Positions 1 through 64,000 of a DNA stretch of 64,000 nt are shown one piece after another. Both the position numbers and the translations under genes were made by a program. The notes under the pieces were generated by a model, which did not search any database, was not told the DNA's origin, and was given only the letters and a program-made list of their open reading frames with translations. The stretch lies in sequence record NC_019401.1; one strand, written 5' to 3'. Within the stretch, counting starts at the first letter, position 1. Each line of letters begins with the position of its first letter.

Positions 1-1
1 T

Positions 2-331
2 TCAGCAATTATTTCTGAACTAACTAAACCTCTTACTTCACAACAAAAACAAATTATGGAATCTCTACTTTCTGCAACTCCAACCGAGAAGCTAAAAGAA
101 GATTTCAGTAAGTACCATAAGTCTGTACTTAAAGGTACTGTAAATGAATCTGCTGCTAATTCTAGCCGTCCAGCAGTTAATACAAAGGCTAAAAATACTT
201 TAACGGAAGGTAGTAAAGTTATTACTGGTAACCGTGAAAGTAATTTCATTAAAAACGAAGAACTATCTTCTGACGATATGAGTTTCCTAGATGAAATCGC
301 TAAATTGTCAGGAATGGATAAAAAACGTTAA
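2..331 (+). CDS. C-terminal part of probable prohead core/scaffold protein (5' truncated by window edge)
   Basis: Frame is open from base 2; lies directly upstream of the major capsid gene like T4 gp22; contains VNE-S and LTE-G protease-type sites. Confidence 0.6.
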   Translation, partial: SAIISELTKPLTSQQKQIMESLLSATPTEKLKEDFSKYHKSVLKGTVNESAANSSRPAVNTKAKNTLTEGSKVITGNRESNFIKNEELSSDDMSFLDEIAKLSGMDKKR

Positions 332-408
332 TTATTAAATGCTAATTTTTCTGTAAGATAAATAAAAGCATACAGAAAAGCAAAAAATATCTTTTTAAGG
401 AGATTATA

Positions 409-1584
409 ATGTCACAACTATTAACTGAATCTAAATGGGCTGCTGTAAAAGATAAGCTTGTTGAAGGTCTTTCTGGTAATCGTAAAACTGTAATGGAATC
501 AGTTCTAGATAACCAACGTAAAGTAATGCTACGTGAATCTGCAACCGCTGGTGCAACTTCTGCTGGTAACATCGCTACACTAAACAAGGTAATTCTACCT
601 ATTATTCGTCGTGTAATGCCAACCGTTATTGCTAATGAAATCATCGGTGTTCAACCAATGACCGGCCCTGTTGGTCAAATCCATACCCTACGTGTACAAT
701 ACGCTGATAACGCTCCAGGTGTTGTTGCAGGTGAAGAAGCTCTATCACCATACAAAATCGCTAAGTCTTATACTGGTGAAATTAACTCTGACAATACCGC
801 ACCACGTGCTGCACCAACTTCTCAACTAGAAGGTGTTATGGGTCGTCGTGTTAACATCCGTATTCTACGTGAAACCGTAGAAGCTCAATCTCGTCGTCTA
901 TCTGCTCGTTGGACTGTTGAATCTGCACAAGATGCACAAGCTCAACACGGTATTGACGTTGAAGCTGAACTAATGGCTGCAATCGCTCAAGAAATCACTA
1001 CTGAGATCGACCAAGAACTACTAGCTCGTCTACGTGCTCTACCAGGTGCTGCTGCTGTTGTTTACGATCAATCTAAAGTTACTGGTGTTGCTACCTTCGT
1101 TGGTGATGAACATGCTGCTCTAGCTACTCTAATCAACCGTCAAGCAAACGAAGTTGCTCGTCGTACCAAACGTGGTGCTGCAAACTGGGCCGTTGTTTCT
1201 CCAACCGCTCTAACTATTCTTCAGTCTGCAACTACTTCTAGTTTTGCACGTACTACTGAAGGTACTTTTGAAGCTCCAACTAACGTTAAATTCGTTGGTG
1301 TTCTAAACTCTACTATGCGTGTATACGTTGATACCTATGCTGATGACAGTACTGATGTACTAATCGGTTATAAAGGTAACCAAGAGACTGATGCTGGTGC
1401 ATTCTATTGCCCATACATCCCACTAATGGCTTCTGGTACTGTGATGGACCCAAATACTGGTGAACTAGTAACTAGCTTCCTAACTCGTTATGGCTATGTA
1501 CAACTAACTGATTCTACCAGTTCACTTGGGAATGCAGCCGATTACTACAGCAAAATTGCTATTCGTAACGTTACATTCATGTAA
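409..1584 (+). CDS. gp23: Major capsid protein, T4 gp23-like
   Basis: Motifs IIRRVMPTVIANEIIGVQPMTGPVGQI, RRLSARWTVE, AFYCPYIPL, TRYG; RBS AGGAG; strong codon bias. Confidence 0.97.
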   Translation: MSQLLTESKWAAVKDKLVEGLSGNRKTVMESVLDNQRKVMLRESATAGATSAGNIATLNKVILPIIRRVMPTVIANEIIGVQPMTGPVGQIHTLRVQYADNAPGVVAGEEALSPYKIAKSYTGEINSDNTAPRAAPTSQLEGVMGRRVNIRILRETVEAQSRRLSARWTVESAQDAQAQHGIDVEAELMAAIAQEITTEIDQELLARLRALPGAAAVVYDQSKVTGVATFVGDEHAALATLINRQANEVARRTKRGAANWAVVSPTALTILQSATTSSFARTTEGTFEAPTNVKFVGVLNSTMRVYVDTYADDSTDVLIGYKGNQETDAGAFYCPYIPLMASGTVMDPNTGELVTSFLTRYGYVQLTDSTSSLGNAADYYSKIAIRNVTFM

Positions 1585-1625
1585 TAAAGTAGTTATTTAG
1601 ATTTAAATAAGTCTTGATATAAATT

Positions 1626-1655
1626 AAAAAAAAGGATGCTTCGGCATCCTTTTTT
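1626..1655 (+). terminator. Rho-independent terminator after capsid gene
   Basis: AAGGATGC-TTCG-GCATCCTT hairpin with A-run before and T-run after. Confidence 0.9.
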
Positions 1656-1673
1656 ACATTATAAGGAAACAAA

Positions 1674-1907
1674 GTGTTAACAGCTAATGAAATAGTAGTA
1701 GAACCCGGAAATGCTATAATTAAAAAGAAACCTGCAAGTTATTTTGAAGATGGTAAGGATGCAGTACTGTTAGAATCTCAGATAAAGAATACATTCAATT
1801 GCTCAGTACTGAAAAAAGATGATTTACCTGATGGATACACTGAAACCGTCAATGCTAGTGATATTGATGTACTAATGGAAATGATAAATTCGTTTGTTCA
1901 ACGGTAA
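1674..1907 (+). CDS. Hypothetical protein (77 aa, GTG start)
   Basis: ORF with AAGGA RBS. Confidence 0.6.
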   Translation: MLTANEIVVEPGNAIIKKKPASYFEDGKDAVLLESQIKNTFNCSVLKKDDLPDGYTETVNASDIDVLMEMINSFVQR

Positions 1908-1923
1908 ATAGCTCTATGATGTA

Positions 1924-1952
1924 TGAAACGTGTACATTTTTTATGGTATAAT
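1924..1952 (+). promoter_or_regulatory. Conserved phage promoter TGAAAC-N17-TATAAT with extended -10 TG
   Basis: TGAAACGTGTACATTTTTTATGGTATAAT; one of 13 copies with identical spacing. Confidence 0.85.
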
Positions 1953-1967
1953 CATGGAGACAAAAAT

Positions 1968-2384
1968 ATGAATATTAAACCAGATTCAACTGTTGTTGTT
2001 TATCTTAACACACAACAGAAATATCACAGAAGTGTGTACAGTAAGTTTGAAGTACTGATCCAAGAATACAAAATGGTCGGTTACATTGAAGACTTAGGTG
2101 TACTATGCTGTGGCTTTGAAACAGTGTACTATGACATGAACAAATATGTCAATGATATTATGAATTCTGATTTTGAAGAAATGACATATGAACAGTACAT
2201 TCTTTATTATCAAGGTAAGCTTGCACAAGATAATCCAGGTGCACCAGTACTCAATGATATGCCTAAGATGATCCCTGGAGTACAGATGAATGAGACTGTT
2301 CCAGTACGTGAAGTACTGAACTCAAACCCTATCTTACAAAATTTGAACGATAAGGGTATAAAAGTGCAGATTTTGAAAGGATAA
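1968..2384 (+). CDS. Hypothetical protein
   Basis: Start moved to ATG 1968 (GGAG RBS) because ATG 1923 lies inside the promoter. Confidence 0.7.
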   Translation: MNIKPDSTVVVYLNTQQKYHRSVYSKFEVLIQEYKMVGYIEDLGVLCCGFETVYYDMNKYVNDIMNSDFEEMTYEQYILYYQGKLAQDNPGAPVLNDMPKMIPGVQMNETVPVREVLNSNPILQNLNDKGIKVQILKG

Positions 2385-2412
2385 ATACCCCACTTATATA
2401 GAGGGGTGAACT

Positions 2413-2724
2413 ATGTCTAATCAAATTTGCTACGTTATTGTTAATCAAGCTTGGCCTGAATGGGTTAAAATAGGATTTACTTCAAAAGAAGAAATGAAAA
2501 CTCGTTTGAGTACATATCAAACTGGTTCTCCGTTTAGAGACTATGAAGTTTATCATGAAGTGTATTTTGAAGATGCAAAAGCTGCTGAAAAAGAAGTTAA
2601 TAAAAGATTGAAGCAGATGAATGCAACTCAAGGTACTGGTAAAGAGTGGTATAAAATGCCAAAGAAACTAGCTGCTAATATGATTGATGCGGTTCTGGAT
2701 GATTTGGAAGAAGGATTACTCTAA
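2413..2724 (+). CDS. T5orf172/GIY-YIG-like domain protein
   Basis: CYVIVNQAWPEWVKIGFT...RLSTYQTGSPFRDY...EKEV...GKEWY pattern. Confidence 0.8.
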   Translation: MSNQICYVIVNQAWPEWVKIGFTSKEEMKTRLSTYQTGSPFRDYEVYHEVYFEDAKAAEKEVNKRLKQMNATQGTGKEWYKMPKKLAANMIDAVLDDLEEGLL

Positions 2725-2727
2725 AAC

Positions 2728-2734
2728 ATAAATA
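2728..2734 (+). promoter_or_regulatory. T4-like late promoter (ATAAATA)
   Basis: Lies just upstream of the tail-fibre gene; same motif precedes many virion genes. Confidence 0.55.
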
Positions 2735-2768
2735 TCTCTATAATATATAAACGTGAGGACTGATTTAT

Positions 2769-4388
2769 ATGAGTATAAGATTTAATCATGCTACCAATAC
2801 AATGACTAGCACGAATTCTGCTTCTATAGTCGTAGAAGGTGGAACACCTAGTGTTCCACGTCCTTTGAGACTGAATGCTTCTTCGGTTGTTTTTCCGAAT
2901 AAAGCATTACCAACAGGTGAAGCTGGTGCAGTAGTTTTCGATACTGCATCAAAAACATTAAAATACCATGATGGTTTCCAATGGGTGGAATTATTATCAC
3001 AAGATGAAATACTTGAACCAATTCAAATTTCACTAACTGAAATTTATAACCAATTAGCTAACCGTGTTAGTTCTGTGACATATAGTTCTAGTGCAGTTCC
3101 AAGTGCAAGTGTTAGTGGAACTAACTTAAATATCGTTTTCCCAACAAGTTCTGGAGGCAGTGGGGCCGCCGTTCCTGGCTTGTTTACTTCATCACCTCCC
3201 GGAAGTATAATGCATTATTCTTTAACTTCTGGACAATCAGTAGCAAGTATTCGAGAACAAATGAGCGGAGTTAGTGGTGGACAAAATGGTAGAAATGGTA
3301 CAGTTAGTGCACCTTTTGTAACTAAAACTGGTTGGTGTTTTGCAGATGGTATGTACTGGACATGGAATGGTTCAGATGGTGCAGTAACTAAAGTTGTACC
3401 GAACTTGAACCAAGAAGCTTACTTGAAAGGTATTACCACAAGTGGTGTAACAAAAACTGATGCTATTATAACAGGTTCAGGAACTATCAGTTCAACCTCA
3501 ATCACAATGCCTGAACACTATCACGGTACTGGTATGATGCGTGGCTTAGGTGGAGATCACGGTGATGATGGTGTATTCATTATTGGTAAAACTTGGAATG
3601 ATGGTCGTACCTATACTGGTGCAATCATTACTGGTGATAAACAACAATATTGGACAACTGCTGCTGACGGCTCTGACACTCGTCGTGCTTTCACAACAAC
3701 TTATCCAATTTACCAAAGTGGTAATACTTCAACACATACCCATAACTTAACGGGTATTGATGTTGGACATTTTAACGTTGCAGTACTGTACAATATTGCA
3801 GAACCAAGCTTAGCATTGAATCAAGCCAATGGTGATGCTCGCTATGTGTTAAAATCCGGTGATGTTATGAGTGGTTCATTAACTATTGCCAACAGTGCAG
3901 CCATTCAAGCTAATGATACTAACTTAATATTATGGTTCCGTAATGCTAGTGGTGGTGAACGTGGAGCTATCTATCATAGTACTACAACTAACACCTTACG
4001 ATTCCGTAGTGCTGGTGGCACAGAAATGGCATTGTCCAACACTGGCGTATTAACTGTAGCTGGATTGACAGTATCAAGCCAAGGAGCTACGGTCGGTGGA
4101 CGTAATATTGTTAGATCAATTAATGGGTCAACTGCTGATGCTAATGGTAATGTAACATTGAGTATTACCGGTGGTGTAGTAACGAACGTTCGCCGTGGTG
4201 CAGAAATTGCAGTTAACCGTTATTCGTTAGGTGATGAATCATTTGTTTATCGTTGTGGCGAAGGCCAGTATGTAACTGGTTTCAATATTTGGTCAAAAAG
4301 TAATAATAATGATGAATTCCGTGATATGTATTCTAGACCTGTACAAATTCTAATTGATGGAACGTGGAGAACTATTTCTGATGTTTAA
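2769..4388 (+). CDS. Tail fibre protein with collar-like domain
   Basis: Gly/Ser/Thr-rich; collar-like PPGSIMHY...GWCFADG...VPNLN; HYH and HTH metal-type motifs; fibre-tip C-terminus ...YSRPVQILIDGTWRTI; followed by a chaperone. Confidence 0.8.
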   Translation: MSIRFNHATNTMTSTNSASIVVEGGTPSVPRPLRLNASSVVFPNKALPTGEAGAVVFDTASKTLKYHDGFQWVELLSQDEILEPIQISLTEIYNQLANRVSSVTYSSSAVPSASVSGTNLNIVFPTSSGGSGAAVPGLFTSSPPGSIMHYSLTSGQSVASIREQMSGVSGGQNGRNGTVSAPFVTKTGWCFADGMYWTWNGSDGAVTKVVPNLNQEAYLKGITTSGVTKTDAIITGSGTISSTSITMPEHYHGTGMMRGLGGDHGDDGVFIIGKTWNDGRTYTGAIITGDKQQYWTTAADGSDTRRAFTTTYPIYQSGNTSTHTHNLTGIDVGHFNVAVLYNIAEPSLALNQANGDARYVLKSGDVMSGSLTIANSAAIQANDTNLILWFRNASGGERGAIYHSTTTNTLRFRSAGGTEMALSNTGVLTVAGLTVSSQGATVGGRNIVRSINGSTADANGNVTLSITGGVVTNVRRGAEIAVNRYSLGDESFVYRCGEGQYVTGFNIWSKSNNNDEFRDMYSRPVQILIDGTWRTISDV

Positions 4389-4794
4389 AAGATATGAAAA
4401 GGTTGGTGGATACACCAACGTTCAGTACTGGAAAGATGAAAATGGTACTGATTGGTATGATTATGCAGATAATGCATCATTGGACAATATGAAAGTACTA
4501 GTTGATGTAAATAACATTGTTGTGGGGTTTCACAAAGATGCAACCACATTAGTACCCAATGAAGCAACATTATATGAAGTGCCTTTTGATGAGATTCCAA
4601 AAGATCTACAACTTGTTAAGTACTCTTATGATGGTGAAAAATTCTATTTGACTGAGTTTAAAGAAAAATCAGAAAGCATTGATGACATTAAGAACCAATT
4701 GTTCATGCTAATGTTGAAAAGTAAGCTTAGTGCTGAAGAAAAGAAAACTTTCGAAGAACTCAAGGTACGTCTTGAAGAAAAACTATCGAAATAA
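4381..4794 (+). CDS. Tail fibre assembly chaperone (Tfa-like)
   Basis: WKDENGTDWYD...KVLVDVNNIVVGFHKDATTLVP resembles P2/lambda Tfa N-terminal domain; ATG 4381 overlaps the fibre stop. Confidence 0.75.
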   Translation: MFKRYEKVGGYTNVQYWKDENGTDWYDYADNASLDNMKVLVDVNNIVVGFHKDATTLVPNEATLYEVPFDEIPKDLQLVKYSYDGEKFYLTEFKEKSESIDDIKNQLFMLMLKSKLSAEEKKTFEELKVRLEEKLSK

Positions 4795-4795
4795 A

Positions 4796-4824
4796 TGAAA
4801 CGCAGAAAAAACATCTGATATAAT
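4796..4824 (+). promoter_or_regulatory. Conserved phage promoter TGAAAC-N17-TATAAT
   Basis: TGAAACGCAGAAAAAACATCTGATATAAT upstream of dsbA-like gene and polymerase. Confidence 0.85.
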
Positions 4825-4828
4825 GTAG

Positions 4829-4860
4829 GCATCCTAGCGGAGAGTTAGGGTGCTTTTTTT
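4829..4860 (+). terminator. Terminator-like hairpin
   Basis: GCATCCTAGC-GGAGA-GTTAGGGTGC (10 bp with 2 G-U) followed by T7. Confidence 0.7.
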
Positions 4861-4880
4861 ATACATGGAGAAATGAAAAA

Positions 4881-5183
4881 ATGGCTAAGAAGACTGAATC
4901 TAAAATTGAAGCACATGAGCTAAATGACGTACAACGTAAAAAACTCAAAGACGGCTTGAATTCCGCAGTAGTCCAACTAACCCACCTAGACACACTAAAA
5001 GAATCTTACGCTGATTTCATGGATACTCTAGCTGATGAACTTGGTTTAGACAAAGCTAAACTAAAATCTGCTGCAATGCGTATCTATAAACAAGATTTCT
5101 TTGATAAAGTTCGTGCACAAGACGAAGTAGAAACTATTCTAACAGTTTCTGGTAATCTTGCACAAATGGAAGATGACGAATAA
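4881..5183 (+). CDS. T4 DsbA-like dsDNA-binding protein
   Basis: ADELGLDKAKLKSAAMRIYKQDF...EVETIL parallels T4 DsbA AKDELGVDGKMFNRLLALYHKD...EVVELY. Confidence 0.65.
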   Translation: MAKKTESKIEAHELNDVQRKKLKDGLNSAVVQLTHLDTLKESYADFMDTLADELGLDKAKLKSAAMRIYKQDFFDKVRAQDEVETILTVSGNLAQMEDDE

Positions 5184-5188
5184 TTAAA

Positions 5189-5212
5189 TAATGCCCCTTA
5201 ATTGGGGCATTA
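5189..5212 (+). terminator. Hairpin between dsbA-like gene and polymerase
   Basis: TAATGCCCC-TTAATT-GGGGCATTA perfect stem, followed by AT-rich run. Confidence 0.6.
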
Positions 5213-5244
5213 TATTTTAAGTGTGTGTAACATAAGGAGATAAG

Positions 5245-8200
5245 ATGTACGTAGATGGATATATGGATAGGAAAAAGACTGGTGAAGTACTTCACGTAGC
5301 TGAACGTGTTAATGGTCAGCGTATTTTGCGTGAAATTGAACCAGTATATGAGTACTATGTAGAGTCTCCGCGAGGTGAATACAAAACTATCAATGGTACT
5401 TTAGCTGAGAAGTTTGAATTTACCCGTTTTTCAGAAATGAAACGACAAATGGATGCATTGCCAAGTACTGCTAAGATTTATGAAGCAGATTGTAATGTAA
5501 CATTTAAAACATTAGCTAAACACTATATGGGTAAGTCATCTCCTGATCTTAATATCGTTTTCTTCGATATTGAAACAGACTTTCACCCTAAATTCGGATA
5601 TGCTCAACCAAGCGACCCGTTTAACCGTGTAACTGCTATTTCATTATATCAAAGCTGGACTGGTAAGGATTATGTTCTTACAATGGCTCCAGTAGATATG
5701 CCAATTTACGAAGCTCAGGACATTATCAATCGTTTGAATGATGAAACGAATGATCCTAACAGCGTTGTAATTCTTTACACTGAAGAAACTGAAATGTTTG
5801 AAACTTTCTTTGAGTTAATTGAAGATAGTGACGTACTTTCAGGCTGGAACAGTGAATTCTTTGATATTCCATACATGGTTAACCGAACCAGAAAGATCTT
5901 TAACGAAGCTACATTAGCTCGTTGGTGTTTATGGAATAAAAAACCAAACGCTCGCGAAGCAGATATGTTTGGTAAAACCATTGTTACCTATGATCTGGTT
6001 GGACGTGTTCATTTAGATTATCTTGCATTGTATAAAAAACATGCTGGTCAAGTAGAACAATCATATAAACTAGACTATATCGCTGAAAAAGTAACTGGTG
6101 AAAACAAAGTATCATATGATGGTTCATTGGACAAATTGTATCGTGAAGATTATGAAACATTTCTACGATATTCTAAGCAGGATAGCATCCTACTAAAGAA
6201 AATCGATGAAAAAATGGACTTTATCAACCTACACAACCGATTAGCACACAAAGAATGCGTACTAATCAGTACTACAATGGGTTCAGTAGCACTAATCGAC
6301 ACCGCAATCATTAACCTTGCACATCAACGTGGTGAAGTAGTATTCAATAAACGTAAACTTGATGATGATGAACAAGATTTTGAGTATCAAGACTACGAAA
6401 TTGACATGGATGATGATGAAGACGATGAAGTACAGGCAGGTTCGAAAGCTGCTGGTGCTTGGGTACAAGATCCAGTACTAGGTTTGATTGATTTCTTGGG
6501 TTGTGTTGACTTTAACTCACTATATCCAACTGTACTCCGTACATTAGGTATGAGTACTGAATGTATTCTCGGTCAGCTTCGTCAGACATATACTGATAAG
6601 TATTTGGCTGATAAAATCGAAGAACAGAGAGTTAAATGGGCTAGAAATGGTGGTCGTGGTAAATTTGAACCAAAATGGACTGAAGCATGGCATGGTTTGT
6701 TTGCTAGTGTTGAATTTACAATGGTTCGTGAGAAATCACAAGAAGTAATTACCGTTGATCTAGAAGATGGCACATCATTTGAAGCAACTGGTGCTGAACT
6801 TTATGATATTATCTTCGGTGAAGATAGTACTATTGTACTAAGTGCTAACGGAACATTATTTGATAAGACTAAGTACGGTGTAATTCCAGAAATTCTTACA
6901 ATGTGGTATTCTGAACGTAAAGCACAACAGAAAATGGTCATCGACTATAAACATTTGGCAACAGATGGTTGGGAAATTCCAGAAGAAGCAGTTCAAGCTA
7001 TCGAAAAAGAACTACAGTCGCTATCTTTCGGTACTGGAATCTATAAAACAAACTTACATGAAGATGATCCAATCTATCAGATGCGTTTAGCACTTGGTAA
7101 AAATGATTATGCTCAAATGGCAAAACTTATCGCTGATAATGGTATGCGTATTGAAGATAATCATATTTTCGTAGCTGATTCTGATAAAAAGTATTGTAAA
7201 ACACAATCTGCTTTCTGGAAACAGAACCAACAGATCCGTAAGATTCTTCTAAACTCACTATATGGTGCGTTGTTGAACAAAGGTTCTCGCTTCTTTGATA
7301 AACGTCTAGGTCAATCAGTTACATTAACTGGTCGTAGTATGACTAAGCACCTAGCAAGTAAAATTAATGAAGTTTGCACTGAAACTTACGATCATAGTGG
7401 TGGTGTGGTAGTATATGGTGATACTGACTCAGTATATTTCAGTGTTGCACACTACTATAAAGAGAATGACATTCCGTTTGAAATGTCAAAAGATGAAGTT
7501 GTTGAACTTTATCAAATGATTGGTGATACCGTAGGTGCATCTTTCCCTGAATTTATGGATAAAACCTTTAATACTGGTATTGAAAAGGGTAAAATCGTGG
7601 GTGCAGACTTAGAAATGGTCGGTTCTCGTGGTCTATTCTTGAAGAAAAAGCGTTATGCTATTCTAAAATATTGGGAAGATGGATTCCGTTTAGATGTGGA
7701 TGGTAAACCTGGTAAAATTAAAGCAATGGGTCTTGAAATTAAACGTTCAGATACACCAAAATACATTCAAAACTTCCTAGAAGAAACGTTGATTGCATTA
7801 CTTATTGGTGAAACCGAAGAAGAATTACGTGCTCGTGTACGTGCATTCAAGAAAGAGTTTAAAGATAAGCCTAGTGTAGAGAAAGGATCGCCAAAAACAG
7901 TAAAAAATTACACCAACAAAGAAAAAGAATATCAGGATACTGGTAAATGTTCTGTTGGACACGTGTTGGCGGCTATACAATGGAACAAACTTCGTGAATT
8001 AAACGATGATAAATCAGTTCCAGAAGCTACTGACGGTACTAAAGTCATTGTATGTGACCTAAAACCAAATCCATTAGGCATCAAAAAGATTGGATATCCA
8101 ATAGATTGTGCTGATTATCTACCAGAATGGTATCTAGAACTTCCATTTGATGATGATACAATGGAAAAAGCTGTATTAACTAAGAAATTAGGTAATATTT

Positions 8201-8277
8201 TCGGTATTTTGGATATGGATATTGGTATTGATGAGAAAAGTACAATTGAATTGAACACTGGCTTCTTTGATTGGTAA
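5245..8277 (+). CDS. gp43: Family B DNA polymerase (gp43-like)
   Basis: ExoI DIETD, ExoII GWNSEFFDIPY, ExoIII YSKQD; polymerase motifs DFNSLYP, KILLNSLYG, YGDTDS, KKRY. Confidence 0.97.
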   Translation: MYVDGYMDRKKTGEVLHVAERVNGQRILREIEPVYEYYVESPRGEYKTINGTLAEKFEFTRFSEMKRQMDALPSTAKIYEADCNVTFKTLAKHYMGKSSPDLNIVFFDIETDFHPKFGYAQPSDPFNRVTAISLYQSWTGKDYVLTMAPVDMPIYEAQDIINRLNDETNDPNSVVILYTEETEMFETFFELIEDSDVLSGWNSEFFDIPYMVNRTRKIFNEATLARWCLWNKKPNAREADMFGKTIVTYDLVGRVHLDYLALYKKHAGQVEQSYKLDYIAEKVTGENKVSYDGSLDKLYREDYETFLRYSKQDSILLKKIDEKMDFINLHNRLAHKECVLISTTMGSVALIDTAIINLAHQRGEVVFNKRKLDDDEQDFEYQDYEIDMDDDEDDEVQAGSKAAGAWVQDPVLGLIDFLGCVDFNSLYPTVLRTLGMSTECILGQLRQTYTDKYLADKIEEQRVKWARNGGRGKFEPKWTEAWHGLFASVEFTMVREKSQEVITVDLEDGTSFEATGAELYDIIFGEDSTIVLSANGTLFDKTKYGVIPEILTMWYSERKAQQKMVIDYKHLATDGWEIPEEAVQAIEKELQSLSFGTGIYKTNLHEDDPIYQMRLALGKNDYAQMAKLIADNGMRIEDNHIFVADSDKKYCKTQSAFWKQNQQIRKILLNSLYGALLNKGSRFFDKRLGQSVTLTGRSMTKHLASKINEVCTETYDHSGGVVVYGDTDSVYFSVAHYYKENDIPFEMSKDEVVELYQMIGDTVGASFPEFMDKTFNTGIEKGKIVGADLEMVGSRGLFLKKKRYAILKYWEDGFRLDVDGKPGKIKAMGLEIKRSDTPKYIQNFLEETLIALLIGETEEELRARVRAFKKEFKDKPSVEKGSPKTVKNYTNKEKEYQDTGKCSVGHVLAAIQWNKLRELNDDKSVPEATDGTKVIVCDLKPNPLGIKKIGYPIDCADYLPEWYLELPFDDDTMEKAVLTKKLGNIFGILDMDIGIDEKSTIELNTGFFDW

Positions 8278-8292
8278 TAAAAGGAAAATAAA

Positions 8293-8802
8293 ATGAGTAA
8301 TGAGACAAACATTTACCAACGTATTGGTGAAAGTTTAGCATCGTCAGGTAAGCATGAAATTATTGCTGCAAATACCCCTGCGGAAGAAGCAATTCTGCTT
8401 CGTGCTGGATTTACCAAGATTGGTTCTATGAAAAATGACAATGGTAACATTGTCAATTTATATAAATTCGATAAACAAGTAAAAGAAGTTGTTAGAGTCG
8501 TTGAAGTTCCTAAAAAAGACCAATCAACTTGGCCTTGGAATGATCAAACGAATCCATTCACTAAACCTAATCCTGGTATTTGGTATTATAATCAAAATAA
8601 TCCATTGTATACCTATGGAAATAGTACTGGTGATAATGTTCACCTTCTATATAAAGGAAGTACTACATCTTCTATGGATGCAGCATATAATCCTTTGAGT
8701 ATTTTGAAAGATTATAGTTTCCCAAGTAATGAGGATACTAAAAAAATGACTGATCTCCTAAGTGTGATTGCTCAAAATACTCAACCAGTAAGAAACGTGT
8801 AA
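8293..8802 (+). CDS. Hypothetical protein
   Basis: ORF with AAGGA RBS. Confidence 0.7.
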   Translation: MSNETNIYQRIGESLASSGKHEIIAANTPAEEAILLRAGFTKIGSMKNDNGNIVNLYKFDKQVKEVVRVVEVPKKDQSTWPWNDQTNPFTKPNPGIWYYNQNNPLYTYGNSTGDNVHLLYKGSTTSSMDAAYNPLSILKDYSFPSNEDTKKMTDLLSVIAQNTQPVRNV

Positions 8803-8807
8803 AAAAA

Positions 8808-8836
8808 TGAAACGGGTACATTTTTTATGATATAAT
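8808..8836 (+). promoter_or_regulatory. Conserved phage promoter TGAAAC-N17-TATAAT
   Basis: TGAAACGGGTACATTTTTTATGATATAAT. Confidence 0.85.
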
Positions 8837-8865
8837 GTACCCGTAAACAAATGGAGAATGAACAA

Positions 8866-9597
8866 ATGGAATTACGAGACGTACTACGCGACCTAGTAAC
8901 TACTACTGCTGGCATTGATTTTGATTGTATCGCTATTTCTAGCGAAGATCGTGGTCAAGGTCAACGTGTATACATGGAAGCATATACTTCTGACAAAAAC
9001 TTAGTTATGCGAGCATATACTAAAGAAGACGTACCTGAAGTTGTTGGTCGTTTTGGTATTGGTAATCTTGGGATGCTACAAGGTCTACTAAATCTAAACG
9101 TTTACAAAACTGACAGTACTAAAATCAGTGTGAATGCAAAAGATGGCGTTGTTAAAAGCCTAACTTTCAATTCAGACGAAGCAAATACCAACTATCTAGT
9201 AGTTGCGGAAAAATATATTCCGAACCAACCACGATTCACTGACCAACCATATGACGTACAGGTTACACCTAGTGCCGCTAAGGTCAATGAACTAAAAAGT
9301 TTCTCAGGTGTGTTTAAATCATTTTCTGCTTTAGTCACTCCCTTTACTGAGGATAACAGCTTATATTTCTACGTTGGTGAAAAGAATAAAAACAACCACA
9401 CAGGTACTTTACTATTCGGAAAAACTGAAGGTGAACTATCTAAAGGTTATGGTTATCCGATTGACCGTGTACTTCAAGCATTAAACCGCGTATCTAATGC
9501 TGAAACTAAGTCACTTGGCTTTACCAAAACTGGTATGTTAAACGTAACTGTAGATACTGGTGTTGCAGTTTATAGCATCTACGTGAGTGGAAGCTAA
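8866..9597 (+). CDS. Probable sliding clamp (gp45-like)
   Basis: About 243 aa, near polymerase; FGIGNLGMLQGLLNL resembles gp45 VAIYDLNGFLGILSL; start at ATG 8866 after GGAG. Confidence 0.6.
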   Translation: MELRDVLRDLVTTTAGIDFDCIAISSEDRGQGQRVYMEAYTSDKNLVMRAYTKEDVPEVVGRFGIGNLGMLQGLLNLNVYKTDSTKISVNAKDGVVKSLTFNSDEANTNYLVVAEKYIPNQPRFTDQPYDVQVTPSAAKVNELKSFSGVFKSFSALVTPFTEDNSLYFYVGEKNKNNHTGTLLFGKTEGELSKGYGYPIDRVLQALNRVSNAETKSLGFTKTGMLNVTVDTGVAVYSIYVSGS

Positions 9598-9604
9598 TTT
9601 ATAT

Positions 9605-9631
9605 AGGGGAACTTAATGTTCCCCTTTTTTA
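9605..9631 (+). terminator. Rho-independent terminator
   Basis: GGGGAAC-TTAAT-GTTCCCC followed by T-run. Confidence 0.85.
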
Positions 9632-9645
9632 TATGGAATTAAAAA

Positions 9646-10251
9646 ATGAGTACACCAAGATTTATCGCTGACCTACACATGGGTCACAAAAACATCTGGA
9701 AATATCGTCCAGTGTTCGAAAGTACTTTACATAATGATCTTTATTTCCAGTATATTTTACAAGAAGTATGTACTAAAAGAGATACTATGTTCTTTTTGGG
9801 TGATATTCTCTTTGATGAAAAATATTTAGAATTTATCAAAGAATTGCCGGGAACAAAAATTCTCATTCTGGGAAATCACTGTACTGAATATGTAAGTACT
9901 TCCAAGTTGTGCCAAGCATTTGATGAAGTTCATGGTCTTTTGAAATATAAAGAGTACTGGTTATCACATGCTCCACTTCATCCTGAAGAATTACGTGGTA
10001 AAAGAAATGTTCACGGACACGTACATACTGAATCTGTGAATGATTTGAATTACTTGAACGTATCAGTTGATAGTTCATTTATGAACTTTTTCCCACGAAC
10101 CCTTCATGAAATTCGTCAAGGTTTTGAAACAGTAAATAACGAACAAAAGATTTTTGCAGGTGTTCCAAATGAAGATGCTTTGAGCGTCATCGAAAGTAAC
10201 CCAATTGCAAAAGCTGCTTATTATAAAGCATTAGAAGAATCGAGAAAATAA
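9646..10251 (+). CDS. Calcineurin-like metallophosphoesterase
   Basis: ADLHMGH, FLGD, LGNH, SHAP, HGHVH motifs. Confidence 0.9.
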   Translation: MSTPRFIADLHMGHKNIWKYRPVFESTLHNDLYFQYILQEVCTKRDTMFFLGDILFDEKYLEFIKELPGTKILILGNHCTEYVSTSKLCQAFDEVHGLLKYKEYWLSHAPLHPEELRGKRNVHGHVHTESVNDLNYLNVSVDSSFMNFFPRTLHEIRQGFETVNNEQKIFAGVPNEDALSVIESNPIAKAAYYKALEESRK

Positions 10252-10270
10252 CTGTTTAAAAGGAATTAAT

Positions 10271-10480
10271 ATGCCACTATATACTTATCGCTGTACACAT
10301 GACGAGTGTAAACAAAGTATTGAGAAAATTGTGAAGATTAAAGATCGAGAAGACGTGAAGTTTGATTGCCCTCACTGTGGTAATACACAATCTATGGAAT
10401 TTGAAAATTTCACGCCTGGCGATAAAGGAAGTAATCTATACTTCAAAGGAAACTGGTTTGCCAATACCGGTGGATATTAA
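10271..10480 (+). CDS. FmdB-like zinc-ribbon protein
   Basis: MPLYTYRC...C...CPHCG pattern. Confidence 0.8.
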   Translation: MPLYTYRCTHDECKQSIEKIVKIKDREDVKFDCPHCGNTQSMEFENFTPGDKGSNLYFKGNWFANTGGY

Positions 10481-10501
10481 AAACATTGAATGGAGTCAAA
10501 T

Positions 10502-10789
10502 ATGAGTTTACACGCAATTAACGATTATGTCATTGTAAAACTAATCGATAATACAAAACAAAGTTCTGCTGGTCTTATTTTGACTAGTGTTGAGCCTCCT
10601 TGCACTGGTGTAGTTATCACAGTCGGGCCAGGGCGAGTATTAAATGATGGTTCCCGCGAAGAACATAACATTGAAGTAGGGGATGTGATCGTTTTTGGTA
10701 AATCATCACTAAATATGCCACTAGAAGATGATGATCAAACCTTCTATGTTATGAAAACTAGTGATATATTTGGGAAGAAAAATGGCTAA
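10502..10789 (+). CDS. groES: GroES-like co-chaperonin
   Basis: LHAINDYVIVK, SSAGLIL, GVVITVGPGR, IEVGDVIVFGK. Confidence 0.85.
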   Translation: MSLHAINDYVIVKLIDNTKQSSAGLILTSVEPPCTGVVITVGPGRVLNDGSREEHNIEVGDVIVFGKSSLNMPLEDDDQTFYVMKTSDIFGKKNG

Positions 10790-11501
10790 GAGAATTTTAC
10801 CATTCTGGTTGTACCCCTCACATTGGGGTCTACGTGGACAAGCAAAAGAGCTTGCGGAAATTGATTTTTATTTTGAAGGATTGGAAGCGGCATTGAAACG
10901 TGCTGATATTCAATATCAGACGAAATATGATCGTGAAAAAGCAAAAAATGAAATTCAATTTAATCATGGTGTAATTGATGAATTTCAATTCGAAATGAAT
11001 AAAATTCAAATTGATTTTGATAATGCTGTAATTTCAAAGCATGTAGTCGAGCACAAACGTTTAGACGTTCAGCTTAAATTTGAAAAAATTGATGAACGGA
11101 CTTATGACACAGCTATTATTGAATTGATAAAAGATGAAGACCAGAAGTATAAAGCAGCGTTGGGTTTTGCTCTGAAATATAATGAAATTACACAGAATGA
11201 ATATGAAAAAGAACTGGCAACGTTCAATCGTGAGCCTTGGTTCTTATTTGACGTGGATTATGATGAACAAAATAACGATTTAATCATGTCTTTTGATTAT
11301 AACGAATATTTTTGGAAAAAACTACGTGAAGAAGGTCATCCAGGTAATGATGAGCATGAAATCATTGACAACTTTATTAAAGATTGGGGTCGGAAGTTAG
11401 CAACTGAGGATTACAGTGGTGACTACGACACAAAGTTGACAAGCGTAAACGACGAAATGAATCGCCAGACTGGTTCTGGTGAATTTAAGATTTATGAATA
11501 A
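10782..11501 (+). CDS. Hypothetical protein
   Basis: ORF coupled to groES stop; ATG 10782. Confidence 0.7.
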   Translation: MAKRILPFWLYPSHWGLRGQAKELAEIDFYFEGLEAALKRADIQYQTKYDREKAKNEIQFNHGVIDEFQFEMNKIQIDFDNAVISKHVVEHKRLDVQLKFEKIDERTYDTAIIELIKDEDQKYKAALGFALKYNEITQNEYEKELATFNREPWFLFDVDYDEQNNDLIMSFDYNEYFWKKLREEGHPGNDEHEIIDNFIKDWGRKLATEDYSGDYDTKLTSVNDEMNRQTGSGEFKIYE

Positions 11502-11530
11502 AAAAAGGAGAACATATGTTCTCCTTTTTC
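11500..11530. terminator. Bidirectional terminator between convergent genes
   Basis: AAAAAAGGAGAAC-ATAT-GTTCTCCTTTTT. Confidence 0.85.
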
Positions 11531-11545
11531 TTTTTATATTTTTAA

Positions 11546-12202
11546 TTAAATTGACAATGCTGGAATTGCTTTGTACACTTTAATTGCAAAGTTACCAGCA
11601 GCAGCAGCAGTAGCAGAAGAAGTTAGAATAACTTCAGTACCAGTACTGGTTAGCATTGGAACACCTGATAGATCATCAATTAGTAGACGACCTTCATCGA
11701 TAGAGTTCGCTGGAACACCTTGGAAAGTTGTAAGATCTTTATCAAACACAGTTGCACGTTCTACTAGGAAAGTAATAACGTTAGCAGAAGCTACAGAAGC
11801 AGCACCAGAAACGCCCGATGGAGCATTTTTGAAGCCAGAAACCGCAACACCTTGTGCAGTTAGTGAAGTACTTAGAACAACCGCACGTTGTTGAACAATG
11901 TCAATCACACGTTTAACGTTTGTTTGTGCAGCATAAGCAGCGGTATAATCAGCAGCCAATGAAACAGCTACGAAATCAGTACCGTCAACACGAACAACAC
12001 CTTTGTCATTCAAATACTTAACGATTACGTCAGCATCTACTGTGTTTAGGAAACGTTGAAGTTCAGCAAAAGATGCAACAGCACCAGTAACTTTAACAAC
12101 TACGTTGGAAGCCCCGCCGATAGCGACGGAAACAAGTGAGTTTTTACCCATGAAGTAGCCAAGTACGCCACTTTCAGAGAAACCATTAATACGTTCTAAC
12201 AT
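11546..12202 (-). CDS. Probable virion structural protein, paralogue of 12218..12778
   Basis: Ala/Val-rich, high-expression codon bias, shared motifs QRAVVLSTS / ITFLVER / IKVYKAIP. Confidence 0.6.
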   Translation of the reverse strand: MLERINGFSESGVLGYFMGKNSLVSVAIGGASNVVVKVTGAVASFAELQRFLNTVDADVIVKYLNDKGVVRVDGTDFVAVSLAADYTAAYAAQTNVKRVIDIVQQRAVVLSTSLTAQGVAVSGFKNAPSGVSGAASVASANVITFLVERATVFDKDLTTFQGVPANSIDEGRLLIDDLSGVPMLTSTGTEVILTSSATAAAAGNFAIKVYKAIPALSI

Positions 12203-12217
12203 ATTTTAATCTCCCTA

Positions 12218-12778
12218 TTATAGTAGTACTGGTAGTGCTTTAAACACTTTAACACCAACAGCAGCAGCAGCAGCAGGAGTACCATCTTTCTTCTGGAATA
12301 CACCAGCTTGAGCTAGGTTAGCAGCAATTTCAGCAGTTGGATCAACAGTTAGTGCATAAGTAGAACCAGGTTTGTTAACTTGTTTGGTAAACACGTCTTG
12401 ACGTTCAACGATAAAAGTAATACCGAAAGAATTATCAGCTAGAGTACCAGCTTTACCGAAAGCGATAACATTACCACCAACAGTTTCAAAGCCAGAAGCA
12501 GTAGGATCAACATCGTTAGAGAGAGCGGAAGTAGTTACTAGAACCGCACGTTGTGCAAGAGCTTGAGCAATGATAAATTGGTTTTTCTCAGCAGCAGATT
12601 TTGCAGTTTGAGCAGCGTTATCGCCAGCTTCAGTACCGTCAAATGCAACTGCGGATACGCCGATTTCTACATCAGCAGGTAGAGTAACAACAACAGTTAC
12701 GAAACCGTTATCACCACCCCAAAATTCGCGACTGTTAGCAGACATGCCGTAGTTACGATCAAAAGAATTAAGACTCAT
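12218..12778 (-). CDS. Probable virion structural protein, paralogue of 11546..12202
   Basis: Start MSLNSFDR after AGGAG RBS; motifs QRAVLVTTS / ITFIVER / VKVFKALP; late promoter upstream. Confidence 0.6.
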   Translation of the reverse strand: MSLNSFDRNYGMSANSREFWGGDNGFVTVVVTLPADVEIGVSAVAFDGTEAGDNAAQTAKSAAEKNQFIIAQALAQRAVLVTTSALSNDVDPTASGFETVGGNVIAFGKAGTLADNSFGITFIVERQDVFTKQVNKPGSTYALTVDPTAEIAANLAQAGVFQKKDGTPAAAAAVGVKVFKALPVLL

Positions 12779-12831
12779 AAAAAATCTCCTATGTCTAATT
12801 TGGTGCAGGTACTTATTGACCTGCTTAATGT

Positions 12832-12838
12832 TATTTAT
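12832..12838 (-). promoter_or_regulatory. T4-like late promoter (ATAAATA on minus strand)
   Basis: TATTTAT on + strand, about 55 bp upstream of the 12778 start. Confidence 0.55.
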
Positions 12839-12883
12839 CAAATCCTTTTCGTTAGTATTAATAACGTAAAAAAATTTAATTAA

Positions 12884-13959
<1,076 letters not shown>

Positions 13960-13960
<1 letters not shown>

Positions 13961-14460
13961 TGGCTATTTTAAAAATTCTTACTGAGTATTCATTCATTGT
14001 CGAAACCAGTACTGGTGAAAAGATGGGTATTCTTGTCAATTATGATGAAGGTACTACTGAACGTACTGGAATTGAGTTCTTCACTTCTGACGGTGCACTA
14101 AAGTTTGATAGTATTAAAGAACTTGAAGAACTTTTAGGTGAAGAATTCACCTATGAAGAAATCGAAGTTACTGACAGTACTAATGCGTCTAAAGCATTAG
14201 GTGACTATCCAATTAATGATACTGATAATATCATTGACATTCAATACGATGATCCTCTAGGAATTGGCTCATTCAGGAAAAGTGCTCGTTCCAAGAAGCG
14301 TTTTTATCCTGGCTGGTGGCTTGTTCGTGGTGAAAATGGTTCATATTTGCCACGATTGACATTGAGTGTTGACATATATAATGAAAGAAACAACACAGAA
14401 GCACTATATGGTCCATTTAAAACCTATATGGATGTTACATATACGCTAAAACAGCTATAA
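13960..14460 (+). CDS. Hypothetical protein
   Basis: ORF translationally coupled to rnh. Confidence 0.7.
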
Positions 14461-14503
14461 GATACACAGTACTGCTAGTATGCAGTACTTTTTAAGGAAG
14501 ATT

Positions 14504-16846
<2,343 letters not shown>

Positions 16847-16847
<1 letters not shown>

Positions 16848-16853
16848 TAAATA
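16847..16853 (+). promoter_or_regulatory. T4-like late promoter (ATAAATA)
   Basis: Upstream of 16884 ORF. Confidence 0.5.
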
Positions 16854-16871
16854 TATCTATACAAGATTTGA

Positions 16872-18173
<1,302 letters not shown>

Positions 18174-18198
18174 ACTCCCTCCCCAACTTATAAATAGA

Positions 18199-18227
18199 TG
18201 AAATGTTGTACTATTTTGTGGTATAAT
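18199..18227 (+). promoter_or_regulatory. Conserved phage promoter (TGAAAT variant), first of a tandem pair
   Basis: TGAAATGTTGTACTATTTTGTGGTATAAT. Confidence 0.8.
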
Positions 18228-18284
18228 GTAAAAGAATTTGAGGCAACTCAAGTCGTCAAGTCAAGACATAAAATGACAAAAATG

Positions 18285-18313
18285 TGAAACGCCACAAGAA
18301 ATTGTGGTATAAT
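18285..18313 (+). promoter_or_regulatory. Conserved phage promoter, second of a tandem pair before SSB
   Basis: TGAAACGCCACAAGAAATTGTGGTATAAT. Confidence 0.85.
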
Positions 18314-18398
18314 ATGAATGTCAGAGGCAGGAAGCCAAAGACAAAAGAAGCAAAATTAAACTAAGTAACAAAGAAGCAAATTGATAAGGAAATCAAAA

Positions 18399-19442
18399 AT
18401 GGCAACATTAGCAGAAATTCGTGCACTACTAGCAGCAGAAGCGGCAAAAGCAGAAGCAGCAAAAAATGGTACATTCGTTGGTAACGGACAACCTGATGCG
18501 TTTCTAGCATTCTGGAATATTCCAGAGAATCAAGATCTAAATCTACGTTTTCTACCAGATGCAGATCCAAACAACACATATTTTTGGCGTGAACGTGAGA
18601 TGATTAATCTTGAGTTCAACGGAATTAAAGGTGTACACACTGATAAAGTGCGTCTACAAGTTCCATGTAACGAAATGTGGGTTCCAAATTCTTGCCCTGT
18701 ACTAACTGAAATCCGTCAGTGGTACAAAGTTGCTAAAGAAACTGGTAACGAAGATCTATCTAAACAAGCATCTAAGTACTGGAAAAAGAAATCATATCTA
18801 TTCCAATGCCTAATTGCACCAAACTCTGTAGAAGTCAAAGATGACAACGCTCCAGAGAATCCAATCCGTCGTGTTCTAGTGAACAAAGATTTGTTTGAGA
18901 AAATCAAATCAATTCTAATGAACCCTGATGTAGAAGAACTACCAACTGATTTCGAACATGGTCGTGATTTCCGTGTTATTAAATCTAAAAACGCTGGTGG
19001 CTTCAATAACTATGATGCATCACAGTTCAAATTCTCCGAACGTCCACTAAACGATGAAGAACGTGCTGCGATTGAAAAATATGGTCTATTCACTCTAAAT
19101 GAGTTTATGCCAAAGCAACCAACTCCAGAAGAACTAAATGCAATCCGTGAAATGTTTGAAGCATCTTGCAATGGTGAAGCATATGATCCTGCACGTTGGG
19201 CTGCGTTTTATCGTCCAGCAGGTGTTCAAAAACCAGCAACTGGTTCTACAACAGACACTCCAACTATTCAAGCAGCATCTACACCTGCACCAGTGAAAAC
19301 TGCACCAGTAGTAGAAAGCCAACCAGTAGTTACAGAAACTGCACCAGCAGCAGAAGCGGCTCCAGCTACTTCAGCAGCACCAAAAGAGAAACTATCTCCA
19401 GCAGATCTAGTAGCTAAACTAAAGGCTAAAAGCGGTCAATAA
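18399..19442 (+). CDS. gp32: Single-stranded DNA-binding protein (gp32-like)
   Basis: LRFLPD, CPV, YWKKKSY, GRDFRVIK, NYDASQF; Ala/Pro-rich tail; upstream of uvsX. Confidence 0.88.
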   Translation: MATLAEIRALLAAEAAKAEAAKNGTFVGNGQPDAFLAFWNIPENQDLNLRFLPDADPNNTYFWREREMINLEFNGIKGVHTDKVRLQVPCNEMWVPNSCPVLTEIRQWYKVAKETGNEDLSKQASKYWKKKSYLFQCLIAPNSVEVKDDNAPENPIRRVLVNKDLFEKIKSILMNPDVEELPTDFEHGRDFRVIKSKNAGGFNNYDASQFKFSERPLNDEERAAIEKYGLFTLNEFMPKQPTPEELNAIREMFEASCNGEAYDPARWAAFYRPAGVQKPATGSTTDTPTIQAASTPAPVKTAPVVESQPVVTETAPAAEAAPATSAAPKEKLSPADLVAKLKAKSGQ

Positions 19443-19458
19443 TAGTTAAAAAACAATT

Positions 19459-19481
19459 GGGGCAACGGATTTGCCCCGATT
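19459..19481 (+). terminator. Hairpin after SSB gene
   Basis: GGGGCAA-CGGAT-TTGCCCC with weak T-tract. Confidence 0.55.
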
Positions 19482-19500
19482 TCATTTCATGGAGAGATAT

Positions 19501-20631
19501 ATGAAAAATACGTCTGTTGGTTTATCTAGCATTATTAAAAACAGTTCAAATAGTATCAAAAAAATGACTGGTGTAAGTATCGGTTTCCACGATCCTGATA
19601 CCTGGATTAGTACTGGTAACTATGCATTGAACTATCTTATCAGCGGTGAATTTGACGGTGGTATCCCACTAGGTAAAGTTACTGTATTCGCTGGTGAGTC
19701 TGGTGCTGGTAAATCTTATATTGTTTCCGGTAACGTTATCCGCGAAGCACAAAAACAAGGAATTTACCCATACGTAATCGACTCTGAAAACGCCCTTGAC
19801 GACAAGTGGTTAACAGATCTTGGCGTAGATACTGATGAATCAATGATGTTCAAAGCGAATGCTGCGATGATTGATGACGTTGCAAGACTAATTGCAGATG
19901 TTGTTAAAGATTATCGTGCACAGTTTGGTGATCTTCCACGTGAAGAACGTCCAAAACTACTATTCGTAATCGATTCACTAGGTATGTTAATGACACCAAC
20001 TGAAACCGCTCAGTTCGAAAATGGTGATATGAAAGGCGATATGGGTCGTAAGGCTAAACAGCTAAAAGCGTTAGTAACTAACTGTGTAAACATGTTCGGT
20101 GATCTAAACATTGGCCTAATTGCAACAAACCATACCTATGCATCTCAAGATATGTTCGATCCAGACCCTAAAGTTTCTGGTGGTGCAGGTTTCGTTTATG
20201 CTTCTTCCATTATGGTTGCAATGCGTAAACTTAAACTTAAAGAAGATGAAGATGGTAACAAAACTTCACAAGTAAATGGTATTCGTGCTTCATGTAAAAT
20301 CATGAAAACACGTTATAACAAACCATTCGAAGATGTTGAAATCAAAATCCCTTACAACACTGGCATGAACCCATACAGCGGCTTGCTAGATATGTTTGAA
20401 AAACGTGGTTTAGTAACTAAATCCGGTAACAGTCTAGTTTATGTTGACATTGATACTGGTGAAGAAATCAAGAAATTCCGTAAAGCATGGGAAAAGAATG
20501 ACAACTCATGTTTAGATTTAGTAATGGGTCAGTTTAAACGCCATCCACTAATTGCGGCAGTTACTGAAGCAGAAAAAGGTGATGAAGATTTTGGTGTAGA
20601 CCTTGATCTTGAGGAAGTGAACGAGGAATAA
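19501..20631 (+). CDS. uvsX: RecA-family recombinase (UvsX-like)
   Basis: ISTGNYALN, GESGAGKS, DSENA, IDSLG, NHTY, SGG motifs. Confidence 0.93.
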   Translation: MKNTSVGLSSIIKNSSNSIKKMTGVSIGFHDPDTWISTGNYALNYLISGEFDGGIPLGKVTVFAGESGAGKSYIVSGNVIREAQKQGIYPYVIDSENALDDKWLTDLGVDTDESMMFKANAAMIDDVARLIADVVKDYRAQFGDLPREERPKLLFVIDSLGMLMTPTETAQFENGDMKGDMGRKAKQLKALVTNCVNMFGDLNIGLIATNHTYASQDMFDPDPKVSGGAGFVYASSIMVAMRKLKLKEDEDGNKTSQVNGIRASCKIMKTRYNKPFEDVEIKIPYNTGMNPYSGLLDMFEKRGLVTKSGNSLVYVDIDTGEEIKKFRKAWEKNDNSCLDLVMGQFKRHPLIAAVTEAEKGDEDFGVDLDLEEVNEE

Positions 20632-20632
20632 T

Positions 20633-21097
20633 ATGGCTAAAGCATGGCATTGGATCATCAAAGATGACAAAACAAAGATACTTGATATGGTTGAGTACTT
20701 TGAAAATGAGTTAGTAGACGCTCGTCGGGAAGTAAAACAATCTGGAGTGATTGAAACACTAGCACAACAATTGCCAGCTTATCATGAACTTCGTTTTAGT
20801 CAGCTACAGCAAGTAGAAACTGTTCTAGAAATCTTAGAAATTGAGTTAAAACAACTTGAATCTGAGAAATTTAAACATCTTTTAGAGCACTACAAACGTG
20901 CTCTTAGCAGTTCAGACTGTAAAAAGTACGTTGATGGTGATCCAGATGTGGTTGCCACTAATCAGATGATTGCTGACGTAGCTTATATACGAAATCAACT
21001 ACTTGGTGTGGTGAAATCGTTAGAAATGAAAGCGTTCCAATTGAACAACATTGTTCGTTTGAGAACGGCAGGTATCGAAGATAGTAGAATCGATTAA
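20633..21097 (+). CDS. uvsY: Recombination mediator (UvsY-like)
   Basis: Helical protein directly after uvsX; KKYVDGDPDV...KAFQLNNIVRLR pattern. Confidence 0.7.
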   Translation: MAKAWHWIIKDDKTKILDMVEYFENELVDARREVKQSGVIETLAQQLPAYHELRFSQLQQVETVLEILEIELKQLESEKFKHLLEHYKRALSSSDCKKYVDGDPDVVATNQMIADVAYIRNQLLGVVKSLEMKAFQLNNIVRLRTAGIEDSRID

Positions 21098-21109
21098 AAA
21101 TTCATAAAT

Positions 21110-21137
21110 AAAAAGACAGCATATGCTGTCTTTTTTC
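21110..21137 (+). terminator. Rho-independent terminator
   Basis: AAAAAGACAGC-ATAT-GCTGTCTTTTTT. Confidence 0.85.
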
Positions 21138-21154
21138 ATTTATAGGGTTTTTAT

Positions 21155-22063
21155 ATGCCAAAAAAATTAACGCCTGAAGAATTTTCCAAAAAGTCAAATG
21201 ATAAGTTTGGTGATAAATTTAAAATAATTACAGAATATGTTTCTTATGAAAAAAATATTATAATTTCCTGCAAAGAACATGGAAATTTTAACACAACCCC
21301 AAAAATACACTTAAAAGGTGCAGGTGGTTGTCCGAAATGTTCTGGTAATACTAAACAAACAACTGAAAATTTCATAGAACGATCAAAAAAGATTTATGGT
21401 GATACGTTTAACTACACGAACACAAATTACACAGGCATTAACAATAAAGTGATAATTACATGTAAAATACATGGTGATTTTGAACAATTTGTTAAACCTC
21501 ACCTTAATGGTTCTGGCTGCACAAAATGTTCAGGTAGAGCTAAACACACAACTGAGTCGTTTATTGAAGCATCTGTTAAGAAACATGGGAATGTATACGA
21601 TTATTCCAAAACCGCATATGGTAAAAATAATAAACAACAAGTTACAATAATATGTCCCACTCATGGTGAATTTGAACAGATTCCTAATAGTCATCTTTCT
21701 GGTAAAGGATGTGTTAAATGCTCAAATGAAGCATTATATTCTAAAGCAGTAAATGAAATTCTTAATTATTTTAAACAACATGATATAGAATATGAATTAG
21801 AAAAAACTTTTCCCGATTGTAAAAATATATTATCGCTTCGATATGATTTTTATATTCCATCAATCAATACTTGTATTGAATACGATGGACTACAGCATTT
21901 TGAAAGTTGTGGTTGGGGTGGAGAAGACAAATTAAAATTAACACAAGAAAATGATAAAATTAAAAATGAGTATTGTGAAAATAATAATATAGGTTTAGTT
22001 CGTATAAAATACAACGAAGACCACATTAAAATATTAAAAAGGATATTTAATGACAGAGCTTGA
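21155..22063 (+). mobile_element. Free-standing putative homing endonuclease (CxxHG Zn-repeats + PD-(D/E)xK/Vsr-like nuclease)
   Basis: Three C-x2-HG-x-F...HL-x-G-x-GC-x-KC repeats; C-terminal LRYDFYIPSINTCIEYDGLQH; more AT-rich codon usage than its neighbours. Confidence 0.75.
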
Positions 22064-22895
22064 CAATTTTTTCAATAACGTCATGGTACTCGACACTGAA
22101 ACTACTGGTGTTGACGATGACTCAGACATTATTGAATTTAGTGCATCATTTCCAGTAAGTGCAAATGATTCATTCGAGGATGTATACAACTACACTTCTC
22201 GTTTCAAACCAACCAATGACGTGCCACCTGATGCATCAGCAATTCACTTCATCACAACTGAAGATTTAGTAAATGAACTAACTTATGCTGAGAAAAGTGA
22301 AGAATTTTATCCATTATTTCAAATCAAACAGTACTATGTAGGACACAACGTGCAGTTTGACAGAAGAATGCTAAGAAAAAATCACGAACGCTTTTTCGGG
22401 ACTGAAGTTCCTGAGTTTGAAAACGATGATAGTTGGATTTGTACTTTAAAGTTAGCAAAAAAGCTATTTGCTGAAGATCCTGAATTCGAAAACCTAACTT
22501 TAAGCTATTTGTGGTTTAAATTTGGATTGAATAAGACATGTACTCACAAAATTGTGCCACATAGTGCAGAAGATGATGTGTATATGACTTATAAGGTACT
22601 TTTGCATCTAGTAAATATTGCAATCGAACGTGGCTTGATCGATACCAATAAGGAAATTGGTTCACAAGTCGTTACATTAGCAAACACACCAATACTATAC
22701 AGTGTTATGACCATCGGTAAGCACAAAGGTTGGGTAATGGAAGATGTTCCTGAGAATTATTTGAAATGGATGATTTCAAATATGGACATTATGAATCCAG
22801 ACATGCCTAACTTTGACGCAGATCTTGCCTTTACTGTCGAAACAGAAATAACTCGTAGATTGGAAAATGGACTAATGTCGTTCGACACTGAATAA
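22050..22895 (+). CDS. DEDDh 3'-5' exonuclease (ExoX/epsilon-like) with C-terminal GKHKG domain
   Basis: LDTETTG, GHNVQFD, HSAEDD; MTIGKHKG...VPENYLKW. Confidence 0.9.
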   Translation: MTELDNFFNNVMVLDTETTGVDDDSDIIEFSASFPVSANDSFEDVYNYTSRFKPTNDVPPDASAIHFITTEDLVNELTYAEKSEEFYPLFQIKQYYVGHNVQFDRRMLRKNHERFFGTEVPEFENDDSWICTLKLAKKLFAEDPEFENLTLSYLWFKFGLNKTCTHKIVPHSAEDDVYMTYKVLLHLVNIAIERGLIDTNKEIGSQVVTLANTPILYSVMTIGKHKGWVMEDVPENYLKWMISNMDIMNPDMPNFDADLAFTVETEITRRLENGLMSFDTE

Positions 22896-22918
22896 TACGA
22901 AATAAAAAGGACTCAAGG

Positions 22919-24403
22919 ATGAGTGGAACTTGTAAGTTAATACTTCAGGACGAAGTAAACTGTAAATTTGAGGGGCTTGCCCCTAATATTCGTCAAGAAA
23001 TGATTCGTAAAGTGTCATATACTTTACCATATGCACGATATACACCTGCTGGTCGTATGGGTCGTTGGGATGGAAAAGTAAACTTTATGAACATTGGTGG
23101 TAGTACTTACTATCATATGTTAGACCAGCTACTACCAATTCTTGAAAAGCATGATGTGATGATTGAAATTGACGATCAACGCATTCAGCATAATTTTGAA
23201 TTCGAAGCAATCGATGAGAATATTTTTGATTACGTCGAATTCCCACCTGGTCACCACATGGAAGGAAAAAAGATTGTCCTTCGTGAACACCAAGTGAATG
23301 CAGTAAACACTTGCCTACAAAATCCACATGGATTATTATTGGCAAGTACTTCATCTGGTAAAACACTAATTACCGCAGCAATGTCCAAATCTGTTGAAAA
23401 ATATGGTCGTAGTATTGTAATTGTTCCTAACAAAGACCTTGTTCAGCAAACATACAATGACTATGAAATGGTTGGATTAGATGCTGGTGTGTTTTACGGT
23501 GATAAGAAAGAATTAAACCATCAACATACAATTACTACTTGGCAATCACTAAACTCTTTGTGGAAGAAAACAAAGAAAGGTGAATTAGATTTAACTGAAC
23601 AGGACGTTCATGATTTTATCAACGGTGTAATCGCGGTCATTGTGGATGAAGCACACACCAGTGCTGCTGAAGCACTACACGCAGTACTTGGACAAGTAAT
23701 GAAAAATATCCCATTACGTTGGGGGCTAACTGGTACTATTCCAAAAGATCCAGTACTTGCAGCTAAAATAAAATGTAATGTTGGTGATATAATTTATACA
23801 ATCACTGCAAAAGAGTTGCAAGATAAAAAGATTCTCAGTACTTGTAACGTGAATTGTATCAGATTAAAAAGTTCTCTAAAATTCTCAAACTATCAGGAAG
23901 AATTAAAATATCTCGTTACTGATAGGGATCGAATGAGTTATGTTGCAACTTTGATTAGTGCAATAGCTGAAAGTGGTAACACATTAGTACTTGTAGATAG
24001 ATTAGAAGCGGGTGAATTACTTTGTGAGTACTTAGGTATTCCAAAATCAGAATTCGTTCGTGGTGATACTAAGAAGAAAGATCGTGAGGCATCATACGGT
24101 GAAATACGTTGGGCTGACAATAAGATTCTAATTGCAACTTATGGTGTTGCAAGTACAGGTATCAGTATTAGTCGTTTATATAATGTAGTACTAATTGAAC
24201 CAGGAAAAAGTTTTGTACGTACAATTCAAAGCATAGGACGTGGGCTTCGCCGAGCAGAAGATAAAGACCACGTAGAGATTTATGATATTTCAGGTTCTAA
24301 TAAGTATAGTGCTAAGCATATGCGTGAACGGATAGCTTACTATAATGAGGTTCAATATCCATATGTCGAGATGATTGTGGAAGATTGGCAAAATATGGAA
24401 TGA
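22919..24403 (+). CDS. uvsW: SF2 DNA helicase (UvsW-like)
   Basis: LREHQ, STSSGKT, VDEAH, GLTGT, QSIGRGLR. Confidence 0.92.
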   Translation: MSGTCKLILQDEVNCKFEGLAPNIRQEMIRKVSYTLPYARYTPAGRMGRWDGKVNFMNIGGSTYYHMLDQLLPILEKHDVMIEIDDQRIQHNFEFEAIDENIFDYVEFPPGHHMEGKKIVLREHQVNAVNTCLQNPHGLLLASTSSGKTLITAAMSKSVEKYGRSIVIVPNKDLVQQTYNDYEMVGLDAGVFYGDKKELNHQHTITTWQSLNSLWKKTKKGELDLTEQDVHDFINGVIAVIVDEAHTSAAEALHAVLGQVMKNIPLRWGLTGTIPKDPVLAAKIKCNVGDIIYTITAKELQDKKILSTCNVNCIRLKSSLKFSNYQEELKYLVTDRDRMSYVATLISAIAESGNTLVLVDRLEAGELLCEYLGIPKSEFVRGDTKKKDREASYGEIRWADNKILIATYGVASTGISISRLYNVVLIEPGKSFVRTIQSIGRGLRRAEDKDHVEIYDISGSNKYSAKHMRERIAYYNEVQYPYVEMIVEDWQNME

Positions 24404-24424
24404 CATAAATTTTTGTGATATAAT
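24396..24424 (+). promoter_or_regulatory. Conserved phage promoter (TGGAAT variant)
   Basis: TGGAATGACATAAATTTTTGTGATATAAT, same 17-bp spacing and TG. Confidence 0.75.
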
Positions 24425-24456
24425 ATAGACATACAAAATAAAAAGGATATTTTGAA

Positions 24457-24897
24457 ATGGAACTTCGATCTAGTCTCGCTTTTATTGGCGATTCTGAAAT
24501 TTTAGAGATTATTGATTCTTTGATTATGGAAGAATCACTAATTGATGACATGGTTTTTTCGGTAGATTTTATTCCAGAACTGGAAACTAGCGATACCTAT
24601 GTCTACCGTTGTCATACTGACGACGATTCGTGGGTTAATATCTACGATATAAAATCCCGTTTGGATGAAAAGTTTGAACACGAACGCAAATATGATATTA
24701 TCTATGCCAGTACTGATGCACAAACATATATTGATGTGATTAGTGTTACTGGTAATTTCGATGTTTATCTCGACACTGATACGGATAAAATTCAAGAACT
24801 GTGTGAAACTTATGGATTGGAGTTCTACGGCAGCGACGATGATGATGAAGATTATTATCTGGACGCTGATGAAGATGAAGACGACAATTACTACTAA
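24457..24897 (+). CDS. Highly acidic hypothetical protein
   Basis: Asp/Glu-rich with tail DDDDEDYYLDADEDEDDNYY. Confidence 0.7.
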   Translation: MELRSSLAFIGDSEILEIIDSLIMEESLIDDMVFSVDFIPELETSDTYVYRCHTDDDSWVNIYDIKSRLDEKFEHERKYDIIYASTDAQTYIDVISVTGNFDVYLDTDTDKIQELCETYGLEFYGSDDDDEDYYLDADEDEDDNYY

Positions 24898-24906
24898 GGA
24901 ATTCAC

Positions 24907-25410
24907 ATGAACGTTTTAACACCTGAAAATTATGCATTTGAGATGGATTTAGTTACTGATACTATCCCTGAAGAAATGTACTGCGTATTAGATTTAAGCT
25001 CTGTTGAAGATGCTGATTATTACTTTAAACACATCTTGAATACTGTTTCGTTTAATAGTATTAGTGCAGACTTACAGATTGGTAATCACATTGTTCAAGT
25101 TCCTCTGAACTGGCAGATTCTGCTTGGTGATGAAGACACTGGAATGATGGAAATGTGTACTATTGAAAACATATTGAATATGAAAGACCCAAGGGCATTC
25201 GTGTATAATCCAATACGCTCAATGTACCCAAAATATGAGCCAGTAAAAGTACTACGTGTGTTCACACTAACTACTAAATGGCAAATACCAATGTTACCAA
25301 AGAAAAATCTACTAGCAGTACCACTTCATAACGGTACAAATCCCCCATGTGTGTACTTCGCAGATGAAAATGAGAAAATTCAAGATCTATTTTTAGGAAT
25401 TGGTGATTAA
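24907..25410 (+). CDS. Hypothetical protein
   Basis: ORF with AAGGA RBS. Confidence 0.7.
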   Translation: MNVLTPENYAFEMDLVTDTIPEEMYCVLDLSSVEDADYYFKHILNTVSFNSISADLQIGNHIVQVPLNWQILLGDEDTGMMEMCTIENILNMKDPRAFVYNPIRSMYPKYEPVKVLRVFTLTTKWQIPMLPKKNLLAVPLHNGTNPPCVYFADENEKIQDLFLGIGD

Positions 25411-26255
25411 TGTTTGATTTTAACGGTTTACCAACATCTTCAGAGGATGAAGACACAGTATCGGAATCTAAAACCAAGTTAGATATGAATCTATTACTTG
25501 AAAAAATCGATATGGCAGATTATGGGTATTATGAAACCCTAAGCGATAAAGAAAAGAAACATTTCCAGCCGTATATTGTTTTACGATGGATAAGTTCTCT
25601 TGACGACTCCGTACAATTAACATATACTGCAAAGAAAGTTGAAAGTATTTTCGGTAAATGGTCTACTGGTGGAAAAGAAGCTTTAAATGAACTTAAAGAT
25701 GAGTTCAACAGTACTGGAGCAGGAGTTTGCATCAGTGCAGCGAAGTACGAACATGCAAAATACGATTGGCGTATTAAGTTTGCAGTACAAGATAAAGCAA
25801 GTGCAGATGCACTTATTGAAACCATGAAAGAATTTGGTATAACCGGTCATGAAATCATTTCTCTCATTGATAGTACTACGATTAAGTACCATCTGATTAT
25901 GCTAAATGATATGGTTAACCAGAACTTTTGGGAAATGAAAAACCATCCAGAACTAGTGTACCAGCTTATGTGTTCCGTATCAGAAATGATCGGGCCACAA
26001 AAGCGAGCACACAACTGGTTACCACATTGCAAAGGTTTAAAGAATGTCGATAAGGATATTTTCGACATTATTAAACGAACACAATCTGAATATACTTCTG
26101 TTGACATGAATGAAGCAGAGTATAAGATTTTATTATCTGGTTATACGAAAGAAACCTTTGAAGATCTACTCAAAGATTTGGGTTCGTCTGAGCAAGAGAT
26201 TAAATCTCTTTTGAAACAATTCAAAGCAGAAAGTGAAAAGTATGGCAAAAACTAA
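25410..26255 (+). CDS. Hypothetical protein, possibly clamp-loader small subunit (gp62-like)
   Basis: KKHFQPYIVLRWIS weakly resembles gp62 FDPFMVNRALS region. Confidence 0.35.
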   Translation: MFDFNGLPTSSEDEDTVSESKTKLDMNLLLEKIDMADYGYYETLSDKEKKHFQPYIVLRWISSLDDSVQLTYTAKKVESIFGKWSTGGKEALNELKDEFNSTGAGVCISAAKYEHAKYDWRIKFAVQDKASADALIETMKEFGITGHEIISLIDSTTIKYHLIMLNDMVNQNFWEMKNHPELVYQLMCSVSEMIGPQKRAHNWLPHCKGLKNVDKDIFDIIKRTQSEYTSVDMNEAEYKILLSGYTKETFEDLLKDLGSSEQEIKSLLKQFKAESEKYGKN

Positions 26256-26961
26256 TAAAGGGGCTGCTAAAGCCCCTACCTATAAATGCAGATTTTGTGA
26301 TAAAGAATATAAAAGAGAAGACACAGTACTGACTCATGCGTGTGTAAAGCGTGACAGATACAATGACAGAGAATCACGTCTTATGCGTGAGGCTTATCGT
26401 TTGTATATGCTTTTCATGGAAGTGCATAAATTTCAAATGAAAAAGAATGAAGAACCGCTGATGCAGTTTATTAAATCTCGGTACTTTAATGATTTCTATG
26501 ATTTCGCTCAATACATTTTGTCACATGATATTCTAAATAAAGAACAATTCATCACCCATGTGTTGACAAGTGGAAAAACTGTTTACGAATGGAAAGCCCA
26601 AAAAACATATGAAGAATGGGTAATTAAGTGTATCCGCAATGAACACCCACGCCGTGGAATTGAACGTTCAATTAATGCTATAATTGAATGGAGCAATGCC
26701 ACTGATAATGATTGGACAACATTTTTTGAAAATGTAAGTACTGAACGTGCCATTATGTGGTTCGAAACAGGAAAGATCTCACCTTGGCTGATTTATGCAG
26801 CATCCCCTGAAAGTGGGAATAAACTACTGAACCGTTTTTCTGACTCTGAGTTAGATTATCTGGTTCGTTTTATAGATCCAACTTATTTCAAAATACTCCA
26901 AATTCGTTATAGTGATGAAGTACTAGATATACGAAATTTACTCACGGAGGCAGGTCTATGA
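26242..26961 (+). CDS. Hypothetical protein with N-terminal zinc finger
   Basis: YKCRFCDKEYKREDTVLTHAC. Confidence 0.7.
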   Translation: MAKTNKGAAKAPTYKCRFCDKEYKREDTVLTHACVKRDRYNDRESRLMREAYRLYMLFMEVHKFQMKKNEEPLMQFIKSRYFNDFYDFAQYILSHDILNKEQFITHVLTSGKTVYEWKAQKTYEEWVIKCIRNEHPRRGIERSINAIIEWSNATDNDWTTFFENVSTERAIMWFETGKISPWLIYAASPESGNKLLNRFSDSELDYLVRFIDPTYFKILQIRYSDEVLDIRNLLTEAGL

Positions 26962-27308
26962 AACATGGAATGTATTCAGACAATAATAATGACCAACATT
27001 TTGAAGAAAAAACTAATGCACTTAAAAGTATTGCAGAATCTAAACTATCAATGATTCAACGTGGATCAGTGACAGAAATTACAATGGGTGACAGAACGTT
27101 TCAAGTTACAGATCCTAAAAGATTAGAACAAATGATTTCAGTACTGAAACATCAAGAAGAATCAATTCAGGTATTGAGAACCAAAATTAAAGAACATCAT
27201 AATGCGATTAGTGTTTTAGTTCAAGAAGTACAAACATTAAAGAATGAAGTTCAGAGATTGAAGGAAATAACTAATGGATATGGATCACAAGAATTCACAA
27301 ACTATTAA
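26958..27308 (+). CDS. Hypothetical coiled-coil protein
   Basis: Heptad-like C-terminal half. Confidence 0.6.
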   Translation: MKHGMYSDNNNDQHFEEKTNALKSIAESKLSMIQRGSVTEITMGDRTFQVTDPKRLEQMISVLKHQEESIQVLRTKIKEHHNAISVLVQEVQTLKNEVQRLKEITNGYGSQEFTNY

Positions 27309-27924
27309 TTATCGTAAAGCAAGGACTGATATTGATATTGACTTCAAAGATGGAAAGTCAGTTATTGAACAGTTGCCTTGTACAAGAAGTGTGGAAAGAA
27401 TTACTGAGGATGGGCTAGTGCCACATAATAGTGGGGTTCATTTTGATAATATCCCTGTTGACCCTATTAGTGGTTTAGCAAGCATACCATACAAAGAAGC
27501 CGAAAGATTAGGATACCAAAAAGTTGATATACTGTCTCAATCGGCTTACGAACATGTTCGGGATAGGGAACACTTAAAAGAATTAATGAACAAAGAGCCT
27601 GATTGGGATCTATTATTAGTACCGGAATTCGTCGAAGAACTGTCACAAATCAAAAAGCATATAACATTACTTAATGTATGGCGACCACGTAGTATAGATG
27701 AATTAGCAATGTTTATTGCGATGATCCGTCCTGGAAAGCGTCAATGTCAGAGTATGAATAGTTGGGATGAGGTGCGAGCAGTTATTTGGGATTATGATAG
27801 TATTGGGCTAGATGGTGAAGGTAAAAAGTTAAGATACTTTAAAAAGCCTCACGCTTATGCATATAGTTTGATGATAGTTGTTCAGTTGAACGCATTGGTG
27901 GAATATATTATTTCTTCTTCTTGA
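27274..27924 (+). CDS. DnaE/PolC (family C polymerase)-like palm/fingers fragment
   Basis: TDIDIDF, HNSGVHF, KVDILS, AMIRPG, FKKPHAYAY match DnaE PDFDVDF, HAGGVVI, KFDFLG, ALFRPG, FNKSHSAAY. Confidence 0.85.
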   Translation: MDMDHKNSQTINYRKARTDIDIDFKDGKSVIEQLPCTRSVERITEDGLVPHNSGVHFDNIPVDPISGLASIPYKEAERLGYQKVDILSQSAYEHVRDREHLKELMNKEPDWDLLLVPEFVEELSQIKKHITLLNVWRPRSIDELAMFIAMIRPGKRQCQSMNSWDEVRAVIWDYDSIGLDGEGKKLRYFKKPHAYAYSLMIVVQLNALVEYIISSS

Positions 27925-28261
27925 GAGCAACATTCCTGCGTTTAATACGTTTAGTCGGTAGATCACTTAACGAAATCACTGGCCCAGAGTGAACTTTCAC
28001 TTGGTCAGTATTGAATCGTTTTGTATACGATTCAAATTTTTCCATTTCTTCTTGCATAAAAAGGCAAATAGGAATGGTTCGATTACTTTGCCACCACCAG
28101 TTATTGGCTAGTAGTAACAGTTCTTCTTGAAGGGATTCATCCATCTCTTGGAAGCAGTACAATGTCATGTATTGTTTACTTTTGATTTTGATAATCCCAT
28201 AATAGATAATCTCGTCGTGCTCTATGACTGTCACGAACGGATAAGTTTTGTATTCATTCAT
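27908..28261 (-). CDS. Hypothetical protein
   Basis: ORF with late promoter on the minus strand at 28301..28308. Confidence 0.7.
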   Translation of the reverse strand: MNEYKTYPFVTVIEHDEIIYYGIIKIKSKQYMTLYCFQEMDESLQEELLLLANNWWWQSNRTIPICLFMQEEMEKFESYTKRFNTDQVKVHSGPVISLSDLPTKRIKRRNVALKKKK

Positions 28262-28270
28262 AGGACTTCC

Positions 28271-28308
28271 ATAAATATTGTATAAAATGATTATATATCT
28301 TATTTATA
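28271..28308. promoter_or_regulatory. Two overlapping, oppositely oriented late promoters
   Basis: ATAAATA on + (28271..28277) and TATAAATA on - (28301..28308) between divergent genes. Confidence 0.5.
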
Positions 28309-28318
28309 GAGGTTAAAC

Positions 28319-29290
28319 ATGGCACATCATGGCGTATACATGTATCCTTATAATAATGAAGTTTCTCTAGGCAATTTTAATATGCCTTTTAGTCAAGAGA
28401 AATTGACAATTTATAGAGGTGCAAACAATCCAATCAGTTTTACAATTCACAATGCTGATGGGAAATATACATTGATTAGCGATAATCAATATCTTGTGTT
28501 CAGTATTTTCGATGCCCGTAACGACACAAGAATCTTTGAAACCGTACTTGACAAGTTTCTTCCATCTTGGGTATCAGAAGCTGGACAAGCACGACCAACA
28601 ATTAGTAATAAACAGAAAGTCTACTACGGATGTATTGTACCTGCTGGTGTAATACAAGATTTGAGCGTAGGTTCTAAGTACCGTTGGAGCATCACTAAAG
28701 TAACATTAGATGGTGATTTAATTGAACCAACAGAGTACTTATATACTGGATTGAATTATGAAGCTAGTGCTGAGCTTGTTATCAGTAATTTAGCTGCACC
28801 TACATTTACTCCAAGCGAAGAAATAAGTGCAACAAAAAATCCATCATGGTTACCAATCAAGGATAAGGAACAAAAGCCTATCTCCAAAGGTTGGGTAGGT
28901 GATTATGATGTTATGCACACTTCAGCTATTCGTGCCGATGCTCAATATGGATTAGTAGATGGTTTAAGTACTATCGCATTTTACTTTAACAATTTCATCG
29001 GACGTGTTCAATTACAAGGTTGCCTTGCAAATGAAACGCCAAAAGATGCAGAAGATTATAAATGGTTCATTATTAAGTTAGATGGAAACGAATATATTGA
29101 AAATGAACTTGACGATAATGGGATTCCAATTCCATTAGACGGAATAAGGTCTTTCAATTTCCACGGTCAATTGATGTGGGTTCGTGTAGTATGTTGCATA
29201 CCGCCAATCGTCACTACCTATCCACCTAATGTAATCAAGAAAGATTACAATCCATTAAACACGATACCGAAAATTCTCATCCGTAGATAA
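28319..29290 (+). CDS. Hypothetical protein, probably virion structural
   Basis: Beta-rich composition; late promoter upstream. Confidence 0.55.
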   Translation: MAHHGVYMYPYNNEVSLGNFNMPFSQEKLTIYRGANNPISFTIHNADGKYTLISDNQYLVFSIFDARNDTRIFETVLDKFLPSWVSEAGQARPTISNKQKVYYGCIVPAGVIQDLSVGSKYRWSITKVTLDGDLIEPTEYLYTGLNYEASAELVISNLAAPTFTPSEEISATKNPSWLPIKDKEQKPISKGWVGDYDVMHTSAIRADAQYGLVDGLSTIAFYFNNFIGRVQLQGCLANETPKDAEDYKWFIIKLDGNEYIENELDDNGIPIPLDGIRSFNFHGQLMWVRVVCCIPPIVTTYPPNVIKKDYNPLNTIPKILIRR

Positions 29291-29291
29291 A

Positions 29292-29320
29292 TGGAATGCA
29301 ATAAAAAAATGTGGTATAAT
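29292..29320 (+). promoter_or_regulatory. Conserved phage promoter (TGGAAT variant)
   Basis: TGGAATGCAATAAAAAAATGTGGTATAAT upstream of primase. Confidence 0.8.
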
Positions 29321-29352
29321 ATTTAAAGTACTGACACAGACAAAGGATTTGA

Positions 29353-30399
29353 ATGATGAATCAGATACAAAATATTATGGCAAATATTATGCATGACCCT
29401 GTTCCAATTATGGATCGCTGGAACCAACATAATTGCCCTGCTTGTATTACAAGAGGACAGTCCAGACCAGACACAAAAGGTCGTGGAAACCATATGTTTA
29501 GGAATGATGGTTCGGTGGTTTATAATTGTTTCAACTGCCACTTAAAAACAGTATGGACACCAGGAAGGTACATTAGCAGAGATATGGAATCTTTGCTTCG
29601 TTCCTTTGGTGCTTCTGATAAAGAAATGATTTCTATCAAACTCATTGCTAAAGAAATGGCAGAGAGTGGTGAATATGAAATTGAAGAAAGTACTCATTCT
29701 AAACTTTATCAAAAAATAGTAACACGTGAATTACCAAGTGATGCACGACCATTTATTGAATGGGTGAATATGGAAAACATACCACCCGATTTCATTAAGG
29801 TCATCAATGCAGTAAACGACCGTAATCCATACTTGTTGGACTTAGATCTGTACTGGAGTCCTTCAAAAGAATTCTACATGTTCCAACGGTTCATCATTCC
29901 GTATTACATGAATGGTCAAATTATTGGTTATACTGCTCGTCACATTGATCCTAAAAGTGAATACCGCTATAGGAATCAAGTTAGTACGAGCATTTTTTAT
30001 AACTTTGATTTACTAAATGATGAAAGGATTCAAACAATCCTTGTCGCAGAAGGCCCAATTGATGCAAGTCTTATGGGTGGTATTTCTGCAAACAACTACT
30101 TTCTAAGTAATTCGCAACTGGATTTGTTGCATAAAGCTGAAGAACGTGGTAAAAACATTGTTATTGTTCCAGACCGAGATAAAGATGGTTTAGTTACAAT
30201 AGAACAAGCAATTGAGCATGGTTTCAGTGTAGCATTACCTGATTACGGTGCAGTACGTGATGAAAATGGAATTCGTCACATTAAGGATTTTGATGAAGCA
30301 TGTGCTAAGTACGGTAGGTTGTTTTGCTTACAACTTCTACATAAAAGCATATACACAGATAGATTCGACATTAGAGTACAAACTGAAAAATGGATTTGA
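29353..30399 (+). CDS. gp61: DNA primase (gp61-like)
   Basis: Zn-binding CPAC...CFNC; TOPRIM AEGPIDA, VPDRDKDG, KDFDE. Confidence 0.88.
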   Translation: MMNQIQNIMANIMHDPVPIMDRWNQHNCPACITRGQSRPDTKGRGNHMFRNDGSVVYNCFNCHLKTVWTPGRYISRDMESLLRSFGASDKEMISIKLIAKEMAESGEYEIEESTHSKLYQKIVTRELPSDARPFIEWVNMENIPPDFIKVINAVNDRNPYLLDLDLYWSPSKEFYMFQRFIIPYYMNGQIIGYTARHIDPKSEYRYRNQVSTSIFYNFDLLNDERIQTILVAEGPIDASLMGGISANNYFLSNSQLDLLHKAEERGKNIVIVPDRDKDGLVTIEQAIEHGFSVALPDYGAVRDENGIRHIKDFDEACAKYGRLFCLQLLHKSIYTDRFDIRVQTEKWI

Positions 30400-30406
30400 G
30401 GTTTAA

Positions 30407-31909
30407 ATGGCAAGCAACACGGACGTAAGAAAATATGACATTAGTTATCAACTATATTTGCTATCGCAAATTTTTAGTACACCAGACCTATATGTAAGGT
30501 GTAAGAACGTACTAAAACCAGATTATTTTGATAAGGAATATCACGCTAGTATCCAATATGTTCATGACTATTCAAGTAAGTATAATATAACTCCAACGTT
30601 AAATGACATTAAACACAATGCCGATTTTCAGTACAGCGAAACTCCAGTACAGGAGTTAAATCAGCAAGCAGTACTTGATAGCGTTGGTGAGTTTTGCCGC
30701 CATAAAGCCCTTGCTCTGGCAATTCAACAGGGTATGGAACTGGTTAACCAGAAACGATATGGTGGCATCGAAGAATTAATTCGAGAAGCAATGCTTGTAA
30801 CTGTTCAGAACGATTTGGGTCTAGACATTTATGAAAATCCAGAGGAAGTTATCAGTTCCCTAGCAAATATGCAAGGTACTTTTAAATCTGGTTGGGAAAC
30901 GCTTGATTATAAACTATTCGGTGGTTTTGGTCGTCAAGAACTTGAGATCTTTGCGGCAGCATCCGGTGGTGGTAAATCAGTTGTTTTACAAAATTTAGCA
31001 GTAAACTTTAGTAAAGCTGGGTTAAATGGTGCTTATATCACACTAGAACTAGCATCTGAGCTTGTTGCCGTTCGTATCTATGGTATGATGGTAAACACTG
31101 CACAGAACAAAGTGAAAGTCGATATTGATGAAACCGCAGCAAAAATTAAAATTGAAGAACGTAGTAACGGTAAACTTCGTATTCACCGTCTACCAGAATC
31201 AGTCAGTACTGTAAACGATATTGAAAGCTATATTCGTGAACTACAGATTAAAACTGGCGTTAAACTCGATTATGTATGTGTTGACTATTTGGATCTACTA
31301 ACATCTGACCGTTGTGGACCGAATGATAAATCTAACGCATTCGTAAAAGATAAATTTGTATCAGAAGAATTACGTGCACTTGCAATGAAAATGGATTTAA
31401 CTGTATTCACCGCTTGTCAGTTTAACCGTAGTGGTGTTGCTGGCGAAGATGTTAAGAGCCAAGCACAAATCGCGGGTGGTATTTCAAAAATCTATACCGC
31501 AGATAACGTTATCTATATTGATGCACGTAAAGACCGTGGCGAAATGGTCTTCGACTTCCAGAAAACACGTAACAGTTCCGCAGTTGGTTCCCGTCTAATT
31601 ATGTCTTATGACATTGATTCACTTCGTGTGCTTGACCATCCACAAACTGTTCAAGAAATGGAAATTAACACTACATTCAGACACAGTGGAAAAGTGATGC
31701 TAGGTAAAGGTAACGTCATGGCTCATCCAACCTTACCAGGTAATTCGGCAATGAGTTCATTACAAAATAAACTTACAAATGTTATTCCTAAGCCTAGTAC
31801 ACAAATTGCACAAAATAGTGACAGTACTGAATCGCCAGATATAAATACACCAAAGGCTGATGAGGATAAAGTTTCCCGTATGCGGGACTTTTTGAATGGT
31901 AGGATATAA
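30407..31909 (+). CDS. gp41: Replicative DnaB-like helicase (gp41-like)
   Basis: AASGGGKS, YITLE, VDYLDL, TACQFNR, QKTRN. Confidence 0.92.
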   Translation: MASNTDVRKYDISYQLYLLSQIFSTPDLYVRCKNVLKPDYFDKEYHASIQYVHDYSSKYNITPTLNDIKHNADFQYSETPVQELNQQAVLDSVGEFCRHKALALAIQQGMELVNQKRYGGIEELIREAMLVTVQNDLGLDIYENPEEVISSLANMQGTFKSGWETLDYKLFGGFGRQELEIFAAASGGGKSVVLQNLAVNFSKAGLNGAYITLELASELVAVRIYGMMVNTAQNKVKVDIDETAAKIKIEERSNGKLRIHRLPESVSTVNDIESYIRELQIKTGVKLDYVCVDYLDLLTSDRCGPNDKSNAFVKDKFVSEELRALAMKMDLTVFTACQFNRSGVAGEDVKSQAQIAGGISKIYTADNVIYIDARKDRGEMVFDFQKTRNSSAVGSRLIMSYDIDSLRVLDHPQTVQEMEINTTFRHSGKVMLGKGNVMAHPTLPGNSAMSSLQNKLTNVIPKPSTQIAQNSDSTESPDINTPKADEDKVSRMRDFLNGRI

Positions 31910-31911
31910 TT

Positions 31912-32181
31912 ATGTCGAACAAAAAGCACAATCTTCTAGATAGTATAGTCAACTATACTTCTGATAAAGAAAAACTTCAAAGTTTAGGAAATCGTGCTGA
32001 TCATGCTATTAATTCTATAATCAATCTTCTTGATAGTATTGAAGAAGAATTTGAGGGAGAAGAAGCAGAAGATTTGAAACGTCGCTTATTTTTAAGCATT
32101 AAAAACCGTGATTACCGAAAATTCGAAAAGGGCTTGGAAAACTTAGCCAACAGCGAAAAACGTAAGAACAAAGGTGAATGA
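31912..32181 (+). CDS. Hypothetical protein
   Basis: ORF; TATAAATA at 31840..31847 upstream. Confidence 0.7.
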   Translation: MSNKKHNLLDSIVNYTSDKEKLQSLGNRADHAINSIINLLDSIEEEFEGEEAEDLKRRLFLSIKNRDYRKFEKGLENLANSEKRKNKGE

Positions 32182-32182
32182 T

Positions 32183-32341
32183 ATGAAAAAGAAACGTGTA
32201 AATGAAAATGCTTCATCTGGTGCAACAAGTTCTGGTTCAATCGCATCAGTGAGTGGTGGATTAAATTATCCTTTAATTACTAGAATGCCTAAGACGAATT
32301 TCTTCGGCTATAAAGAATATAAAGGCAACAAAAAGGATTAA
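32183..32341 (+). CDS. 52-aa ORF (not in supplied track) with capsid-like motif
   Basis: MKKKRVNENASSGATSSGSIASVSGGLNYPLITRMPKTNFFGYKEYKGNKKD; AGGTG RBS; fills the gap between 32181 and 32345. Confidence 0.75.
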   Translation: MKKKRVNENASSGATSSGSIASVSGGLNYPLITRMPKTNFFGYKEYKGNKKD

Positions 32342-32344
32342 TAA

Positions 32345-32743
32345 ATGATTTCTTATACATTTTATACGATCAACACAGTAGTTGATATTGGTGATGGCAA
32401 AACACCACCTATAGTGAATAATGAATTCACTGGTGCAATGAATTTGTCTAGATTGGTTGAATGTGTAATGATGTTCGATAGACCTATGATGGTAAGTGTT
32501 GTTAGTACTGAAGTTGATTTGAGTAAGAATAACAATTCTGCATTTTACAATCTCCCTAGTATATGGGGAGAATGTACGGTCAGTACTTTTAAATTTGCAT
32601 TACCAATGGATGTTGAACTTAAAGTTAACGGTATTCCATTAGTACTTCCAACTGAAGTAAATGGTACTCGTTTGACCAAATTCAACAGTGTTACTTCAGA
32701 AAGAAACATTAGTATTACAAAGCAGACCTTTTCTCGTACATGA
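32345..32743 (+). CDS. Hypothetical protein, probably virion-associated
   Basis: ORF within late-type gene cluster. Confidence 0.6.
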   Translation: MISYTFYTINTVVDIGDGKTPPIVNNEFTGAMNLSRLVECVMMFDRPMMVSVVSTEVDLSKNNNSAFYNLPSIWGECTVSTFKFALPMDVELKVNGIPLVLPTEVNGTRLTKFNSVTSERNISITKQTFSRT

Positions 32744-32788
32744 TAAATATCTTCATGTACAGAAAAGGTTTTTCTTTTTGGAGATAAT

Positions 32789-33736
32789 ATGGATATACAA
32801 CAAACTGCACAAGAGTTGCAAAAATTTGCTGACGCTAACGGCTTACAGATGGATGTGAGTGCTGCACTAAGTGCTATGGATGCTGGTGATTTTGTCGAAA
32901 TTAACCAAGCAATTGATAATTCTGATAACCGCACTATCATGCAAGTACTTCAAAAGTATAAGGCACAAATGAGCGAGAATTATCATTTATTTTGCGGCAA
33001 TAAAATTAATGAATCCTATGGTGTTAACTTTATGAATTCATTAACACCAAAACAACTTTCTGAGTTTTTCAAACTACATTGTTCATTCGCCTTAACTGAG
33101 AACAGTCATTTAACTTTAGCAGAAATGAAAACTCTAGCGTATGACGTAGTTAATGAAAAAGCTCAACGTGGTGAACTGGATGAGGATTTAGCAAGTACTT
33201 TACGTGCTGGACAAATCAATAAGCAAGCCACAACCACACAACAAACACAAATTAATCCACAAACTGCACAAAAACTTAAACAAGCAGAATTACAGAAAAA
33301 TGCTAATAATGCTAATTTTAAAGTTACTGTGCCGGGGGATACTACCGGAACAAGTGAAATTGAGCCAGTAGTAGGTGTTGATGTTGGTCCAACAACTGAC
33401 CAAACATTAGTTGTAACTAAAGATACAAGTAAACCTAATCAACTAAGTGTATTTGGGTTAGGTGATGTGGAACCTGTAAAAGAAGCAGAATTTGAAGAAA
33501 ATGATTCTGAAGATGTTATGGCTCCACCAGATGTTCAACATCAAGAACAATCAGGTTCACCATTTACCCAAGAGAATCCAGGTTTAGGTGAGTTATCACG
33601 TGAAATTAGTAAAATTGAAGGTGATGAATACAGTTTAGATGGTGAAGAAAGTCCAGAAGGAAATGAAGCAATGAATAATGCTGACGAGATCTTATCTCAA
33701 ATCATTGACTTCTGTTCAAGAATGCGAGGAAAATAA
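32789..33736 (+). CDS. Hypothetical protein, probably head-associated
   Basis: ATAAATA at 32743; Gln/Thr-rich and acidic; INE-S site. Confidence 0.6.
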   Translation: MDIQQTAQELQKFADANGLQMDVSAALSAMDAGDFVEINQAIDNSDNRTIMQVLQKYKAQMSENYHLFCGNKINESYGVNFMNSLTPKQLSEFFKLHCSFALTENSHLTLAEMKTLAYDVVNEKAQRGELDEDLASTLRAGQINKQATTTQQTQINPQTAQKLKQAELQKNANNANFKVTVPGDTTGTSEIEPVVGVDVGPTTDQTLVVTKDTSKPNQLSVFGLGDVEPVKEAEFEENDSEDVMAPPDVQHQEQSGSPFTQENPGLGELSREISKIEGDEYSLDGEESPEGNEAMNNADEILSQIIDFCSRMRGK

Positions 33737-33954
33737 TGAGATCGGTAGATACTAATAAAGGCTATAGCGTTATCGTATCTAATGAAGAATACCGTCTTAT
33801 TAAAAAGGTTGATGCAAATATTCGTGTACCAGTAGATTCATTGGACGAATACTACCAAGAGTTGGGTGAAAAACTATATTCTCGTGGAGTATTAAATAAA
33901 GTAGAAAATAATGGAACCGAATATTTTGTATCAATGAAAAGGAGTAAGCAATGA
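33736..33954 (+). CDS. Hypothetical protein
   Basis: Coupled ORF. Confidence 0.65.
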   Translation: MRSVDTNKGYSVIVSNEEYRLIKKVDANIRVPVDSLDEYYQELGEKLYSRGVLNKVENNGTEYFVSMKRSKQ

Positions 33955-34754
33955 GTGATGATTTCGGAGAATATGAACAACGCAAACAAGGCGTTGATAT
34001 GATGGCTGATATTATGTCAGCATTTGATGATATTGAAGAAGGACGTGCGGTTACTAAGAAATTACCAGACGGTAGTACTTTTACTAACGATTTCGCTCAA
34101 GTTAATCTAGCTGAAACTAAAAACCTTTTACATGCACTCCATGAAGTAACTGGAGAGTACGGAACACTTCTTCAAGAAGATACTGCTTATTATGATCAGG
34201 GTGGTTACATGGATGATAATTCCGACTTGGATAGCATCTATGGTTATTATGAACCACAGGAAGGTGAGAACTTTATTCCTGATCAGCGTGTTACCATGCG
34301 TAAGGTACAGCAGCAACCACAACAAACACAACGACCACAGGCTCAACCAGATAGACCTTATGTTCCAGGAATGAACTGGACAATCGTTGAAGAATCCGTT
34401 TTAGGTATGAAAAATGCTATTATGTATAGCATTAAGTGTAATGCAACAAATCAAGTAGTACTGAATAATATTATGATGTATGAATCAGCATTAGCATTAC
34501 GTAATATTTTAAATTCTGGTAAAACCTTAACTGATCCTAAAATACTTGGGATTATTAGTTCTGGTATCCAATACACGAATGTTGTTCAACAAGCGATTTC
34601 TGCTGCAAGAGAAAGACAAAGTGTTCTTAAAGAATCTCGTTATGATAAAGCACAAGAACTCGATGGTGTTATTGCTGAACATAAAAAGAAAGCAAAGGAA
34701 CTTAAAGATCGTGTACTAAACTTCTTAGAAGAAGAAGGATTCTTAACTAAATAA
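33951..34754 (+). CDS. Hypothetical protein
   Basis: Coupled ORF with Gln-rich linker. Confidence 0.7.
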   Translation: MSDDFGEYEQRKQGVDMMADIMSAFDDIEEGRAVTKKLPDGSTFTNDFAQVNLAETKNLLHALHEVTGEYGTLLQEDTAYYDQGGYMDDNSDLDSIYGYYEPQEGENFIPDQRVTMRKVQQQPQQTQRPQAQPDRPYVPGMNWTIVEESVLGMKNAIMYSIKCNATNQVVLNNIMMYESALALRNILNSGKTLTDPKILGIISSGIQYTNVVQQAISAARERQSVLKESRYDKAQELDGVIAEHKKKAKELKDRVLNFLEEEGFLTK

Positions 34755-34786
34755 GGATATAAATTTCATTTATAAGGAAATAAACA

Positions 34787-35434
34787 ATGTCAAAACAATT
34801 TTCAAAAATGATGGAATCCAAGAGCCGTGTAGAAGCTTTGAATTTGATTCAACTAACTGAATCAAACATTGAAAAAGCTGAAATCGTTCTAGCAGTTAAG
34901 GGTGAAATCGTAGATAAACTTCAACGTCAAGCTGAAGTAATTAACAACATGGGTGTGGACGTACTAGGCCCACTACTTGATCGTATTAAAGCTGAACATG
35001 GTGTTGAAGCCGCAGAAAGCTTCCGTAATAACATCAGTGGTCTTCTTGATCATGCTGTAAAAACTATTATGGACGTAAAAGATAAAATCAGTACTGAAAC
35101 TCTAAAACTAACTGGTGATATTACAAGTTCTCCTGATGTTTCTGATTTAGGTTCAGATGCTGGCTTTGATGACGTATCTCTAGATGTTGATACACCAGAA
35201 GGTGATTTTGATTTCGAAGACGATGCAGATTTAGGTGATGATGTAGCACTTCCAGAACCTACACCTATGGATCGCGAAATGAAAGAATCCGTAAAACCTA
35301 AACGTGTTGGTATTCAATTGGAAAGCGTTAAAGGTACTGTAGGTACTAAGTATTTCGATTCCAAGTCAGAAATGCAACAATGGCTAACTGAAAACGAGAA
35401 AAAAATCGCTAAGGTTATCCGTATCATCAAATAA
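34787..35434 (+). CDS. Hypothetical protein, possibly prohead core component
   Basis: Helical N-half, acidic linker, several xxE-S sites (MME-S, LTE-S, MKE-S, QLE-S). Confidence 0.55.
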   Translation: MSKQFSKMMESKSRVEALNLIQLTESNIEKAEIVLAVKGEIVDKLQRQAEVINNMGVDVLGPLLDRIKAEHGVEAAESFRNNISGLLDHAVKTIMDVKDKISTETLKLTGDITSSPDVSDLGSDAGFDDVSLDVDTPEGDFDFEDDADLGDDVALPEPTPMDREMKESVKPKRVGIQLESVKGTVGTKYFDSKSEMQQWLTENEKKIAKVIRIIK

Positions 35435-35445
35435 CTGGAGGTACT

Positions 35446-35781
35446 ATGAGGTTTAGTCAAATAACCGAAGATGCACCAGGAAAAGACATTCGTAACATGA
35501 TTAGTACTATTGCACTATCTTTAATTGCCACAGGCAGGGAAGAAGTTAGTGTTCAATCATTAATTAATGAAATTAAAAAACGTACTAATATCGATGTTCC
35601 GTATAATGTGATGATGGACATTTTAAACGAGTTGCCATTTGTTCAGGATGCAAATTCTGACATTGTAACCCTTCAAGGTACTGATACTTCACCTGGTGGA
35701 GAGAACGTAGAATCTTCTGAAGAACAAGTTAGCGATATGGCAACTAAAGCAGCAGCAAATAATTTAAAGCAAGATATTTGA
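35446..35781 (+). CDS. Hypothetical protein, probably head-associated
   Basis: Leader MRFSQITE. Confidence 0.6.
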   Translation: MRFSQITEDAPGKDIRNMISTIALSLIATGREEVSVQSLINEIKKRTNIDVPYNVMMDILNELPFVQDANSDIVTLQGTDTSPGGENVESSEEQVSDMATKAAANNLKQDI

Positions 35782-35807
35782 AACAATAAAAAAACATGTG
35801 CTATAAT
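35779..35807 (+). promoter_or_regulatory. Conserved phage promoter TGAAAC-N17-TATAAT
   Basis: TGAAACAATAAAAAAACATGTGCTATAAT. Confidence 0.85.
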
Positions 35808-35820
35808 ATAGGAGTACAGG

Positions 35821-36522
35821 ATGTACATTCCACCTATCGTTAATAAGTACACGTATGCTGGTTATGAACGAATCGAAGGCGGCCCAGAAGGTCGCCTTTA
35901 TTCTACCCCAAGCGGTAACCTACCATCCGTGACTACAATACTAAGTGCCACTTCTGATGATGAAGGATTGAAGAAATGGCGAGCAGCAGTTGGTGAAGCA
36001 AAAGCTAAAGAGATAACATTAGAAGCAACTACAGTCGGAACGTTCATGCATGAAAATTTAGAACGTCGATTGGTCGGAGATCCAGACCATAAAGGTGGAA
36101 TGCCAATAAGAGTACTGGCACGAAACATGGCAGACTGTATTCAAGTTAATGCATGGCCTCAAATCAATGAAGTATGGGGTCAAGAAGTTCCTTTATTTTA
36201 TGAAGGTCTTTGGGCTGGAACAACTGACTTAGTAGGTATGCATAATGGTATCCCTAGTATAATGGACTATAAAAACTCCCGTAAACCCAAAACTTGGGAA
36301 TACATCGAAAATTACCGTCTTCAAATCGCAGCATACGCCTTAGCACATAATCAAATGTACGGCACGGATATTAAACGTGGCGTTATTTTTATTTGCGTTC
36401 GTAAAGACCCTGAAAATCTTGAATATCAAGAATTTGTTATTGAGGGTAAAGATTTTGATGACGCAATTGAAATGTGGATTGCAAGAGTAGAACAGTATTA
36501 TACTCAACGTGGAGATATGTAA
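35821..36522 (+). CDS. PD-(D/E)xK exonuclease (Cas4/RecB-like)
   Basis: PSVTTIL, GTFMH, AGTTDLVG, IMDYKNS, QIAAY. Confidence 0.88.
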   Translation: MYIPPIVNKYTYAGYERIEGGPEGRLYSTPSGNLPSVTTILSATSDDEGLKKWRAAVGEAKAKEITLEATTVGTFMHENLERRLVGDPDHKGGMPIRVLARNMADCIQVNAWPQINEVWGQEVPLFYEGLWAGTTDLVGMHNGIPSIMDYKNSRKPKTWEYIENYRLQIAAYALAHNQMYGTDIKRGVIFICVRKDPENLEYQEFVIEGKDFDDAIEMWIARVEQYYTQRGDM

Positions 36523-36525
36523 AAA

Positions 36526-37077
36526 ATGGGAACAAGAGCAATGAAACAAGATTTATTCGCAATTAAAGCAGTACAAGCAAAAGGCTATGACATTCAAGAG
36601 CTAATTAAACTTGATGATTCAGAACTTGATGCACTACCGTTGCCAGTAAAACTAATTCAGGCAGTAAAAGAATATAAACTACGTGGTGGTAAGACTTCTT
36701 CACAAATCGCAGAAGAAATCGCACAAATCATGGTAGAAGAATCACCAGTACTTGAAAACACTACTGTTGATGTTGCGGCAGCACAATATAAAACAAATAC
36801 TGAAGAACAACAAGCAATCATTGAAGAAATTCAAAGTACTGTTGTTATTCCAGAAGATGAAGTAGAAATCATCCGTACTGAAAGTGCACAAGAAGATGTT
36901 GATATTATCACACAAGCACTTCAGGAAAAAGAATTTAAATCTTTTGCACCATTTCTAAAACATCTAAAGAGTGCAGTACCTGCACAAATTCTTTCAGCAG
37001 TTGATGGTACAAAAGTAAATGAGCTAATTGAAAAGCGTATTGCTGAAGTAAAAGCTCAGAGCGAAAGCACTAAATAA
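36526..37077 (+). CDS. Hypothetical protein
   Basis: ORF, acidic helical. Confidence 0.7.
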   Translation: MGTRAMKQDLFAIKAVQAKGYDIQELIKLDDSELDALPLPVKLIQAVKEYKLRGGKTSSQIAEEIAQIMVEESPVLENTTVDVAAAQYKTNTEEQQAIIEEIQSTVVIPEDEVEIIRTESAQEDVDIITQALQEKEFKSFAPFLKHLKSAVPAQILSAVDGTKVNELIEKRIAEVKAQSESTK

Positions 37078-37105
37078 TTCTATACTTTAATAGGAGATTT
37101 TAGTT

Positions 37106-37684
37106 ATGGCTCAGAAAGAAATTGCATTGATGCAAGTTCGAATGGGTAAACAACGTGACTTACCACTAGCTCTAGAAAAAGGTCAAATCGGATTCAGTAC
37201 TGATGTAGGTCGTGTTTTTATTGGCCTACCAAGTACGTCTGAACCTGCATCTATTGTTGCTGGTAGAACATGGGATAACGCCCCAAATTCTGGTAAAGAA
37301 AATGTGGAAGTTATTACTGAGTTTACACCTTGGGAAATCATCAACAAACTTGTTAACAAACCTTATAAAATAATTGTTCCTGCAAATGGTACAGCTACAC
37401 TTAATATTCAAAGTACACCACGTGTTTTCTTGGAATATATCGGATACAGTAATACCAATGGTAGTACTTTACTTGAATCGGGTGCAGTTCAGTTGGTTGT
37501 TAATAATGGTACAGTTTTACTATCACAGCAAAACAACACAAATAAATCAGATGGTATTGCGGTTATTGAATATCAAGACCCAGCATTTGATACAGGAACA
37601 CAGAGAATGGCTATTACTATTACAAACAGTAGTGCTCAAGCTTTCACTGTTGAATTCATACTTCGCGGGTGGGATGCATTTTAA
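37106..37684 (+). CDS. Probable virion protein with fibre/Mtd-type N-terminal motif
   Basis: MQVRMGKQRDLPLALEKGQIGFSTDVGRVFIG pattern. Confidence 0.6.
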   Translation: MAQKEIALMQVRMGKQRDLPLALEKGQIGFSTDVGRVFIGLPSTSEPASIVAGRTWDNAPNSGKENVEVITEFTPWEIINKLVNKPYKIIVPANGTATLNIQSTPRVFLEYIGYSNTNGSTLLESGAVQLVVNNGTVLLSQQNNTNKSDGIAVIEYQDPAFDTGTQRMAITITNSSAQAFTVEFILRGWDAF

Positions 37685-37755
37685 GGCACCCGCCTTTTTT
37701 CGCCCCTTATAAATATAAAACTACAATTTTTAAGAAACAAAAACAAGGATGTACG

Positions 37756-40089
37756 ATGATTAACGTTACTAAACGTAATGGTGCAAAGGAAGCACTTGAC
37801 CTAGATAAAATACACCAGATTTTATTTTTTGCGTGTGAAGGTTTAACTGGCGTATCAGTTTCAGAAATTGAAATGCGTTCTCAACTTCAATTCTTTGAAG
37901 GTATCAGTACTAAAACCATTCATGACATTCTAATCAAAGCCGCTTCGGAACTAATTTCTGAAGAAACTCCTAATTACCAATACGTTGCTGGTAGACTAAT
38001 TAACTATTCTCTACGTAAGCAAGTATATGGAAGTTATGAGCCAATCAAATTCATTGACCATGTGAACAAAGTAGTTCAACAAGGAAAGTACGACCCGGAA
38101 GTACTTGAAAAATATACTACGCAGGAACTTGAAGAACTTGGTCGATACATCAAACATAAACGTGACGATAAATTCACTTTCGTTGCTATGAAGCAATGGG
38201 AAGGTAAGTACTTAGTACAAAACCGTGCCAATGCTAAAAAAGGAATCGAAGGTAAAATCTTTGAAACTCCACAAATGGCATATATGATGATTGCAGCAAT
38301 TGTATTCATCAATTATAAAGAAAATCGTATTCAATGGGTCAAGAAGTTCTATGATGCAATCAGTAACTTCGATATTAGTCTTCCAACTCCAATTATGGCT
38401 GGACTACGTACTAACACTCGCCAATTTAGTTCTTGCGTAGTTATGAACGTTGGTGATAGTCTAGACAGCATTAGTGCTGGTAACAGTGCTATAATGCAGT
38501 ATATTTCTAAGAAAGCCGGTTTGGGAGTCAACTATGGTCGTGTCCGTGCAGTTGGTTCAGAAATTCGTGGTGGTGATGCTGTTCATACTGGATTGATTCC
38601 ATTCCTACACGCAGTTGCTAAAACTGTTAAATCTTGTTCTCAAGGTGGTGTGCGTGGTGGTGCAGCAACAGTCCACTTCCCATTGTGGCATTACGAGTTT
38701 GAAGATCTTGTAGTACTAAAGAATAACAAAGGTACAGAAGTATCTCGTGTTCGTCAGTTGGATTATTGTTTCCAAATTAATAAAACTTTCTATCAACGCT
38801 TGATTGAACGTAAAGATATTACTTTCTTCTCTCCAAGTGATGTTCCTGGTTTGTATGATGCATTCTGTGCAGACCAAGAAAAATTTGAAAAGCTATACAC
38901 TAAGTATGAAGCTGATCCAAATATTCGTAAGAAAACTATGCCAGCACTAGAAGTGTTCTCTCAACTAATGAATGAACGTTCTGAAACTGGACGTATCTAT
39001 ATCCAGAATATTGACTTAGTTAACGAACACTCACCATTTGATCCTTCAGTAGCTCCGATTGAACAAAGTAATCTATGTCAAGAAATCGCACTACCTTCTG
39101 TGCCATTCGAAGACGTAAAAGATGATGAAAATGGTTTAATCAGTCTCTGTACTTTAGCAGCAATTAATTGGGGTAATTTCGATTCTCCAGAAGAAATGCA
39201 AGAAGCGTGTGAGTTATCAGTACGTGCATTAGATGCATTACTAGACTATCAGGAATACCCTGTAATCCACGCAGAACGAGCTACAAAGGCGTATCGCCCA
39301 CTAGGGGTAGGTATCATCAACTTAGCTTACTTCTTAGCTAAACGTGGTTTACGCTACGATGATGGAGCATTGGCAACTATCAACGAGTGGTCAGAAGCAT
39401 GGTCTTATTATTTGATTAAAGCATCAGTACAACTTGCTAAAGAGCAAGGCCGCTGCGAAAAATTTGAAAATCTACGCTATGCGAAAGGTATTCTTCCAAT
39501 CGATAACTACAAGAAAAGTATTGATTCACTAGTCGGTACTGAATTGAAAATGGATTGGGAAGGTCTACGTGCTGAAATTGCAGAACACGGTATTCGAAAT
39601 GCTACAACAATGGCATTAATGCCAGCGGAAACATCTGCACAGATTAGTAACAGTACTAACGGTATTGAACCACCACGTAACCTAGTTTCAATGAAAATTT
39701 CTAAAGATGGTGTGTTGAAGCAAGTTGTTCCAGAAATTGGTAAACTTAAAAACAAATATACATTACTTTGGGAACAAACAAGCAACGAAGGTTATTTGAA
39801 AATATGTGGAGTACTTCAAAAGTATATCGACCAGAGTATAAGTGTCAATACCAGCTATAATCCTGAAAATTATCCTAACAAGAAATTGTCTATGGAAATG
39901 CTTCTTACTGATTTGTTACTTGCTTATAAGTTGGGTTGCAAGAATCTTTACTACATGAACACAAATGATGGTTCAGGTGAAGTAGATATAGATAAACTTG
40001 AATCTGAATCTAAGAAAGAAAAAGGTATTGTAGTACTTCTTCCTCCAATGGAAGCAGATGGCGATGATTGCGATAGTTGTAAGATTTAA
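37756..40089 (+). CDS. nrdA: Class Ia ribonucleotide reductase alpha subunit
   Basis: ATP cone VTKRNG; PTPIM, FSSC, QSNLCQEI, LCTL, PAETS, LYY. Confidence 0.97.
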   Translation: MINVTKRNGAKEALDLDKIHQILFFACEGLTGVSVSEIEMRSQLQFFEGISTKTIHDILIKAASELISEETPNYQYVAGRLINYSLRKQVYGSYEPIKFIDHVNKVVQQGKYDPEVLEKYTTQELEELGRYIKHKRDDKFTFVAMKQWEGKYLVQNRANAKKGIEGKIFETPQMAYMMIAAIVFINYKENRIQWVKKFYDAISNFDISLPTPIMAGLRTNTRQFSSCVVMNVGDSLDSISAGNSAIMQYISKKAGLGVNYGRVRAVGSEIRGGDAVHTGLIPFLHAVAKTVKSCSQGGVRGGAATVHFPLWHYEFEDLVVLKNNKGTEVSRVRQLDYCFQINKTFYQRLIERKDITFFSPSDVPGLYDAFCADQEKFEKLYTKYEADPNIRKKTMPALEVFSQLMNERSETGRIYIQNIDLVNEHSPFDPSVAPIEQSNLCQEIALPSVPFEDVKDDENGLISLCTLAAINWGNFDSPEEMQEACELSVRALDALLDYQEYPVIHAERATKAYRPLGVGIINLAYFLAKRGLRYDDGALATINEWSEAWSYYLIKASVQLAKEQGRCEKFENLRYAKGILPIDNYKKSIDSLVGTELKMDWEGLRAEIAEHGIRNATTMALMPAETSAQISNSTNGIEPPRNLVSMKISKDGVLKQVVPEIGKLKNKYTLLWEQTSNEGYLKICGVLQKYIDQSISVNTSYNPENYPNKKLSMEMLLTDLLLAYKLGCKNLYYMNTNDGSGEVDIDKLESESKKEKGIVVLLPPMEADGDDCDSCKI

Positions 40090-40096
40090 AAAAATC

Positions 40097-40125
40097 GAAT
40101 CCCGTTGAAAGACGGGATTCTTATT
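40097..40125 (+). terminator. Hairpin after nrdA
   Basis: GAATCCCGT-TGAAAG-ACGGGATTC then TTATTTT. Confidence 0.7.
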
Positions 40126-40146
40126 TTAATAAAACATGGATGTTTT

Positions 40147-40884
40147 ATGACATTATCAAGGAATGAAGTAATTTCAAGATTTATTGAAAAGCATGGAGAA
40201 CTATACAATTATAATGATTTTGTTTATAATGGAATGAGAACTAAATCAAAAATAAATTGTATATTGCATGGTGATTTTTTACAAGCACCCCACGCACATA
40301 TTAGAGGTCAGGGTTGCCCTAAATGCGGTACTATTAAAAATCATAAAAATAAATCGTCTTCAACGCAAGAACAAAGAAAAAGAAATTTTATAACAAAATC
40401 TAATATAGTACACAATGATAAGTACTGTTACGAAGAAGTAATTTATAAGACACGCAACGATTATGTAAAAATATATTGTCCTGATTGTCAAAAATACTTT
40501 TTACAAAAACCTAAAATTCATATAGAAGGAAAAGGTTGTAATTTGTGCCATAAGCATGGTTATAATAACAATATTAATGGTCATTTTTACATTCACAAAA
40601 TTACATATTTAAATGATATAATAGCATATAAGTTTGGTATTACAAATAAATCAGTATTACAACGTTTAAAACAGATAAACGCATCTAGTAAGTATGAGCA
40701 TGATATTATATTTCAATTTAATGATACTGGTCAAAATATTAGAAATTTGGAAACTTATATATTAAAAAATATTGATCATCAATTTCTGACAAAATCTGAA
40801 CTTTATGATGGCTACACTGAAACTATATGTCCATCCAATTTGGAATTGTTAGAGAATCTTATAATAAATTTTATTACAAATTAA
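40147..40884 (+). mobile_element. Free-standing putative homing endonuclease between nrdA and nrdB (CxxHG repeats + GIY-YIG/T5orf172-like domain)
   Basis: CILHGDF...HIRGQGCPKC; C-terminal FYIHKI...YKFGITN...QRLKQI; very AT-rich. Confidence 0.7.
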
Positions 40885-40896
40885 AAAGGAACAACT

Positions 40897-42021
40897 ATGT
40901 CTGTATTTCAAGTCAATAGTAAAACACATTTAGAAAAAAATATGTTTTTTGATGAATCGGTAGATATTCAACGATTTGAAACATTAAAATATCCAGCATT
41001 AGAAAAGCTCACTGAATCTCAAAAAAGTTTCTTCTGGACACCTGATGAGGTAGATTTATCTAAAGACCGAATAGATTTTAAATCACTTACCGATCACGAG
41101 AAGCACATATTTACTTCCAATCTAAAACGGCAAATTTTATTAGATTCTGTTCAAGGTAGGGGTCCAAATTTAGTACTGTTGCCATATGCATCATTACCAG
41201 AACTTGAAAATTTTATTGAAACATGGTCATTTTTTGAAGGTTCTATACATAGTAAATCATATACACATATTATTCGAAATATATATCCAAACCCAAGTGA
41301 AGTTTTTGATACTATGTTGGATATTCCAGAAATTACATCATGTGCAACTGATATTTCAAAATATTATGATGATTTAGATAACTATGGAACTTATTATAAG
41401 TTATTGGGTGAAGGCACTCACACCGTTAATGGTGAAAAAATTGTTGTTGATATGTATGAGCTAAAGAAAAAACTATGGCTATGTATTAACAGTATTAATA
41501 TTCTAGAAGGTATTCGTTTTTATGTTTCATTTGCGTGTTCCTGGGCATACGCCGAGAACAATCAACTTGAGGGGAATGCTAAAATAATTAGATTGATTTG
41601 TAGGGATGAGAATTTGCATTTAGCAGCAACTCAAATGATGCTACGATTATTAAAAAAAGAAGATCCAGATTTTGCTAAAATTGCAGAAGAATGTCATGAA
41701 GAAGTGCAACAGATGTTCATGGATGCAATCAAGCAAGAAGAAGAATGGGCTGACTATCTATTCAAAGATGGTTCCATCATTGGTCTAAATGCTACGATTC
41801 TAAAACAATACGTTCGTTGGATTGGTTGTAAACGTATGAGTGCAGTAGGCATCAAATGTCCTTACAGTATCAGCCAAAACAATCCTCTACCGTGGACTGT
41901 AAGTTGGATTGCAAGTGCAGACGTTCAGGTTGCACCACAAGAAACTGAAATCAGTTCTTACCTAATTGGTGGCGTCGAGAACGATGTTTCTGAACAATCA
42001 TTTACGGGTTTTGAACTTTAA
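40897..42021 (+). CDS. nrdB: Class Ia ribonucleotide reductase beta subunit
   Basis: FFWTPDEV, LLDSVQGR, IHSKSY, LEGIRFY, RDENLH, VAPQETE. Confidence 0.97.
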   Translation: MSVFQVNSKTHLEKNMFFDESVDIQRFETLKYPALEKLTESQKSFFWTPDEVDLSKDRIDFKSLTDHEKHIFTSNLKRQILLDSVQGRGPNLVLLPYASLPELENFIETWSFFEGSIHSKSYTHIIRNIYPNPSEVFDTMLDIPEITSCATDISKYYDDLDNYGTYYKLLGEGTHTVNGEKIVVDMYELKKKLWLCINSINILEGIRFYVSFACSWAYAENNQLEGNAKIIRLICRDENLHLAATQMMLRLLKKEDPDFAKIAEECHEEVQQMFMDAIKQEEEWADYLFKDGSIIGLNATILKQYVRWIGCKRMSAVGIKCPYSISQNNPLPWTVSWIASADVQVAPQETEISSYLIGGVENDVSEQSFTGFEL

Positions 42022-42027
42022 TATCAT

Positions 42028-42049
42028 AGGAGGCGTTGCCTCCTTTTTT
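42028..42049 (+). terminator. Rho-independent terminator
   Basis: AGGAGGC-GTT-GCCTCCT followed by T5. Confidence 0.85.
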
Positions 42050-42060
42050 GTAGAATATAT

Positions 42061-42267
42061 ATGAACAACAATTTAAAAGAAATTTTTACATTTGACGCTA
42101 GGTTTCTATATCAAATAGTACTAGTAAACGGTGCAGTGATAGAAGGTCAAGTTATTGATGTTTTTGTTGATGGCATTATGATGAATGGATTACAACACAT
42201 ACCTACTGATAAAATACTATATTTTATTCCATTAAAAATGATACAAGATTATGAAACACCAGAATAA
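42061..42267 (+). CDS. Small protein with possible Sm/Hfq-like fold
   Basis: IVLVNGAVIEGQV resembles Hfq [13 protein letters not shown]. Confidence 0.45.
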   Translation: MNNNLKEIFTFDARFLYQIVLVNGAVIEGQVIDVFVDGIMMNGLQHIPTDKILYFIPLKMIQDYETPE

Positions 42268-42280
42268 AATATGGTATAAT
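42252..42280 (+). promoter_or_regulatory. Conserved phage promoter TGAAAC-N17-TATAAT
   Basis: TGAAACACCAGAATAAAATATGGTATAAT. Confidence 0.85.
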
Positions 42281-42309
42281 GTATTTGTTAATAAAATAAG
42301 GAATAGTAA

Positions 42310-42543
42310 ATGGATAACAACGAACTAAACAACATGGTAGAAAAAAGCATTGAAGCAGCGGAAGATGTAACTGGATACGAAATGACTGAAGCGGATCTAG
42401 AGTATACCCGTCAAATGATTGCTCGGCTATCAAACTACTATATGAAAAAAGATGCTGATAAAGCTGAAAAACGCAAAATCAAAGCTAAGCGTCGTGCAGC
42501 TAACAAAGTAGCTCGTAAGTCACGTCGCACCAACCGTAAGTAA
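42310..42543 (+). CDS. Hypothetical protein with very basic C-terminus
   Basis: KRKIKAKRRAANKVARKSRRTNRK. Confidence 0.7.
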   Translation: MDNNELNNMVEKSIEAAEDVTGYEMTEADLEYTRQMIARLSNYYMKKDADKAEKRKIKAKRRAANKVARKSRRTNRK

Positions 42544-42554
42544 TAGGAAGCATT

Positions 42555-42935
42555 ATGCAATACTTATTTGAAAAAGTTAAAGAAAACTATCCAAAGCGTA
42601 CTTATCGTAGCAAACGTTCTTTAAAGAAAATGCATCTTAAAGAATACGCTGAAACAATAGTAAGCATTAATTTGTTAGCTGATGTTTTCTTCTCAGCAAA
42701 TGAAAACAAACTTCTTGATGCTATGTATGAATTTGATAGTAATATGTTTGTATGTAGTTCAGTAAACGATGGTACTAACGTCATTTTCTATATGCCAACT
42801 GCTGATTTTTCTTTTGAATATGTCGAAAAGTACTGCAACGATTTACTTTTGGTTCTATCAAACATCGAACCAACATTTGCAGAAATTGAAAGCATCACTG
42901 TTCAATACGGTGATGCATATTATGGAGAATGGTAA
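42555..42935 (+). CDS. YggL/DUF469-like protein
   Basis: RSKRSLKKMHLKEY resembles YggL RSRRLRKKMHIDEF. Confidence 0.55.
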   Translation: MQYLFEKVKENYPKRTYRSKRSLKKMHLKEYAETIVSINLLADVFFSANENKLLDAMYEFDSNMFVCSSVNDGTNVIFYMPTADFSFEYVEKYCNDLLLVLSNIEPTFAEIESITVQYGDAYYGEW

Positions 42936-43651
42936 TGACTACCGAAGCAGTAACTACGAAGGATCAATTTAACTCAGTTGTAGAATTTATGACTGTAGCT
43001 GGACAAGAAGTTAACAGTACTTTTACTGAACCAACAACTAAAGTTGGCAATTTTCGTCTAGCACTAATTGAAGAAGAAATGCACGGTCCAAATGAACTGT
43101 TTGATTCAATTCAGAATGATAACATGGAAAAGATTTTGGATGGTATTTGTGATGTACTATATGTTGCATATGGTGCATACGCTACTTTCGGTATTGAACC
43201 AATTGAGAATGAAATTAGCAATCAAGATAACAGTACTTCAAAATTAATGGCTATGAGTTCTGCAACAACTGTTATGAAACATATGGTAGATGGTTATGAG
43301 CAAGCGTCTCGCGGCTTATCTTTTGGGGATATGTCAACTATTCAAAAAGGTCTAAACCATATTGTTCTATGTTGCCTACAATTTGCTGTGTCACATAACT
43401 TTGATCTTATTGGTGCATTTAAAGAAGTTCATGAATCTAACATGAGCAAATTCTGTTCAAGTAAGGAAGATGGTGAGAGTAGCATTATCCAGCGTCAGAA
43501 TGAAGGTAAATCTGATTATATCAATGCTGAAGTTCATGAAGTAAAAAACGATAATAAATCTTACTTTGTAATCCGCCGCGTTGGTGATGGAAAAGTACTT
43601 AAAGGTGCTAAATTCTTTGAACCAGACCTAAGTAAATTTATCAAAGCATAA
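42929..43651 (+). CDS. MazG-like nucleotide pyrophosphohydrolase
   Basis: LIEEE, DGICDVLYVAYG, AFKEVHESNMSK, GKVLKG. Confidence 0.85.
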   Translation: MVMTTEAVTTKDQFNSVVEFMTVAGQEVNSTFTEPTTKVGNFRLALIEEEMHGPNELFDSIQNDNMEKILDGICDVLYVAYGAYATFGIEPIENEISNQDNSTSKLMAMSSATTVMKHMVDGYEQASRGLSFGDMSTIQKGLNHIVLCCLQFAVSHNFDLIGAFKEVHESNMSKFCSSKEDGESSIIQRQNEGKSDYINAEVHEVKNDNKSYFVIRRVGDGKVLKGAKFFEPDLSKFIKA

Positions 43652-43676
43652 AAAAAGGGAGCGTAAGCTCCCTTTT
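43651..43676. terminator. Bidirectional terminator
   Basis: AAAAAAGGGAGC-GTAA-GCTCCCTTTT between convergent genes. Confidence 0.85.
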
Positions 43677-43679
43677 GCT

Positions 43680-44324
43680 TTACTTCACAAGTGGTTGAAT
43701 ACTTGAGATGTATGGTCGTAATTTATTGACAAGATTTTGAACTTGAAGATTATCGTATTCTGAGCCTAAAGTAATCATTACATATCCTACTACACCAACA
43801 TCGATGTTTTGTACGATAGGTATTGACACTACGCTTTTATACTTAGAACCAATTTTTTTATATCTCTCACAAGAATAAAGTTGTGCGGTATCAAAACGGT
43901 TTTCACATAAAAGTTGAATAGTTGCAATGTTTTCGTAATGCACGTTATTCAGAAGTATTTCCTGAATATTGTTAGTACCATCTACCATTGGAACGACTGT
44001 GCTATCATTAGGTAATTTAGTGCCATCACTGGTTTCTGAAGTTACATTTAGTTGACCAGTGTACAATGATGTTCCTTTATCTGGTATAAATTTATACAAG
44101 ACAATAGAAGATATGTCGGGAACATGAAGCATCATTTTCCTGAATTCCATATTAATACTTTCAACATTTTGGTTATATGCTTGGGTATTTAATATAGTCT
44201 GACCTTCTATTTCTGCTTTCACTGTAATATTATTACAATTGATCAGAACGAACAATCCAAGTACGAAACACGCAACAATAGAAAGAAGTCTTTTTAAGAT
44301 AAGATTTCCTTTACGATTAAACAT
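43680..44324 (-). CDS. Membrane protein, T4 holin T-like paralogue
   Basis: N-terminal TM helix; LYKFIP and VVSIPI...VVGYVMIT motifs shared with upstream gene and T4 T. Confidence 0.55.
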   Translation of the reverse strand: MFNRKGNLILKRLLSIVACFVLGLFVLINCNNITVKAEIEGQTILNTQAYNQNVESINMEFRKMMLHVPDISSIVLYKFIPDKGTSLYTGQLNVTSETSDGTKLPNDSTVVPMVDGTNNIQEILLNNVHYENIATIQLLCENRFDTAQLYSCERYKKIGSKYKSVVSIPIVQNIDVGVVGYVMITLGSEYDNLQVQNLVNKLRPYISSIQPLVK

Positions 44325-44335
44325 GTTTACTCTCC

Positions 44336-45076
<741 letters not shown>

Positions 45077-45120
45077 TTATATACATATTTACCAGTACAG
45101 GGCTAAAAACATCAAAAAAG

Positions 45121-45149
45121 TGAAACGATGTCAAATATTATGATATAAT
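45121..45149 (+). promoter_or_regulatory. Conserved phage promoter TGAAAC-N17-TATAAT
   Basis: TGAAACGATGTCAAATATTATGATATAAT. Confidence 0.85.
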
Positions 45150-45178
45150 GTATTAAACATAACTAAACAAGAGCGTTT

Positions 45179-45553
45179 ATGATTACAACTATTTATAATA
45201 TACTGATGCTAATTTTTTCTTACTTAATTATTGCATACGGTACAACAACTATGGTTTCGATATGGTACGGAGTACTTTGTGTCGGAGCTATTACTATAAC
45301 AATGTTAATTAGACGTGTAACGACTGATTATCCAAAAGTTACATCTAAACAAAAAGAAGGGGTTGAGCTTGTATTCGGTGAAGACTTTAATAACCGAGTA
45401 ATCAACTACTGCATGTCATATTTTGCACATACTATTTTATTAGTTCTATTAGCTCATAATTACTCTTTAGTAATAGCGATTTCTGGTGTACTAATGCTTC
45501 GTATGTGGATGATGATCCAAACAAATAAGAAAGTAAAGGCACAAGTTAAATGA
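45179..45553 (+). CDS. Hypothetical membrane protein
   Basis: Several hydrophobic segments. Confidence 0.65.
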   Translation: MITTIYNILMLIFSYLIIAYGTTTMVSIWYGVLCVGAITITMLIRRVTTDYPKVTSKQKEGVELVFGEDFNNRVINYCMSYFAHTILLVLLAHNYSLVIAISGVLMLRMWMMIQTNKKVKAQVK

Positions 45554-46068
45554 ACAAAATGATTTTATGCACTGATTCCAAACATGGTATTGGTAAAGAT
45601 GGTTCTATTCCTTGGCATAGTACTGAGGACTTTAAACATTTCAAAGAAGAAACTGTTGGTAAAAAAGTTCTTATGGGATACAAAACTTGGGAAAGTTTAC
45701 CGCGTAAACCATTACCTGAACGTTTGAATATTGTCGTAACTACACGTAATGTATCAGATGATATTATCAATCAACACAAAGATGTAATCTTTATTCACAA
45801 GAATAGTCTTTCTGATTTTCTAAGATATAATGATAATATTGTTGTTATTGGTGGTAGTACTATCTATCATGCAGCTTTGCCATTCGTTGATGAAGTAATT
45901 CTTAGTCAGATTGATGGTGACTTTGAATGTGATACGTTTTTTGATATTCATTCAAGTGTTCCAACCTTTATTCCAAAATCCACAAAGCAACTTGCAGATG
46001 GAATTGTAGTAACGTATTTTGCAAAAGCAGAAACTATTTTTTCAAGTGATTGCGTAAGGTGGATTTAA
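45550..46068 (+). CDS. frd: Dihydrofolate reductase
   Basis: GIGKDGSIPW, DFKHFK, MGYKTWESL, LPERLNIV, IGG, CDTFF. Confidence 0.95.
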   Translation: MNKMILCTDSKHGIGKDGSIPWHSTEDFKHFKEETVGKKVLMGYKTWESLPRKPLPERLNIVVTTRNVSDDIINQHKDVIFIHKNSLSDFLRYNDNIVVIGGSTIYHAALPFVDEVILSQIDGDFECDTFFDIHSSVPTFIPKSTKQLADGIVVTYFAKAETIFSSDCVRWI

Positions 46069-46503
46069 ATGGAAGTACATTGTGATGGTTCATGTTTAGG
46101 AAATCCAGGGCCAGGAGGCGTTGGTATAGTTATTGTCAATAATGACAAAGTACTTCACCAATTGTCGTTCGGTGAAAAACTCACCACAAATAACATTATG
46201 GAATTAACAGCTACAATTGCTGCTATTTCCTTTATCCGTACTGAATTAAAATATGAAGGTACGATACACGTTTACACTGATTCAAATTATGTTGTACAAG
46301 GCATGACTTCGTGGCGGCATAATTGGAAGAAGAAAAACTGGCGAACGTCTAAGGGCAAACCAGTTGAGAACCTTGAACTCTGGCAAATGCTAGATGAGAT
46401 TGGAAATGAATGCACATATACTCACGAGTACGGACACTCTGGTAATGTGTATAATGAAATGGCAGATGTATTAGCAAAAGCTGCCGCAAGGGAGATGAAA
46501 TGA
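46069..46503 (+). CDS. rnhA: Ribonuclease HI
   Basis: CDGSCLGNPGPGG, TNNIMEL, TDSNYV, NLELW, GH...NEMADVLA. Confidence 0.93.
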   Translation: MEVHCDGSCLGNPGPGGVGIVIVNNDKVLHQLSFGEKLTTNNIMELTATIAAISFIRTELKYEGTIHVYTDSNYVVQGMTSWRHNWKKKNWRTSKGKPVENLELWQMLDEIGNECTYTHEYGHSGNVYNEMADVLAKAAAREMK

Positions 46504-47840
46504 GTATTACGCTTACGGACAAGCAACAATATATTTTTGATGATCTAATTGATAAAATTAACAACTTTCCTGGAAGAATTGAAGCAGTTATTGTTGGTAA
46601 TGCAGGTACTGGTAAAAGTACTCTTGTTTCCAAAATCATTGAAAGTATCTACCAGGGATATAACATTGCAGTAACTTCTCCAACACATAAAGCAAACTCA
46701 GTACTGAGAAAGATGCTTTTGAATACTGGAGTAACTAAAGAAGATGCACTCATTAGTACTATTCACTCTTTTCTAGGTTTGAAGCTTCAATATGAAAAGA
46801 ATCGTCAAGTACTAAAGCATGACCCGCGATCACCTAATAGTACGGCTATGGTTGATGTACTATTCGTTGATGAATGTAGTATGATTTCTGAAGAAATGTA
46901 TACACACATTTTGAATCAAATTCACAGGGTTCGTCGTGCAGTAGTTTTTATTGGTGATGATTGTCAATTACCACCAGTAGAAACTGAAGGAACATCGGGT
47001 GAGACTAAATTAAGCCCAACATTTAATATCCGTTTACAGTACAAGCTTGATGAAGTACTTCGCCAGGCATTGGATAATCCAATCATCAACATTGCAACTC
47101 AAATTCGTGAATGTATCGGTACTGGTCGTGACCCAATGACTATACTAAATGCAATTGATGGTTCTGAAACGATAATGCCAATTGATGATGAAATGACATT
47201 TTTGGATGTGTATAAGGAATATATTAACGAAAGTAAAGGTTCAGCTAAAAAGATTTATGATTTCGTTCAGGAAAATAAAATCATTGCTTACACGAACTAT
47301 CGTGTAAACTTTGCTAACATGTATATTCGCAATGAAGTGTTCAGTGAACATACAGAAGAAGAATTCATTCCAGGTGAACCAATTGTATTTGAAACCACTA
47401 CTGAAAACTGTCCTTATACGGTACAGGAAATAATTCAGTGTCCAGAAATACGCAAGGAATCATTCTTGGGTATAGATTGTTGGCAATTCAAACTACCAAA
47501 CGGAAACTATTTACTAGGAGTCGGGCCGTATTCTCGCATGAAGCTAGATGCGTATCTTGAAGATCTGGTTCTCAAAATTGAGAAGAAAGAGGAAAATCCG
47601 TTAACGAAGAAGCCTTACATGTGGCAGGATTATTATGTTATCAAAAATAAGATTAACGTAATTAACTACCCATATGCAACAACGGCTCACAAGTCACAGG
47701 GAAGTACTTTTAATAATATTTGGTTCGATACCGATTTCATTGAACGTATTCCTAATAACGATACCAAATGTCGTATTCTTTACACTGCATTAACTCGTCC
47801 TCGTTATACGGTAATGCTACGTAAAAATGGCAGATTCTAA
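46500..47840 (+). CDS. dda: SF1B helicase (Dda/RecD-like)
   Basis: GNAGTGKS, DECSM, GDDCQLPPV, YATTAHKSQGSTF, YTALTR. Confidence 0.9.
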   Translation: MSITLTDKQQYIFDDLIDKINNFPGRIEAVIVGNAGTGKSTLVSKIIESIYQGYNIAVTSPTHKANSVLRKMLLNTGVTKEDALISTIHSFLGLKLQYEKNRQVLKHDPRSPNSTAMVDVLFVDECSMISEEMYTHILNQIHRVRRAVVFIGDDCQLPPVETEGTSGETKLSPTFNIRLQYKLDEVLRQALDNPIINIATQIRECIGTGRDPMTILNAIDGSETIMPIDDEMTFLDVYKEYINESKGSAKKIYDFVQENKIIAYTNYRVNFANMYIRNEVFSEHTEEEFIPGEPIVFETTTENCPYTVQEIIQCPEIRKESFLGIDCWQFKLPNGNYLLGVGPYSRMKLDAYLEDLVLKIEKKEENPLTKKPYMWQDYYVIKNKINVINYPYATTAHKSQGSTFNNIWFDTDFIERIPNNDTKCRILYTALTRPRYTVMLRKNGRF

Positions 47841-47874
47841 TGGGCGTTTCTGACGTTCATTATTAAATACGTAT

Positions 47875-47882
47875 TATAAATA
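47875..47882 (+). promoter_or_regulatory. T4-like late promoter TATAAATA
   Basis: Exact T4 late consensus about 30 bp before the 47911 start. Confidence 0.65.
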
Positions 47883-47910
47883 ATAGAAAGTTCTGTTTAT
47901 GGAGAATATA

Positions 47911-48456
47911 ATGAACAATTTATTTAACGCATTTAGTATTAAAGTATCGGGTCAAGTGCTTGACAACCAGAAATTTTTCCAGTACTCTGACTACGACAAC
48001 ACAAGCACCACTGCACCAACTGATGCACAGACCTTGACAAAGGCTAAAGCTTTTGTTAGACTTAAACACATCGAGCGTAAGCTTAGCGAACTAGCTGTAC
48101 CTGTATATTTTAAAATCAACTTTGGAACCGCAGGAACCGCCGCAAATGTACCAGCAAACGCTGAAATTGTTGTTGGATACATCAGCATCGAACCATTCCT
48201 AAGCACCCTTGAAACTGCACCAGATGAAGCGGATCGTTTCACTGCTGCTGCTGGAGTCATCAAAGGAATCATCGATGCCGCTCTCGCCGCAGAACTTAAA
48301 GATGAATTCTTTGAAGTTCAAAAAACATATAGCCGTTCTAAATTCCCAGGTTCTTCAGACACTGAAACCTTCCGTGAATTAGAAACTATCTACGTAACTG
48401 TACCTGATGCAGAAGTAGAAAGTACTGTTGCATATATTGAAATTAAATCTGCTTAA
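47911..48456 (+). CDS. Probable virion structural protein
   Basis: Late promoter, high-expression codon bias, Ala-rich. Confidence 0.6.
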   Translation: MNNLFNAFSIKVSGQVLDNQKFFQYSDYDNTSTTAPTDAQTLTKAKAFVRLKHIERKLSELAVPVYFKINFGTAGTAANVPANAEIVVGYISIEPFLSTLETAPDEADRFTAAAGVIKGIIDAALAAELKDEFFEVQKTYSRSKFPGSSDTETFRELETIYVTVPDAEVESTVAYIEIKSA

Positions 48457-48464
48457 CATTATAA

Positions 48465-48671
48465 ATGGAGTTTAAAATGGACAGCAAAACATTTTATGAT
48501 CGAATTCTCGAAGACGTAGAAACATTTGACAAAATCATTTTTGATTTAGAAAAAATGTCGCAAGAGGCTCCAAATGCCCGTATCCGTACTGTATCGGATA
48601 CCGCTATCGCAAATCTTAAATTTGCACAAGAAATATGCAAAGCGTTGAAAGATGCAAACTCAGGCAAGTAA
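48465..48671 (+). CDS. Hypothetical protein
   Basis: ORF. Confidence 0.6.
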   Translation: MEFKMDSKTFYDRILEDVETFDKIIFDLEKMSQEAPNARIRTVSDTAIANLKFAQEICKALKDANSGK

Positions 48672-48743
48672 TTGCTTGACTCAGAGTGTATCGATGATAC
48701 AATCTTTTTTATTAAAACACCCTTTTGGAGTTATAAACTTTAT

Positions 48744-49250
48744 ATGAAATCTGTTATTGCCAACGAAAAAATTACTGCGAAGAACGTTCGTGTCGTTGAA
48801 GAAGGTTCTAGCCAAGTAATGGCAATTGCTGCCGCATTAAATCTTGCGTACAGTAAAGAGATGGATCTTATCCAAGTATCTGATCAAGATATTCCTGTAG
48901 TAAAAATTATGGATTTGAACAAATACTTGTATGAGCAAAAACAAGCTGAAAAATCTAACAAGAAGAAACAGCGTGAAACTGCAATTCAGGTAAAAGAAGT
49001 ACAGATTGCTTACAATACTCAAGATAACGATCTTGGTACTAAAGCTAAGTCTGCACAGAAATTTATTTCTGAAGGTAAACATGTACGTATTGTCATGAAA
49101 ATGCAAGGTCGTGCACATTCAAATCCTTCTGTCATTCAGACGAACATTCAAAAGATGAATGAATTTGTTGCTCGTTTAAATGAAACTGATTTTGTTCAGA
49201 ACATTGCAGTACAGGGTAATAACATTACCTGCACAGTTAAGGCCAAATAA
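48744..49250 (+). CDS. infC: Translation initiation factor IF3 homologue
   Basis: NEKITAKNVRVV, ALNLA...MDLIQV, PVVKIMDLNKYLYEQKQ, QVKEV, FISEGKHVRI. Confidence 0.9.
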   Translation: MKSVIANEKITAKNVRVVEEGSSQVMAIAAALNLAYSKEMDLIQVSDQDIPVVKIMDLNKYLYEQKQAEKSNKKKQRETAIQVKEVQIAYNTQDNDLGTKAKSAQKFISEGKHVRIVMKMQGRAHSNPSVIQTNIQKMNEFVARLNETDFVQNIAVQGNNITCTVKAK

Positions 49251-49316
49251 GTAGTAGATAATAGACGGGGTGCTAAATAATTTTTTACACCCTGATAAAA
49301 TAACTGGAGTATTATT

Positions 49317-49850
49317 ATGAAAAATATTGTGCGTGAAGTATTTTCCCTACCTGCTATGGACGTGGTAAAGGCTTCTTACAAAGATTCAGTATATTACATT
49401 GCTGGTTCAAGTGATATTACTGAATATGTTTCAACTATTAAAGACTCATTTGATATTAATGAGATTGAAGCAATCAAACATGGTTTGAATGCGTTTTTAA
49501 AAGAACATCCAATTAATAAAGTACTGAATGTTCCAAAATATAATCTTGCTCTAATCAACACTGCAAGCACAAGTGATGACTACGTTTTAAATATCGTTAC
49601 CGACATTTTCCGTAAAGATATTGAAGAAGCACACAACATTGTAGATACAATCAAATATGAAGGGTTGTGTGTCGTAGGCACTTATACTTACGAGATTGCA
49701 CATACTTTTGCATGTATGGTTGAAACTGCAAATATGCAAATGCAGCAAGATATGGAAACAGATATTATTCCCGTTTATAAATCTAATTCTATGGATAGTC
49801 TAGAAGTTATAGAACAACTAATTCGTCGCGATCATCCAGAAGATCTTTAA
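49317..49850 (+). CDS. Protein with C-terminal ClpS-like domain
   Basis: YNLALIN...YVLNIVTDIF...EEAHNIVDTIKYEGLCVVGTYTYEIA parallels ClpS YKVILVN...FVIDVLQKFF...[26 protein letters not shown]. Confidence 0.7.
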   Translation: MKNIVREVFSLPAMDVVKASYKDSVYYIAGSSDITEYVSTIKDSFDINEIEAIKHGLNAFLKEHPINKVLNVPKYNLALINTASTSDDYVLNIVTDIFRKDIEEAHNIVDTIKYEGLCVVGTYTYEIAHTFACMVETANMQMQQDMETDIIPVYKSNSMDSLEVIEQLIRRDHPEDL

Positions 49851-49855
49851 AATTT

Positions 49856-52042
<2,187 letters not shown>

Positions 52043-52043
<1 letters not shown>

Positions 52044-54577
52044 TGCCAAGCAAATCAAAGGCTCAAGCTCATTTGATGGCGGCTGCTGCACACAATCCAG
52101 AGATTGCAAAAGATGCAGGTATACCACAAGATGTAGCTCATGATTTTAATCAAGCTGATAAAAAAGAAGGAACCTTGAAAAAAGGTTCCGATGCACCAGA
52201 ACATGTTACTGAAGAACTTATCAATGAAGCAAGTGGTGTAGGTATTTTAAAAGTACCTCCAACATTATTAAAACAGTTTCAGCGTATTGTTTGCTCCATT
52301 CTATTAACAATGGGTGTGATGAGACAAAAAGAACTATCTGAAGCTGGTTATTCTGAACAGGTAACTGCATTAAACACATTCTTAAAACGTTATCAGAACA
52401 AATATAATGCTTCTGTACTATCACAAGCGGCGATGAAAAAATATATAAACAGTATTAGTACTGTTAATGTAGATACCGAAACCGTATTTAACGAACTTCC
52501 ACAAAGTCTTAAAAACCGTGAGGGTGTAAAGGATTCATTATCAAACTTGAAATTGAGAATTTTGCTAAGTAATCAAGTTTCTGGAATCTATGGAAGTAGT
52601 CAAGATAATCACACTGGTAGTTTAAATATTCAGACTATTGCAATACCATCATATTATCATGACTTCAAAAATAGAACAGTTGAAGAAATTGCAAATACCA
52701 TGTCACGTGTTCCTGGAACCGTAGAACATGAATTACAACATGCAATGCAGAATGCAGTACTTGGTCGTTTGAATAAACATGATAAACAAGTTGAACAAAA
52801 ACCCGGTTATTCTGACCACGGTGATGCATATTATGCAAGTGGGGTTGAATTTGGTACTCAAGTAAAAGATTTAGCGAACTATGCAAAAAACTGGCTTAAC
52901 GAAAATCCTGATGAGCTTACTGGTTCCAAAACAAAAGATATAAGTAGTGCTATTAAGTATGCGTTATCGACACACAAAGGAACTATTATCCAAGCACTTA
53001 GAAAGTACCAACACGATGACCGAGCTAATAAGGCTATGAAGTTAATTTATCGTGAAGTTAGTGATTTCTACGAGAATGAGTTTGCAGATCAAAGTGACAG
53101 CGGTAAGTTGGATAGGACTGAGAAAGACGATTTTGAAGATACTGACAATCATGCAAGAATGTTAGAATATCCAGAACCTGGCGATTCACTACTAGGAGAT
53201 TTGTGGTTATCAATAAATCGATACTACGGTGAATCACCAAGAGTCATGGGATATTATGATGATATTAAAGAACTTATTTTCAAACGTGATTACGGGGAAA
53301 TTATTTTCGAACAAGCTTCTAATGGTGGTGCTCATATGTATCTTAGAGTACCAGGTAATAAAGAGAAATCGTTTCATATAGAGTTACGACCTGAAGATCT
53401 TAAAAGTTTAATTCCTGATGTAGCATATTTCACTAATCTTCAAACAGTACATAAACTTAAAGACAGAATTGAGCAAGATCAGATTCCTAATGTAAATTTA
53501 GAAAGTGCATATTATGATATTAATGACGTAATTGAAACAGAAGAAATGTTCAATACTGATTCGAATAAAAAAGTTTCTGCTCAATACGATGAAGAAGATG
53601 GAAACGTTTGGGTATCTTTTAATGGTGCACGTCAGCATATGTATATTCAAGAAGGTGGTAAAGACTATTTTGTTGGATATAGTGATGGAATGACACGATG
53701 CAAACAGAAAGAACTAAGGAAATGTTTTGAAACGCTTATTAGTTTCTATTTCAGTAATAAAACAAATACGAAAATGATAAACAAGATGTTGAAACACATC
53801 ACAAATGATCAGTTTACTGTTGAATCAATAAAACAGTATGCCGATTACTTAAATGAATTGTATGAAGAACCAGTTGAAGAATCTAGTATGCGTAGTTTAG
53901 CTGACATAGTTCAGAATGCAGAACTAGAACATGATATTGATGATGCAAATGATCAAGAACTTATTAATAAAGGTGTTCTTGATGAAGATGCTGATGAAGA
54001 ACAAGAATATGATCTACAAGGTAAGCCAGTTGAATCTGGACAAAAATCTGCCCCTGTAAATGCAGGAACAAGTACTGAGAGATTATCTGAAATGCCTCTA
54101 CAATATGATTCGTTTATGGGTATGGACCCACAAGTATATGTTGATAACAGTGCAAGGAAAAGTCCATATAAGAATATGACACCAGTTAAAGATCATGGTG
54201 AATGGACAACTTATAAAGGGCCAGATGGATATATGGCTTATGACAATGATACCGGTGAAGCATTAGCTGCGGTTGAAGGTCATGAACACCACGGATGGTT
54301 CAATGTTGATGTTACTGCATCAAGTCGTCATGTCAAGGGTGTAGTATATCAAATGTTTATGGATATTGTAAAAGTCGAAGGTACACCAATCCTAAGCGGG
54401 CGGTTGCAGTCGGATGATGCAATTAAATTCTGGAAACGTTTAATCCAATCACACAAAGTATTTGTGGTAGCAAATGATGAAGTACTTCAACAAGCTACAC
54501 CAGAAAAATTCCATAAGTACTGGAGTGATGAAGAAGGTTCTCCACAATCGCAGTTCCAATTCTTACTAGTCAAATAA
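52043..54577 (+). CDS. Multidomain putative virion protein (HExxH domain plus possible C-terminal GNAT-like domain)
   Basis: LINE-ASGVGILKVPP; EHELQH and YYASGVE; C-terminal ILSGRLQSDDAIKFWKRL. Confidence 0.6.
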
Positions 54578-54586
54578 GGCAATTAA

Positions 54587-54952
54587 ATGATAGGCACAAT
54601 ATTTTTACTATTAATTTTATTTCAAATTAAACATTTTGTTTGTGATTACCCACTTCAGGGGCGTTACATGTTAGGCAAATTTAAACAAGAAGGTTGGGAA
54701 CTTCCTCTTGCAGCACATGCTGGTATGCATCTTCTCGGAACATTTCTGATTTCAGTATTTTTCGGATTTTGGATTGCAATTGCTGTAGCACTTCTCGATT
54801 TTACCGTACACTTCATTGTTGATAAAGTAAAAGTTGAAGCTTCCCGTTCTACAAATCACAGTGAGCCTAAATTTTGGTGGTACTTAGGTTTAGACCAAAT
54901 GGCACATCACTTGACACATTATGCAATTATTGCACTATTAGTTCTACTATAA
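54587..54952 (+). CDS. DUF3307-like membrane protein
   Basis: KHFVCDYPLQ, HAGMH, HFIVDKVK, GLDQMAH. Confidence 0.8.
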   Translation: MIGTIFLLLILFQIKHFVCDYPLQGRYMLGKFKQEGWELPLAAHAGMHLLGTFLISVFFGFWIAIAVALLDFTVHFIVDKVKVEASRSTNHSEPKFWWYLGLDQMAHHLTHYAIIALLVLL

Positions 54953-54956
54953 ATAT

Positions 54957-54987
54957 TAACGACGCCCTAGAGCGTCGTTATTTTTTT
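54957..54987 (+). terminator. Rho-independent terminator abutting next promoter
   Basis: TAACGACGC-CCTAGA-GCGTCGTTA followed by T7. Confidence 0.85.
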
Positions 54988-55015
54988 GAAACAAAGAAAC
55001 AAATTATGCTATAAT
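54987..55015 (+). promoter_or_regulatory. Conserved phage promoter TGAAAC-N17-TATAAT
   Basis: TGAAACAAAGAAACAAATTATGCTATAAT upstream of topoisomerase. Confidence 0.85.
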
Positions 55016-55047
55016 GTATTGGCTAAGAAACAATAAAGGGAATTAAA

Positions 55048-57015
55048 ATGGCAAAGGAAAAGAAAAGTTCTGTTCTCGCTGAACATGGTGTTCAACAACT
55101 AACTGAATATCAACATGCTCGTATCCGTACTGAAATGTATTTGGGTTCGAAATCAGAACACGAACAACCAGTACTTCTATTTGGAGAAGATGGTTACAAC
55201 GTGCAAAACTTAGGTTGGGTTCCTGCTCTATTAACATCTTTCCGCGAAATCGTGGATAACTCATTGGATGAATTCGTAAAAGCTGGAACGAAAGATCCAG
55301 TACTTCGTGTTATGTACAATGAAGATGAACTTGAATTCGAAATTAGCGACAACGGTCGTGGTATTCCAATTGACTACGTACCAGAAACACAGAAACATTT
55401 GTGTACTATGGTATTGACCGAAATGAAAACTGGTCGTAACTTTAATGATGATGAACGTAACAACGTTGTCGGTATGAACGGTCTAGGCGGTTCAGTAGTT
55501 ATGATCGTTAGCGAAAAAGCTGAATTAGAAATTCACAGAACAGGTAAACCATACAAAACAGATAAAGCAAATACTGAATATGACGGTATCTATAAATTCA
55601 CTCAGAAGTTCACAGAAGGAACTAACATGTTCCCTGAACTTGGGATTGAAGAACCAAGTATTCGTAAAGTAAAAGCTGATAAAACTGGTACTACAGTACG
55701 ATTTAAAATAAGTAAATCTGTGTTCCATACACATACGTTACCTACACAACTTGTGTACAGCATCCTAAAAGAAATTGCCGCTGCTAACCCAACGTACAAA
55801 ATCTTTTTGAATGACCAACGTATTACAGTGAATAAAAAAGGCTTATTCGCTACTACTAAAAACACTATGACACTTAAAGTTGAGGATAGTGAGATTGGAC
55901 TTGACAGTACTTTCTATATTGTTCCAAATGCAGTGAGTGGATTAAGCAAGAACCTACATATGCAGGGTCTTGTGAATAACGCACCTTCACTTGAAGGTGG
56001 TACGCATTTAGATACGTTCCAGCAAAAATTCGCACTTGGTGTGATTAAAGCTCTTGAACGTAAATCTAAACAAAAGAAAATGACTCCTAACCGTTCTGAT
56101 GTTGAAGAAGGTTTGTTGATTTATAACGTCACTAAGATGAATACTCCAACATTCAACTCTCAAATCAAAACGAAGTTAACTAATGAGAATGTCATTAAAC
56201 CAGTACAGAATGCACTAAACGAAGAATTCTTTAACGAACTTGTGAAGAAGAATTCAGAGTGGGTTGAAGAAATTTATGCTCGCTGTGCTGAACGTACTAA
56301 TAAGAAAGATGCAGATGAAGATCGTAAAATGGCTAAACGTCTCCTAAAAGGGAAAGTAGCTAAACTACGCGATGCAAACGGTTCAAACCGTATGGACTGC
56401 ATTCTTCTAATTGCAGAAGGTGATTCTGCGGTAAGTTCAATGACTGCTGCTCGCAACTCTGCTATTCATGGTATTCTACCACTACGTGGTAAAATTATGA
56501 ACGTGAATGGTAAAGAAAAAACTAAAGACCTAATGGCATCTGATGCACTACATGATATTATGGCTTCGCTAAATATTGTTCCTGGTGAAAAAGCTATTCG
56601 TGAAAATATGAATTACGGTAAACTTTACATCTGTGCTGACGAAGATGAGGATGGTAAAAACATCGGTGCTCTAGTTGTGAACTTCCTATATAAATTCTGG
56701 CCTGAACTGTTCGAAGATGAAAGCAATCCATTTGTGTATATCTTTAAAACACCATTTATTATTTTGGAAAAAGGTAAAGAATCCAAGTACTTCTATGGTC
56801 ATAACGTCCATGAGTACAATCCAGAAGAATGGAAAGGTTGGAAAGCAACTCGTGCAAAAGGTCTTGGTACACTAGAAGTTTCTAACTTCAGGGATGCACT
56901 TGCAAATGGCGTAGCTGTTGCAATTGTTGATGATGGTAATCTAAAAGAAACATTAGATCTAATCTTCAATAAAGAACGTGCAGATGACCGTAAAGAGTGG
57001 ACACGCGAAGACTAA
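55048..57015 (+). CDS. gp39: Type IIA topoisomerase ATPase/TOPRIM subunit (gp39+gp60 fused, GyrB/ParE-like)
   Basis: EIVDNSLDE, DNGRGIP, GMNGLGG, AEGDSA, PLRGK, DEDEDG, KGLG. Confidence 0.95.
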   Translation: MAKEKKSSVLAEHGVQQLTEYQHARIRTEMYLGSKSEHEQPVLLFGEDGYNVQNLGWVPALLTSFREIVDNSLDEFVKAGTKDPVLRVMYNEDELEFEISDNGRGIPIDYVPETQKHLCTMVLTEMKTGRNFNDDERNNVVGMNGLGGSVVMIVSEKAELEIHRTGKPYKTDKANTEYDGIYKFTQKFTEGTNMFPELGIEEPSIRKVKADKTGTTVRFKISKSVFHTHTLPTQLVYSILKEIAAANPTYKIFLNDQRITVNKKGLFATTKNTMTLKVEDSEIGLDSTFYIVPNAVSGLSKNLHMQGLVNNAPSLEGGTHLDTFQQKFALGVIKALERKSKQKKMTPNRSDVEEGLLIYNVTKMNTPTFNSQIKTKLTNENVIKPVQNALNEEFFNELVKKNSEWVEEIYARCAERTNKKDADEDRKMAKRLLKGKVAKLRDANGSNRMDCILLIAEGDSAVSSMTAARNSAIHGILPLRGKIMNVNGKEKTKDLMASDALHDIMASLNIVPGEKAIRENMNYGKLYICADEDEDGKNIGALVVNFLYKFWPELFEDESNPFVYIFKTPFIILEKGKESKYFYGHNVHEYNPEEWKGWKATRAKGLGTLEVSNFRDALANGVAVAIVDDGNLKETLDLIFNKERADDRKEWTRED

Positions 57016-57066
57016 TCATTAGTGGGGTACACTAAGTACCCCCGAAATAACAAAGAGGCAAACGGA

Positions 57067-58473
57067 ATGCGTAAAACAAAACAAGCAAAAGAAATTGTTC
57101 CAAATGAACTAACACTTCTGGACTATCAAAGTTCAGATTACATTAACCAATCATCACTAGAGTACGCATTAAGTACTTTTGATCGTTCCTTACCTGGTAT
57201 TGATGGTTTTAAAAACTCACAGCGTAAAGCTATTTTCACTCTAAGTAAAATTAGTGGAGAAATTAAAACTGTATCTTGTGCGGGTCGTATGATTAGCGAT
57301 GGCATTTATCTTCATGGCGATGCATCAGCTAGTGGTACACTTCAGAACCTAGCGAGTCCAGTAGTAAACAACTACCCACTAATTGGCAAACGTGGTGGTT
57401 TTGGTACACAGGTTAACCCAACTCCTGCAAGTCCACGTTATACTTATGTGAAGAAAACAAAAATCACCGAAGCTTTAGTACTTCGTGATTTAGATGTAGT
57501 TCCTATGCAGGAAAACTATGATGGTACAACGATGGAACCTAAGTTCTTTCTACCATTAATTCCACTTGCACTATTAGGTGTAGATGGTACTGCTACTGCA
57601 TATAAAAGTTTTATCTTCCCATATCGCATGAACGATATTATTGATAATACAATTCGTGCAATCGAAGGAAAAGAACTTCTACCAATGACTCCATACTACG
57701 CAAGCTATGGTGCGAATGATTACGTTGAAGACCGAGGCGAAGGTAAGTATACATTCTTCGGTAAAGCTGAAGTAATCGATGCAAGTACTGTTCGTATTAC
57801 TGGTCTAGCACCTCGTATGAAACTAGAAAAATTCGTTGAAGATTTGATTGAGATGGAAGATTCTGGTAAAATTCGCAGCTACGAAGATAACAGTTCTGGT
57901 AAGGTAGATATTACAATAAAATTACCACGTGGTCTTTCTGGATCATGGCAAGAAATGGATGTACTTGAGTATTTTTCCATTTCAACAAAGTTGGCACATA
58001 CCCTTAATGTTTTAGGTGAAAACGGAAAAGTAAAAAGTTACGACGATGTTCAAGGTATTATCCGAGACTTCGTTCAGTTCCGATTCAAATATTACATTAA
58101 ACGTTATGAAAAACTACTCTCTGATGCAGATGCAGAAGTGCGGTATAAAATTCTTGTCAAAGAATGCTTTGATAATGATATGATGGCTAAAATCAAGTCC
58201 TTTAAAAACCGTGCTGAAGTTGTTGATTTTGTTACTGCACTAAATGACGAAATTCAAGCATCAGATGATAACATTCAAAATATTGTGAATTTCCCAAGCT
58301 ATCGTTGGACTCAGGAAAACTATGATAAAGTACTTCAAGATATTGAAGATGCTTTAGCGAAGATGGATGAGTATAATGATTTACTTGCGAATCATGATAA
58401 AATCTGGAATATCTACAAACAAGAACTTGTAGAATTAAAGAACATGAATTTCACACTACCTGAAGAAGATTAA
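57067..58473 (+). CDS. gp52: Type IIA topoisomerase breakage-reunion subunit (gp52/GyrA-like)
   Basis: DGFKNSQRK, YLHGDAS, GGFG, catalytic ASPRYT; ATG 57067 after GAGG. Confidence 0.93.
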   Translation: MRKTKQAKEIVPNELTLLDYQSSDYINQSSLEYALSTFDRSLPGIDGFKNSQRKAIFTLSKISGEIKTVSCAGRMISDGIYLHGDASASGTLQNLASPVVNNYPLIGKRGGFGTQVNPTPASPRYTYVKKTKITEALVLRDLDVVPMQENYDGTTMEPKFFLPLIPLALLGVDGTATAYKSFIFPYRMNDIIDNTIRAIEGKELLPMTPYYASYGANDYVEDRGEGKYTFFGKAEVIDASTVRITGLAPRMKLEKFVEDLIEMEDSGKIRSYEDNSSGKVDITIKLPRGLSGSWQEMDVLEYFSISTKLAHTLNVLGENGKVKSYDDVQGIIRDFVQFRFKYYIKRYEKLLSDADAEVRYKILVKECFDNDMMAKIKSFKNRAEVVDFVTALNDEIQASDDNIQNIVNFPSYRWTQENYDKVLQDIEDALAKMDEYNDLLANHDKIWNIYKQELVELKNMNFTLPEED

Positions 58474-58504
58474 TAAAAAGGACGCTTATGCGTCCTTTAT
58501 TTTT
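58474..58504 (+). terminator. Rho-independent terminator
   Basis: AAAGGACGC-TTAT-GCGTCCTTT followed by T-run. Confidence 0.85.
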
Positions 58505-58558
58505 AATTAAAGCTATATCATAAATACGACAAAGCTTTTTATGTTTTGGAGATTAGAT

Positions 58559-60931
58559 ATGGCAAACTTCGAACCCCAATGGGATTTGATCGCTGACACC
58601 AATACAATTCAAGAAGGACAGACCACTTACTTTAAACTTCGTTTATCTAAAAGTCAAACCACTTCGCAAAATGACACATATGAAATTGCGAGCAATGAAT
58701 ATATCGAATTAAAATTCAATGTAGTTCCTAATGGTGAAACTTATGAAGAACGTGATTATATTGTTACTGTAGGTGAAAGTACTTCTACATTAGTTCCTAT
58801 TGGCACAGCCGGAACTGGATCAAACACAATTGCAGGAACACATGTAATTAAACTTAACCGAAAACAATTTCAATTAAGTTCTAGTACTACATATATTGAT
58901 GCATTTTATTTCAAAATAGAATGTCCTCAAGATGGCATTTGGGATGGTCCAGAATCATTAACATTTAATATTGACAGCATCAATGTTATTACAATCGTTG
59001 ATAACCAAGTTGCAAATACTGTTTCAAGCGGTATACTTGGTACTACAACACAAATACTTAACTATAATACAATCAATGAAGTTTGGTTAACTCCAGGATT
59101 GACTACACACGGCTCCAATTTATACACAATTGGTGGAATCGGCTATGGTGCAGAAAGTCGCTTGTTCGTGCAAGCATTCGGAAAAAGTCAAACCATTAAT
59201 GGCAAAACTAACGTGTTTATGCCAGCATATGAAATATTAACGATGAGTCCTGGTGAAATGCCATCTACTCATATTACTGGTTCTGGTACTGTTATTGTTC
59301 CAGATTTATCTAATGGATTGCAGGAAGAAATACCTTTGCTAATTCGTGATAGTACTGGTAACTTAGTTAATAGTGGTTTAAAATTTAATGGCAACAACGG
59401 TCAAATAGTCCAAACAATGTTGTACGATTCTGACCCAATTGATGCATATATAAAAGTTCGTATAGTTTCAGTAAAAAGATATTATACTTCTCAAGAAGAT
59501 GCATATTTTGTTGGAAAAAGATTCCGTGCATATCAAACATGGATTTGTCCAGATGACAATAGTACTTTGCATGAAAAACCAAATCCTGCACATTTATATC
59601 AACTAAAAGATACAACTGTTTATCCATACGTTGTCTCAGAAACAACATTTGAAGGCTCAAACTTTACTGAATATAATCCAGAAAGATGGTATGATTTAGG
59701 ATTATATAACGAATCATTGGGTTCAGGTATAATCAATAATACTAGGGTATTTCGTATTGTAGTAAATGATAGTACAGGTACTGATATTTCATTCGAAACA
59801 GATTCTAATCTAGGTGAGATTCATGTTGGGGAATATTTTGGTCATACCAAATATCCAAAAATTGTCGCAAATGGTTCAGATTTAATTTCTTATGAAATAA
59901 ATCATAAAACTTCACCAAATGACATTTTAAAATATGGTTTAGATTTAACTGCTGATGGATATTTGATCGGTACTGCCTATGCAATGAGTGCGGATTTTAC
60001 AGCAAATGATGATATACCATTAGAATTCGATGTTGTGGCTACTGGAAAAAATGGAAAAAGTTTGACTCAAAGATTTAAACTACGTATAATTCGTGGGTTT
60101 GGTGAGAATTTTATGAAAGCAGAAATTCAACCATCATTAACATTAGAACGTGCGTGGTTTAGTATTATTGCTTCGCCATCATTTAGCCGAGCAAGATATT
60201 ATCGCCAATCCGACCCAAATTATGGTGTTAGAAAAGTTCCACGAATACTATTAAAGGAAAACTTTGTCGATCCATCTAAAGACTGGTCAGGATTGAAATC
60301 AACTGTAACTAAACTACGTAATGGTATTATAGATACGGTTGGTGGTGCTCCAACGCCAGACGGTTCATTCCGTTTAGTACTTGGTAATTATAAAGTGCGT
60401 TCTGCCCTTGACAATATGGGAAATGTTCTGTATGATGTTCTGTACAGAGAGTTGCATCCAGAAGGTACACAAGTTGGTTTAAGTTTAAACCCACTAGTTT
60501 ACACCGATTATTCAAGTTCTGTTATTTCTGAAATTTATGGTTTACGTCAAAATATTTTTAATGTTGTTGGCGAAGATACCATAAACCTTCTAACTGACCC
60601 AACCGATTTAAACAATCGCGGTGTGTTTGTAGATGCAATTAATGGATTAACAGAAGAAATGCTTGATACTGTTCCTCGCTTTATGAACCATCCATACGTA
60701 GAAGACAATATTAAAGCAATGTATTTTCCTTGCATCGTTGTTGCATATCTGCAACCAGGACAAGGCGAAGCGTTCTTTAATACGTTGATTCAGAATAATG
60801 AACATGGTGCATTATTAAACTACGAGTTTGAAGTAACTGGTGTAGAATTCAGCTACTTTGTTCAGGACTCTCAACACTATGTAAGAGAAAACTTTTCGGC
60901 ATCGTTAAAAGTGCCAAACCTATTTCAATAA
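58559..60931 (+). CDS. Large virion structural protein (baseplate wedge-like)
   Basis: ATAAATA at 58520; beta-rich, Thr/Ser/Gly-rich; Ig-like LGEIHVG...GYLIG segments. Confidence 0.55.
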   Translation: MANFEPQWDLIADTNTIQEGQTTYFKLRLSKSQTTSQNDTYEIASNEYIELKFNVVPNGETYEERDYIVTVGESTSTLVPIGTAGTGSNTIAGTHVIKLNRKQFQLSSSTTYIDAFYFKIECPQDGIWDGPESLTFNIDSINVITIVDNQVANTVSSGILGTTTQILNYNTINEVWLTPGLTTHGSNLYTIGGIGYGAESRLFVQAFGKSQTINGKTNVFMPAYEILTMSPGEMPSTHITGSGTVIVPDLSNGLQEEIPLLIRDSTGNLVNSGLKFNGNNGQIVQTMLYDSDPIDAYIKVRIVSVKRYYTSQEDAYFVGKRFRAYQTWICPDDNSTLHEKPNPAHLYQLKDTTVYPYVVSETTFEGSNFTEYNPERWYDLGLYNESLGSGIINNTRVFRIVVNDSTGTDISFETDSNLGEIHVGEYFGHTKYPKIVANGSDLISYEINHKTSPNDILKYGLDLTADGYLIGTAYAMSADFTANDDIPLEFDVVATGKNGKSLTQRFKLRIIRGFGENFMKAEIQPSLTLERAWFSIIASPSFSRARYYRQSDPNYGVRKVPRILLKENFVDPSKDWSGLKSTVTKLRNGIIDTVGGAPTPDGSFRLVLGNYKVRSALDNMGNVLYDVLYRELHPEGTQVGLSLNPLVYTDYSSSVISEIYGLRQNIFNVVGEDTINLLTDPTDLNNRGVFVDAINGLTEEMLDTVPRFMNHPYVEDNIKAMYFPCIVVAYLQPGQGEAFFNTLIQNNEHGALLNYEFEVTGVEFSYFVQDSQHYVRENFSASLKVPNLFQ

Positions 60932-60940
60932 GGAGGATTT

Positions 60941-61246
60941 ATGTTCCATCCGTTTTTTGATCCTTCATCGTTAAGTAATCAGGAACTTCATGACAAAATA
61001 AATGAAGTTTCAATGCGTATTGCATCGGCACGTGCTGCTGGTATACAATACGAAGTTATACAATCGATGTTTACTTTGATTCAATGCTGTGAAGAAGAAT
61101 TGCGTACTCGCCAAGCTAAAGTAGATTTGGCTGAGATACAGAAAGAAAATAACAATTGTGTATTTGATTCGGATAGTTATAACAACTCAACAGATGATAA
61201 GAAAAATGAAGGTACAAGGAAACAGAACTATAAGCCAGGATGGTGA
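60941..61246 (+). CDS. Hypothetical coiled-coil protein
   Basis: ORF with AGGAGG RBS. Confidence 0.7.
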   Translation: MFHPFFDPSSLSNQELHDKINEVSMRIASARAAGIQYEVIQSMFTLIQCCEEELRTRQAKVDLAEIQKENNNCVFDSDSYNNSTDDKKNEGTRKQNYKPGW

Positions 61247-61724
61247 TGTTCGTTTAGATCTGAATGCCGTGGTTTATGCTATAAACTGCGGTGCAGATAT
61301 AACTTACATTCAACTGAATGAGCAAGATGAAGCTGAACGTTTGAAGTTCAACGACAACTGTAAAAAGTTCGGATTAGAAGAACGTATGCTAGATTATACC
61401 ATAGAACATGATAAAAATCATGAATTGTGGCGTTATGATCCTGTATATGACAAAATCAATCTCGAAGACTATTTTCTTAATTTGTGTAGTACTGATGAAC
61501 AGCGTGACCGAGTACTATATGAATTAAGTCTGTTCGAAAACTACAACATGACAAAACTACTACGTTGTATGATATGGCTAGTGGATTATCTCGAAGAACA
61601 TAATATTTTTTGGGGATTAGGTCGTGGAAGTTCAGTGAGCAGCTACTGTTTGTATTTGATTGGATTACACTTGGTTGATTCTATTAAATACGATTTAGAT
61701 GTTAACGAATTTTTGAAATGGTAA
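61206..61724 (+). CDS. DnaE/PolC-like N-terminal palm fragment
   Basis: RVLYELSLF...GLGRGSSVSSYCLYLIGLHLVDSIKYDLDVNEFL matches DnaE RLETELQVI...[34 protein letters not shown]. Confidence 0.85.
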   Translation: MKVQGNRTISQDGDVRLDLNAVVYAINCGADITYIQLNEQDEAERLKFNDNCKKFGLEERMLDYTIEHDKNHELWRYDPVYDKINLEDYFLNLCSTDEQRDRVLYELSLFENYNMTKLLRCMIWLVDYLEEHNIFWGLGRGSSVSSYCLYLIGLHLVDSIKYDLDVNEFLKW

Positions 61725-61742
61725 CAAAAATTATGGTATAAT
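61714..61742 (+). promoter_or_regulatory. Conserved phage promoter (TGAAAT variant)
   Basis: TGAAATGGTAACAAAAATTATGGTATAAT. Confidence 0.8.
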
Positions 61743-61770
61743 GTACCTATAAGAGTGAAAAGGGATTTTT

Positions 61771-62145
61771 ATGAAAAAACACACTAGCTATCGCGGTCAG
61801 AAGATCGATATGGAAATGTTGAAGTTTCAACACCAACACAGCGTAGCAATTGGTAATGCCAATATGAATGCTCGTGGTGATATTATCGGTCGTGGCGGCA
61901 CAGTTATTAAGAAGCGTGAAGAATTACTTGCTGAGCGTGAACGTGAAATGCAAAAACCTGATATTAGTCCAGAGCATCAAAGCCATTCTATGGCTCCGCA
62001 AATGGGCGATCCAATGGATTTTGCAGATACTGGCTTTGATGATTCACAGTTTGAAAGTACTCCAACCGGAGATGCAATTGAACCTGAGAAGAAAGCACCA
62101 GTAAAACGTGCTAAAGTCGCAAAAGACGACGCAGAACAAGAATAA
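61771..62145 (+). CDS. Hypothetical protein
   Basis: ORF after promoter. Confidence 0.7.
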   Translation: MKKHTSYRGQKIDMEMLKFQHQHSVAIGNANMNARGDIIGRGGTVIKKREELLAEREREMQKPDISPEHQSHSMAPQMGDPMDFADTGFDDSQFESTPTGDAIEPEKKAPVKRAKVAKDDAEQE

Positions 62146-62155
62146 GGAAATCGAA

Positions 62156-62476
62156 ATGGAGTCAAAAGTACTTACCGCTTGTAAAGGCAAAGTTCTAGTA
62201 TCTGATTTAGATATTGGTGAACAAAAATTAAAATCTGGTATCGTTCTTCGTAATGATGACGGTACTGTTCGCGGAGTACATAGCCGTTGGGCTAAGGTAT
62301 ATTCCGTTGGTGAAGATATTACTGAACTAAAACCAGGCGACTGGATTTTAGTTGCACATGGTAGATGGTCAAGAACTATTACCGTGGATGAAGTATCATT
62401 AAATTTAGTAGATTATCCAAAAGGCGTTCTCGCTGCTGCTGATGAACGTCCAGACTTCTTAGGTCTAGGATACTAA
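62156..62476 (+). CDS. Second GroES-like co-chaperonin (divergent, gp31-like)
   Basis: KVLV, KSGIVL, AKVYSVGEDITELKPGDWILV. Confidence 0.75.
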   Translation: MESKVLTACKGKVLVSDLDIGEQKLKSGIVLRNDDGTVRGVHSRWAKVYSVGEDITELKPGDWILVAHGRWSRTITVDEVSLNLVDYPKGVLAAADERPDFLGLGY

Positions 62477-62482
62477 CATATT

Positions 62483-62509
62483 GCCCTGCATAGTCAGGGC
62501 TTTCTTTTT
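62483..62509 (+). terminator. Rho-independent terminator
   Basis: GCCCTG-CATAGT-CAGGGC followed by TTTCTTTTT. Confidence 0.75.
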
Positions 62510-62520
62510 GTCGAAATTAT

Positions 62521-62811
62521 ATGAGCATAACCGCAGATAATAAATTTAATTTTTATGATGTAAAATTAACAAGTACTAACAAGTCTGGTAAATTTTATTT
62601 TCAGGCAACAAAAAACCGTTCTAGGGTATTTGAAGTAAGTGAAGATTTGTTTAAGACAATGCTGGTTTCAGCATCGAACATAAAAAATCAAGGACTTGAA
62701 AACCCAAAAATGGCTAACACGTTAGAGTACTTGCTAGACCAGATCGAAATGACAGAAGAAATATTTACAGCATTACTATATCCAGAATGGATTAATGAAA
62801 ACAAGGAATAA
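62521..62811 (+). CDS. Hypothetical protein
   Basis: ORF. Confidence 0.65.
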   Translation: MSITADNKFNFYDVKLTSTNKSGKFYFQATKNRSRVFEVSEDLFKTMLVSASNIKNQGLENPKMANTLEYLLDQIEMTEEIFTALLYPEWINENKE

Positions 62812-62813
62812 GC

Positions 62814-63770
62814 ATGACCACCACTCTATGGACTGAGAAATATCGCCCAAATGGTATTGAAGACTATGTGTTTAAAAACCCAGCGTTTAAGCTAAAAATG
62901 GAAGAATGGATCAGAACTGGTCAGATTCCACATATTGGGTTCTTCGGACCAGCAGGTACGGGTAAAACTTCAGCTATCAAAGTACTAATCAATGGGTTAG
63001 TGGAAAATGGTTTTGTTGACCCATCTGATGTAACAATTCTTAACATGTCAGATGAAGGTATGGATGCAGTACGTGAAAAGATTGATGCTGCTGCACGACT
63101 TTCAGCATTTGGTGACTACCGCATTTTTGTTCTTGAAGAAATGGAACAAATGGGTATCAAGGCACAAGGTTCACTAAAACGTATCATGGAAGATTATCAC
63201 GAGAATGCTCGTTTTATTCTTACATCAAATGAACCACACAAAATTCTCAAACCAATTATCTCTCGTGTACAATCAATTATGATTGAAAAACACGATCCAG
63301 ATGATTTTACTACTCGCATCATTGAAATTCTAGTCAATGAAGGTGTAGAGCTAGATTCAGAAGAAAGTCTAGATCTAGTTGATAAGTATATTAAATGTAC
63401 TTTTCCTGATTTCCGTAAAACATTGAACACTCTCCAGAGTTCAGTTGTTGATGGTAAATTAGTCAAGCTAGAAGACTCAATTGATAGTACTGCAAGTTAT
63501 CGAGCAGCTATTATTGAAGCACTAGAAGCAGGAAACATCCGTCAAATGCGTGAACAAATTGTACAGAATATTCCTGAAGATGAAATCGATGGTTTCTTCT
63601 CATTCTTGTACCGCAATGTTGATATGTTCACAAAAGATGAAATTAAAGAAATGAAGATCAAAGTTAAGATTCGCGATGCAGTAGTTAAGCAAGCATCGGT
63701 TTCTGACCGTGAGATGAACCTATCTGCACTTCTTTGTGAAGTGGATTTGATCTGCAACGACCAAATGTAA
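62814..63770 (+). CDS. gp44: Clamp loader large subunit (gp44/RFC-like AAA+)
   Basis: WTEKYRP, GPAGTGKT, LEEME, SRV, PDFRK. Confidence 0.93.
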   Translation: MTTTLWTEKYRPNGIEDYVFKNPAFKLKMEEWIRTGQIPHIGFFGPAGTGKTSAIKVLINGLVENGFVDPSDVTILNMSDEGMDAVREKIDAAARLSAFGDYRIFVLEEMEQMGIKAQGSLKRIMEDYHENARFILTSNEPHKILKPIISRVQSIMIEKHDPDDFTTRIIEILVNEGVELDSEESLDLVDKYIKCTFPDFRKTLNTLQSSVVDGKLVKLEDSIDSTASYRAAIIEALEAGNIRQMREQIVQNIPEDEIDGFFSFLYRNVDMFTKDEIKEMKIKVKIRDAVVKQASVSDREMNLSALLCEVDLICNDQM

Positions 63771-63778
63771 GGGAAGAA

Positions 63779-64000
63779 ATGACAAGCAAGCAAAAAGCCG
63801 TAATCTTGGATTGCGATGAGATTCTACTAAACCACTTAGGTGGTTTTAAAAAATACGTTCAAAAATATTACGATATTGAAACTGTTGGTGAACCACAGCA
63901 ATATAATTTACAAGATTGGTTATGTTGTGATGCTGAGCAAGTCATGGATTTGTTGAAGAACTTCAACTTTTATTCATATGAGTTTGGTCTATTAGAACCA
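63779..64000 (+). CDS. HAD-family 5'(3')-nucleotidase-like protein (3' truncated; not in supplied track)
   Basis: MTSKQKAVILDCDEILLN, HAD motif I DxD. Confidence 0.65.
   Translation, partial: MTSKQKAVILDCDEILLNHLGGFKKYVQKYYDIETVGEPQQYNLQDWLCCDAEQVMDLLKNFNFYSYEFGLLEP

Follow-up and report, generated by a model that had tools for sequence, protein, structure and literature searches.

Dispersed AGTACT palindromes in the genome of Cronobacter phage vB_CsaM_GAP32: a clade-wide DNA signal with paired sites in early promoters

Phage genomes are known for the loss of palindromes, not for their accumulation. A stretch of 64,000 bases from the genome of Cronobacter phage vB_CsaM_GAP32, referred to here as the window (Table 1), carries the palindromic hexamer AGTACT in such numbers that the question arises what maintains it and what might read it. 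A preliminary description made from the letters of the window had put the number at about 140 and guessed a G+C content of 34 %. The exact count is 143, one site per 448 bp, and the computed G+C content is 35.6 %. The enrichment had been called genome-wide, and it is: the complete genome (358,663 bp) holds 1011 sites, about 11-fold the expectation, and the effect is even larger than had been claimed. Overall, the excess in GAP32 amounts to 8-11 times, and GAP32 and its relatives have roughly ten times the copies predicted from chance or from coding. The density in GAP32 is 2.8 sites per kb; a sample of Escherichia coli chromosome has 0.06 per kb, a 45-fold difference. That phages usually avoid 6-bp palindromes, as the preliminary description stated, applies to GAP32 in the extreme: 27 palindromic hexamers had zero copies in the 350 kb counted, and the tetramer GCGC is wholly gone from the lineage. 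Restriction-site avoidance is ruled out for AGTACT, a word 8-11 times over-represented and not depleted. An earlier description of the enrichment was not found in the literature searched.

Base composition predicts 21.3 sites for the window, and 100 dinucleotide-preserving shuffles gave 17.0 ± 3.7 sites with a maximum of 27. Markov models of the orders 1, 2, 3 and 4 predicted 17.4, 30.1, 61.8 and 125.6 sites, all below the observed number; order 4 is not an independent null, because the pentamers AGTAC (220 copies) and GTACT (234 copies) consist mostly of AGTACT itself. By z-score, AGTACT ranks first in over-representation among all hexamers of the window. Coding sequence contains 140 of the 143 sites, and all three frames are used, as had been stated before: 69 sites read AGT-ACT, 52 nnA-GTA-CTn and 19 nAG-TAC-Tnn, with enrichment in each frame. 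The preliminary description had also foreseen that the excess might vanish under shuffles that preserve codons or codon pairs. It stayed. Against the 140 coding sites, synonymous shuffling within genes (n = 1000) yielded 32.5 ± 5.3 (maximum 49), permutation of codons 22.1 ± 4.4, and a shuffle preserving protein, codon usage and codon-junction dinucleotides, with mixing run to convergence, 35.6 ± 5.6 (maximum 46). The signal shapes the coding sequence in the choice of codons and even of amino acid pairs. Ser-Thr dipeptides were spelled AGT-ACT in 69 of 116 cases (59 %; expected 17.5, or 15 %), and the dipeptide as such is in excess (116 vs 81). Val-Leu was spelled GTA-CTN in 75 of 132 cases (expected 27.3), and a codon ending in A preceded 52 of these 75 pairs.

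The bases flanking the 1011 sites mirror each other as reverse complements, giving the consensus H-AGTACT-D: position -1 has A 383, C 344, G 98 and T 186, and position +1, read as the complement, has A 339, C 365, G 59 and T 248. This symmetry indicates a signal in double-stranded DNA. It holds though almost all genes share one strand. Together with the excess over codon- and junction-preserving shuffles, it bears out the earlier suggestion of a DNA-level signal beyond the protein sequence. Spacing, which had been proposed as a check, is more regular than random: across the whole genome the coefficient of variation of the distances between sites is 0.863, compared with 0.998 ± 0.036 under random placement, the variance-to-mean ratio is 0.70, and every 2-kb bin is occupied. 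The density is maximal in the GAP32 region equivalent to the terminal repeat of phage CBB, where it reaches 6-7 sites per kb for the whole region and 10.3 per kb for the non-coding part, and declines inward from 7 to 4 to 2-3 per kb. The view from inside the window had hidden three things: the site pairs in promoters, the density peak at the terminal repeat and the sharing of the trait across the clade.

Single genes in the window deviate from the general density (Table 1). The preliminary description had reported the endonuclease gene GAP32_274 as free of AGTACT and the capsid gene as holding one copy, and both counts agree with ours; the single copy reported for the tail fibre gene became two. 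The major head protein gene has the lowest density of the long genes. The product of GAP32_274 matched DUF723 and a treble-clef finger in Pfam, and the gene is missing from its position in the phages CBB, XbC2, BF and PBECO4; judged from this comparison, it is a recent mobile insertion. GAP32_299 sits between both ribonucleotide reductase genes, in a slot that holds a different open reading frame in CBB and XbC2 and is empty in BF and PBECO4. Recently acquired endonuclease genes are altogether poor in AGTACT (14 sites vs 23.8 expected). With its flanks, the intergenic pair at 14466..14496 forms an 8-bp stem followed by a T run, a terminator-like hairpin.

Table 1. Features of the analysed stretch, in window coordinates
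Feature	Position	Strand	Remarks
Window of the GAP32 genome with dispersed AGTACT	1..64000	.	record NC_019401.1, 186001-250000; 100 % identity
Major head protein gene	409..1584	+	1 site, 0.85/kb
T5orf172 (GIY-YIG-like) gene GAP32_253	2413..2724	+	0 AGTACT
Tail fibre gene	2769..4388	+	2 AGTACT
Intergenic site pair	14466..14496	+	16 bp apart; between GAP32_267 and terminase gene
Endonuclease gene GAP32_274, HNH/DUF723-type	21155..22063	+	0 AGTACT, 28.5 % G+C
Lone intergenic site before primase gene	29327..29332	.	directly 3' of -10-like hexamer
Endonuclease gene GAP32_299	40147..40884	+	1 site, 25 % G+C

Seven RaK2-like jumbo phages, representing four named genera and the unclassified XaC1, were compared. 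In all of them (GAP32, CBB, XbC2, BF, PBECO4, K64-1 and XaC1) AGTACT is the top real hexamer, at 5-9 times expectation. The hosts of phages with the trait are Cronobacter, Pectobacterium, Serratia, Yersinia, Escherichia, Klebsiella and Xanthomonas. Enrichment was also looked for in two more distant phages, in which the word is depleted: PA5oct (3 vs 14.4 expected) and Atu_ph07 (1 vs 5.4 expected). CBB retains 68 % of the GAP32 sites, compared with 51 % for average coding hexamers, and the differences between the two genomes include transversions. Four genomes with 90-102 sites apiece have only 31 sites common to all. Thus individual sites turn over while the density holds constant across the clade. 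For sites on which three genomes agree, the fourth genome loses them at a rate only slightly under that of control hexamers, which indicates weak selection per site.

In the terminal-repeat region, AGTACT is part of a class of immediate-early promoters of the sigma-70 type. Each has two AGTACT sites at a distance of 20-22 bp, both invariant: the first abuts or overlaps the -35 hexamer and the second abuts the -10 hexamer, while the spacer sequence varies. Ten such promoters were counted in GAP32 and 14 in CBB; the layout is found likewise in BF, Yen9-04, RaK2 and 121Q, so that its conservation reaches from GAP32 as far as RaK2. When 2.9 million viral contigs were scanned, nearly all contigs with multiple matches were jumbo contigs of 346-378 kb, and the lone matches outside these look like chance. 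The GAP32 record also annotates three sigma-70-type promoters in other places, one of which still falls within the repeat-equivalent region; all three are without AGTACT sites. Despite the differing spacers, duplication of a single promoter cassette is in principle a possible origin of the pairs.

The even spread over the genome and the pairs built into the earliest promoters make it most likely that the word is read by a protein. We propose, with a probability of about 0.4, that AGTACT, in the context H-AGTACT-D, is a cis-acting, dyad-symmetric recognition site in double-stranded DNA for a putative dimeric protein specific to the clade, which would serve as an operator in early promoters and as a mark throughout the genome. 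The reader would be a homodimer confined to RaK2-like jumbo phages that binds or modifies AGTACT. At the early promoters, the site spacing of 20-22 bp corresponds to about two helical turns, and the sites would act like an operator, their occupancy or modification governing how host RNA polymerase gains access. Elsewhere in the genome, weak selection over very many positions would result in about one site per 350-400 bp, and these copies may mark or decorate the whole phage chromosome. A dyad-symmetric site at fixed core-promoter positions in several promoters, as found here, is expected of an operator for a dimeric repressor. With 6 bp, the palindrome is short by the standard of classical helix-turn-helix regulators, and an operator role would account for only a few dozen of the about 1000 sites. 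Thirty GAP32 proteins were scanned against Pfam (ten each of endonuclease-annotated, small virion and early proteins); the search for a DNA-binding protein suggested by the preliminary description gave no relevant match to an AGTACT-reading domain in this set. The phage also encodes the HTH protein GAP32_488, which lies outside the set. It is conceivable, if unlikely, that the density of AGTACT itself is an identity mark of the chromosome: a putative phage protein, possibly sensing the methylation state as well, would distinguish phage DNA from that of the host, or replicated from parental phage DNA, and switch the immediate-early promoters.

Less likely than the proposed recognition site, and doubtful, is a reading that takes AGTACT as the target of an orphan phage methyltransferase and the methyl mark as the signal, a self-mark or a timer that separates parental from new DNA. 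The promoter pairs would then be methylation-sensitive switches comparable to GATC at promoters controlled by Dam and SeqA. This overlaps with the proposed recognition site and differs solely in the readout, modification instead of binding alone. A 6-bp palindrome is a typical target of Type II-style methyltransferases, and the pairs at about two helical turns resemble the spacing required by binders of hemimethylated sites, for which SeqA is the comparator. The preliminary description had called for a methyltransferase search, which was fruitful: Pfam confirmed a Dam-type enzyme (PF05869), an N6/N4 enzyme (PF01555) and a C5 enzyme (PF00145), and further candidates are an N6-adenine enzyme named in the annotation and a weak match to a generic methyltransferase. 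The annotation shows no restriction gene beside them, so that a palindromic word and an orphan methyltransferase occur in one genome. Homologues of the PF05869 enzyme with 40-55 % identity are present in XaC1 and in large coliphages of Asteriusvirus size. However, none of the GAP32 methyltransferases could be matched to AGTACT, and the repertoire differs across the clade: the PF01555 enzyme is limited to Mimasvirus and Eneladusvirus, and the widespread C5 enzyme is probably specific for CpG, which AGTACT does not contain. RaK2 DNA reportedly resists many restriction enzymes, and the modification on record for it is methylated CpG only (PMC3622015), for which the C5 enzyme most likely accounts. 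A methylome of the RaK2-like clade was not found in the literature searched. No SeqA-like reader was found, and methylation alone explains neither the 11-fold excess nor the even spacing.

It is less probable again that the sites govern a nuclease or recombination, be it as an orientation-free stop for an exonuclease that enters at DNA ends, as protection from a nuclease directed at host DNA, or as nicking or recombination sites for terminal-repeat concatemers. The density gradient falls away from the region that in CBB lies at both physical ends, with the even coverage no break is more than a few hundred bp away from a site, the contrast with the host chromosome sample is 45-fold, and the phage depends on a T4-like recombination set (UvsX, gp46/47, Endo VII and helicases of the Dda and UvsW types). 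Yet no cognate nuclease was found among the scanned endonuclease-annotated proteins, cut or nicked sites are usually lost through conversion and not gained, and this reading does not explain why the sites keep to -35 and -10 in early promoters. The Chi sites that are known lack symmetry and work in a single orientation, which is impossible for a palindrome; the Chi-like site considered in the preliminary description is therefore unlikely in its strict form. Its packaging signal is not favoured either, given about 1000 dispersed copies. A functionless by-product of codon-pair bias, context-dependent mutation bias or very-short-patch-like repair is already disfavoured and very improbable. The order-4 Markov expectation comes near the observed count, one-mismatch neighbours of AGTACT are mildly enriched (up to 4-fold), and the conservation per site exceeds the background only modestly. 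But the excess is 4-fold over shuffles preserving protein, codon usage and junctions, in all three frames, the flanks are strand-symmetric, and AGTATT and AATACT, the neighbours that arise by deamination, show no depletion (1.45 and 1.03 times expectation). Mutation bias would not yield a spacing evener than random, and transversions between GAP32 and CBB and a promoter position that stays invariant while spacers diverge also speak against it. Equally improbable is an action in RNA, as AGUACU that is cleaved or bound, or the binding of a host protein such as the nucleoid-occlusion factor SlmA. Since a palindrome is transcribed alike from either strand, strand logic does not exclude RNA; reverse-complement flank symmetry is unexpected for recognition of single-stranded RNA, however, and the promoter sites lie upstream of the transcription starts. 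The 12-bp site printed for E. coli SlmA has AGTACT as its central six bases and requires the outer G, T and purine (PMC3020112). SlmA binding was rejected: the 358.7 kb contain no full site, and the SlmA-type flanks are scarce (24 vs 34.9 upstream and 15 vs 30.2 downstream).

Several known systems share traits with AGTACT. The uptake sequences of Haemophilus and Neisseria (USS/DUS) are over-represented, occupy all coding frames, shape peptides, are evenly spaced, turn over, are scarce in recent genes and sometimes form terminator stems as inverted pairs. AGTACT is likewise abundant, uses all frames, affects peptides, is evenly spaced, turns over at constant density, is scarce in recent acquisitions and has a pair in a terminator-like stem. 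Unlike these asymmetric 9-12-mers, it is a 6-bp palindrome in a phage, without uptake machinery and with pairs set into promoters; an uptake signal with a receptor was dismissed for a lytic phage genome with no competence genes in its annotation. GATC with Dam and SeqA in enterobacteria and GANTC with CcrM in Caulobacter are palindromes, as is AGTACT, a potential target of an orphan enzyme; like GATC it has genome-wide copies, which may have a second function, and its helical-turn-spaced pairs could switch promoters by replication state. GATC, however, is not strongly enriched genome-wide, whereas methylation and a reader are putative for AGTACT and the methyltransferase repertoire of its clade varies. 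Arc and Mnt of phage P22 are small dimeric repressors with operators between -35 and -10, and TF1 of the Bacillus phage SPO1 is an abundant DNA-binding protein that prefers early promoters of the terminal redundancy. AGTACT is similar in its dyad symmetry and its overlap with early core promoters in the terminal repeat, but those operators are longer and occur in small numbers, with no case of about 1000 repeats across coding DNA, and they have cognate proteins, of which none was found for AGTACT among the 30 scanned. With Chi it shares over-representation of a short word, a recombination-dependent genome and a possible role at DNA ends, at about ten times the density of Chi in E. coli. A strictly Chi-like hotspot is unlikely, as the word is self-complementary with symmetric flanks and Chi depends on asymmetry and orientation; the phage annotation has no helicase-nuclease of the RecBCD/AddAB type.

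The early promoters with two AGTACT sites are a new finding of this study. From the site distribution and the promoter layout we infer a reading protein, a gating of the early promoters and a role for the genome-wide copies. The lineage has purged 27 palindromic hexamers and GCGC yet keeps about 1000 copies of one hexamer; codon choice and even the pairing of amino acids show the cost of this upkeep, and the trait is kept across at least four genera. This implies an unrecognised system of protein-DNA recognition, central to a large group of jumbo phages and tied to their first-expressed genes. If AGTACT were an identity mark, it would be a self-mark by sequence density in a virus without wholesale base substitution. 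The AGTACT signature could flag members of the clade in metagenomes, and the answer to what reads the word would extend the short list of DNA words selected genome-wide, namely Chi, uptake sequences, KOPS and GATC.

The palindrome AGTACT occurs 143 times in the window, compared with 21.3 copies expected from base composition and 17.0 ± 3.7 (maximum 27) in dinucleotide-preserving shuffles. Markov models of order 1, 2 and 3 predicted 17.4, 30.1 and 61.8 copies. The order-4 expectation of 125.6 is near the observed count only because the 5-mers AGTAC (220 copies) and GTACT (234 copies) mostly consist of AGTACT itself. Among the 4096 hexamers of the window AGTACT had the highest z-score, and it stood far ahead of all other palindromes, with the runner-up AACGTT at only 1.7-fold. 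Twenty-nine palindromic hexamers were without any copy in the window. Across 350 kb of GAP32, 27 of the 64 palindromic hexamers were missing at a summed expectation of about 800; examples for avoidance in this sequence are CTTAAG (0 versus 90) and GATATC (8 versus 91), and the tetramer GCGC is absent from the whole genome (319 expected). Not avoided are CACGTG and the CG-containing palindromes with A/T ends AACGTT, TTCGAA, ATCGAT, TACGTA and TCGCGA, while most remaining CG-containing palindromes are absent. The spared CG palindromes may be linked to the C5 methyltransferase of the clade and the methylated CpG reported for RaK2.

GAP32 (Cronobacter phage vB_CsaM_GAP32; NC_019401.1 / JN882285.1) is a jumbo myovirus of the genus Mimasvirus with a genome of 358,663 bp. 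The window corresponds to its positions 186001-250000, a 12-kb stretch having been compared and found 100 % identical. Coding sequence makes up 95 % of the window, nearly all genes being on the + strand; they include those for the major head protein and a tail fibre, a module for replication and recombination of T4 type, genes for ribonucleotide reductase and topoisomerase II, and numerous small virion proteins. Annotated genes hold 140 of the 143 sites. These fall into all three frames (69 AGT-ACT, 19 nAG-TAC-Tnn, 52 nnA-GTA-CTn). Codon permutation gave 22.1 ± 4.4 sites and 1000 within-gene synonymous-codon shuffles 32.5 ± 5.3 (maximum 49). The strictest shuffle, which holds protein sequence, pooled codon usage and each codon-junction dinucleotide fixed and was checked for convergence, settled at 35.6 ± 5.6 (maximum 46), leaving a 3.6- to 4.5-fold enrichment in all three frames. 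The preliminary description had read the excess as a DNA-level signal that should not vanish under a codon- or dicodon-preserving shuffle; this reading stands, since the 140 coding sites outlast both the codon- and the junction-preserving shuffles, and a codon or dicodon artefact was rejected. AGT-ACT encodes 69 of 116 Ser-Thr dipeptides (17.5 expected) and GTA-CTN 75 of 132 Val-Leu dipeptides (27.3 expected); a codon ending in A precedes 52 of these 75, against a baseline of 34 %. The dipeptides themselves are raised, Ser-Thr to 116 versus 81 and Val-Leu to 132 versus 108, thus the hexamer seems to have influenced the proteins as well.

The bases flanking the 1011 sites of the whole GAP32 genome are not random. 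At position -1, A was found 383, C 344, G 98 and T 186 times; the complement of the +1 base was A in 339, C in 365, G in 59 and T in 248 cases. The preference is mirror-symmetric despite the location of the genes overwhelmingly on one strand, and positions beyond the immediate flanks equal the background. The recognition unit is therefore H-AGTACT-D, with the symmetry expected where a homodimer contacts duplex DNA, and not expected of an RNA signal; an action of AGTACT at the RNA level is disfavoured.

In 350 kb of GAP32, 989 sites were counted versus 92 expected. A 50-kb sample of the E. coli chromosome has 3 AGTACT, about 45-fold fewer per kb than the phage. Site density per kb is highest in the first 20 kb (6.6-6.8) and falls to 3.6-4.7 over the following 30 kb; the conserved core of structural and replication genes, which includes the window, has 2.1-2.3 and the accessory small-gene regions have 2.5-2.9. 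The site-dense left region matches the annotated 22,456-bp direct terminal repeat of the close relative CBB, which has a like density profile (266 sites versus 15 expected in its first 50 kb). Within GAP32 positions 1-25000 the non-coding DNA carries 72 sites in 7.0 kb, or 10.3 per kb; outside this region non-coding density does not exceed coding density. Regular spacing, which the preliminary description had suggested to look for, was not found: no period was detected, only under-dispersion and a class of pairs 20-22 bp apart that derives from promoters. Past the first 50 kb the coefficient of variation of the inter-site gaps is 0.863, compared with 0.998 ± 0.036 for random placement, a value this low being reached in none of 5000 simulations. 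The variance/mean ratio of 2-kb bin counts is 0.70, no bin is empty (1.1 expected), and short gaps below 50 bp (58 versus 88) are scarce, as are long gaps above 1.6 kb (9 versus 15).

The pairs 20-22 bp apart are prominent in the terminal-repeat region and belong to near-consensus sigma-70-type promoters, two of which are annotated in the GAP32 record as TTGACA(N15-17)TATAAT matches. The first AGTACT adjoins the -35 hexamer or shares one base with it, the second lies within the spacer, 1 base from the -10 hexamer, and a small early gene preceded by a ribosome-binding site starts downstream. Among the two-site promoters of GAP32 and CBB both hexamers are invariant and the intervening spacer sequence is divergent. 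A scan of 2.9 million viral contigs for AGTACT-N14-16-AGTACT-W-TATAAT returned multiple matches per contig almost only from jumbo contigs (354-378 kb) plus a single fragment of 109 kb; lone matches in other contigs sit in DNA of ordinary AGTACT density. A relaxed pattern added two-site promoters of unchanged geometry in RaK2 (seven, all inside an 11-kb stretch) and in 121Q (three). By annotation, GAP32 has three other sigma-70-type promoters that are free of the sites, and one of these, at record position 17.5 kb, falls in the repeat-equivalent region. The two-site class is missing from the promoter tables of the CBB paper. A few terminator-like hairpins were also observed, with a stem of two AGTACT and complementary flanks followed by a T run; the CBB supplement lists a similar AGTACT-stem hairpin as terminator.

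Positions of AGTACT-bearing elements and of genes in the window
Feature	Coordinates of	Positions	Number
Two-site promoters	GAP32 record	7700-19900	10
Two-site promoters	CBB	4900-17900	14
Terminator-like hairpin	window	14466-14496	
Terminator-like hairpin	GAP32 record	12808-12850	
Large terminase region, two overlapping ORFs	window	14504-16847 (14504-15211, 15198-16847)	2
HNH/DUF723 gene GAP32_274	window	21155-22063	
Slot between ribonucleotide reductase genes	window	40147-40884	
Small annotated virion structural proteins	window	10782-12778, 26958-27308, 31912-35781, 37106-37684, 42555-42935	

Homologous core segments of about 43-49 kb were compared among relatives. AGTACT was the top real hexamer in each: CBB (106 observed, 14.9 expected) and XbC2 (114, 15.8) of the genus Mimasvirus, BF (Eneladusvirus; 106, 14.5), PBECO4 (Asteriusvirus; 73, 13.9), K64-1 (Alcyoneusvirus; 88, 9.7) and the unclassified XaC1 (128, 16.8). 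These segments each lack 23-32 palindromes, mostly the set of GAP32. The nearest outgroups PA5oct and Atu_ph07, with about 40 % DNA polymerase identity, are depleted in AGTACT (3 versus 14.4 and 1 versus 5.4 expected). Enrichment in the RaK2-like relatives and depletion in the outgroups show that the excess is an old property common to the RaK2-like clade. The depletion in both outgroups is about five-fold; they miss another set of palindromes, and PA5oct even over-represents CTGCAG and GGCGCC.

Individual sites turn over. When GAP32 was aligned with CBB (88 % identity), 74 of its 109 sites were kept (68 %; general coding hexamers 51 %), with 35 sites private to GAP32 and 29 to CBB. A four-way alignment held 90-102 sites per genome, 31 of them shared by the four; sites private to one lineage (11, 11, 22 and 22) equalled or outnumbered lineage-specific absences (6, 7, 11 and 18), hence gain keeps pace with loss and density stays constant. 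Gain and loss rates given three agreeing genomes revealed no clear excess in this low-power test. The turnover pattern is the signature of weak selection that acts on density and coverage through a very large number of positions, and resembles codon bias and bacterial uptake sequences. The 14 genes annotated as mobile endonuclease types have 14 sites in total versus 23.8 expected (P = 0.02), and six are free of AGTACT, among them the HNH/DUF723 gene GAP32_274 (28.5 % G+C), which is present in GAP32 only and missing from CBB, XbC2, BF and PBECO4. In these four phages the UvsY-like gene directly adjoins the DnaQ-like exonuclease gene. What lies between the two ribonucleotide reductase genes varies as well: GAP32 has a DUF723/MUG113-type endonuclease, CBB and XbC2 have an ORF unrelated to it (the CBB annotation notes similarity to Bacillus phage G gp559), and BF and PBECO4 have no ORF there. 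GAP32, CBB, BF and XaC1 have the large terminase annotated as a pair of overlapping ORFs, which in XbC2 lie side by side; K64-1 carries one terminase CDS of 2.67 kb, and in PBECO4 the upstream one of two ORFs is labelled 'hypothetical'. Replication genes of the window are interspersed with many small annotated virion structural proteins that had no meaningful Pfam match.

Candidate readers of AGTACT were sought among the phage proteins. GAP32 encodes methyltransferases of the Dam type (PF05869), the N6/N4 type (PF01555) and the C5 type (PF00145); besides these, an N6-adenine enzyme is annotated and one more protein gave a weak match to a generic methyltransferase. None could be tied to AGTACT by sequence. 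The PF01555 enzyme is restricted to the two genera Mimasvirus and Eneladusvirus, the PF05869 enzyme has homologues of 40-55 % in XaC1 and large coliphages, and the C5 enzyme is widespread in the clade and probably accounts for the methylated CpG reported for RaK2 DNA (PMC3622015). Pfam scans detected no domain relevant for AGTACT recognition in ten endonuclease-annotated proteins and no DNA-binding domain in ten of the window's small virion proteins or in ten early proteins downstream of two-site promoters. The 'HNH endonuclease' genes were considered as the source of a ScaI-type enzyme or another protein of restriction fold, and this was rejected, as they have homing-endonuclease-type domains only.

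The published site of the host protein SlmA is centred on AGTACT (PMC3020112), yet a reading by SlmA is disfavoured and its recruitment was rejected: with the consensus as printed there, the genome is without a full SlmA site, and SlmA flanks are under-represented. Mollivirus does not serve as precedent, the methylated motif in the Mollivirus paper being AGCACT. Mutation bias as the source of the excess is likewise disfavoured; a drive by very-short-patch-like repair was rejected, as transition neighbours of AGTACT show no depletion. A service of the sites in a nuclease or recombination process is a weaker rival: it agrees with the end-proximal density peak, but is at odds with the promoter geometry and the palindromic word. 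The searched literature gave no account of AGTACT enrichment in phages or of two-site promoters. In the best-supported reading, AGTACT is the putative recognition site of a clade-specific dimeric protein. Such a protein, recognising the word by binding, methylation or both, would act as operator control of immediate-early promoters, and the sites may double as a dense, even mark along the entire phage chromosome.

Follow-up and report, generated by a model that had tools for sequence, protein, structure and literature searches.

A minimal Pol III alpha-like enzyme probably encoded in two halves by distant genes of Cronobacter phage vB_CsaM_GAP32

We propose that GAP32_323 and GAP32_282, two genes of Cronobacter phage vB_CsaM_GAP32 separated by 33.9 kb (~34 kb), probably encode the two subunits of one minimal family-C nucleotidyltransferase, a putative replisome-linked DNA polymerase. 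Both lie in the window analysed here, a stretch of 64,000 nucleotides of record NC_019401.1 covering phage bases 186001-250000 (Table 1). The two ORFs singled out in a preliminary description of this window are real genes. We call the product of GAP32_323 the N-half and that of GAP32_282 the C-half. Translation of the N-half was taken to start at ATG 61206, as its homologues begin with MKVQGNR; the program-made ORF opens at GTG 61158.

A split mini Pol III alpha was already described computationally in 2021, so that the finding is correct and known and adds little as a discovery claim. In the relevant section (Iyer, Anantharaman, Krishnan, Burroughs and Aravind 2021, Viruses 13:63, PMC7824862, section 3.4.1, Fig. 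3b), a split minimal Pol III alpha is reported in group 2.2 jumbo phages as two proteins encoded by distant genes. The N-terminal part is assigned there to the NTP-binding subdomain and the C-terminal part to the Mg2+/template-binding subdomain, and the pair is said to accompany a family-B polymerase and to carry no other Pol III domains. The GAP32 pair corresponds to the same entity, with distant standalone genes, a matching motif content and a family-B polymerase alongside; the main text of that article does not mention GAP32 by name. Its structural reading agrees independently with ours and supports the two-subunit family-C interpretation. Beyond the account given in that section, we add fused and permuted forms, microsynteny with primase-helicase and clamp-loader genes, occurrence in a 141-kb non-jumbo phage and residue conservation counts. 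A search of the literature returned no subsequent experiments on the split polymerase.

Table 1. Location of the two half-genes, their key codons and neighbouring genes (positions in the window)
Feature	Position	Strand	Description
Family-B DNA polymerase, presumed main replicase	5245..8277	+	1010 aa, exonuclease and polymerase domains; PF00136 E 1e-22, PF03104 E 1.5e-20
DnaQ/ExoX-like 3'-5' exonuclease GAP32_275	22050..22895	+	281 aa; Pfam RNase_T E 1e-21
C-half gene GAP32_282	27274..27924	+	216 aa; putative C-terminal subunit of split mini Pol III alpha
D19-I-D21-I-D23 codons, C-half	27328..27342	+	E. coli D401/D403/D405; catalytic pair D19 and D21
K83-V-D85 codons, C-half	27520..27528	+	E. 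coli K553/D555; D85 is the third catalytic Asp
H193 codon, C-half	27850..27852	+	E. coli H760, proposed ribonucleotide-excluding steric gate
GAP32_283, convergent small ORF	27908..28261	-	117 aa; 3' end overlaps the C-half gene
Primase and DnaB-like helicase	29353..31909	+	primase 29353..30399, helicase 30407..31909; annotation, Pfam DnaB_C
N-half gene GAP32_323	61206..61724	+	172 aa; putative N-terminal subunit of split mini Pol III alpha
G139-R-G-S-S143 codons, N-half	61620..61634	+	GRGS loop, E. coli G361-S364
gp44-like clamp-loader subunit	62814..63770	+	Pfam AAA, DNA_pol3_delta2, Gp44_lid

Homology, motifs and domain content of the two halves

The N-half is recognized by Pfam PF07733 (DNA_pol3_alpha) with an E value of 7e-9 (36.1 bits, gathering cut-off 23.9) and matches phrog_11127 (E 1.5e-87). 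It represents the helical NTP-binding subdomain, whose C-terminal end reads ...EFLKW, and hhalign places it on residues 320-396 of E. coli DnaE with a probability of 91%. The GRGSS motif is retained among 125 homologues, R140 in 124 and G141 and S142 in all.

The C-half, which matches phrog_11778 (E 2.6e-108), includes the metal-binding strand and the third Asp as well as a short fingers region. Profiles and structure prediction were needed to establish its kinship to Pol III alpha. Searches of Pfam and the PDB with a single C-half sequence gave nothing meaningful, the GAP32 protein having no Pfam match, and the match to DnaE obtained from sequence is weak (E 3e-3 to 7e-3). The fingers family PF17657 is matched weakly by 21 of 40 C-half homologues, a single one scoring above the gathering cut-off. 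When profiles were compared with the whole PDB, both halves retrieved Pol III alpha chains only, and hhalign aligned the C-half with residues 545-642 of E. coli DnaE, pairing KVDIL with KFDFL. The AF2 model of the C-half has a pLDDT of 92; in a Foldseek comparison of this model with the PDB, the top 11 matches are all Pol III alpha, seven of them at a probability of 0.97-1.0.

Four C-half motifs, DIDIDF (19-24), KVDIL (83-87), IRPGK (151-155) and KKPH (190-193), have counterparts in E. coli DnaE: DFDVDF from 401, KFDFLG at 553, RPGP at 639 and NKSH at 757-760. In a profile alignment, FKKPHAYAY of the C-half also lies opposite FNKSHAAGY of Mtb DnaE1. All three catalytic Asp had been placed in this half by the preliminary description, and D19, D21 and D85 indeed align with D401, D403 and D555. 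The latter are active-site residues, and H760, invariant in Pol III alpha, has a steric gate role (PMC8485763). Retention of the catalytic Asp, expected from the same description, extends across the 219 C-half homologues (D19 and D85 in all 219, D21 in 218); the neighbouring K83 is found in 219, D23 in 216 and H193 in 216. RPG, K190 and H193 are kept as well as the catalytic Asp. Purifying selection acts on the active-site residues of the N-half and the C-half alike.

Motif and alignment evidence from both halves agrees with the minimal two-chain DnaE-like enzyme, about 390 aa in total, that had been proposed; E. coli-type DnaE is a single chain of 1160 aa. The domains listed as lacking are lacking. 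There is no PF02811 match to indicate a PHP domain, and about 95 N-half residues precede the palm match. The thumb is missing and the fingers are truncated, with 64 aa between DxD and KxD compared to 152 in E. coli and 38 aa between RPG and KSH compared to 118. The clamp-binding/OB region is absent as well, 27 aa following KSH instead of the 404 found in E. coli.

Distribution and genomic context

Conserved as a core feature, the pair is shared by RaK2-like, PA5oct-like, Atu_ph07-like and related T4-type phages, which without exception also have a family-B replicase. GAP32 is itself a T4-like jumbo phage of the RaK2-like kind, and the RaK2-like phages have both halves, at 76-77% identity to those of GAP32. 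In all, close to a hundred sequenced phages keep the pair, among them therapy candidates directed at E. coli, Klebsiella, Salmonella and Pseudomonas, and the split polymerase is also present in the 141-kb phage mentioned above.

As the preliminary description had it, the window contains a complete family-B polymerase and a primase, the latter followed by a helicase; gp41-, gp44- and UvsW-like genes are present, and a gp43 homologue has been reported in sister phage CBB. The order C-half, primase, DnaB-like helicase is repeated in Atu_ph07, Ettore and Slickus01, and the association of the N-half with the clamp loader in Cassandra and Atu_ph07, so that the replication context of the halves is retained among phages 35-42% identical. 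This synteny may partly reflect general genome conservation within the clade. Scans for sigma-70 promoters and terminators around both genes gave results at chance level.

The exonuclease GAP32_275 is a possible proofreading partner of the split polymerase. A tight link between the two was not found: relatives of GAP32_275 are present in numerous small, unrelated phages and are more widely distributed than the split polymerase.

Proposed activity

In the mechanism that we propose, the active site would be assembled from two separate chains. The N-half supplies a helical subdomain that carries the GRGSS loop for triphosphate binding, and the C-half contributes a beta-sheet carrying the carboxylates D19, D21 and D85 together with K83 and the RPG-K motif, and a fingers helix carrying K190 and H193. 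The break point lies between these subdomains, in a surface loop that is flexible, and either half alone would be inactive. The complex would most likely act as a DNA polymerase that copies a DNA template with dNTPs and has little processivity of its own; conservation of the steric-gate His equivalent in 216 of 219 homologues argues for the use of dNTPs. Its workplace would probably be the phage replisome, beside the family-B enzyme. Primers made by the neighbouring primase-helicase might be extended there and then handed off, gap filling and repair being other options.

A more specific version makes the heterodimeric mini Pol III a dedicated primosome-coupled polymerase, which would take over primers from the adjacent primase-helicase, or restart or fill gaps, before handing over to the family-B replicase. 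We regard it as possible but rather doubtful. If it held, these phages would be natural hybrids combining a bacterial-type family-C core with a replisome of the archaeo-eukaryotic family-B type.

The functions listed in the preliminary description are speculation. Several of them belong to an alternative in which a two-subunit enzyme exists but does not work as a templated DNA polymerase, its Pol-beta-like palm serving instead in untemplated tailing, in DNA-end or base modification or in the production or alteration of anti-defence nucleotide signals. The elements that hold the duplex (thumb, clamp-binding and OB) are absent, a full family-B replicase, exonuclease domain included, is already encoded by the phage, and the Pol-beta-like nucleotidyltransferase fold is common in non-polymerase enzymes (PMC11646218). 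However, Foldseek retrieved family-C polymerases only, and no CD-NTase, CCA-adding enzyme or other nucleotidyltransferase. The fingers motifs contacting the incoming dNTP and its sugar (RPG, K190 and H193) show the same conservation as the catalytic Asp, both genes reside within replication modules rather than in variable defence/counter-defence islands, and the pair belongs to a stable core gene set whose distribution is not patchy. Such a non-templated activity appears unlikely to us, and our evidence points to a DNA polymerase linked to the replisome rather than to a signalling or anti-defence role.

If a reconstituted pair were active as a DNA polymerase, the bacterial replicase family would have its minimal catalytic unit, roughly one third the size of DnaE, in this pair. 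Studies of family-C polymerase evolution would benefit, as would enzyme engineering, and a replisome with a family-B main enzyme and a family-C helper would have been revealed.

Co-occurrence, natural fusions and structural model

The two-subunit reading implies halves that work together. Co-occurrence, raised as a check in the preliminary description, is strict: the halves were found in 96 and 95 records of phages, and their genus profiles agree. Metagenome contigs carrying the N-half and those carrying the C-half pair up, their lengths being identical. In Slickus01 the C-half was seen first and the N-half was then located 11 kb away.

Single-chain forms are rare. Three collinear fusions of 375-376 aa (P0335, P0391 and P0392), a shorter collinear one (P0324) and a permuted one in which the C-half precedes the N-half (P0377) were found, and natural fusions occur in three well-separated lineages amid split relatives. 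Both joining orders of the two subdomains are thus possible. The permuted fusion adjoins a primase/helicase-like AAA_25 gene. When two fusions were aligned in MAFFT together with N-halves and C-halves, the halves were misaligned onto each other and this alignment was discarded; addition of three close fusions and the nearest halves gave a clean block alignment. In the fusion P0335, one Pfam DNA_pol3_alpha match spans the junction (residues 97-207, profile positions 12-121).

The AF2 model of a natural fusion is confident over its length (pLDDT 94.4, pTM 0.91), the linker at 181-190 alone falling to a pLDDT of 66. Compared with the PDB, this model gave 16 significant matches, all DnaE or PolC (E 5e-8 to 3e-4, TM 0.45-0.58), and the first match beyond these has an E value of 1.8. 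From this fusion, which is 30-50% identical to the GAP32 proteins, we infer that GAP32_323 and GAP32_282 would form a comparable complex.

The halves might instead be independent; for instance, the C-half could be an enzyme by itself, and the N-half could bind replisome proteins of the host or the phage as a regulator or decoy. The distance between the two genes ranges from 4.8 to 224 kb across phages, where they occupy separate modules, and the first 75-95 residues of the N-half, which are phage-specific and missing in two of the fusions, could be a separate interaction module. Against this, the GRGSS loop for triphosphate binding is confined to the N-half and invariant, the halves co-occur strictly, Slickus01 included, fusion has arisen three times independently and the fused protein is confidently modelled as a single globule. 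We consider independent halves very improbable.

Junction of the halves

The two proteins of the proposed complex meet at a defined point of the DnaE alignment. The EFLKW end of the N-half aligns with E. coli ...FERFL(392), and the C-half has 18 residues and then the DxDxD strand. The C-half begins where the N-half stops (320-392/396, then the D401 strand), in agreement with the preliminary description, which had also seen no split-intein termini. At most 17 aa follow FLK in the N-halves and at most 19 aa precede DxD in the C-halves, and no intein junction motif was found in homologues of either half.

It is hardly credible that the two ORFs are what remains of a bacterial dnaE decaying after its capture, or that a split intein joins their products after translation: although an earlier paper on sister phage CBB named the N-half a 'truncated' Pol III alpha and cyanobacterial DnaE is a known intein-split protein, hundreds of homologues with identities down to about 30% keep both the active-site residues and the ends, and the flanks are too small for intein halves, so that the short flanks and the active-site conservation contradict both readings. 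In the intein-split DnaE of cyanobacteria, the catalytic subunit likewise comes from two distant genes, but the phage halves have no intein sequences and would have to associate non-covalently. The break point of the phage enzyme presumably differs from that of the cyanobacterial protein.

Relation to known family-C polymerases

With Pol III alpha (DnaE1) and PolC (2hnh, 2hpi, 3e0d, 4iqj, 5lew, 7pu7, 3f2c), the two-chain phage enzyme shares the palm/fingers core fold and equivalents of the GRGS loop, D401/D403/D555, K553, RPG and H760. Unlike them, it is devoid of PHP, thumb, clamp-binding, OB and tau-binding regions, and its fingers are truncated.

DnaE3 of the Bacillus subtilis type is an accessory family-C polymerase working beside the main replicase. 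The analogy that it offers is functional only: here too a family-C enzyme is added to a main replicase of another kind. Unlike the phage enzyme, DnaE3 consists of one full-length chain that includes PHP and clamp-binding regions. By this analogy, the position of the C-half gene next to the primase-helicase would fit a role in primer extension.

In the error-prone DnaE2/ImuC polymerases, too, the family-C palm has no functional proofreader of its own, a likeness that makes translesion synthesis conceivable for the phage enzyme. DnaE2 is full length and tied to the partners ImuA and ImuB (PMC12926913).

The convergent ORF GAP32_283

The window contains 7 occurrences of TATAAATA for 8.8 expected, and there is no overall enrichment. 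Homologues of GAP32_283 are found at the same position in Atu_ph07, in the PA5oct-like phage Ettore and in a metagenome contig (L003); in Slickus01, a convergent ORF of 108 aa without detectable similarity occupies this place. GAP32_283 was considered as a third subunit, which is not supported. In 5 of 5 genomes, the convergent ORF is preceded at 26-47 nt by (T)ATAAATA, a motif resembling a late promoter, and its conservation suggests that GAP32_283 is a late gene.

Two distant ORFs encode the halves of a probable family-C polymerase

The window is identical (100%, megablast) to Cronobacter phage vB_CsaM_GAP32 (NC_019401 / JN882285); genome coordinates are window coordinates plus 186000. Two ORFs had been proposed in the preliminary description to form a split DnaE-like polymerase, and both were recovered with all quoted motifs (DIDIDF, KVDIL, IRPG, KKPH). 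The C-terminal half (C-half) is GAP32_282, 'putative membrane protein' in GenBank and 'DNA polymerase' in RefSeq, and the N-terminal half (N-half) is GAP32_323, annotated as 'DNA polymerase III alpha subunit'. Their genes lie on one strand, 33.9 kb apart, the C-half upstream. Because all N-half homologues begin MKVQGNR, ATG 61206 was retained as its start and GTG 61158, the start of the mechanical ORF, was rejected. Like GAP32_282, its orthologues are named 'putative membrane protein, 1 TM' in GenBank; the transmembrane call coincides with the long hydrophobic fingers helix (residues 191-215 in the model; window 27844..27924 encodes residues 191-216) and is most likely a false positive.

With E 7e-9, the match of the N-half to Pfam DNA_pol3_alpha exceeds the gathering score and covers positions 20-95 of the 260 in the profile. 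A 40-homologue N-half profile aligned to E. coli DnaE 320-396 (hhalign, probability 91%, E 1e-6), and matches of the N-half profile in the whole PDB were limited to Pol III alpha chains. R140 is conserved in 124/125 homologues, and G141, S142, S146 and F169 in 125/125.

A single-sequence search of Pfam and PDB with the C-half gave no match. With a 40-sequence profile, all PDB hits were Pol III alpha, the best being M. tuberculosis DnaE1, aligned in four collinear pieces including PDIDIDF (412-424), the KxD-to-RPG block (568-665) and FNKSHAAGY (765-787); hhalign paired KVDIL with E. coli KFDFL and IRPGK with FRPGP. The E. coli motifs DFDVDF, KFDFLG, RPGP and NKSH start at 401, 553, 639 and 757, which places D19/D21/D23 of the C-half on D401/D403/D405, K83/D85 on K553/D555 and H193 on H760. 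The active-site residues of the E. coli enzyme are D401, D403 and D555, and a role as steric gate is proposed for H760, which does not vary among Pol III alpha proteins (PMC8485763). As anticipated, the catalytic Asp are conserved: among 219 C-half homologues, with identity down to about 30%, D19, D85 and K83 are found in all, D21 in 218, R152 in 217, and D23 and H193 in 216 each. In one metagenome homologue, P0092, Val replaces D21 (MPDIVIDF), and this protein may be an inactive variant or contain a sequencing error. The best 11 PDB matches of the AlphaFold2 model of the C-half (pLDDT 92) were all Pol III alpha, from Thermus, Mycobacterium and E. coli, 7 of them at probability 0.97-1.0.

The halves are complementary, co-occurring and reduced to a core

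The N-half ends with EFLKW opposite E. coli FERFL(392) and the C-half restarts 18 residues ahead of its first Asp, which makes each ORF the exact complement of the other; the preliminary description had one begin almost exactly where the other stops. The tblastn search recovered the C-half from 96 phage records and the N-half from 95; their genus profile is the same, in line with the expected co-occurrence. Several metagenome contigs of identical length also carry both halves (e.g. 112300, 143009, 85682, 80038, 87999 and 52514 bp). At the extremes, the two genes lie 4.8 kb apart in RsoM2USA and about 224 kb apart in Phosso. Alishewanella phage Slickus01 (141.6 kb) was at first on the C-half list only; a whole-genome profile search located its N-half 11 kb from the C-half (E 1.6e-16), so that the pair is not confined to phages >200 kb. 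Purifying selection on both chains is strong, and neither is found without the other. In Slickus01 the annotation divides the family-B polymerase between two neighbouring ORFs (2558..5196).

The suspected loss of domains was borne out. No PHP match was obtained, and the N-half extends only about 95 residues upstream of its palm match. The DxD-to-KxD spacing is 64 aa vs 152 aa in E. coli, and the thumb is thus essentially lost; RPG-to-KSH is 38 aa vs 118 aa, indicating shorter fingers; and 27 residues follow KSH vs 404, the phage enzyme being devoid of distal fingers and of the clamp-binding, OB and tau-binding regions.

Natural single-chain forms

In a scan of 1.84 billion representative proteins, nearly all C-halves were standalone (about 190-215 aa), with three kinds of exception: two kinds of collinear fusion and a circularly permuted one (see table). 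In a tree of the C-half region, fusions form three well-separated lineages amid split relatives. A single Pfam DNA_pol3_alpha match spans the junction of the collinear fusion P0335 (residues 97-207). P0324 and P0377 do not carry the first 70-95 N-half residues, which places this segment outside the minimal core.

P0335 was folded from an alignment that combined fusions with both types of half in blocks. Its model (pLDDT 94.4, pTM 0.91) drops to pLDDT 66 in a 10-residue linker only. The 16 significant PDB matches were all DnaE or PolC (E 5e-8 to 3e-4, TM 0.45-0.58), the next match having E 1.8; in a viral structure library, significant matches were full-length phage DnaE and one standalone N-half. 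In this model, helices make up essentially all of the N part and the C part holds the beta-sheet, so the split separates two subdomains at a surface loop. In Pseudomonas phage PA5, two proteins with lengths of 466 and 569 aa are labelled 'Pol III alpha' (BFVD A0A1J0MHX4, A0A1J0MHX0), which suggests that phage DnaE genes are also split at other positions.

Coordinates of the polymerase halves, their neighbours and related forms (P, metagenome proteins; L, compared sequences)
Feature	Sequence	Coordinates	Strand	Remark
Family-B polymerase with exonuclease domain	window	5245..8277
HNH endonuclease GAP32_274	window	21155..22063
DnaQ/ExoX-like exonuclease	window	22050..22895		281 aa
UvsW-like helicase	window	22919..24403
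C-half, GAP32_282	window	27274..27924	+	216 aa
C-half module	window	27274..31909
Convergent ORF, GAP32_283	window	27908..28261	-	117 aa
Promoter-like motif of GAP32_283	window	28301..28308	-
Primase	window	29353..30399
DnaB-like helicase	window	30407..31909
N-half, GAP32_323	window	61206..61724	+	172 aa
N-half module	window	61206..63770
gp44-like clamp loader	window	62814..63770
Slickus01 halves	OQ508957.1	68346..68957 and 79796..80308
ORF at GAP32_283 position	L007	5548-5907
ORF at GAP32_283 position	L008	5596-5994
ORF at GAP32_283 position	L009	6470-6796
ORF at GAP32_283 position	L003	1641-2000
P0335, P0391, P0392	L003	519-1649		collinear fusions, 375-376 aa
P0324				shorter collinear fusion, 336 aa
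P0377	L004	871-2067		permuted, C-half first, N-half second, 398 aa

A probable role in the replisome

Gene order around both halves is kept in phages whose halves are 35-42% identical. The C-half is followed by a convergent small ORF, a 125-323-aa protein, primase and helicase in GAP32, Atu_ph07, Ettore (PA5oct-like) and Slickus01; the N-half is followed by two or three small ORFs and the clamp loader in GAP32, Cassandra and Atu_ph07. Contig L003 has its fused gene at the C-half locus, and the permuted fusion adjoins a primase/helicase-like AAA_25 gene. The phage does possess the family-B replicase and primase attributed to it.

The observation of a split polymerase is confirmed and its structural interpretation supported. 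The pair very probably constitutes a family-C catalytic core divided over two chains, one contributing the nucleotide-binding loop and the other the metal ligands and dNTP/sugar-contacting fingers residues. The chains would form a non-covalent heterodimer, neither being active alone, that would act as a DNA-templated, dNTP-using polymerase, a reading favoured by the conserved steric-gate His and by structural similarity exclusively to replicative family-C enzymes. With the thumb and clamp-binding region missing, low intrinsic processivity and partner dependence would be expected. As the genes adjoin primase-helicase and clamp-loader genes, the enzyme may work inside the replisome beside the family-B replicase, extending primers and handing them off, filling gaps or carrying out repair. 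We consider this prediction of a templated polymerase within the replisome reasonably probable.

The main alternative, a non-templated or signalling nucleotidyltransferase, appears improbable. Independent action of the halves is unlikely. Pseudogenes or intein splicing are unlikely too: the break point is constant, with <=17 residues after FLK in split N-halves and <=19 before the first Asp in C-halves, too few for split inteins, which are excluded (the preliminary description had seen no split-intein termini), and this fixed position argues against decay.

The finding itself is already known, since the split enzyme that Iyer et al. 2021 describe in their treatment of group 2.2 jumbo phages corresponds to the GAP32 pair; they suggested cooperation with the family-B enzyme in one-strand synthesis or repair (PMC7824862). 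Older genome papers noted just a 'truncated' Pol III alpha, i.e. the N-half, and our literature search turned up neither a later paper nor experimental work on the split enzyme. To the passages of Iyer et al. on this enzyme we add the natural fused and permuted forms, the conserved microsynteny around each half, the occurrence in a 141-kb phage, residue-level statistics and a high-confidence model of a single-chain form. Though no new discovery, the split enzyme is an unusual and experimentally tractable object.

Accessory genes

The gene of the DnaQ/ExoX-like exonuclease precedes the C-half by 4.4 kb, and the protein is extended at its C-terminus by about 100 aa. The exonuclease could be a proofreader in trans, but many small phages that are unrelated have relatives of it as well. 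The HNH endonuclease gene lies directly upstream of the exonuclease gene, within the replication block.

GAP32_283 (phrog_11637) carries the motif WWWxSxRxIPI and, as a basic tail, KRIKRR. In five distant genomes a convergent ORF of 108-132 aa adjoins the gene for the C-half or the fusion, and the two 3' ends share 9-26 nt. Homology links four of these ORFs; for the one in Slickus01 no similarity is detectable. A T4-late-promoter-like (T)ATAAATA is located 26-47 nt upstream of the ORF in 5/5 genomes, and late antisense transcription into the C-half gene from this predicted promoter is possible.

Follow-up and report, generated by a model that had tools for sequence, protein, structure and literature searches.

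Background

T4-like phages load head proteins with short N-terminal tags, which are trimmed by the prohead protease. IPI, IPII and IPIII, which are internal proteins of T4, are small and basic, enter the prohead core and lose a leader of 10–19 residues at an (L/I)-x-E site (PMC9026906), with propeptides of this length having a role in head loading (PMC9026906), and the mature T4 head also keeps internal peptides released by the protease, namely a 2.5-kDa fragment of gp22 and a 3.9-kDa fragment of gp67 (PMC9026906). Cleavage by the T4 protease shortens gp23 by 65 residues and gp24 by 10 (PMC9546572; PMC9958956). Before the head expands, residues 66–105 of gp23 are disordered and face inwards, probably in contact with the scaffold core, and after expansion they are externalised as N-fist and N-arm, which bind neighbouring subunits (PMC9546572; PMC9958956).

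Here we analysed a stretch of 64,000 nt (hereafter the window) from Cronobacter phage vB_CsaM_GAP32 (NC_019401 / JN882285), which is 100% identical to positions 186001–250000 of the genome of this Rak2-like jumbo myovirus (359 kb; 358,663 bp), and focused on the small gene GAP32_288 and its likeness to the start of the major capsid protein (MCP). Protease-processed head proteins are a known theme in T4-like phages; what is new in the module described below is its mimicry of a capsid arm, its mostly C-terminal placement and its stand-alone peptide form, and literature searches with the motif strings and the topic found no description of the motif or of the module. Other systems also have short basic or terminal peptides that are linked to a maturation protease or attach cargo to the inside of the shell, such as adenovirus mu (pX) and pVII, the cargo-loading peptides of encapsulins and the protease tail of HK97; these are unrelated to GAP32_288 in sequence and lineage, and serve as analogies only.

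Results and discussion

A conserved small gene within a block of virion protein genes

The features discussed are collected in Table 1. The preliminary description of this DNA had regarded the ORF as unannotated, which does not hold for GAP32, as both GenBank and RefSeq list GAP32_288 as "hypothetical protein"; the RaK2 orthologue carries no annotation, and the same is true of some relatives. The protein matched the profile of phrog_17311, a family of phage proteins of unknown function, over its full length (E 6.8e-36, residues 1–52 on positions 1–52 of 54), and its clusters in the ESM Atlas are viral and labelled only "hypothetical protein". Homologues were detected by tblastn in 73 phage records from the Rak2-like group, thus confirming in relatives that the ORF is conserved, and a protein search recovered about 180 clusters of small homologues (49–67 aa), which include Vibrio phage 2.275.O. 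Pairwise dN/dS ratios for the conserved core ranged from 0.05 to 0.3, with a median of 0.22 and a value of 0.05 against CBB, and GAP32_288 is a real gene under purifying selection.

The stop codon of GAP32_287 ends 1 nt ahead of the GAP32_288 startcodon, and in distant relatives the start of the small ORF overlaps the stop of the upstream gene, which suggests that translation of the two may be coupled. The gene order of helicase, 287-like gene, small ORF and 289-like gene is kept even in distant contigs, where homologues of GAP32_287 also precede the gene carrying the module. Annotated virion structural proteins near GAP32_288 are GAP32_287, 289, 290, 291, 293 and 294. The T4 late-promoter consensus TATAAATA was found 14 times on the + strand, compared to about 46 expected, and with no enrichment it was dropped as a clue to the timing of GAP32_288 expression.

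Table 1. Positions of the GAP32_288 gene, its parts and related features in the window
Feature	Position	Strand	Description and basis
MCP gene, GAP32_250	409..1584	+	Gp23 family, Pfam PF07068 E 7e-92; aligns to T4 gp23 structures
MCP aa 39–73	523..627	+	Holds the predicted maturation site (L-R-E43) and, after it, the part of the N-fist/N-arm copied by GAP32_288
GAP32_287	31912..32181	+	89-aa virion structural protein (RefSeq); constant upstream neighbour
Shine-Dalgarno-like sequence AAAGGTGA	32170..32177	+	5 nt 5′ of the GAP32_288 ATG, within the 3′ end of GAP32_287; read from the sequence
GAP32_288	32183..32341	+	52 aa, coordinates include the stop; phrog_17311 member; ORF list and sequence
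Leader MKKKRVNE, aa 1–8	32183..32206	+	Ends in V-N-E; predicted prohead protease site after Glu8
MCP-like core, aa 9–39	32207..32299	+	A-S-x-G-A-T-S-x-G-x-I-A-S-V, then Y-P-L-I-T-R-M-P; hhalign against MCP aa 44–73 and HMM match on the MCP
F-F-G-Y and Lys-rich tail, aa 40–52	32300..32338	+	C-terminal; from alignments
GAP32_289	32345..32743	+	132-aa virion structural protein (RefSeq); downstream neighbour; phrog_14976

Similarity to the N-terminus of the major capsid protein

The preliminary description had noticed that a motif of the small protein recurs near the N-terminus of the MCP, where it corresponds to residues 43–58, and this was borne out by profile comparisons. Alignment of 12 small orthologues with 11 MCPs by hhalign gave a probability of 92.7% (E 4.3e-7) over 35 columns, with residues 4–39 of the small protein placed on MCP residues 39–73. 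An HMM built from 121 small homologues was run with every filter disabled over all 5378 ORFs from the six frames of the genome, and besides GAP32_288 itself it matched only the MCP (E 1e-7, 30 bits, bias 0.1), the next best having an E-value of 0.43. In the reverse search, the MCP as query recovered the small ORF from three genomes, with E-values of 5.6e-5, 0.03 and 0.044. The similarity starts at the hydrophobic-x-Glu site, spans the Ala/Ser/Gly/Thr motif and extends beyond the part noticed previously, into the P-[LI]-I-x-R-x-P of the N-arm (Y-P-L-I-T-R-M-P in the small protein versus L-P-I-I-R-R-V-M-P in the MCP).

The preliminary description had considered that the motif might be chance low complexity of Ser and Gly; on this view, two stretches rich in Ser, Gly, Ala and Thr would resemble each other without sharing ancestry or function. 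Small residues do make up the motif, and individual pairwise matches have little significance, such as the one obtained with the MCP as query in GAP32's own genome (E 0.03). Nevertheless, we consider chance highly improbable, as the match is significant at the level of profiles with negligible composition bias and continues into the P-[LI]-I-x-R-x-P segment, which is not of low complexity, while invariant positions of the small family coincide with invariant ones in the MCP and the motif is confined to these two proteins, the pattern G[AS]T[ST][AS]G.[IV]A occurring only in GAP32_288 and the MCP when the whole 358,663-bp genome is read in six frames. Judged by these comparisons, residues 4–39 of GAP32_288 are homologous to residues 39–73 of the MCP. 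The motif regions of the two genes share 50% of their nucleotides, which rules out recent gene conversion and indicates an old divergence.

None of the 12 small orthologues had a Pfam match to the HK97-fold body of the Gp23 family (PF07068), the model of which first matches the GAP32 MCP from about residue 55. With the homology confined to MCP residues 39–73, GAP32_288 thus copies an N-terminal segment only and is not itself a capsid protein. T4 gp23 was not recovered when the small family was searched against Pfam and PDB, and the weak matches to PsaE in those searches (E 0.04–1.8) were taken as chance. Residues 46–84 of the GAP32 MCP do align with residues 15–52 of the mature T4 gp23 chain, about 80–117 of full-length gp23, so that the copied segment corresponds to gp23 residues of about 80–105 within the N-fist and N-arm of gp23*, unlike which it is detached in GAP32_288 from any HK97-fold body. 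A second gene derived from the MCP is also known from T4, where the vertex protein gp24 is cut after L-R-E near its N-terminus with removal of 10 residues (PMC9546572), but gp24 is a duplicate of the whole fold that builds the pentons, whereas GAP32_288 copies only about 35 residues. AlphaFold2 predicted no stable fold for the GAP32_288 peptide alone (pLDDT 61.5, pTM 0.19); such low confidence is expected for an arm-like segment and by itself uninformative, and it would fit a segment that becomes ordered only on binding, like residues 66–105 of T4 gp23.

The preliminary description had proposed that the processed peptide, as a free mimic of the N-arm, plugs or stabilises special positions of the shell, or modulates assembly. 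Such a plug or surrogate N-arm might dock where the N-fist or N-arm of the MCP is missing, for instance near the portal or vertices, or fill inner grooves vacated by the arms, perhaps tethering DNA to the shell through its basic tail. The homology does cover exactly the segment that forms the N-fist and N-arm in T4, which contacts four subunits (PMC9546572; PMC9958956), and the peptide is predicted to be disordered alone, like an arm. Moreover, searches of the GAP32 genome with the MCP and with the Gp23 family found no second member of that family that could be a gp24-like vertex paralogue, and special positions in the shell may therefore need another solution. The MCP-like part may dock to the shell, yet we regard a role as plug or arm surrogate as unlikely. 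The T4 arm comes to lie on the outside of the shell, and a free peptide within the head would have to get there; the strongly basic tails and the fused and tandem forms described below are more in keeping with an internal peptide than with a stoichiometric component of the shell. Of the capsid structures considered, the phiKp24 capsid is unusable as a reference, being from an unrelated phage with a 597-aa MCP, and the phAPEC6 capsid map, at 10 Å, is too coarse for a peptide of this kind to be seen; the literature searched contained no high-resolution map of a Rak2-like capsid.

A predicted prohead protease site in both proteins

GAP32 encodes a T4-type prohead protease of the Peptidase_S77 family (PF03420, 78.3 bits) at genome positions 184538–185014, just upstream of the window and before the scaffold and MCP genes. 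In every MCP that we read (Rak2-like, Vibrio and PA5oct), the motif is directly preceded by L-x-E with a variable middle residue, and this constancy makes Glu43 the likely site of the maturation cut in the GAP32 MCP, by homology. The one experimental hint for such a cut is that the RaK2 MCP migrates slightly faster on gel than predicted.

Glu8 of GAP32_288 is invariant in the alignments and has the same position as Glu43 in L-R-E43 of the MCP. Of 120 small homologues, 118 have a Glu just before the motif, and the residue two positions before this Glu (P3) is nearly always L, I or V (116/118; L in 54, I in 42, V in 20, and F and M in one each), within leaders that are otherwise variable and 4–20 residues long. 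With a Peptidase_S77 protease encoded and the [LIV]-x-E pattern conserved, the earlier proposal that the small protein is processed like gp23 is plausible, with cleavage predicted after Glu8. The predicted product of GAP32_288 has 44 residues, a mass of 4.6 kDa and a pI of 9.8; the corresponding peptides of the small homologues have a median pI of 9.9, and K/R-rich tails are present throughout the family. Short leaders ending in [LIVM]-x-E were about equally common in virion and non-virion ORFs of the window, and were dropped as a marker of virion proteins; lacking enrichment, a leader of this type says little by itself. The GAP32 leader MKKKRVNE is unlike the capsid-targeting sequence (CTS) of T4.

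Virion proteomes of related phages

The CBB orthologue of GAP32_288 (CBB_293) was absent from mass spectrometry data on CBB virions; the neighbouring CBB_292 (orthologue of GAP32_287) and CBB_294 (corresponding to GAP32_289) were detected with 1 and 4 peptides, respectively. Likewise, the 62 virion proteins listed for phAPEC6 contain none of gp186c–189c of that phage, and the RaK2 study matched full-tryptic peptides to the annotated ORFs, among which the small ORF is missing. After a cut behind Glu8, the GAP32_288 product would retain only one fully tryptic peptide, of 7 aa, so the negative result in the CBB and phAPEC6 proteomes carries little weight against a processed peptide. The uncut form contains a good tryptic peptide of 29 residues, and its absence from these two proteomes suggests that virions do not contain much of the uncut form.

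In PA5oct, the family profile gave two matches, the first being the N-terminus of the MCP (E 3.8e-8), where L-V-E is followed by the motif, and the second gp281 (PQE65_gp281), an acidic protein of 498 aa that adjoins the large terminase gene and has the motif at residues 43–58 after K-V-E-E; the same search found no stand-alone small gene in this phage. The RefSeq record of gp281 notes "structural protein, ESI-MS/MS". The protein gp281 resembles GAP32_288 in carrying the motif after a candidate site (V-E-E), but differs from it in its length and acidic nature, in having the motif near the N-terminus of a large protein and in lacking a basic tail directly after the motif.

Absence from the CBB and phAPEC6 virion proteomes would also be expected of a protein that acts in the cytoplasm, where an abundant look-alike of the MCP could compete for a partner of nascent MCP, such as the prohead protease, a chaperone or a defence protein by which the host recognises the capsid protein, with no need to enter the head. 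If directed at the protease, such a decoy might set the timing of maturation, or keep free protease from host sensors triggered by cleavage; the T4 prohead protease is reported to cleave loops of host CD-NTases and to trigger the CBASS defence, which would mean that free protease activity is sensed by hosts (PMC12991175). The mimicry of both the cut site and the adjacent segment is conserved, and GAP32 encodes its own GroES-like co-chaperonin. We nonetheless hold a cytoplasmic decoy or regulator to be quite improbable, since GAP32_288 lies within a block of genes for virion proteins, a decoy has no need for a Lys-rich tail or for fusion to the ends of large proteins, and both the virion protein gp281 of PA5oct and the capsid-targeting-like leaders of the proteins described in the next section tie the module to the head.

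A portable module in otherwise unrelated proteins

A profile of 59 small members was compared with 1.84 billion representative proteins, giving 80 matches at E-values up to 1e-3, of which six were already known from the protein search and 74 were new. Stand-alone proteins accounted for 31 of these 74, and in a further 27 the module is located at the extreme C-terminus of larger proteins of 118–826 aa; it is internal in six, N-terminal in four and present in tandem in two, with the last four being long low-complexity proteins that were discounted. The PHROG model independently confirmed ten carriers (E 1e-5 to 1e-12). The carriers are mutually unrelated, one containing a LysM domain and one a DUF6267 domain, and most lacking a Pfam match. 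Fused forms of 120–150 aa were considered as possible fusions of GAP32_287 with GAP32_288, which was rejected as they show no similarity to GAP32_287.

Wherever the motif could be located in the new representatives, it is preceded by Glu, and the second position ahead of this Glu is mostly hydrophobic. The C-terminus of most carriers is a K/R-rich tail. In the N-terminal modules that we read, the basic tail is followed by a second [LIV]-x-E, and with candidate cut sites bounding it, the module would be released as a separate peptide in all architectures. From its occurrence alone, in tandem and fused to other proteins, we conclude that the small unit is a portable module, which as read from the alignments consists of an [LIV]-x-E site of the T4 prohead protease type, a copy of roughly 30 residues from the start of the mature MCP (the N-fist plus the N-arm's first half), a small hydrophobic patch and a Lys/Arg-rich tail.

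At the N-terminus of many carriers, and of many distant stand-alone members, there are leaders such as M-R-Y-T-E-F, M-K-I-S-E-I-I-N-E or M-R-A-Y-E-F-I-K-E, the last of which stands directly before the motif. These leaders resemble the T4 CTS, and in this the distant family members are reminiscent of IPI, IPII and IPIII. The module differs from the T4 internal proteins in several respects, as there is no sequence similarity between them, the unit conserved in the GAP32_288 family lies after the cut and copies the N-terminus of the MCP, the module is often placed at the C-terminus of its carrier, the leader in GAP32 itself is not CTS-like, and packaging of the module is a prediction. The presence of a C-terminal module in many unrelated proteins with capsid-targeting-like leaders points to a module that is liberated as an internal head peptide.

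Two of the fused carriers could be placed on contigs, and both occupy the slot that GAP32_288 has in GAP32, with homologues of GAP32_287 on one side and of GAP32_291–294 on the other. That the slot of the small gene is filled in distant relatives by large proteins ending in the module, together with the number of such fusions (27/74), might indicate that the module serves solely as a loading and processing tag for cargo, with the stand-alone gene of the Rak2 type being a functionless remnant left after loss of the cargo. This is very unlikely in our view, given that the stand-alone form is under strong purifying selection (dN/dS 0.05–0.3), is kept across genera and in 31 further clusters, and has a conserved basic tail. 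A module that stands alone without cargo, and is nevertheless maintained by purifying selection, suggests instead that the peptide itself is a functional product, and it is probably functional in its own right and not only as a tag.

Proposed role of the GAP32_288 peptide

The explanation that we favour, with somewhat better than even confidence, is that GAP32_288 represents the minimal, stand-alone form of a head-protein module, which enters the prohead, is cut after Glu8 and leaves its basic peptide in the head; the small protein would thus probably be a cut-out head peptide of a kind not previously described. The peptide would be made together with the neighbouring virion proteins and enter the prohead as its MCP-like core binds the partner of the MCP's own N-terminal segment, which could be the scaffold core, the protease or the inner surface of the shell. 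The Peptidase_S77 protease would then cut after Glu8, and the resulting basic peptide of 44 residues may be retained in the head with the DNA, like the internal proteins and peptides of T4. We infer head loading, the cut and a later function of the peptide from the comparisons given above. The predicted product, of a few kDa, would be similar in size to the internal peptides of the T4 head, but the gp22 and gp67 fragments derive from scaffold or core proteins, whereas the GAP32_288 product is encoded by a dedicated gene, or in other phages as a terminal module, and has an MCP-like sequence and a basic tail.

A more specific proposal, which we put forward tentatively and consider rather unlikely as it stands, is that the module is a signal for head loading and anchoring that works by mimicry, using the contacts of the post-cleavage N-terminus of the MCP either alone or with cargo at its front, and that once cut free it links DNA to sites on the shell that are used or vacated by the MCP arms. 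If so, it would constitute a portable tag of 45 residues for loading proteins into the heads of jumbo phages as well as a new class of capsid-mimicking internal peptide.

Compared with the short N-terminal tags of T4-like phages, the module is a different and widespread unit of roughly 45 residues. If the favoured explanation of a processed head peptide is correct, it would account for the conserved phrog_17311 family, reveal which part of the MCP is read by the assembly machinery, and provide a natural tag for cargo in very large phage heads; peptides of this type would escape standard virion proteomics.

Range of the module

Occurrences of the module come from jumbo phages of the Rak2/PA5oct branch and from uncultured phages related to them. 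Four other Gp23-type phages, the cyanophage S-RIM2, PhiW-14, GR28A and Ds23CZ (two Ackermannviridae among the four), have neither the exact MCP motif nor the module, and their MCP arms are less similar. These four are a small sample, and the pattern fits co-occurrence of the module with an MCP of the Rak2/PA5oct type. When a distant 66-aa member was used as tblastn query against 50,697 phage records, 32 records were matched, and all 25 of the 25 matches listed were MCP genes from PA5oct-like and Rak2-like phages, aligned over 80% of the length of the small protein.

Predicted processing sites in virion proteins

The pro-piece of the major capsid protein (MCP, GAP32_250) has three conserved hydrophobic-x-Glu sites, at E7, E19 and E43, while a fourth (V-M-E30) is unconserved, with Asp at this position in RaK2; cleavage of the pro-piece at several points is possible. 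Short leaders ending in such a site are also present on other virion proteins encoded in the window (Table), and the last of these, ending in L-Q-E9, resembles a T4 capsid-targeting sequence.

The capsid-arm motif, or the module that contains it, is also found in larger proteins. In PA5oct PQE65_gp281, an acidic virion structural protein (RefSeq note ESI-MS/MS) whose gene adjoins that of the large terminase, the motif lies at aa 43–58, after a K-V-E-E site, and the preceding N-terminal stretch of roughly 42 residues looks like a propeptide. The second, P0127 from a metagenomic contig, combines a LysM domain with the module at its C-terminus, and PHROG families of transglycosylases and endolysins match it weakly; it is possibly a head-packaged protein which binds the cell wall.

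Genomic context of the small gene

The orthologue of the small gene (GAP32_288) in RaK2 is intact and lacks annotation. In Escherichia phage vB_Ec-M-J, the annotated start of EcMJ_374 adds nine N-terminal residues and overlaps the upstream gene, and alignment suggests that translation starts at an internal Met, giving 55 aa. Xanthomonas phage XaC1 has an additional ORF between the homologue of GAP32_287 and the small gene, and this junction thus seems tolerant of insertions. The same two genes are separated by ORF130 in RaK2, and an EDxHD homing endonuclease is among the annotations beneath the small-gene tblastn match in K64-1 and Muenster.

The genes immediately downstream of the basic peptide gene encode several low-complexity proteins in a row, all strongly acidic; GAP32_290 and GAP32_293 are annotated as virion structural proteins and GAP32_292 as hypothetical. 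These proteins may belong to the core or inner body and pair with basic peptides. Elsewhere in the window, the phage-encoded co-chaperonin GAP32_262 is possibly the functional counterpart of T4 gp31 for capsid-protein folding, and GAP32_313 and GAP32_314 are neighbours.

Table. Location of the features discussed
Feature	Coordinates	Description
MCP pro-piece	window 409-540	aa 1-43
GAP32_262	window 10502-10789	GroES-like (Cpn10)
GAP32_290, 292, 293	window 32789-35434	
Virion proteins with short leaders	window 34787-35781 (GAP32_293, GAP32_294) and 50433-52043	leader ends M-M-E10, I-T-E8, L-Q-E9
GAP32_313, GAP32_314	window 48744-49850	annotated translation initiation factor IF3-like protein, ClpS-like adaptor
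RaK2 orthologue	L006:1198-1350 (NC_019526 about 120706-120858)	
XaC1_373	L010:427-1116	229 aa
EcMJ_374	L012:1168-1362	64 aa from annotated start
P0127	L038:8923-11028	701 aa
PQE65_gp281	L058:2822-4318	498 aa
L-numbers are stretches of relatives' DNA in their own coordinates.

Follow-up and report, generated by a model that had tools for sequence, protein, structure and literature searches.

Two small proteins of a jumbo phage, GAP32_323 and GAP32_282, are in our reading the paired subunits of a single minimal nucleotidyltransferase of family C (Pol III alpha/DnaE-like), which most likely serves as an auxiliary DNA polymerase, and we give this interpretation a probability of roughly 80%. A split enzyme of this kind has been known as a computational prediction since 2021 (PMC7824862), and the interpretation offered in the initial annotation of this DNA repeats it. 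The window, by which we mean the whole stretch of 64,000 nucleotides that was analysed, corresponds to genome positions 186001–250000 of Cronobacter phage vB_CsaM_GAP32 (JN882285 / NC_019401, 358,663 bp), a Rak2-like jumbo myovirus of the genus Mimasvirus, and a genome coordinate equals the window coordinate plus 186,000. The features of the two polymerase genes, in window coordinates, are:

61206..61724, + strand: GAP32_323 (here the N-half), 172 aa, ATG start, annotated in the record as 'DNA polymerase III alpha subunit' (100% identity); predicted N-terminal (triphosphate-binding) subunit of a split minimal Pol III alpha
61491..61718, + strand: residues 96–171 of GAP32_323, putative helical part of a Pol-beta-like palm, by alignment to DnaE
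61620..61634, + strand: GRGSS motif, G139–S143 of GAP32_323, counterpart of the GRGS nucleotide-phosphate-binding loop of DnaE
27274..27924, + strand: GAP32_282 (here the C-half), 216 aa, 'putative membrane protein' in GenBank and 'DNA polymerase' in RefSeq; predicted C-terminal subunit (metal-binding palm strands and reduced fingers)
27328..27342, + strand: DIDID, D19–D23 of GAP32_282, counterpart of the catalytic PDxDxDF strand of DnaE
27526..27528, + strand: D85 in KVDIL of GAP32_282, counterpart of the third catalytic Asp of DnaE (K-x-D-x-L-G)
27727..27738, + strand: RPGK, R152–K155 of GAP32_282, counterpart of the RPGP motif of the DnaE fingers
27841..27852, + strand: KKPH, K190–H193 of GAP32_282, counterpart of the F-N-K-S-H motif of the DnaE fingers

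Judged from its sequence, the DnaE likeness of GAP32_323 is real and far beyond chance. Residues 96–171 align with positions 20–95 of the 260-position PF07733 DNA_pol3_alpha profile (E 7.3e-9, 36.1 bits, cut-off 23.9), a PDB search with the single sequence matched T. aquaticus Pol III alpha at residues 385–454, and the family phrog_11127 'DNA polymerase' covers the whole protein (E 1.5e-87). A profile of the N-half family, built from 27 sequences, led to residues 320–392 of E. coli Pol III alpha and 336–406 of M. tuberculosis DnaE1, while hhalign against two full-length phage DnaE sequences returned a probability of 97% and an E of 1e-10 over DnaE residues 332–411, the stretch to which the N-half aligns in the DnaE of Pseudomonas phage nickie; in the reference phage DnaE the DxDxD motif stands at 419–423, past the end of this match at 411. 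These searches bear out the initial annotation, which had assigned the C-terminal ~75 residues of the ORF to the DnaE segment that carries GRGS. The GRGSS motif is aligned with E. coli alpha in the family-profile alignment, and G137, G139, R140, G141, S142 and S143 are invariant in all 27 homologues, down to ~35% identity, so that the conservation of the motif, which the same annotation had singled out as a check on its proposal, holds throughout the family. Most homologues stop within 1–2 residues of EFLK, the end of the DnaE match, with a few carrying tails of up to ~20 residues, and GAP32_323 itself ends ~5 residues ahead of the point at which DnaE has its catalytic DxDxD. We found no assignable relative for the first ~95 residues of the N-half, which are conserved within the family (G29, W75, Y81) and shorter in some members and in one fused form. 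A longer form starting from a GTG at 61158 is possible; homologues begin at MKVQGNR.

The protein encoded at 27274..27924 starts with MDMDHKNSQTINYRKARTDIDIDF. As a single sequence it retrieved nothing significant from Pfam or the PDB, and family profiles were needed; the family phrog_11778 'DNA polymerase' matches it with an E of 2.6e-108. The C-half family profile (27 members) matched M. tuberculosis DnaE1 at 412–424 (PDIDIDF), 568–669 and 772–787, in the same order, with a whole-sequence hmmsearch E of 0.009. The segment at 568–669 holds the third Asp in K-x-D-x-L-G and then RPG, and the one at 772–787 is FNKSHA. PF17657 DNA_pol3_finger was matched individually by 19 of the 27 family members (best E 3e-5), GAP32_282 itself falling below threshold. 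The hhalign comparison with a DnaE alignment that was thin, having two sequences, gave a local match only, at low probability and an E of 0.037, and we do not count this against homology because the order of the hmmsearch matches, the PF17657 matches and the structural searches with Foldseek agree.

Conservation within the C-half family follows the catalytic positions of DnaE. The DIDID motif is aligned to the PDIDIDF of DnaE1 412–424, with D19 and D23 invariant among the 27 members and D21 kept in at least 90% of sequences (one member, P0092, has DIVID in its place), and the earlier statement that this ORF begins with the catalytic DxD is upheld by the alignment of D19, D21 and D23. K83 and D85 are likewise invariant and aligned to GLLKMDFLG of DnaE1. 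In the fingers, R152, P153 and K155 are invariant and aligned to LYRPGP of DnaE1 and to tal-f-RPGp of phage DnaE, as are K190 and H193, which align to YAFNKSHA of DnaE1 772–787.

When both alignments are placed on DnaE1, the match of the N-half ends at 406 and that of the C-half starts at 412, and their complementarity is therefore exact to about five residues, as clean as had been claimed for the two ORFs. The AF2 model of the C-half (pLDDT 90.7) places DIDID on strand 19–24, which is followed by strands 37–44, 47–56 and 83–88, the last of these carrying the D85 segment, and then by helices up to residue 215. In the N-half model (pLDDT 85.1), the helices span residues 97–112, 116–131, 147–151 and 166–169, and the GRGSS loop lies between helices. 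When the models were compared with the PDB using Foldseek, the top 11 matches of the C-half were all Pol III alpha (4iqj, 7pu7, 2hpi, 3e0d, 2hnh, 5fkw and others; probability up to 0.99, E 0.015), and the top three of the N-half were Pol III alpha as well (probability 0.97, E 0.19), with PolC further among its matches. The E-values are modest because the targets are 900–1200 residues long and contain large insertions. The break between the genes comes after the final helix of the N-half and ahead of the first beta strand of the C-half. As modelled, it separates the helical, nucleotide-phosphate-binding subdomain from the beta-sheet, metal-binding subdomain of one Pol-beta-like palm, and a complete active site is present in neither half. 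The break point is the same in all homologues down to ~35–40% identity, including those of Atu_ph07 and Slickus01; in Agrobacterium phage Atu_ph07 the N-half ends with ...SEFLE* and the C-half starts with MKNIPDIDIDF.

What the two chains hold between them is the family-C core, with a GRGS-loop palm in one gene, the three catalytic aspartates in the other, and the RPGP/FNKSH finger motifs. The N-terminal PHP domain, the thumb and the C-terminal beta-clamp-binding, OB and tau-binding domains of family C are not part of them. A Pfam search of both proteins gave no match to the PHP domain, ~95 residues preceding the palm match in the N-half; the initial annotation had these residues 'replace' the PHP domain, a statement of which only the absence of PHP stands. 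In the place of a thumb, ~45 residues, mostly the beta hairpin 37–56, follow the DxDxD strand, as against ~140 in DnaE1, and the fingers between the RPG and NKSH motifs shrink from ~100 residues to ~30 in the C-half. The C-half ends ~15 residues past the NKSH segment (DnaE1 772–787 of 1184 aa), and since nothing comes after its post-NKSH helix, it has no clamp-binding, OB or tau-binding domains.

These features place the GAP32 pair among, and apart from, known family-C enzymes. It shares with bacterial DnaE (E. coli, T. aquaticus and M. tuberculosis DnaE1; 2hnh, 4iqj, 5lew) the order of GRGS, DxD plus third Asp, RPG and NKSH, but bacterial DnaE is a single chain of ~1160 aa, whereas the pair amounts to ~390 aa in two chains, without PHP, beta-binding, OB and tau-binding domains, with essentially no thumb and with most of the fingers deleted. 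The intein-split DnaE of cyanobacteria is likewise a family-C polymerase made from two distant genes. Its halves carry split-intein fragments, by which they are spliced into one full-length chain. In contrast, the GAP32 pair has no intein, its break lies inside the palm just ahead of the catalytic strand, and its product is minimal. Full-length DnaE or PolC is also encoded by phages such as Pseudomonas phage nickie and the group 3.2 jumbo phages (e.g. Bacillus phage G), but these enzymes are described as host-like, with the PHP domain present, and as the sole replicase (PMC7824862), unlike the GAP32 enzyme, which is minimal, split and encoded alongside a family B polymerase.

The closest precedent is the "minimal, split Pol III alpha" that Iyer, Anantharaman, Krishnan, Burroughs and Aravind (Viruses 2021, PMC7824862) describe in group 2.2 jumbo phages, a phage-specific form whose N-terminal protein binds NTP, whose C-terminal protein binds Mg and template, whose two genes lie far apart, and which accompanies a family B polymerase. 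These authors suggest that the split enzyme works together with the family B enzyme, either to synthesise one strand or in repair. The main text of that paper does not name GAP32; Atu_ph07, which carries clear homologues of both GAP32_323 and GAP32_282, is named there as a group 2.2 phage. GAP32 itself has two small stand-alone proteins, distant genes and a PolB within a T4-related apparatus, as group 2.2 phages do, and we regard the published object, as that text presents it, as the same as the GAP32 pair, with nothing essential differing between them.

Both genes bear the marks of long maintenance as a pair. Among Mimasvirus, Eneladusvirus, Asteriusvirus and Alcyoneusvirus, using only pairs with unsaturated dS, dN/dS is 0.02–0.15 for the GAP32_323 family and 0.01–0.14 for the GAP32_282 family, which indicates strong purifying selection on each. 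The two families comprise 189 and 376 clusters at 90% identity (within the length limits of the search), the C-half reaches 562 clusters at 50% identity (E<=1e-3), and the boundaries of C-half and N-half are constant across hundreds of clusters at 50% identity. A tblastn search of the phage collection found the C-half in 96 records, and the counts of N-half and C-half are equal for the phages of Escherichia (34/34), Pseudomonas (11/11), Erwinia (8/8), Salmonella (8/8), Xanthomonas (4/4) and Yersinia (4/4). No complete genome examined lacks either gene; the set includes the Rak2-like genera, the PA5oct group, Atu_ph07, Phosso, SCTP-2 and RsoM2USA, and also Xoo-sp13, Vibrio 2.275.O, RAS14/CM1 and the 141-kb phage Slickus01. 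The matches listed for XacN1 include the C-half; the N-half is taken to be present there only on the basis of the equal numbers of Xanthomonas records (4 and 4). In the case of Slickus01 (an Alishewanella phage, 141,644 bp), tblastn listed the C-half only, and a six-frame profile search then recovered the N-half (E 4e-15). The sole C-half-only record identified is a partial one of 109.5 kb. Extra N-half matches that were checked proved to be full-length DnaE of unrelated phages (e.g. nickie dnaE and PCSE1 dnaE2), and other extra matches, in Streptomyces, Enterococcus, Bacteroides and Clostridium phages, cover the conserved part only. An N-half in a genome lacking the partner at 27274 had been raised at the outset as the observation to look for, and the complete genomes examined show pairing instead. 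This co-occurrence could arise from common descent within one phage clade alone.

The distance between the two genes varies from 11 kb in Slickus01 through 33 kb in GAP32 and 44 kb in PA5oct to 182 kb in Atu_ph07, and within the 64-kb window each family profile matches a single ORF. Single-chain fusions also exist in nature, 2 being found among the best 150 cluster representatives, P0309 (375 aa) and P0371 (336 aa), both metagenomic. In P0309, residues 10–180 correspond to the whole N-half (37% identity) and residues 190–374 to the C-half (35%). The junction reads ...IKEFIKDNKEGIYNIADFDID... in P0309 and ...DEFIKDTRPDYDIEL... in P0371, with a linker of ~9 residues between the halves. Gene fusions are a classical sign of two proteins working as one. 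One fused form adjoins a prim-pol 'Replicase' gene. With purifying selection on both genes (dN/dS about 0.01–0.15), a fixed break, co-occurrence and natural fusions, the initial proposal of a maintained two-subunit enzyme rather than a decaying one gains support on each count.

Both halves lie among replication genes, of which the window contains the following:

5245..8277, + strand: GAP32_257, full-length gp43-type family B DNA polymerase (the record lists Pfam DNA_pol_B_exo1 and DNA_pol_B)
22050..22895, + strand: GAP32_275, stand-alone DnaQ/epsilon-like 3'-5' exonuclease, 281 aa (PF00929 RNase_T E 1e-21; phrog_192 'DNA polymerase exonuclease subunit')
22919..24403: UvsW-like helicase of the C-half replication block
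29353..30399, + strand: primase, downstream of the C-half (phrog_47 / record annotation)
30407..31909, + strand: gp41/DnaB-like helicase, downstream of the C-half (phrog_47 / record annotation)
62156..62476, + strand: gp31/GroES-like co-chaperonin (phrog_931 'head morphogenesis' E 4e-19, weak phrog_3188 GroES; 248156..248476 in the record)
62814..63770, + strand: gp44/RFC-like clamp-loader ATPase, 1.1 kb downstream of the N-half (phrog_168 E 2e-75; Pfam DNA_pol3_delta2/AAA)

Reading on from the N-half, the genes are a 124-aa ORF, the gp31/GroES-like gene, a 96-aa ORF and the gp44 clamp loader, and two of three distant metagenomic contigs show again the order of N-half, Cpn10-like gene and AAA+ clamp loader. 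The C-half block runs from the epsilon-like exonuclease and the UvsW-like helicase through five small genes to the C-half, a reverse 117-aa ORF, a 323-aa ORF, the primase and the gp41 helicase. Its order of uvsW-like helicase, C-half, reverse small ORF, ~270-aa ORF, primase and DnaB helicase is found again in three metagenomic contigs, where the C-half shares just 43–45% identity with that of GAP32, and in these three contigs no N-half was found within 10 kb of the C-half. The neighbours are those that had been named for the two genes, with a GroES-like gene and the clamp loader beside the N-half and primase and helicase beside the C-half. The window as a whole carries gp44, gp41, gp32, UvsX and UvsW homologues, which make up a T4-related replication apparatus, and GAP32_257, of which a homologue in phage CBB is noted in the CBB genome paper (PMC5259590), is presumably the main replicase. 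The epsilon-like exonuclease gene has nearly the same distribution over organisms as the split polymerase (phage collection, E<=1e-12) and, in GAP32, RaK2, 121Q and Vibrio phage 2.275.O, precedes the C-half by ~5 kb. On account of this near-equal distribution and position, GAP32_275 is a plausible candidate proofreader of a mini-polymerase that has no exonuclease of its own, although the shared distribution could also come from common descent.

We infer a physical association of the two chains, DNA polymerase activity, a role at the fork and a partnership with the exonuclease, in an enzyme to which the N-half would give the helical subdomain with the GRGSS loop, a loop whose DnaE counterpart binds the incoming nucleotide by its phosphates. 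The C-half would give the beta-sheet with the three metal-binding aspartates (DIDID, KVD), together with shortened fingers (RPGK, KKPH) of the kind that in DnaE contact nucleotide and template. Since the active site is incomplete in each half and there is no intein or other means of joining the chains, the halves would have to associate non-covalently, which would yield a ~390-aa enzyme consisting of palm and reduced fingers only. Main replication would be carried out by the gp43-type PolB, and the split enzyme would most likely serve as an auxiliary DNA polymerase in a replication/repair module, where the stand-alone epsilon-like exonuclease may proofread for it and other proteins of the phage replisome may aid it. 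Counting against this reading, the family-level matches of GAP32_282 are modest (hmmsearch E 0.009, hhalign E 0.037, Foldseek E 0.015), and with neither thumb nor clamp-binding domain the means of holding the primer-template is not evident. Nor is there an obvious need for a second polymerase in a phage that encodes a complete, exonuclease-bearing PolB.

The absence of PHP, thumb, clamp-binding and OB domains, together with the possession of a full PolB by the phage, would also fit a heterodimeric nucleotidyltransferase of Pol III alpha descent that is no templated replicative polymerase, for example one acting in terminal transfer, gap filling, primer processing or the addition or modification of nucleotides on DNA or RNA. 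Many non-polymerase transferases are built on the Pol-beta-like fold, the fold to which the split enzyme has been assigned (PMC7824862). We consider such a role unlikely, since the RPG and NKSH finger motifs, which serve templated synthesis in DnaE, are invariant and both genes sit in deeply conserved replication neighbourhoods. The location of the genes 33 kb apart in different gene clusters, with partly different neighbours, could alternatively suggest that the halves act separately and without catalysis, for instance as decoys or adaptors that bind subunits of the host Pol III holoenzyme or parts of the phage replisome. This is quite improbable: invariant metal-binding aspartates and a GS loop are not expected of non-catalytic binders, the halves co-occur strictly and exist as fused forms, and it is the epsilon-, beta- and tau-binding regions of DnaE that are missing.

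Two further explanations, gene decay and trans-splicing, fare worse still. The CBB genome paper (PMC5259590) calls the N-half a 'truncated' Pol III alpha, at 172 aa against 1120 aa for bacterial DnaE, which would be in line with the two ORFs being decaying remnants of a captured full-length dnaE. Decay of this kind has almost no probability, and we reject it on the dN/dS of about 0.01–0.15, on boundaries that are identical across hundreds of clusters and on the invariant motifs; nor did a family-profile search find any further DnaE-like fragment within the window. The far-apart, intein-split DnaE genes are an established precedent for a split intein that would join the halves after translation, as in cyanobacteria, but we hold this to be barely credible for the phage pair and reject it, as neither the C-terminus of the N-half nor the N-terminus of the C-half carries additional sequence. 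N-half tails are in most members no longer than 1–2 residues (in a few up to ~20) and only 0–18 variable residues precede DxDxD in the C-half, which leaves no space for an N-terminal intein fragment of ~100 aa or a C-terminal one of ~35 aa, and the break point is unlike the cyanobacterial one. The reading of GAP32_282 as a membrane protein was rejected as well, its predicted transmembrane segment being the long C-terminal finger helix 191–215, which is confidently modelled.

Beyond an auxiliary polymerase, the heterodimer could be an active minimal family-C polymerase that, with the epsilon-like exonuclease, clamp and clamp loader, forms a second replicase sharing the fork with PolB in a mixed B-/C-family replisome, or the fused form beside the prim-pol 'Replicase' could be the smallest self-sufficient family-C replicase. 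We regard this extension as speculative and rather unlikely; if true, it would offer an experimental model for the ancestral Pol III core. Should the split enzyme simply be active, it would be the smallest known family-C polymerase core, at ~390 aa in two chains, and would reveal the parts of Pol III alpha that catalysis requires. It would, moreover, exemplify a natural polymerase active site built from two gene products and bear on the origin of bacterial replicases.

Our literature search found no biochemical or structural data on either protein. For RaK2, jumbo-phage DnaE and the split enzyme it returned only Iyer et al. (2021) and genome notes, with no experimental follow-up, and a 2026 review of jumbo phages makes no mention of the split enzyme. 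With the idea in print since 2021 and no test turning up in the literature searched, its value now lies in experiment and less in discovery. Relative to the 2021 description our additions are incremental: they comprise the fused forms, a non-jumbo carrier (the 141-kb phage), the quantified purifying selection and the two conserved neighbourhoods, none of which was found in the accessible text of PMC7824862, as well as the candidate exonuclease partner and errors of annotation. Among the latter, the catalytic half is labelled 'putative membrane protein' or 'hypothetical protein' by GenBank in many phage genomes, and in at least one RefSeq record, that of Atu_ph07, the annotated start of the C-half removes the catalytic DxDxD motif.

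Two homologues carry both halves of the minimal family-C polymerase in a single chain:

L020 1066-2193 (ENA ERZ28653423 scaffold_211374, 2415 bp): P0309, a fusion of 375 aa
L021 3171-4181 (JGI 3300080032, contig Ga0669126_0033275, 7992 bp): P0371, a fused mini Pol III alpha of 336 aa

In P0309, the N-half and C-half are naturally joined through a linker of ∼9 residues; P0371 bears the motifs RGSGGAS and PDYDIEL. Among the 150 best cluster representatives, only these two are fused, the others being separate proteins of ∼180–215 aa or fragments. The short contig that encodes P0371 also holds genes for a PG_binding_1 protein and a methyltransferase, and immediately upstream of the P0371 gene, overlapping its reading frame, lies a ‘Replicase’ gene (PF03090, 552 aa). 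It is possible that the contig represents a small element that uses a prim-pol-type replicase and a minimal family-C polymerase together for its replication.

In GAP32, each of the separate halves overlaps a small gene upstream. The start of the N-half, GAP32_323, overlaps the 3′ end of GAP32_322 by 41 nt (window 61206..61246), and the start of the C-half, GAP32_282, overlaps the 3′ end of GAP32_281 by 35 nt (window 27274..27308). The first overlap is conserved in the related phages CBB, XbC2, BF, fHe-Yen9-04, 121Q and RaK2; the second is also 35 nt in CBB, BF, fHe-Yen9-04 and Kaldavass, and is reduced to 23–32 nt in 121Q and RaK2. These start/end overlaps suggest translational coupling.

Existing annotation of the C-half is affected in two ways. 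GenBank calls it a ‘putative membrane protein’ in GAP32, CBB and the pEa_SNUABM phages, which looks wrong: what is predicted as a membrane segment is the finger helix at the C-terminus. In Agrobacterium phage Atu_ph07, the RefSeq CDS is annotated from an internal Met, which omits the catalytic motif MKNIPDIDIDF; taking the ORF from the upstream ATG regains it.

L018 386-961 (NC_042013 58304..58879): Atu_ph07 C-half, RefSeq CDS FDI40_gp074

Two further genes of the window may concern the replication machinery:

22050..22895: GAP32_275, stand-alone DnaQ/epsilon-like exonuclease
25410..26255: GAP32_279 (phrog_11758), candidate gp62-like clamp-loader small subunit

GAP32_275, which bears a C-terminal extension of ∼100 aa, has matches in 86 phage records (E ≤ 1e-12), with organism counts nearly equal to those of the split polymerase, and in several genera it precedes the C-half by ∼5 kb. 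According to the CBB paper (PMC5259590), gp62 is absent; GAP32_279 is a possible gp62-like small subunit. In the Alishewanella phage Slickus01, the 142-aa gene directly 3′ of the RFC/gp44 gene matches phrog_11758 at E 2e-8, with the match confined to the N-terminal ∼50 residues, and phrog_225 ‘clamp loader’ at E 3e-4. In that phage, gp44, the 142-aa gene, the gene for a C2H2 zinc-finger protein, a small ORF and the C-half follow one another without interruption. In GAP32, gp44 is beside the N-half and GAP32_279 is beside the C-half.

The window also contains two GroES-like genes:

10502..10789: GAP32_262, Cpn10-family GroES-like
62156..62476: gp31/phrog_931-type GroES-like, adjoining the N-half

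Polymerase genes in two pieces are also annotated in other phages:

L022 2558-4261 and 4261-5196: Slickus01 DNA polymerase, two abutting CDSs
L027 2298-4373 and 5382-6668: Bacillus phage vB_BauM_KLEB27-3 split DnaE, two ‘DNA polymerase III alpha subunit’ CDSs

Slickus01 (141 kb, T4-like) has both mini Pol III halves besides this two-CDS polymerase, near which lies a separate ‘DNA polymerase I’ CDS (L022 484-1374). The KLEB27-3 split is of a different kind from that of GAP32, with neighbouring CDSs and an HNH endonuclease gene between them.
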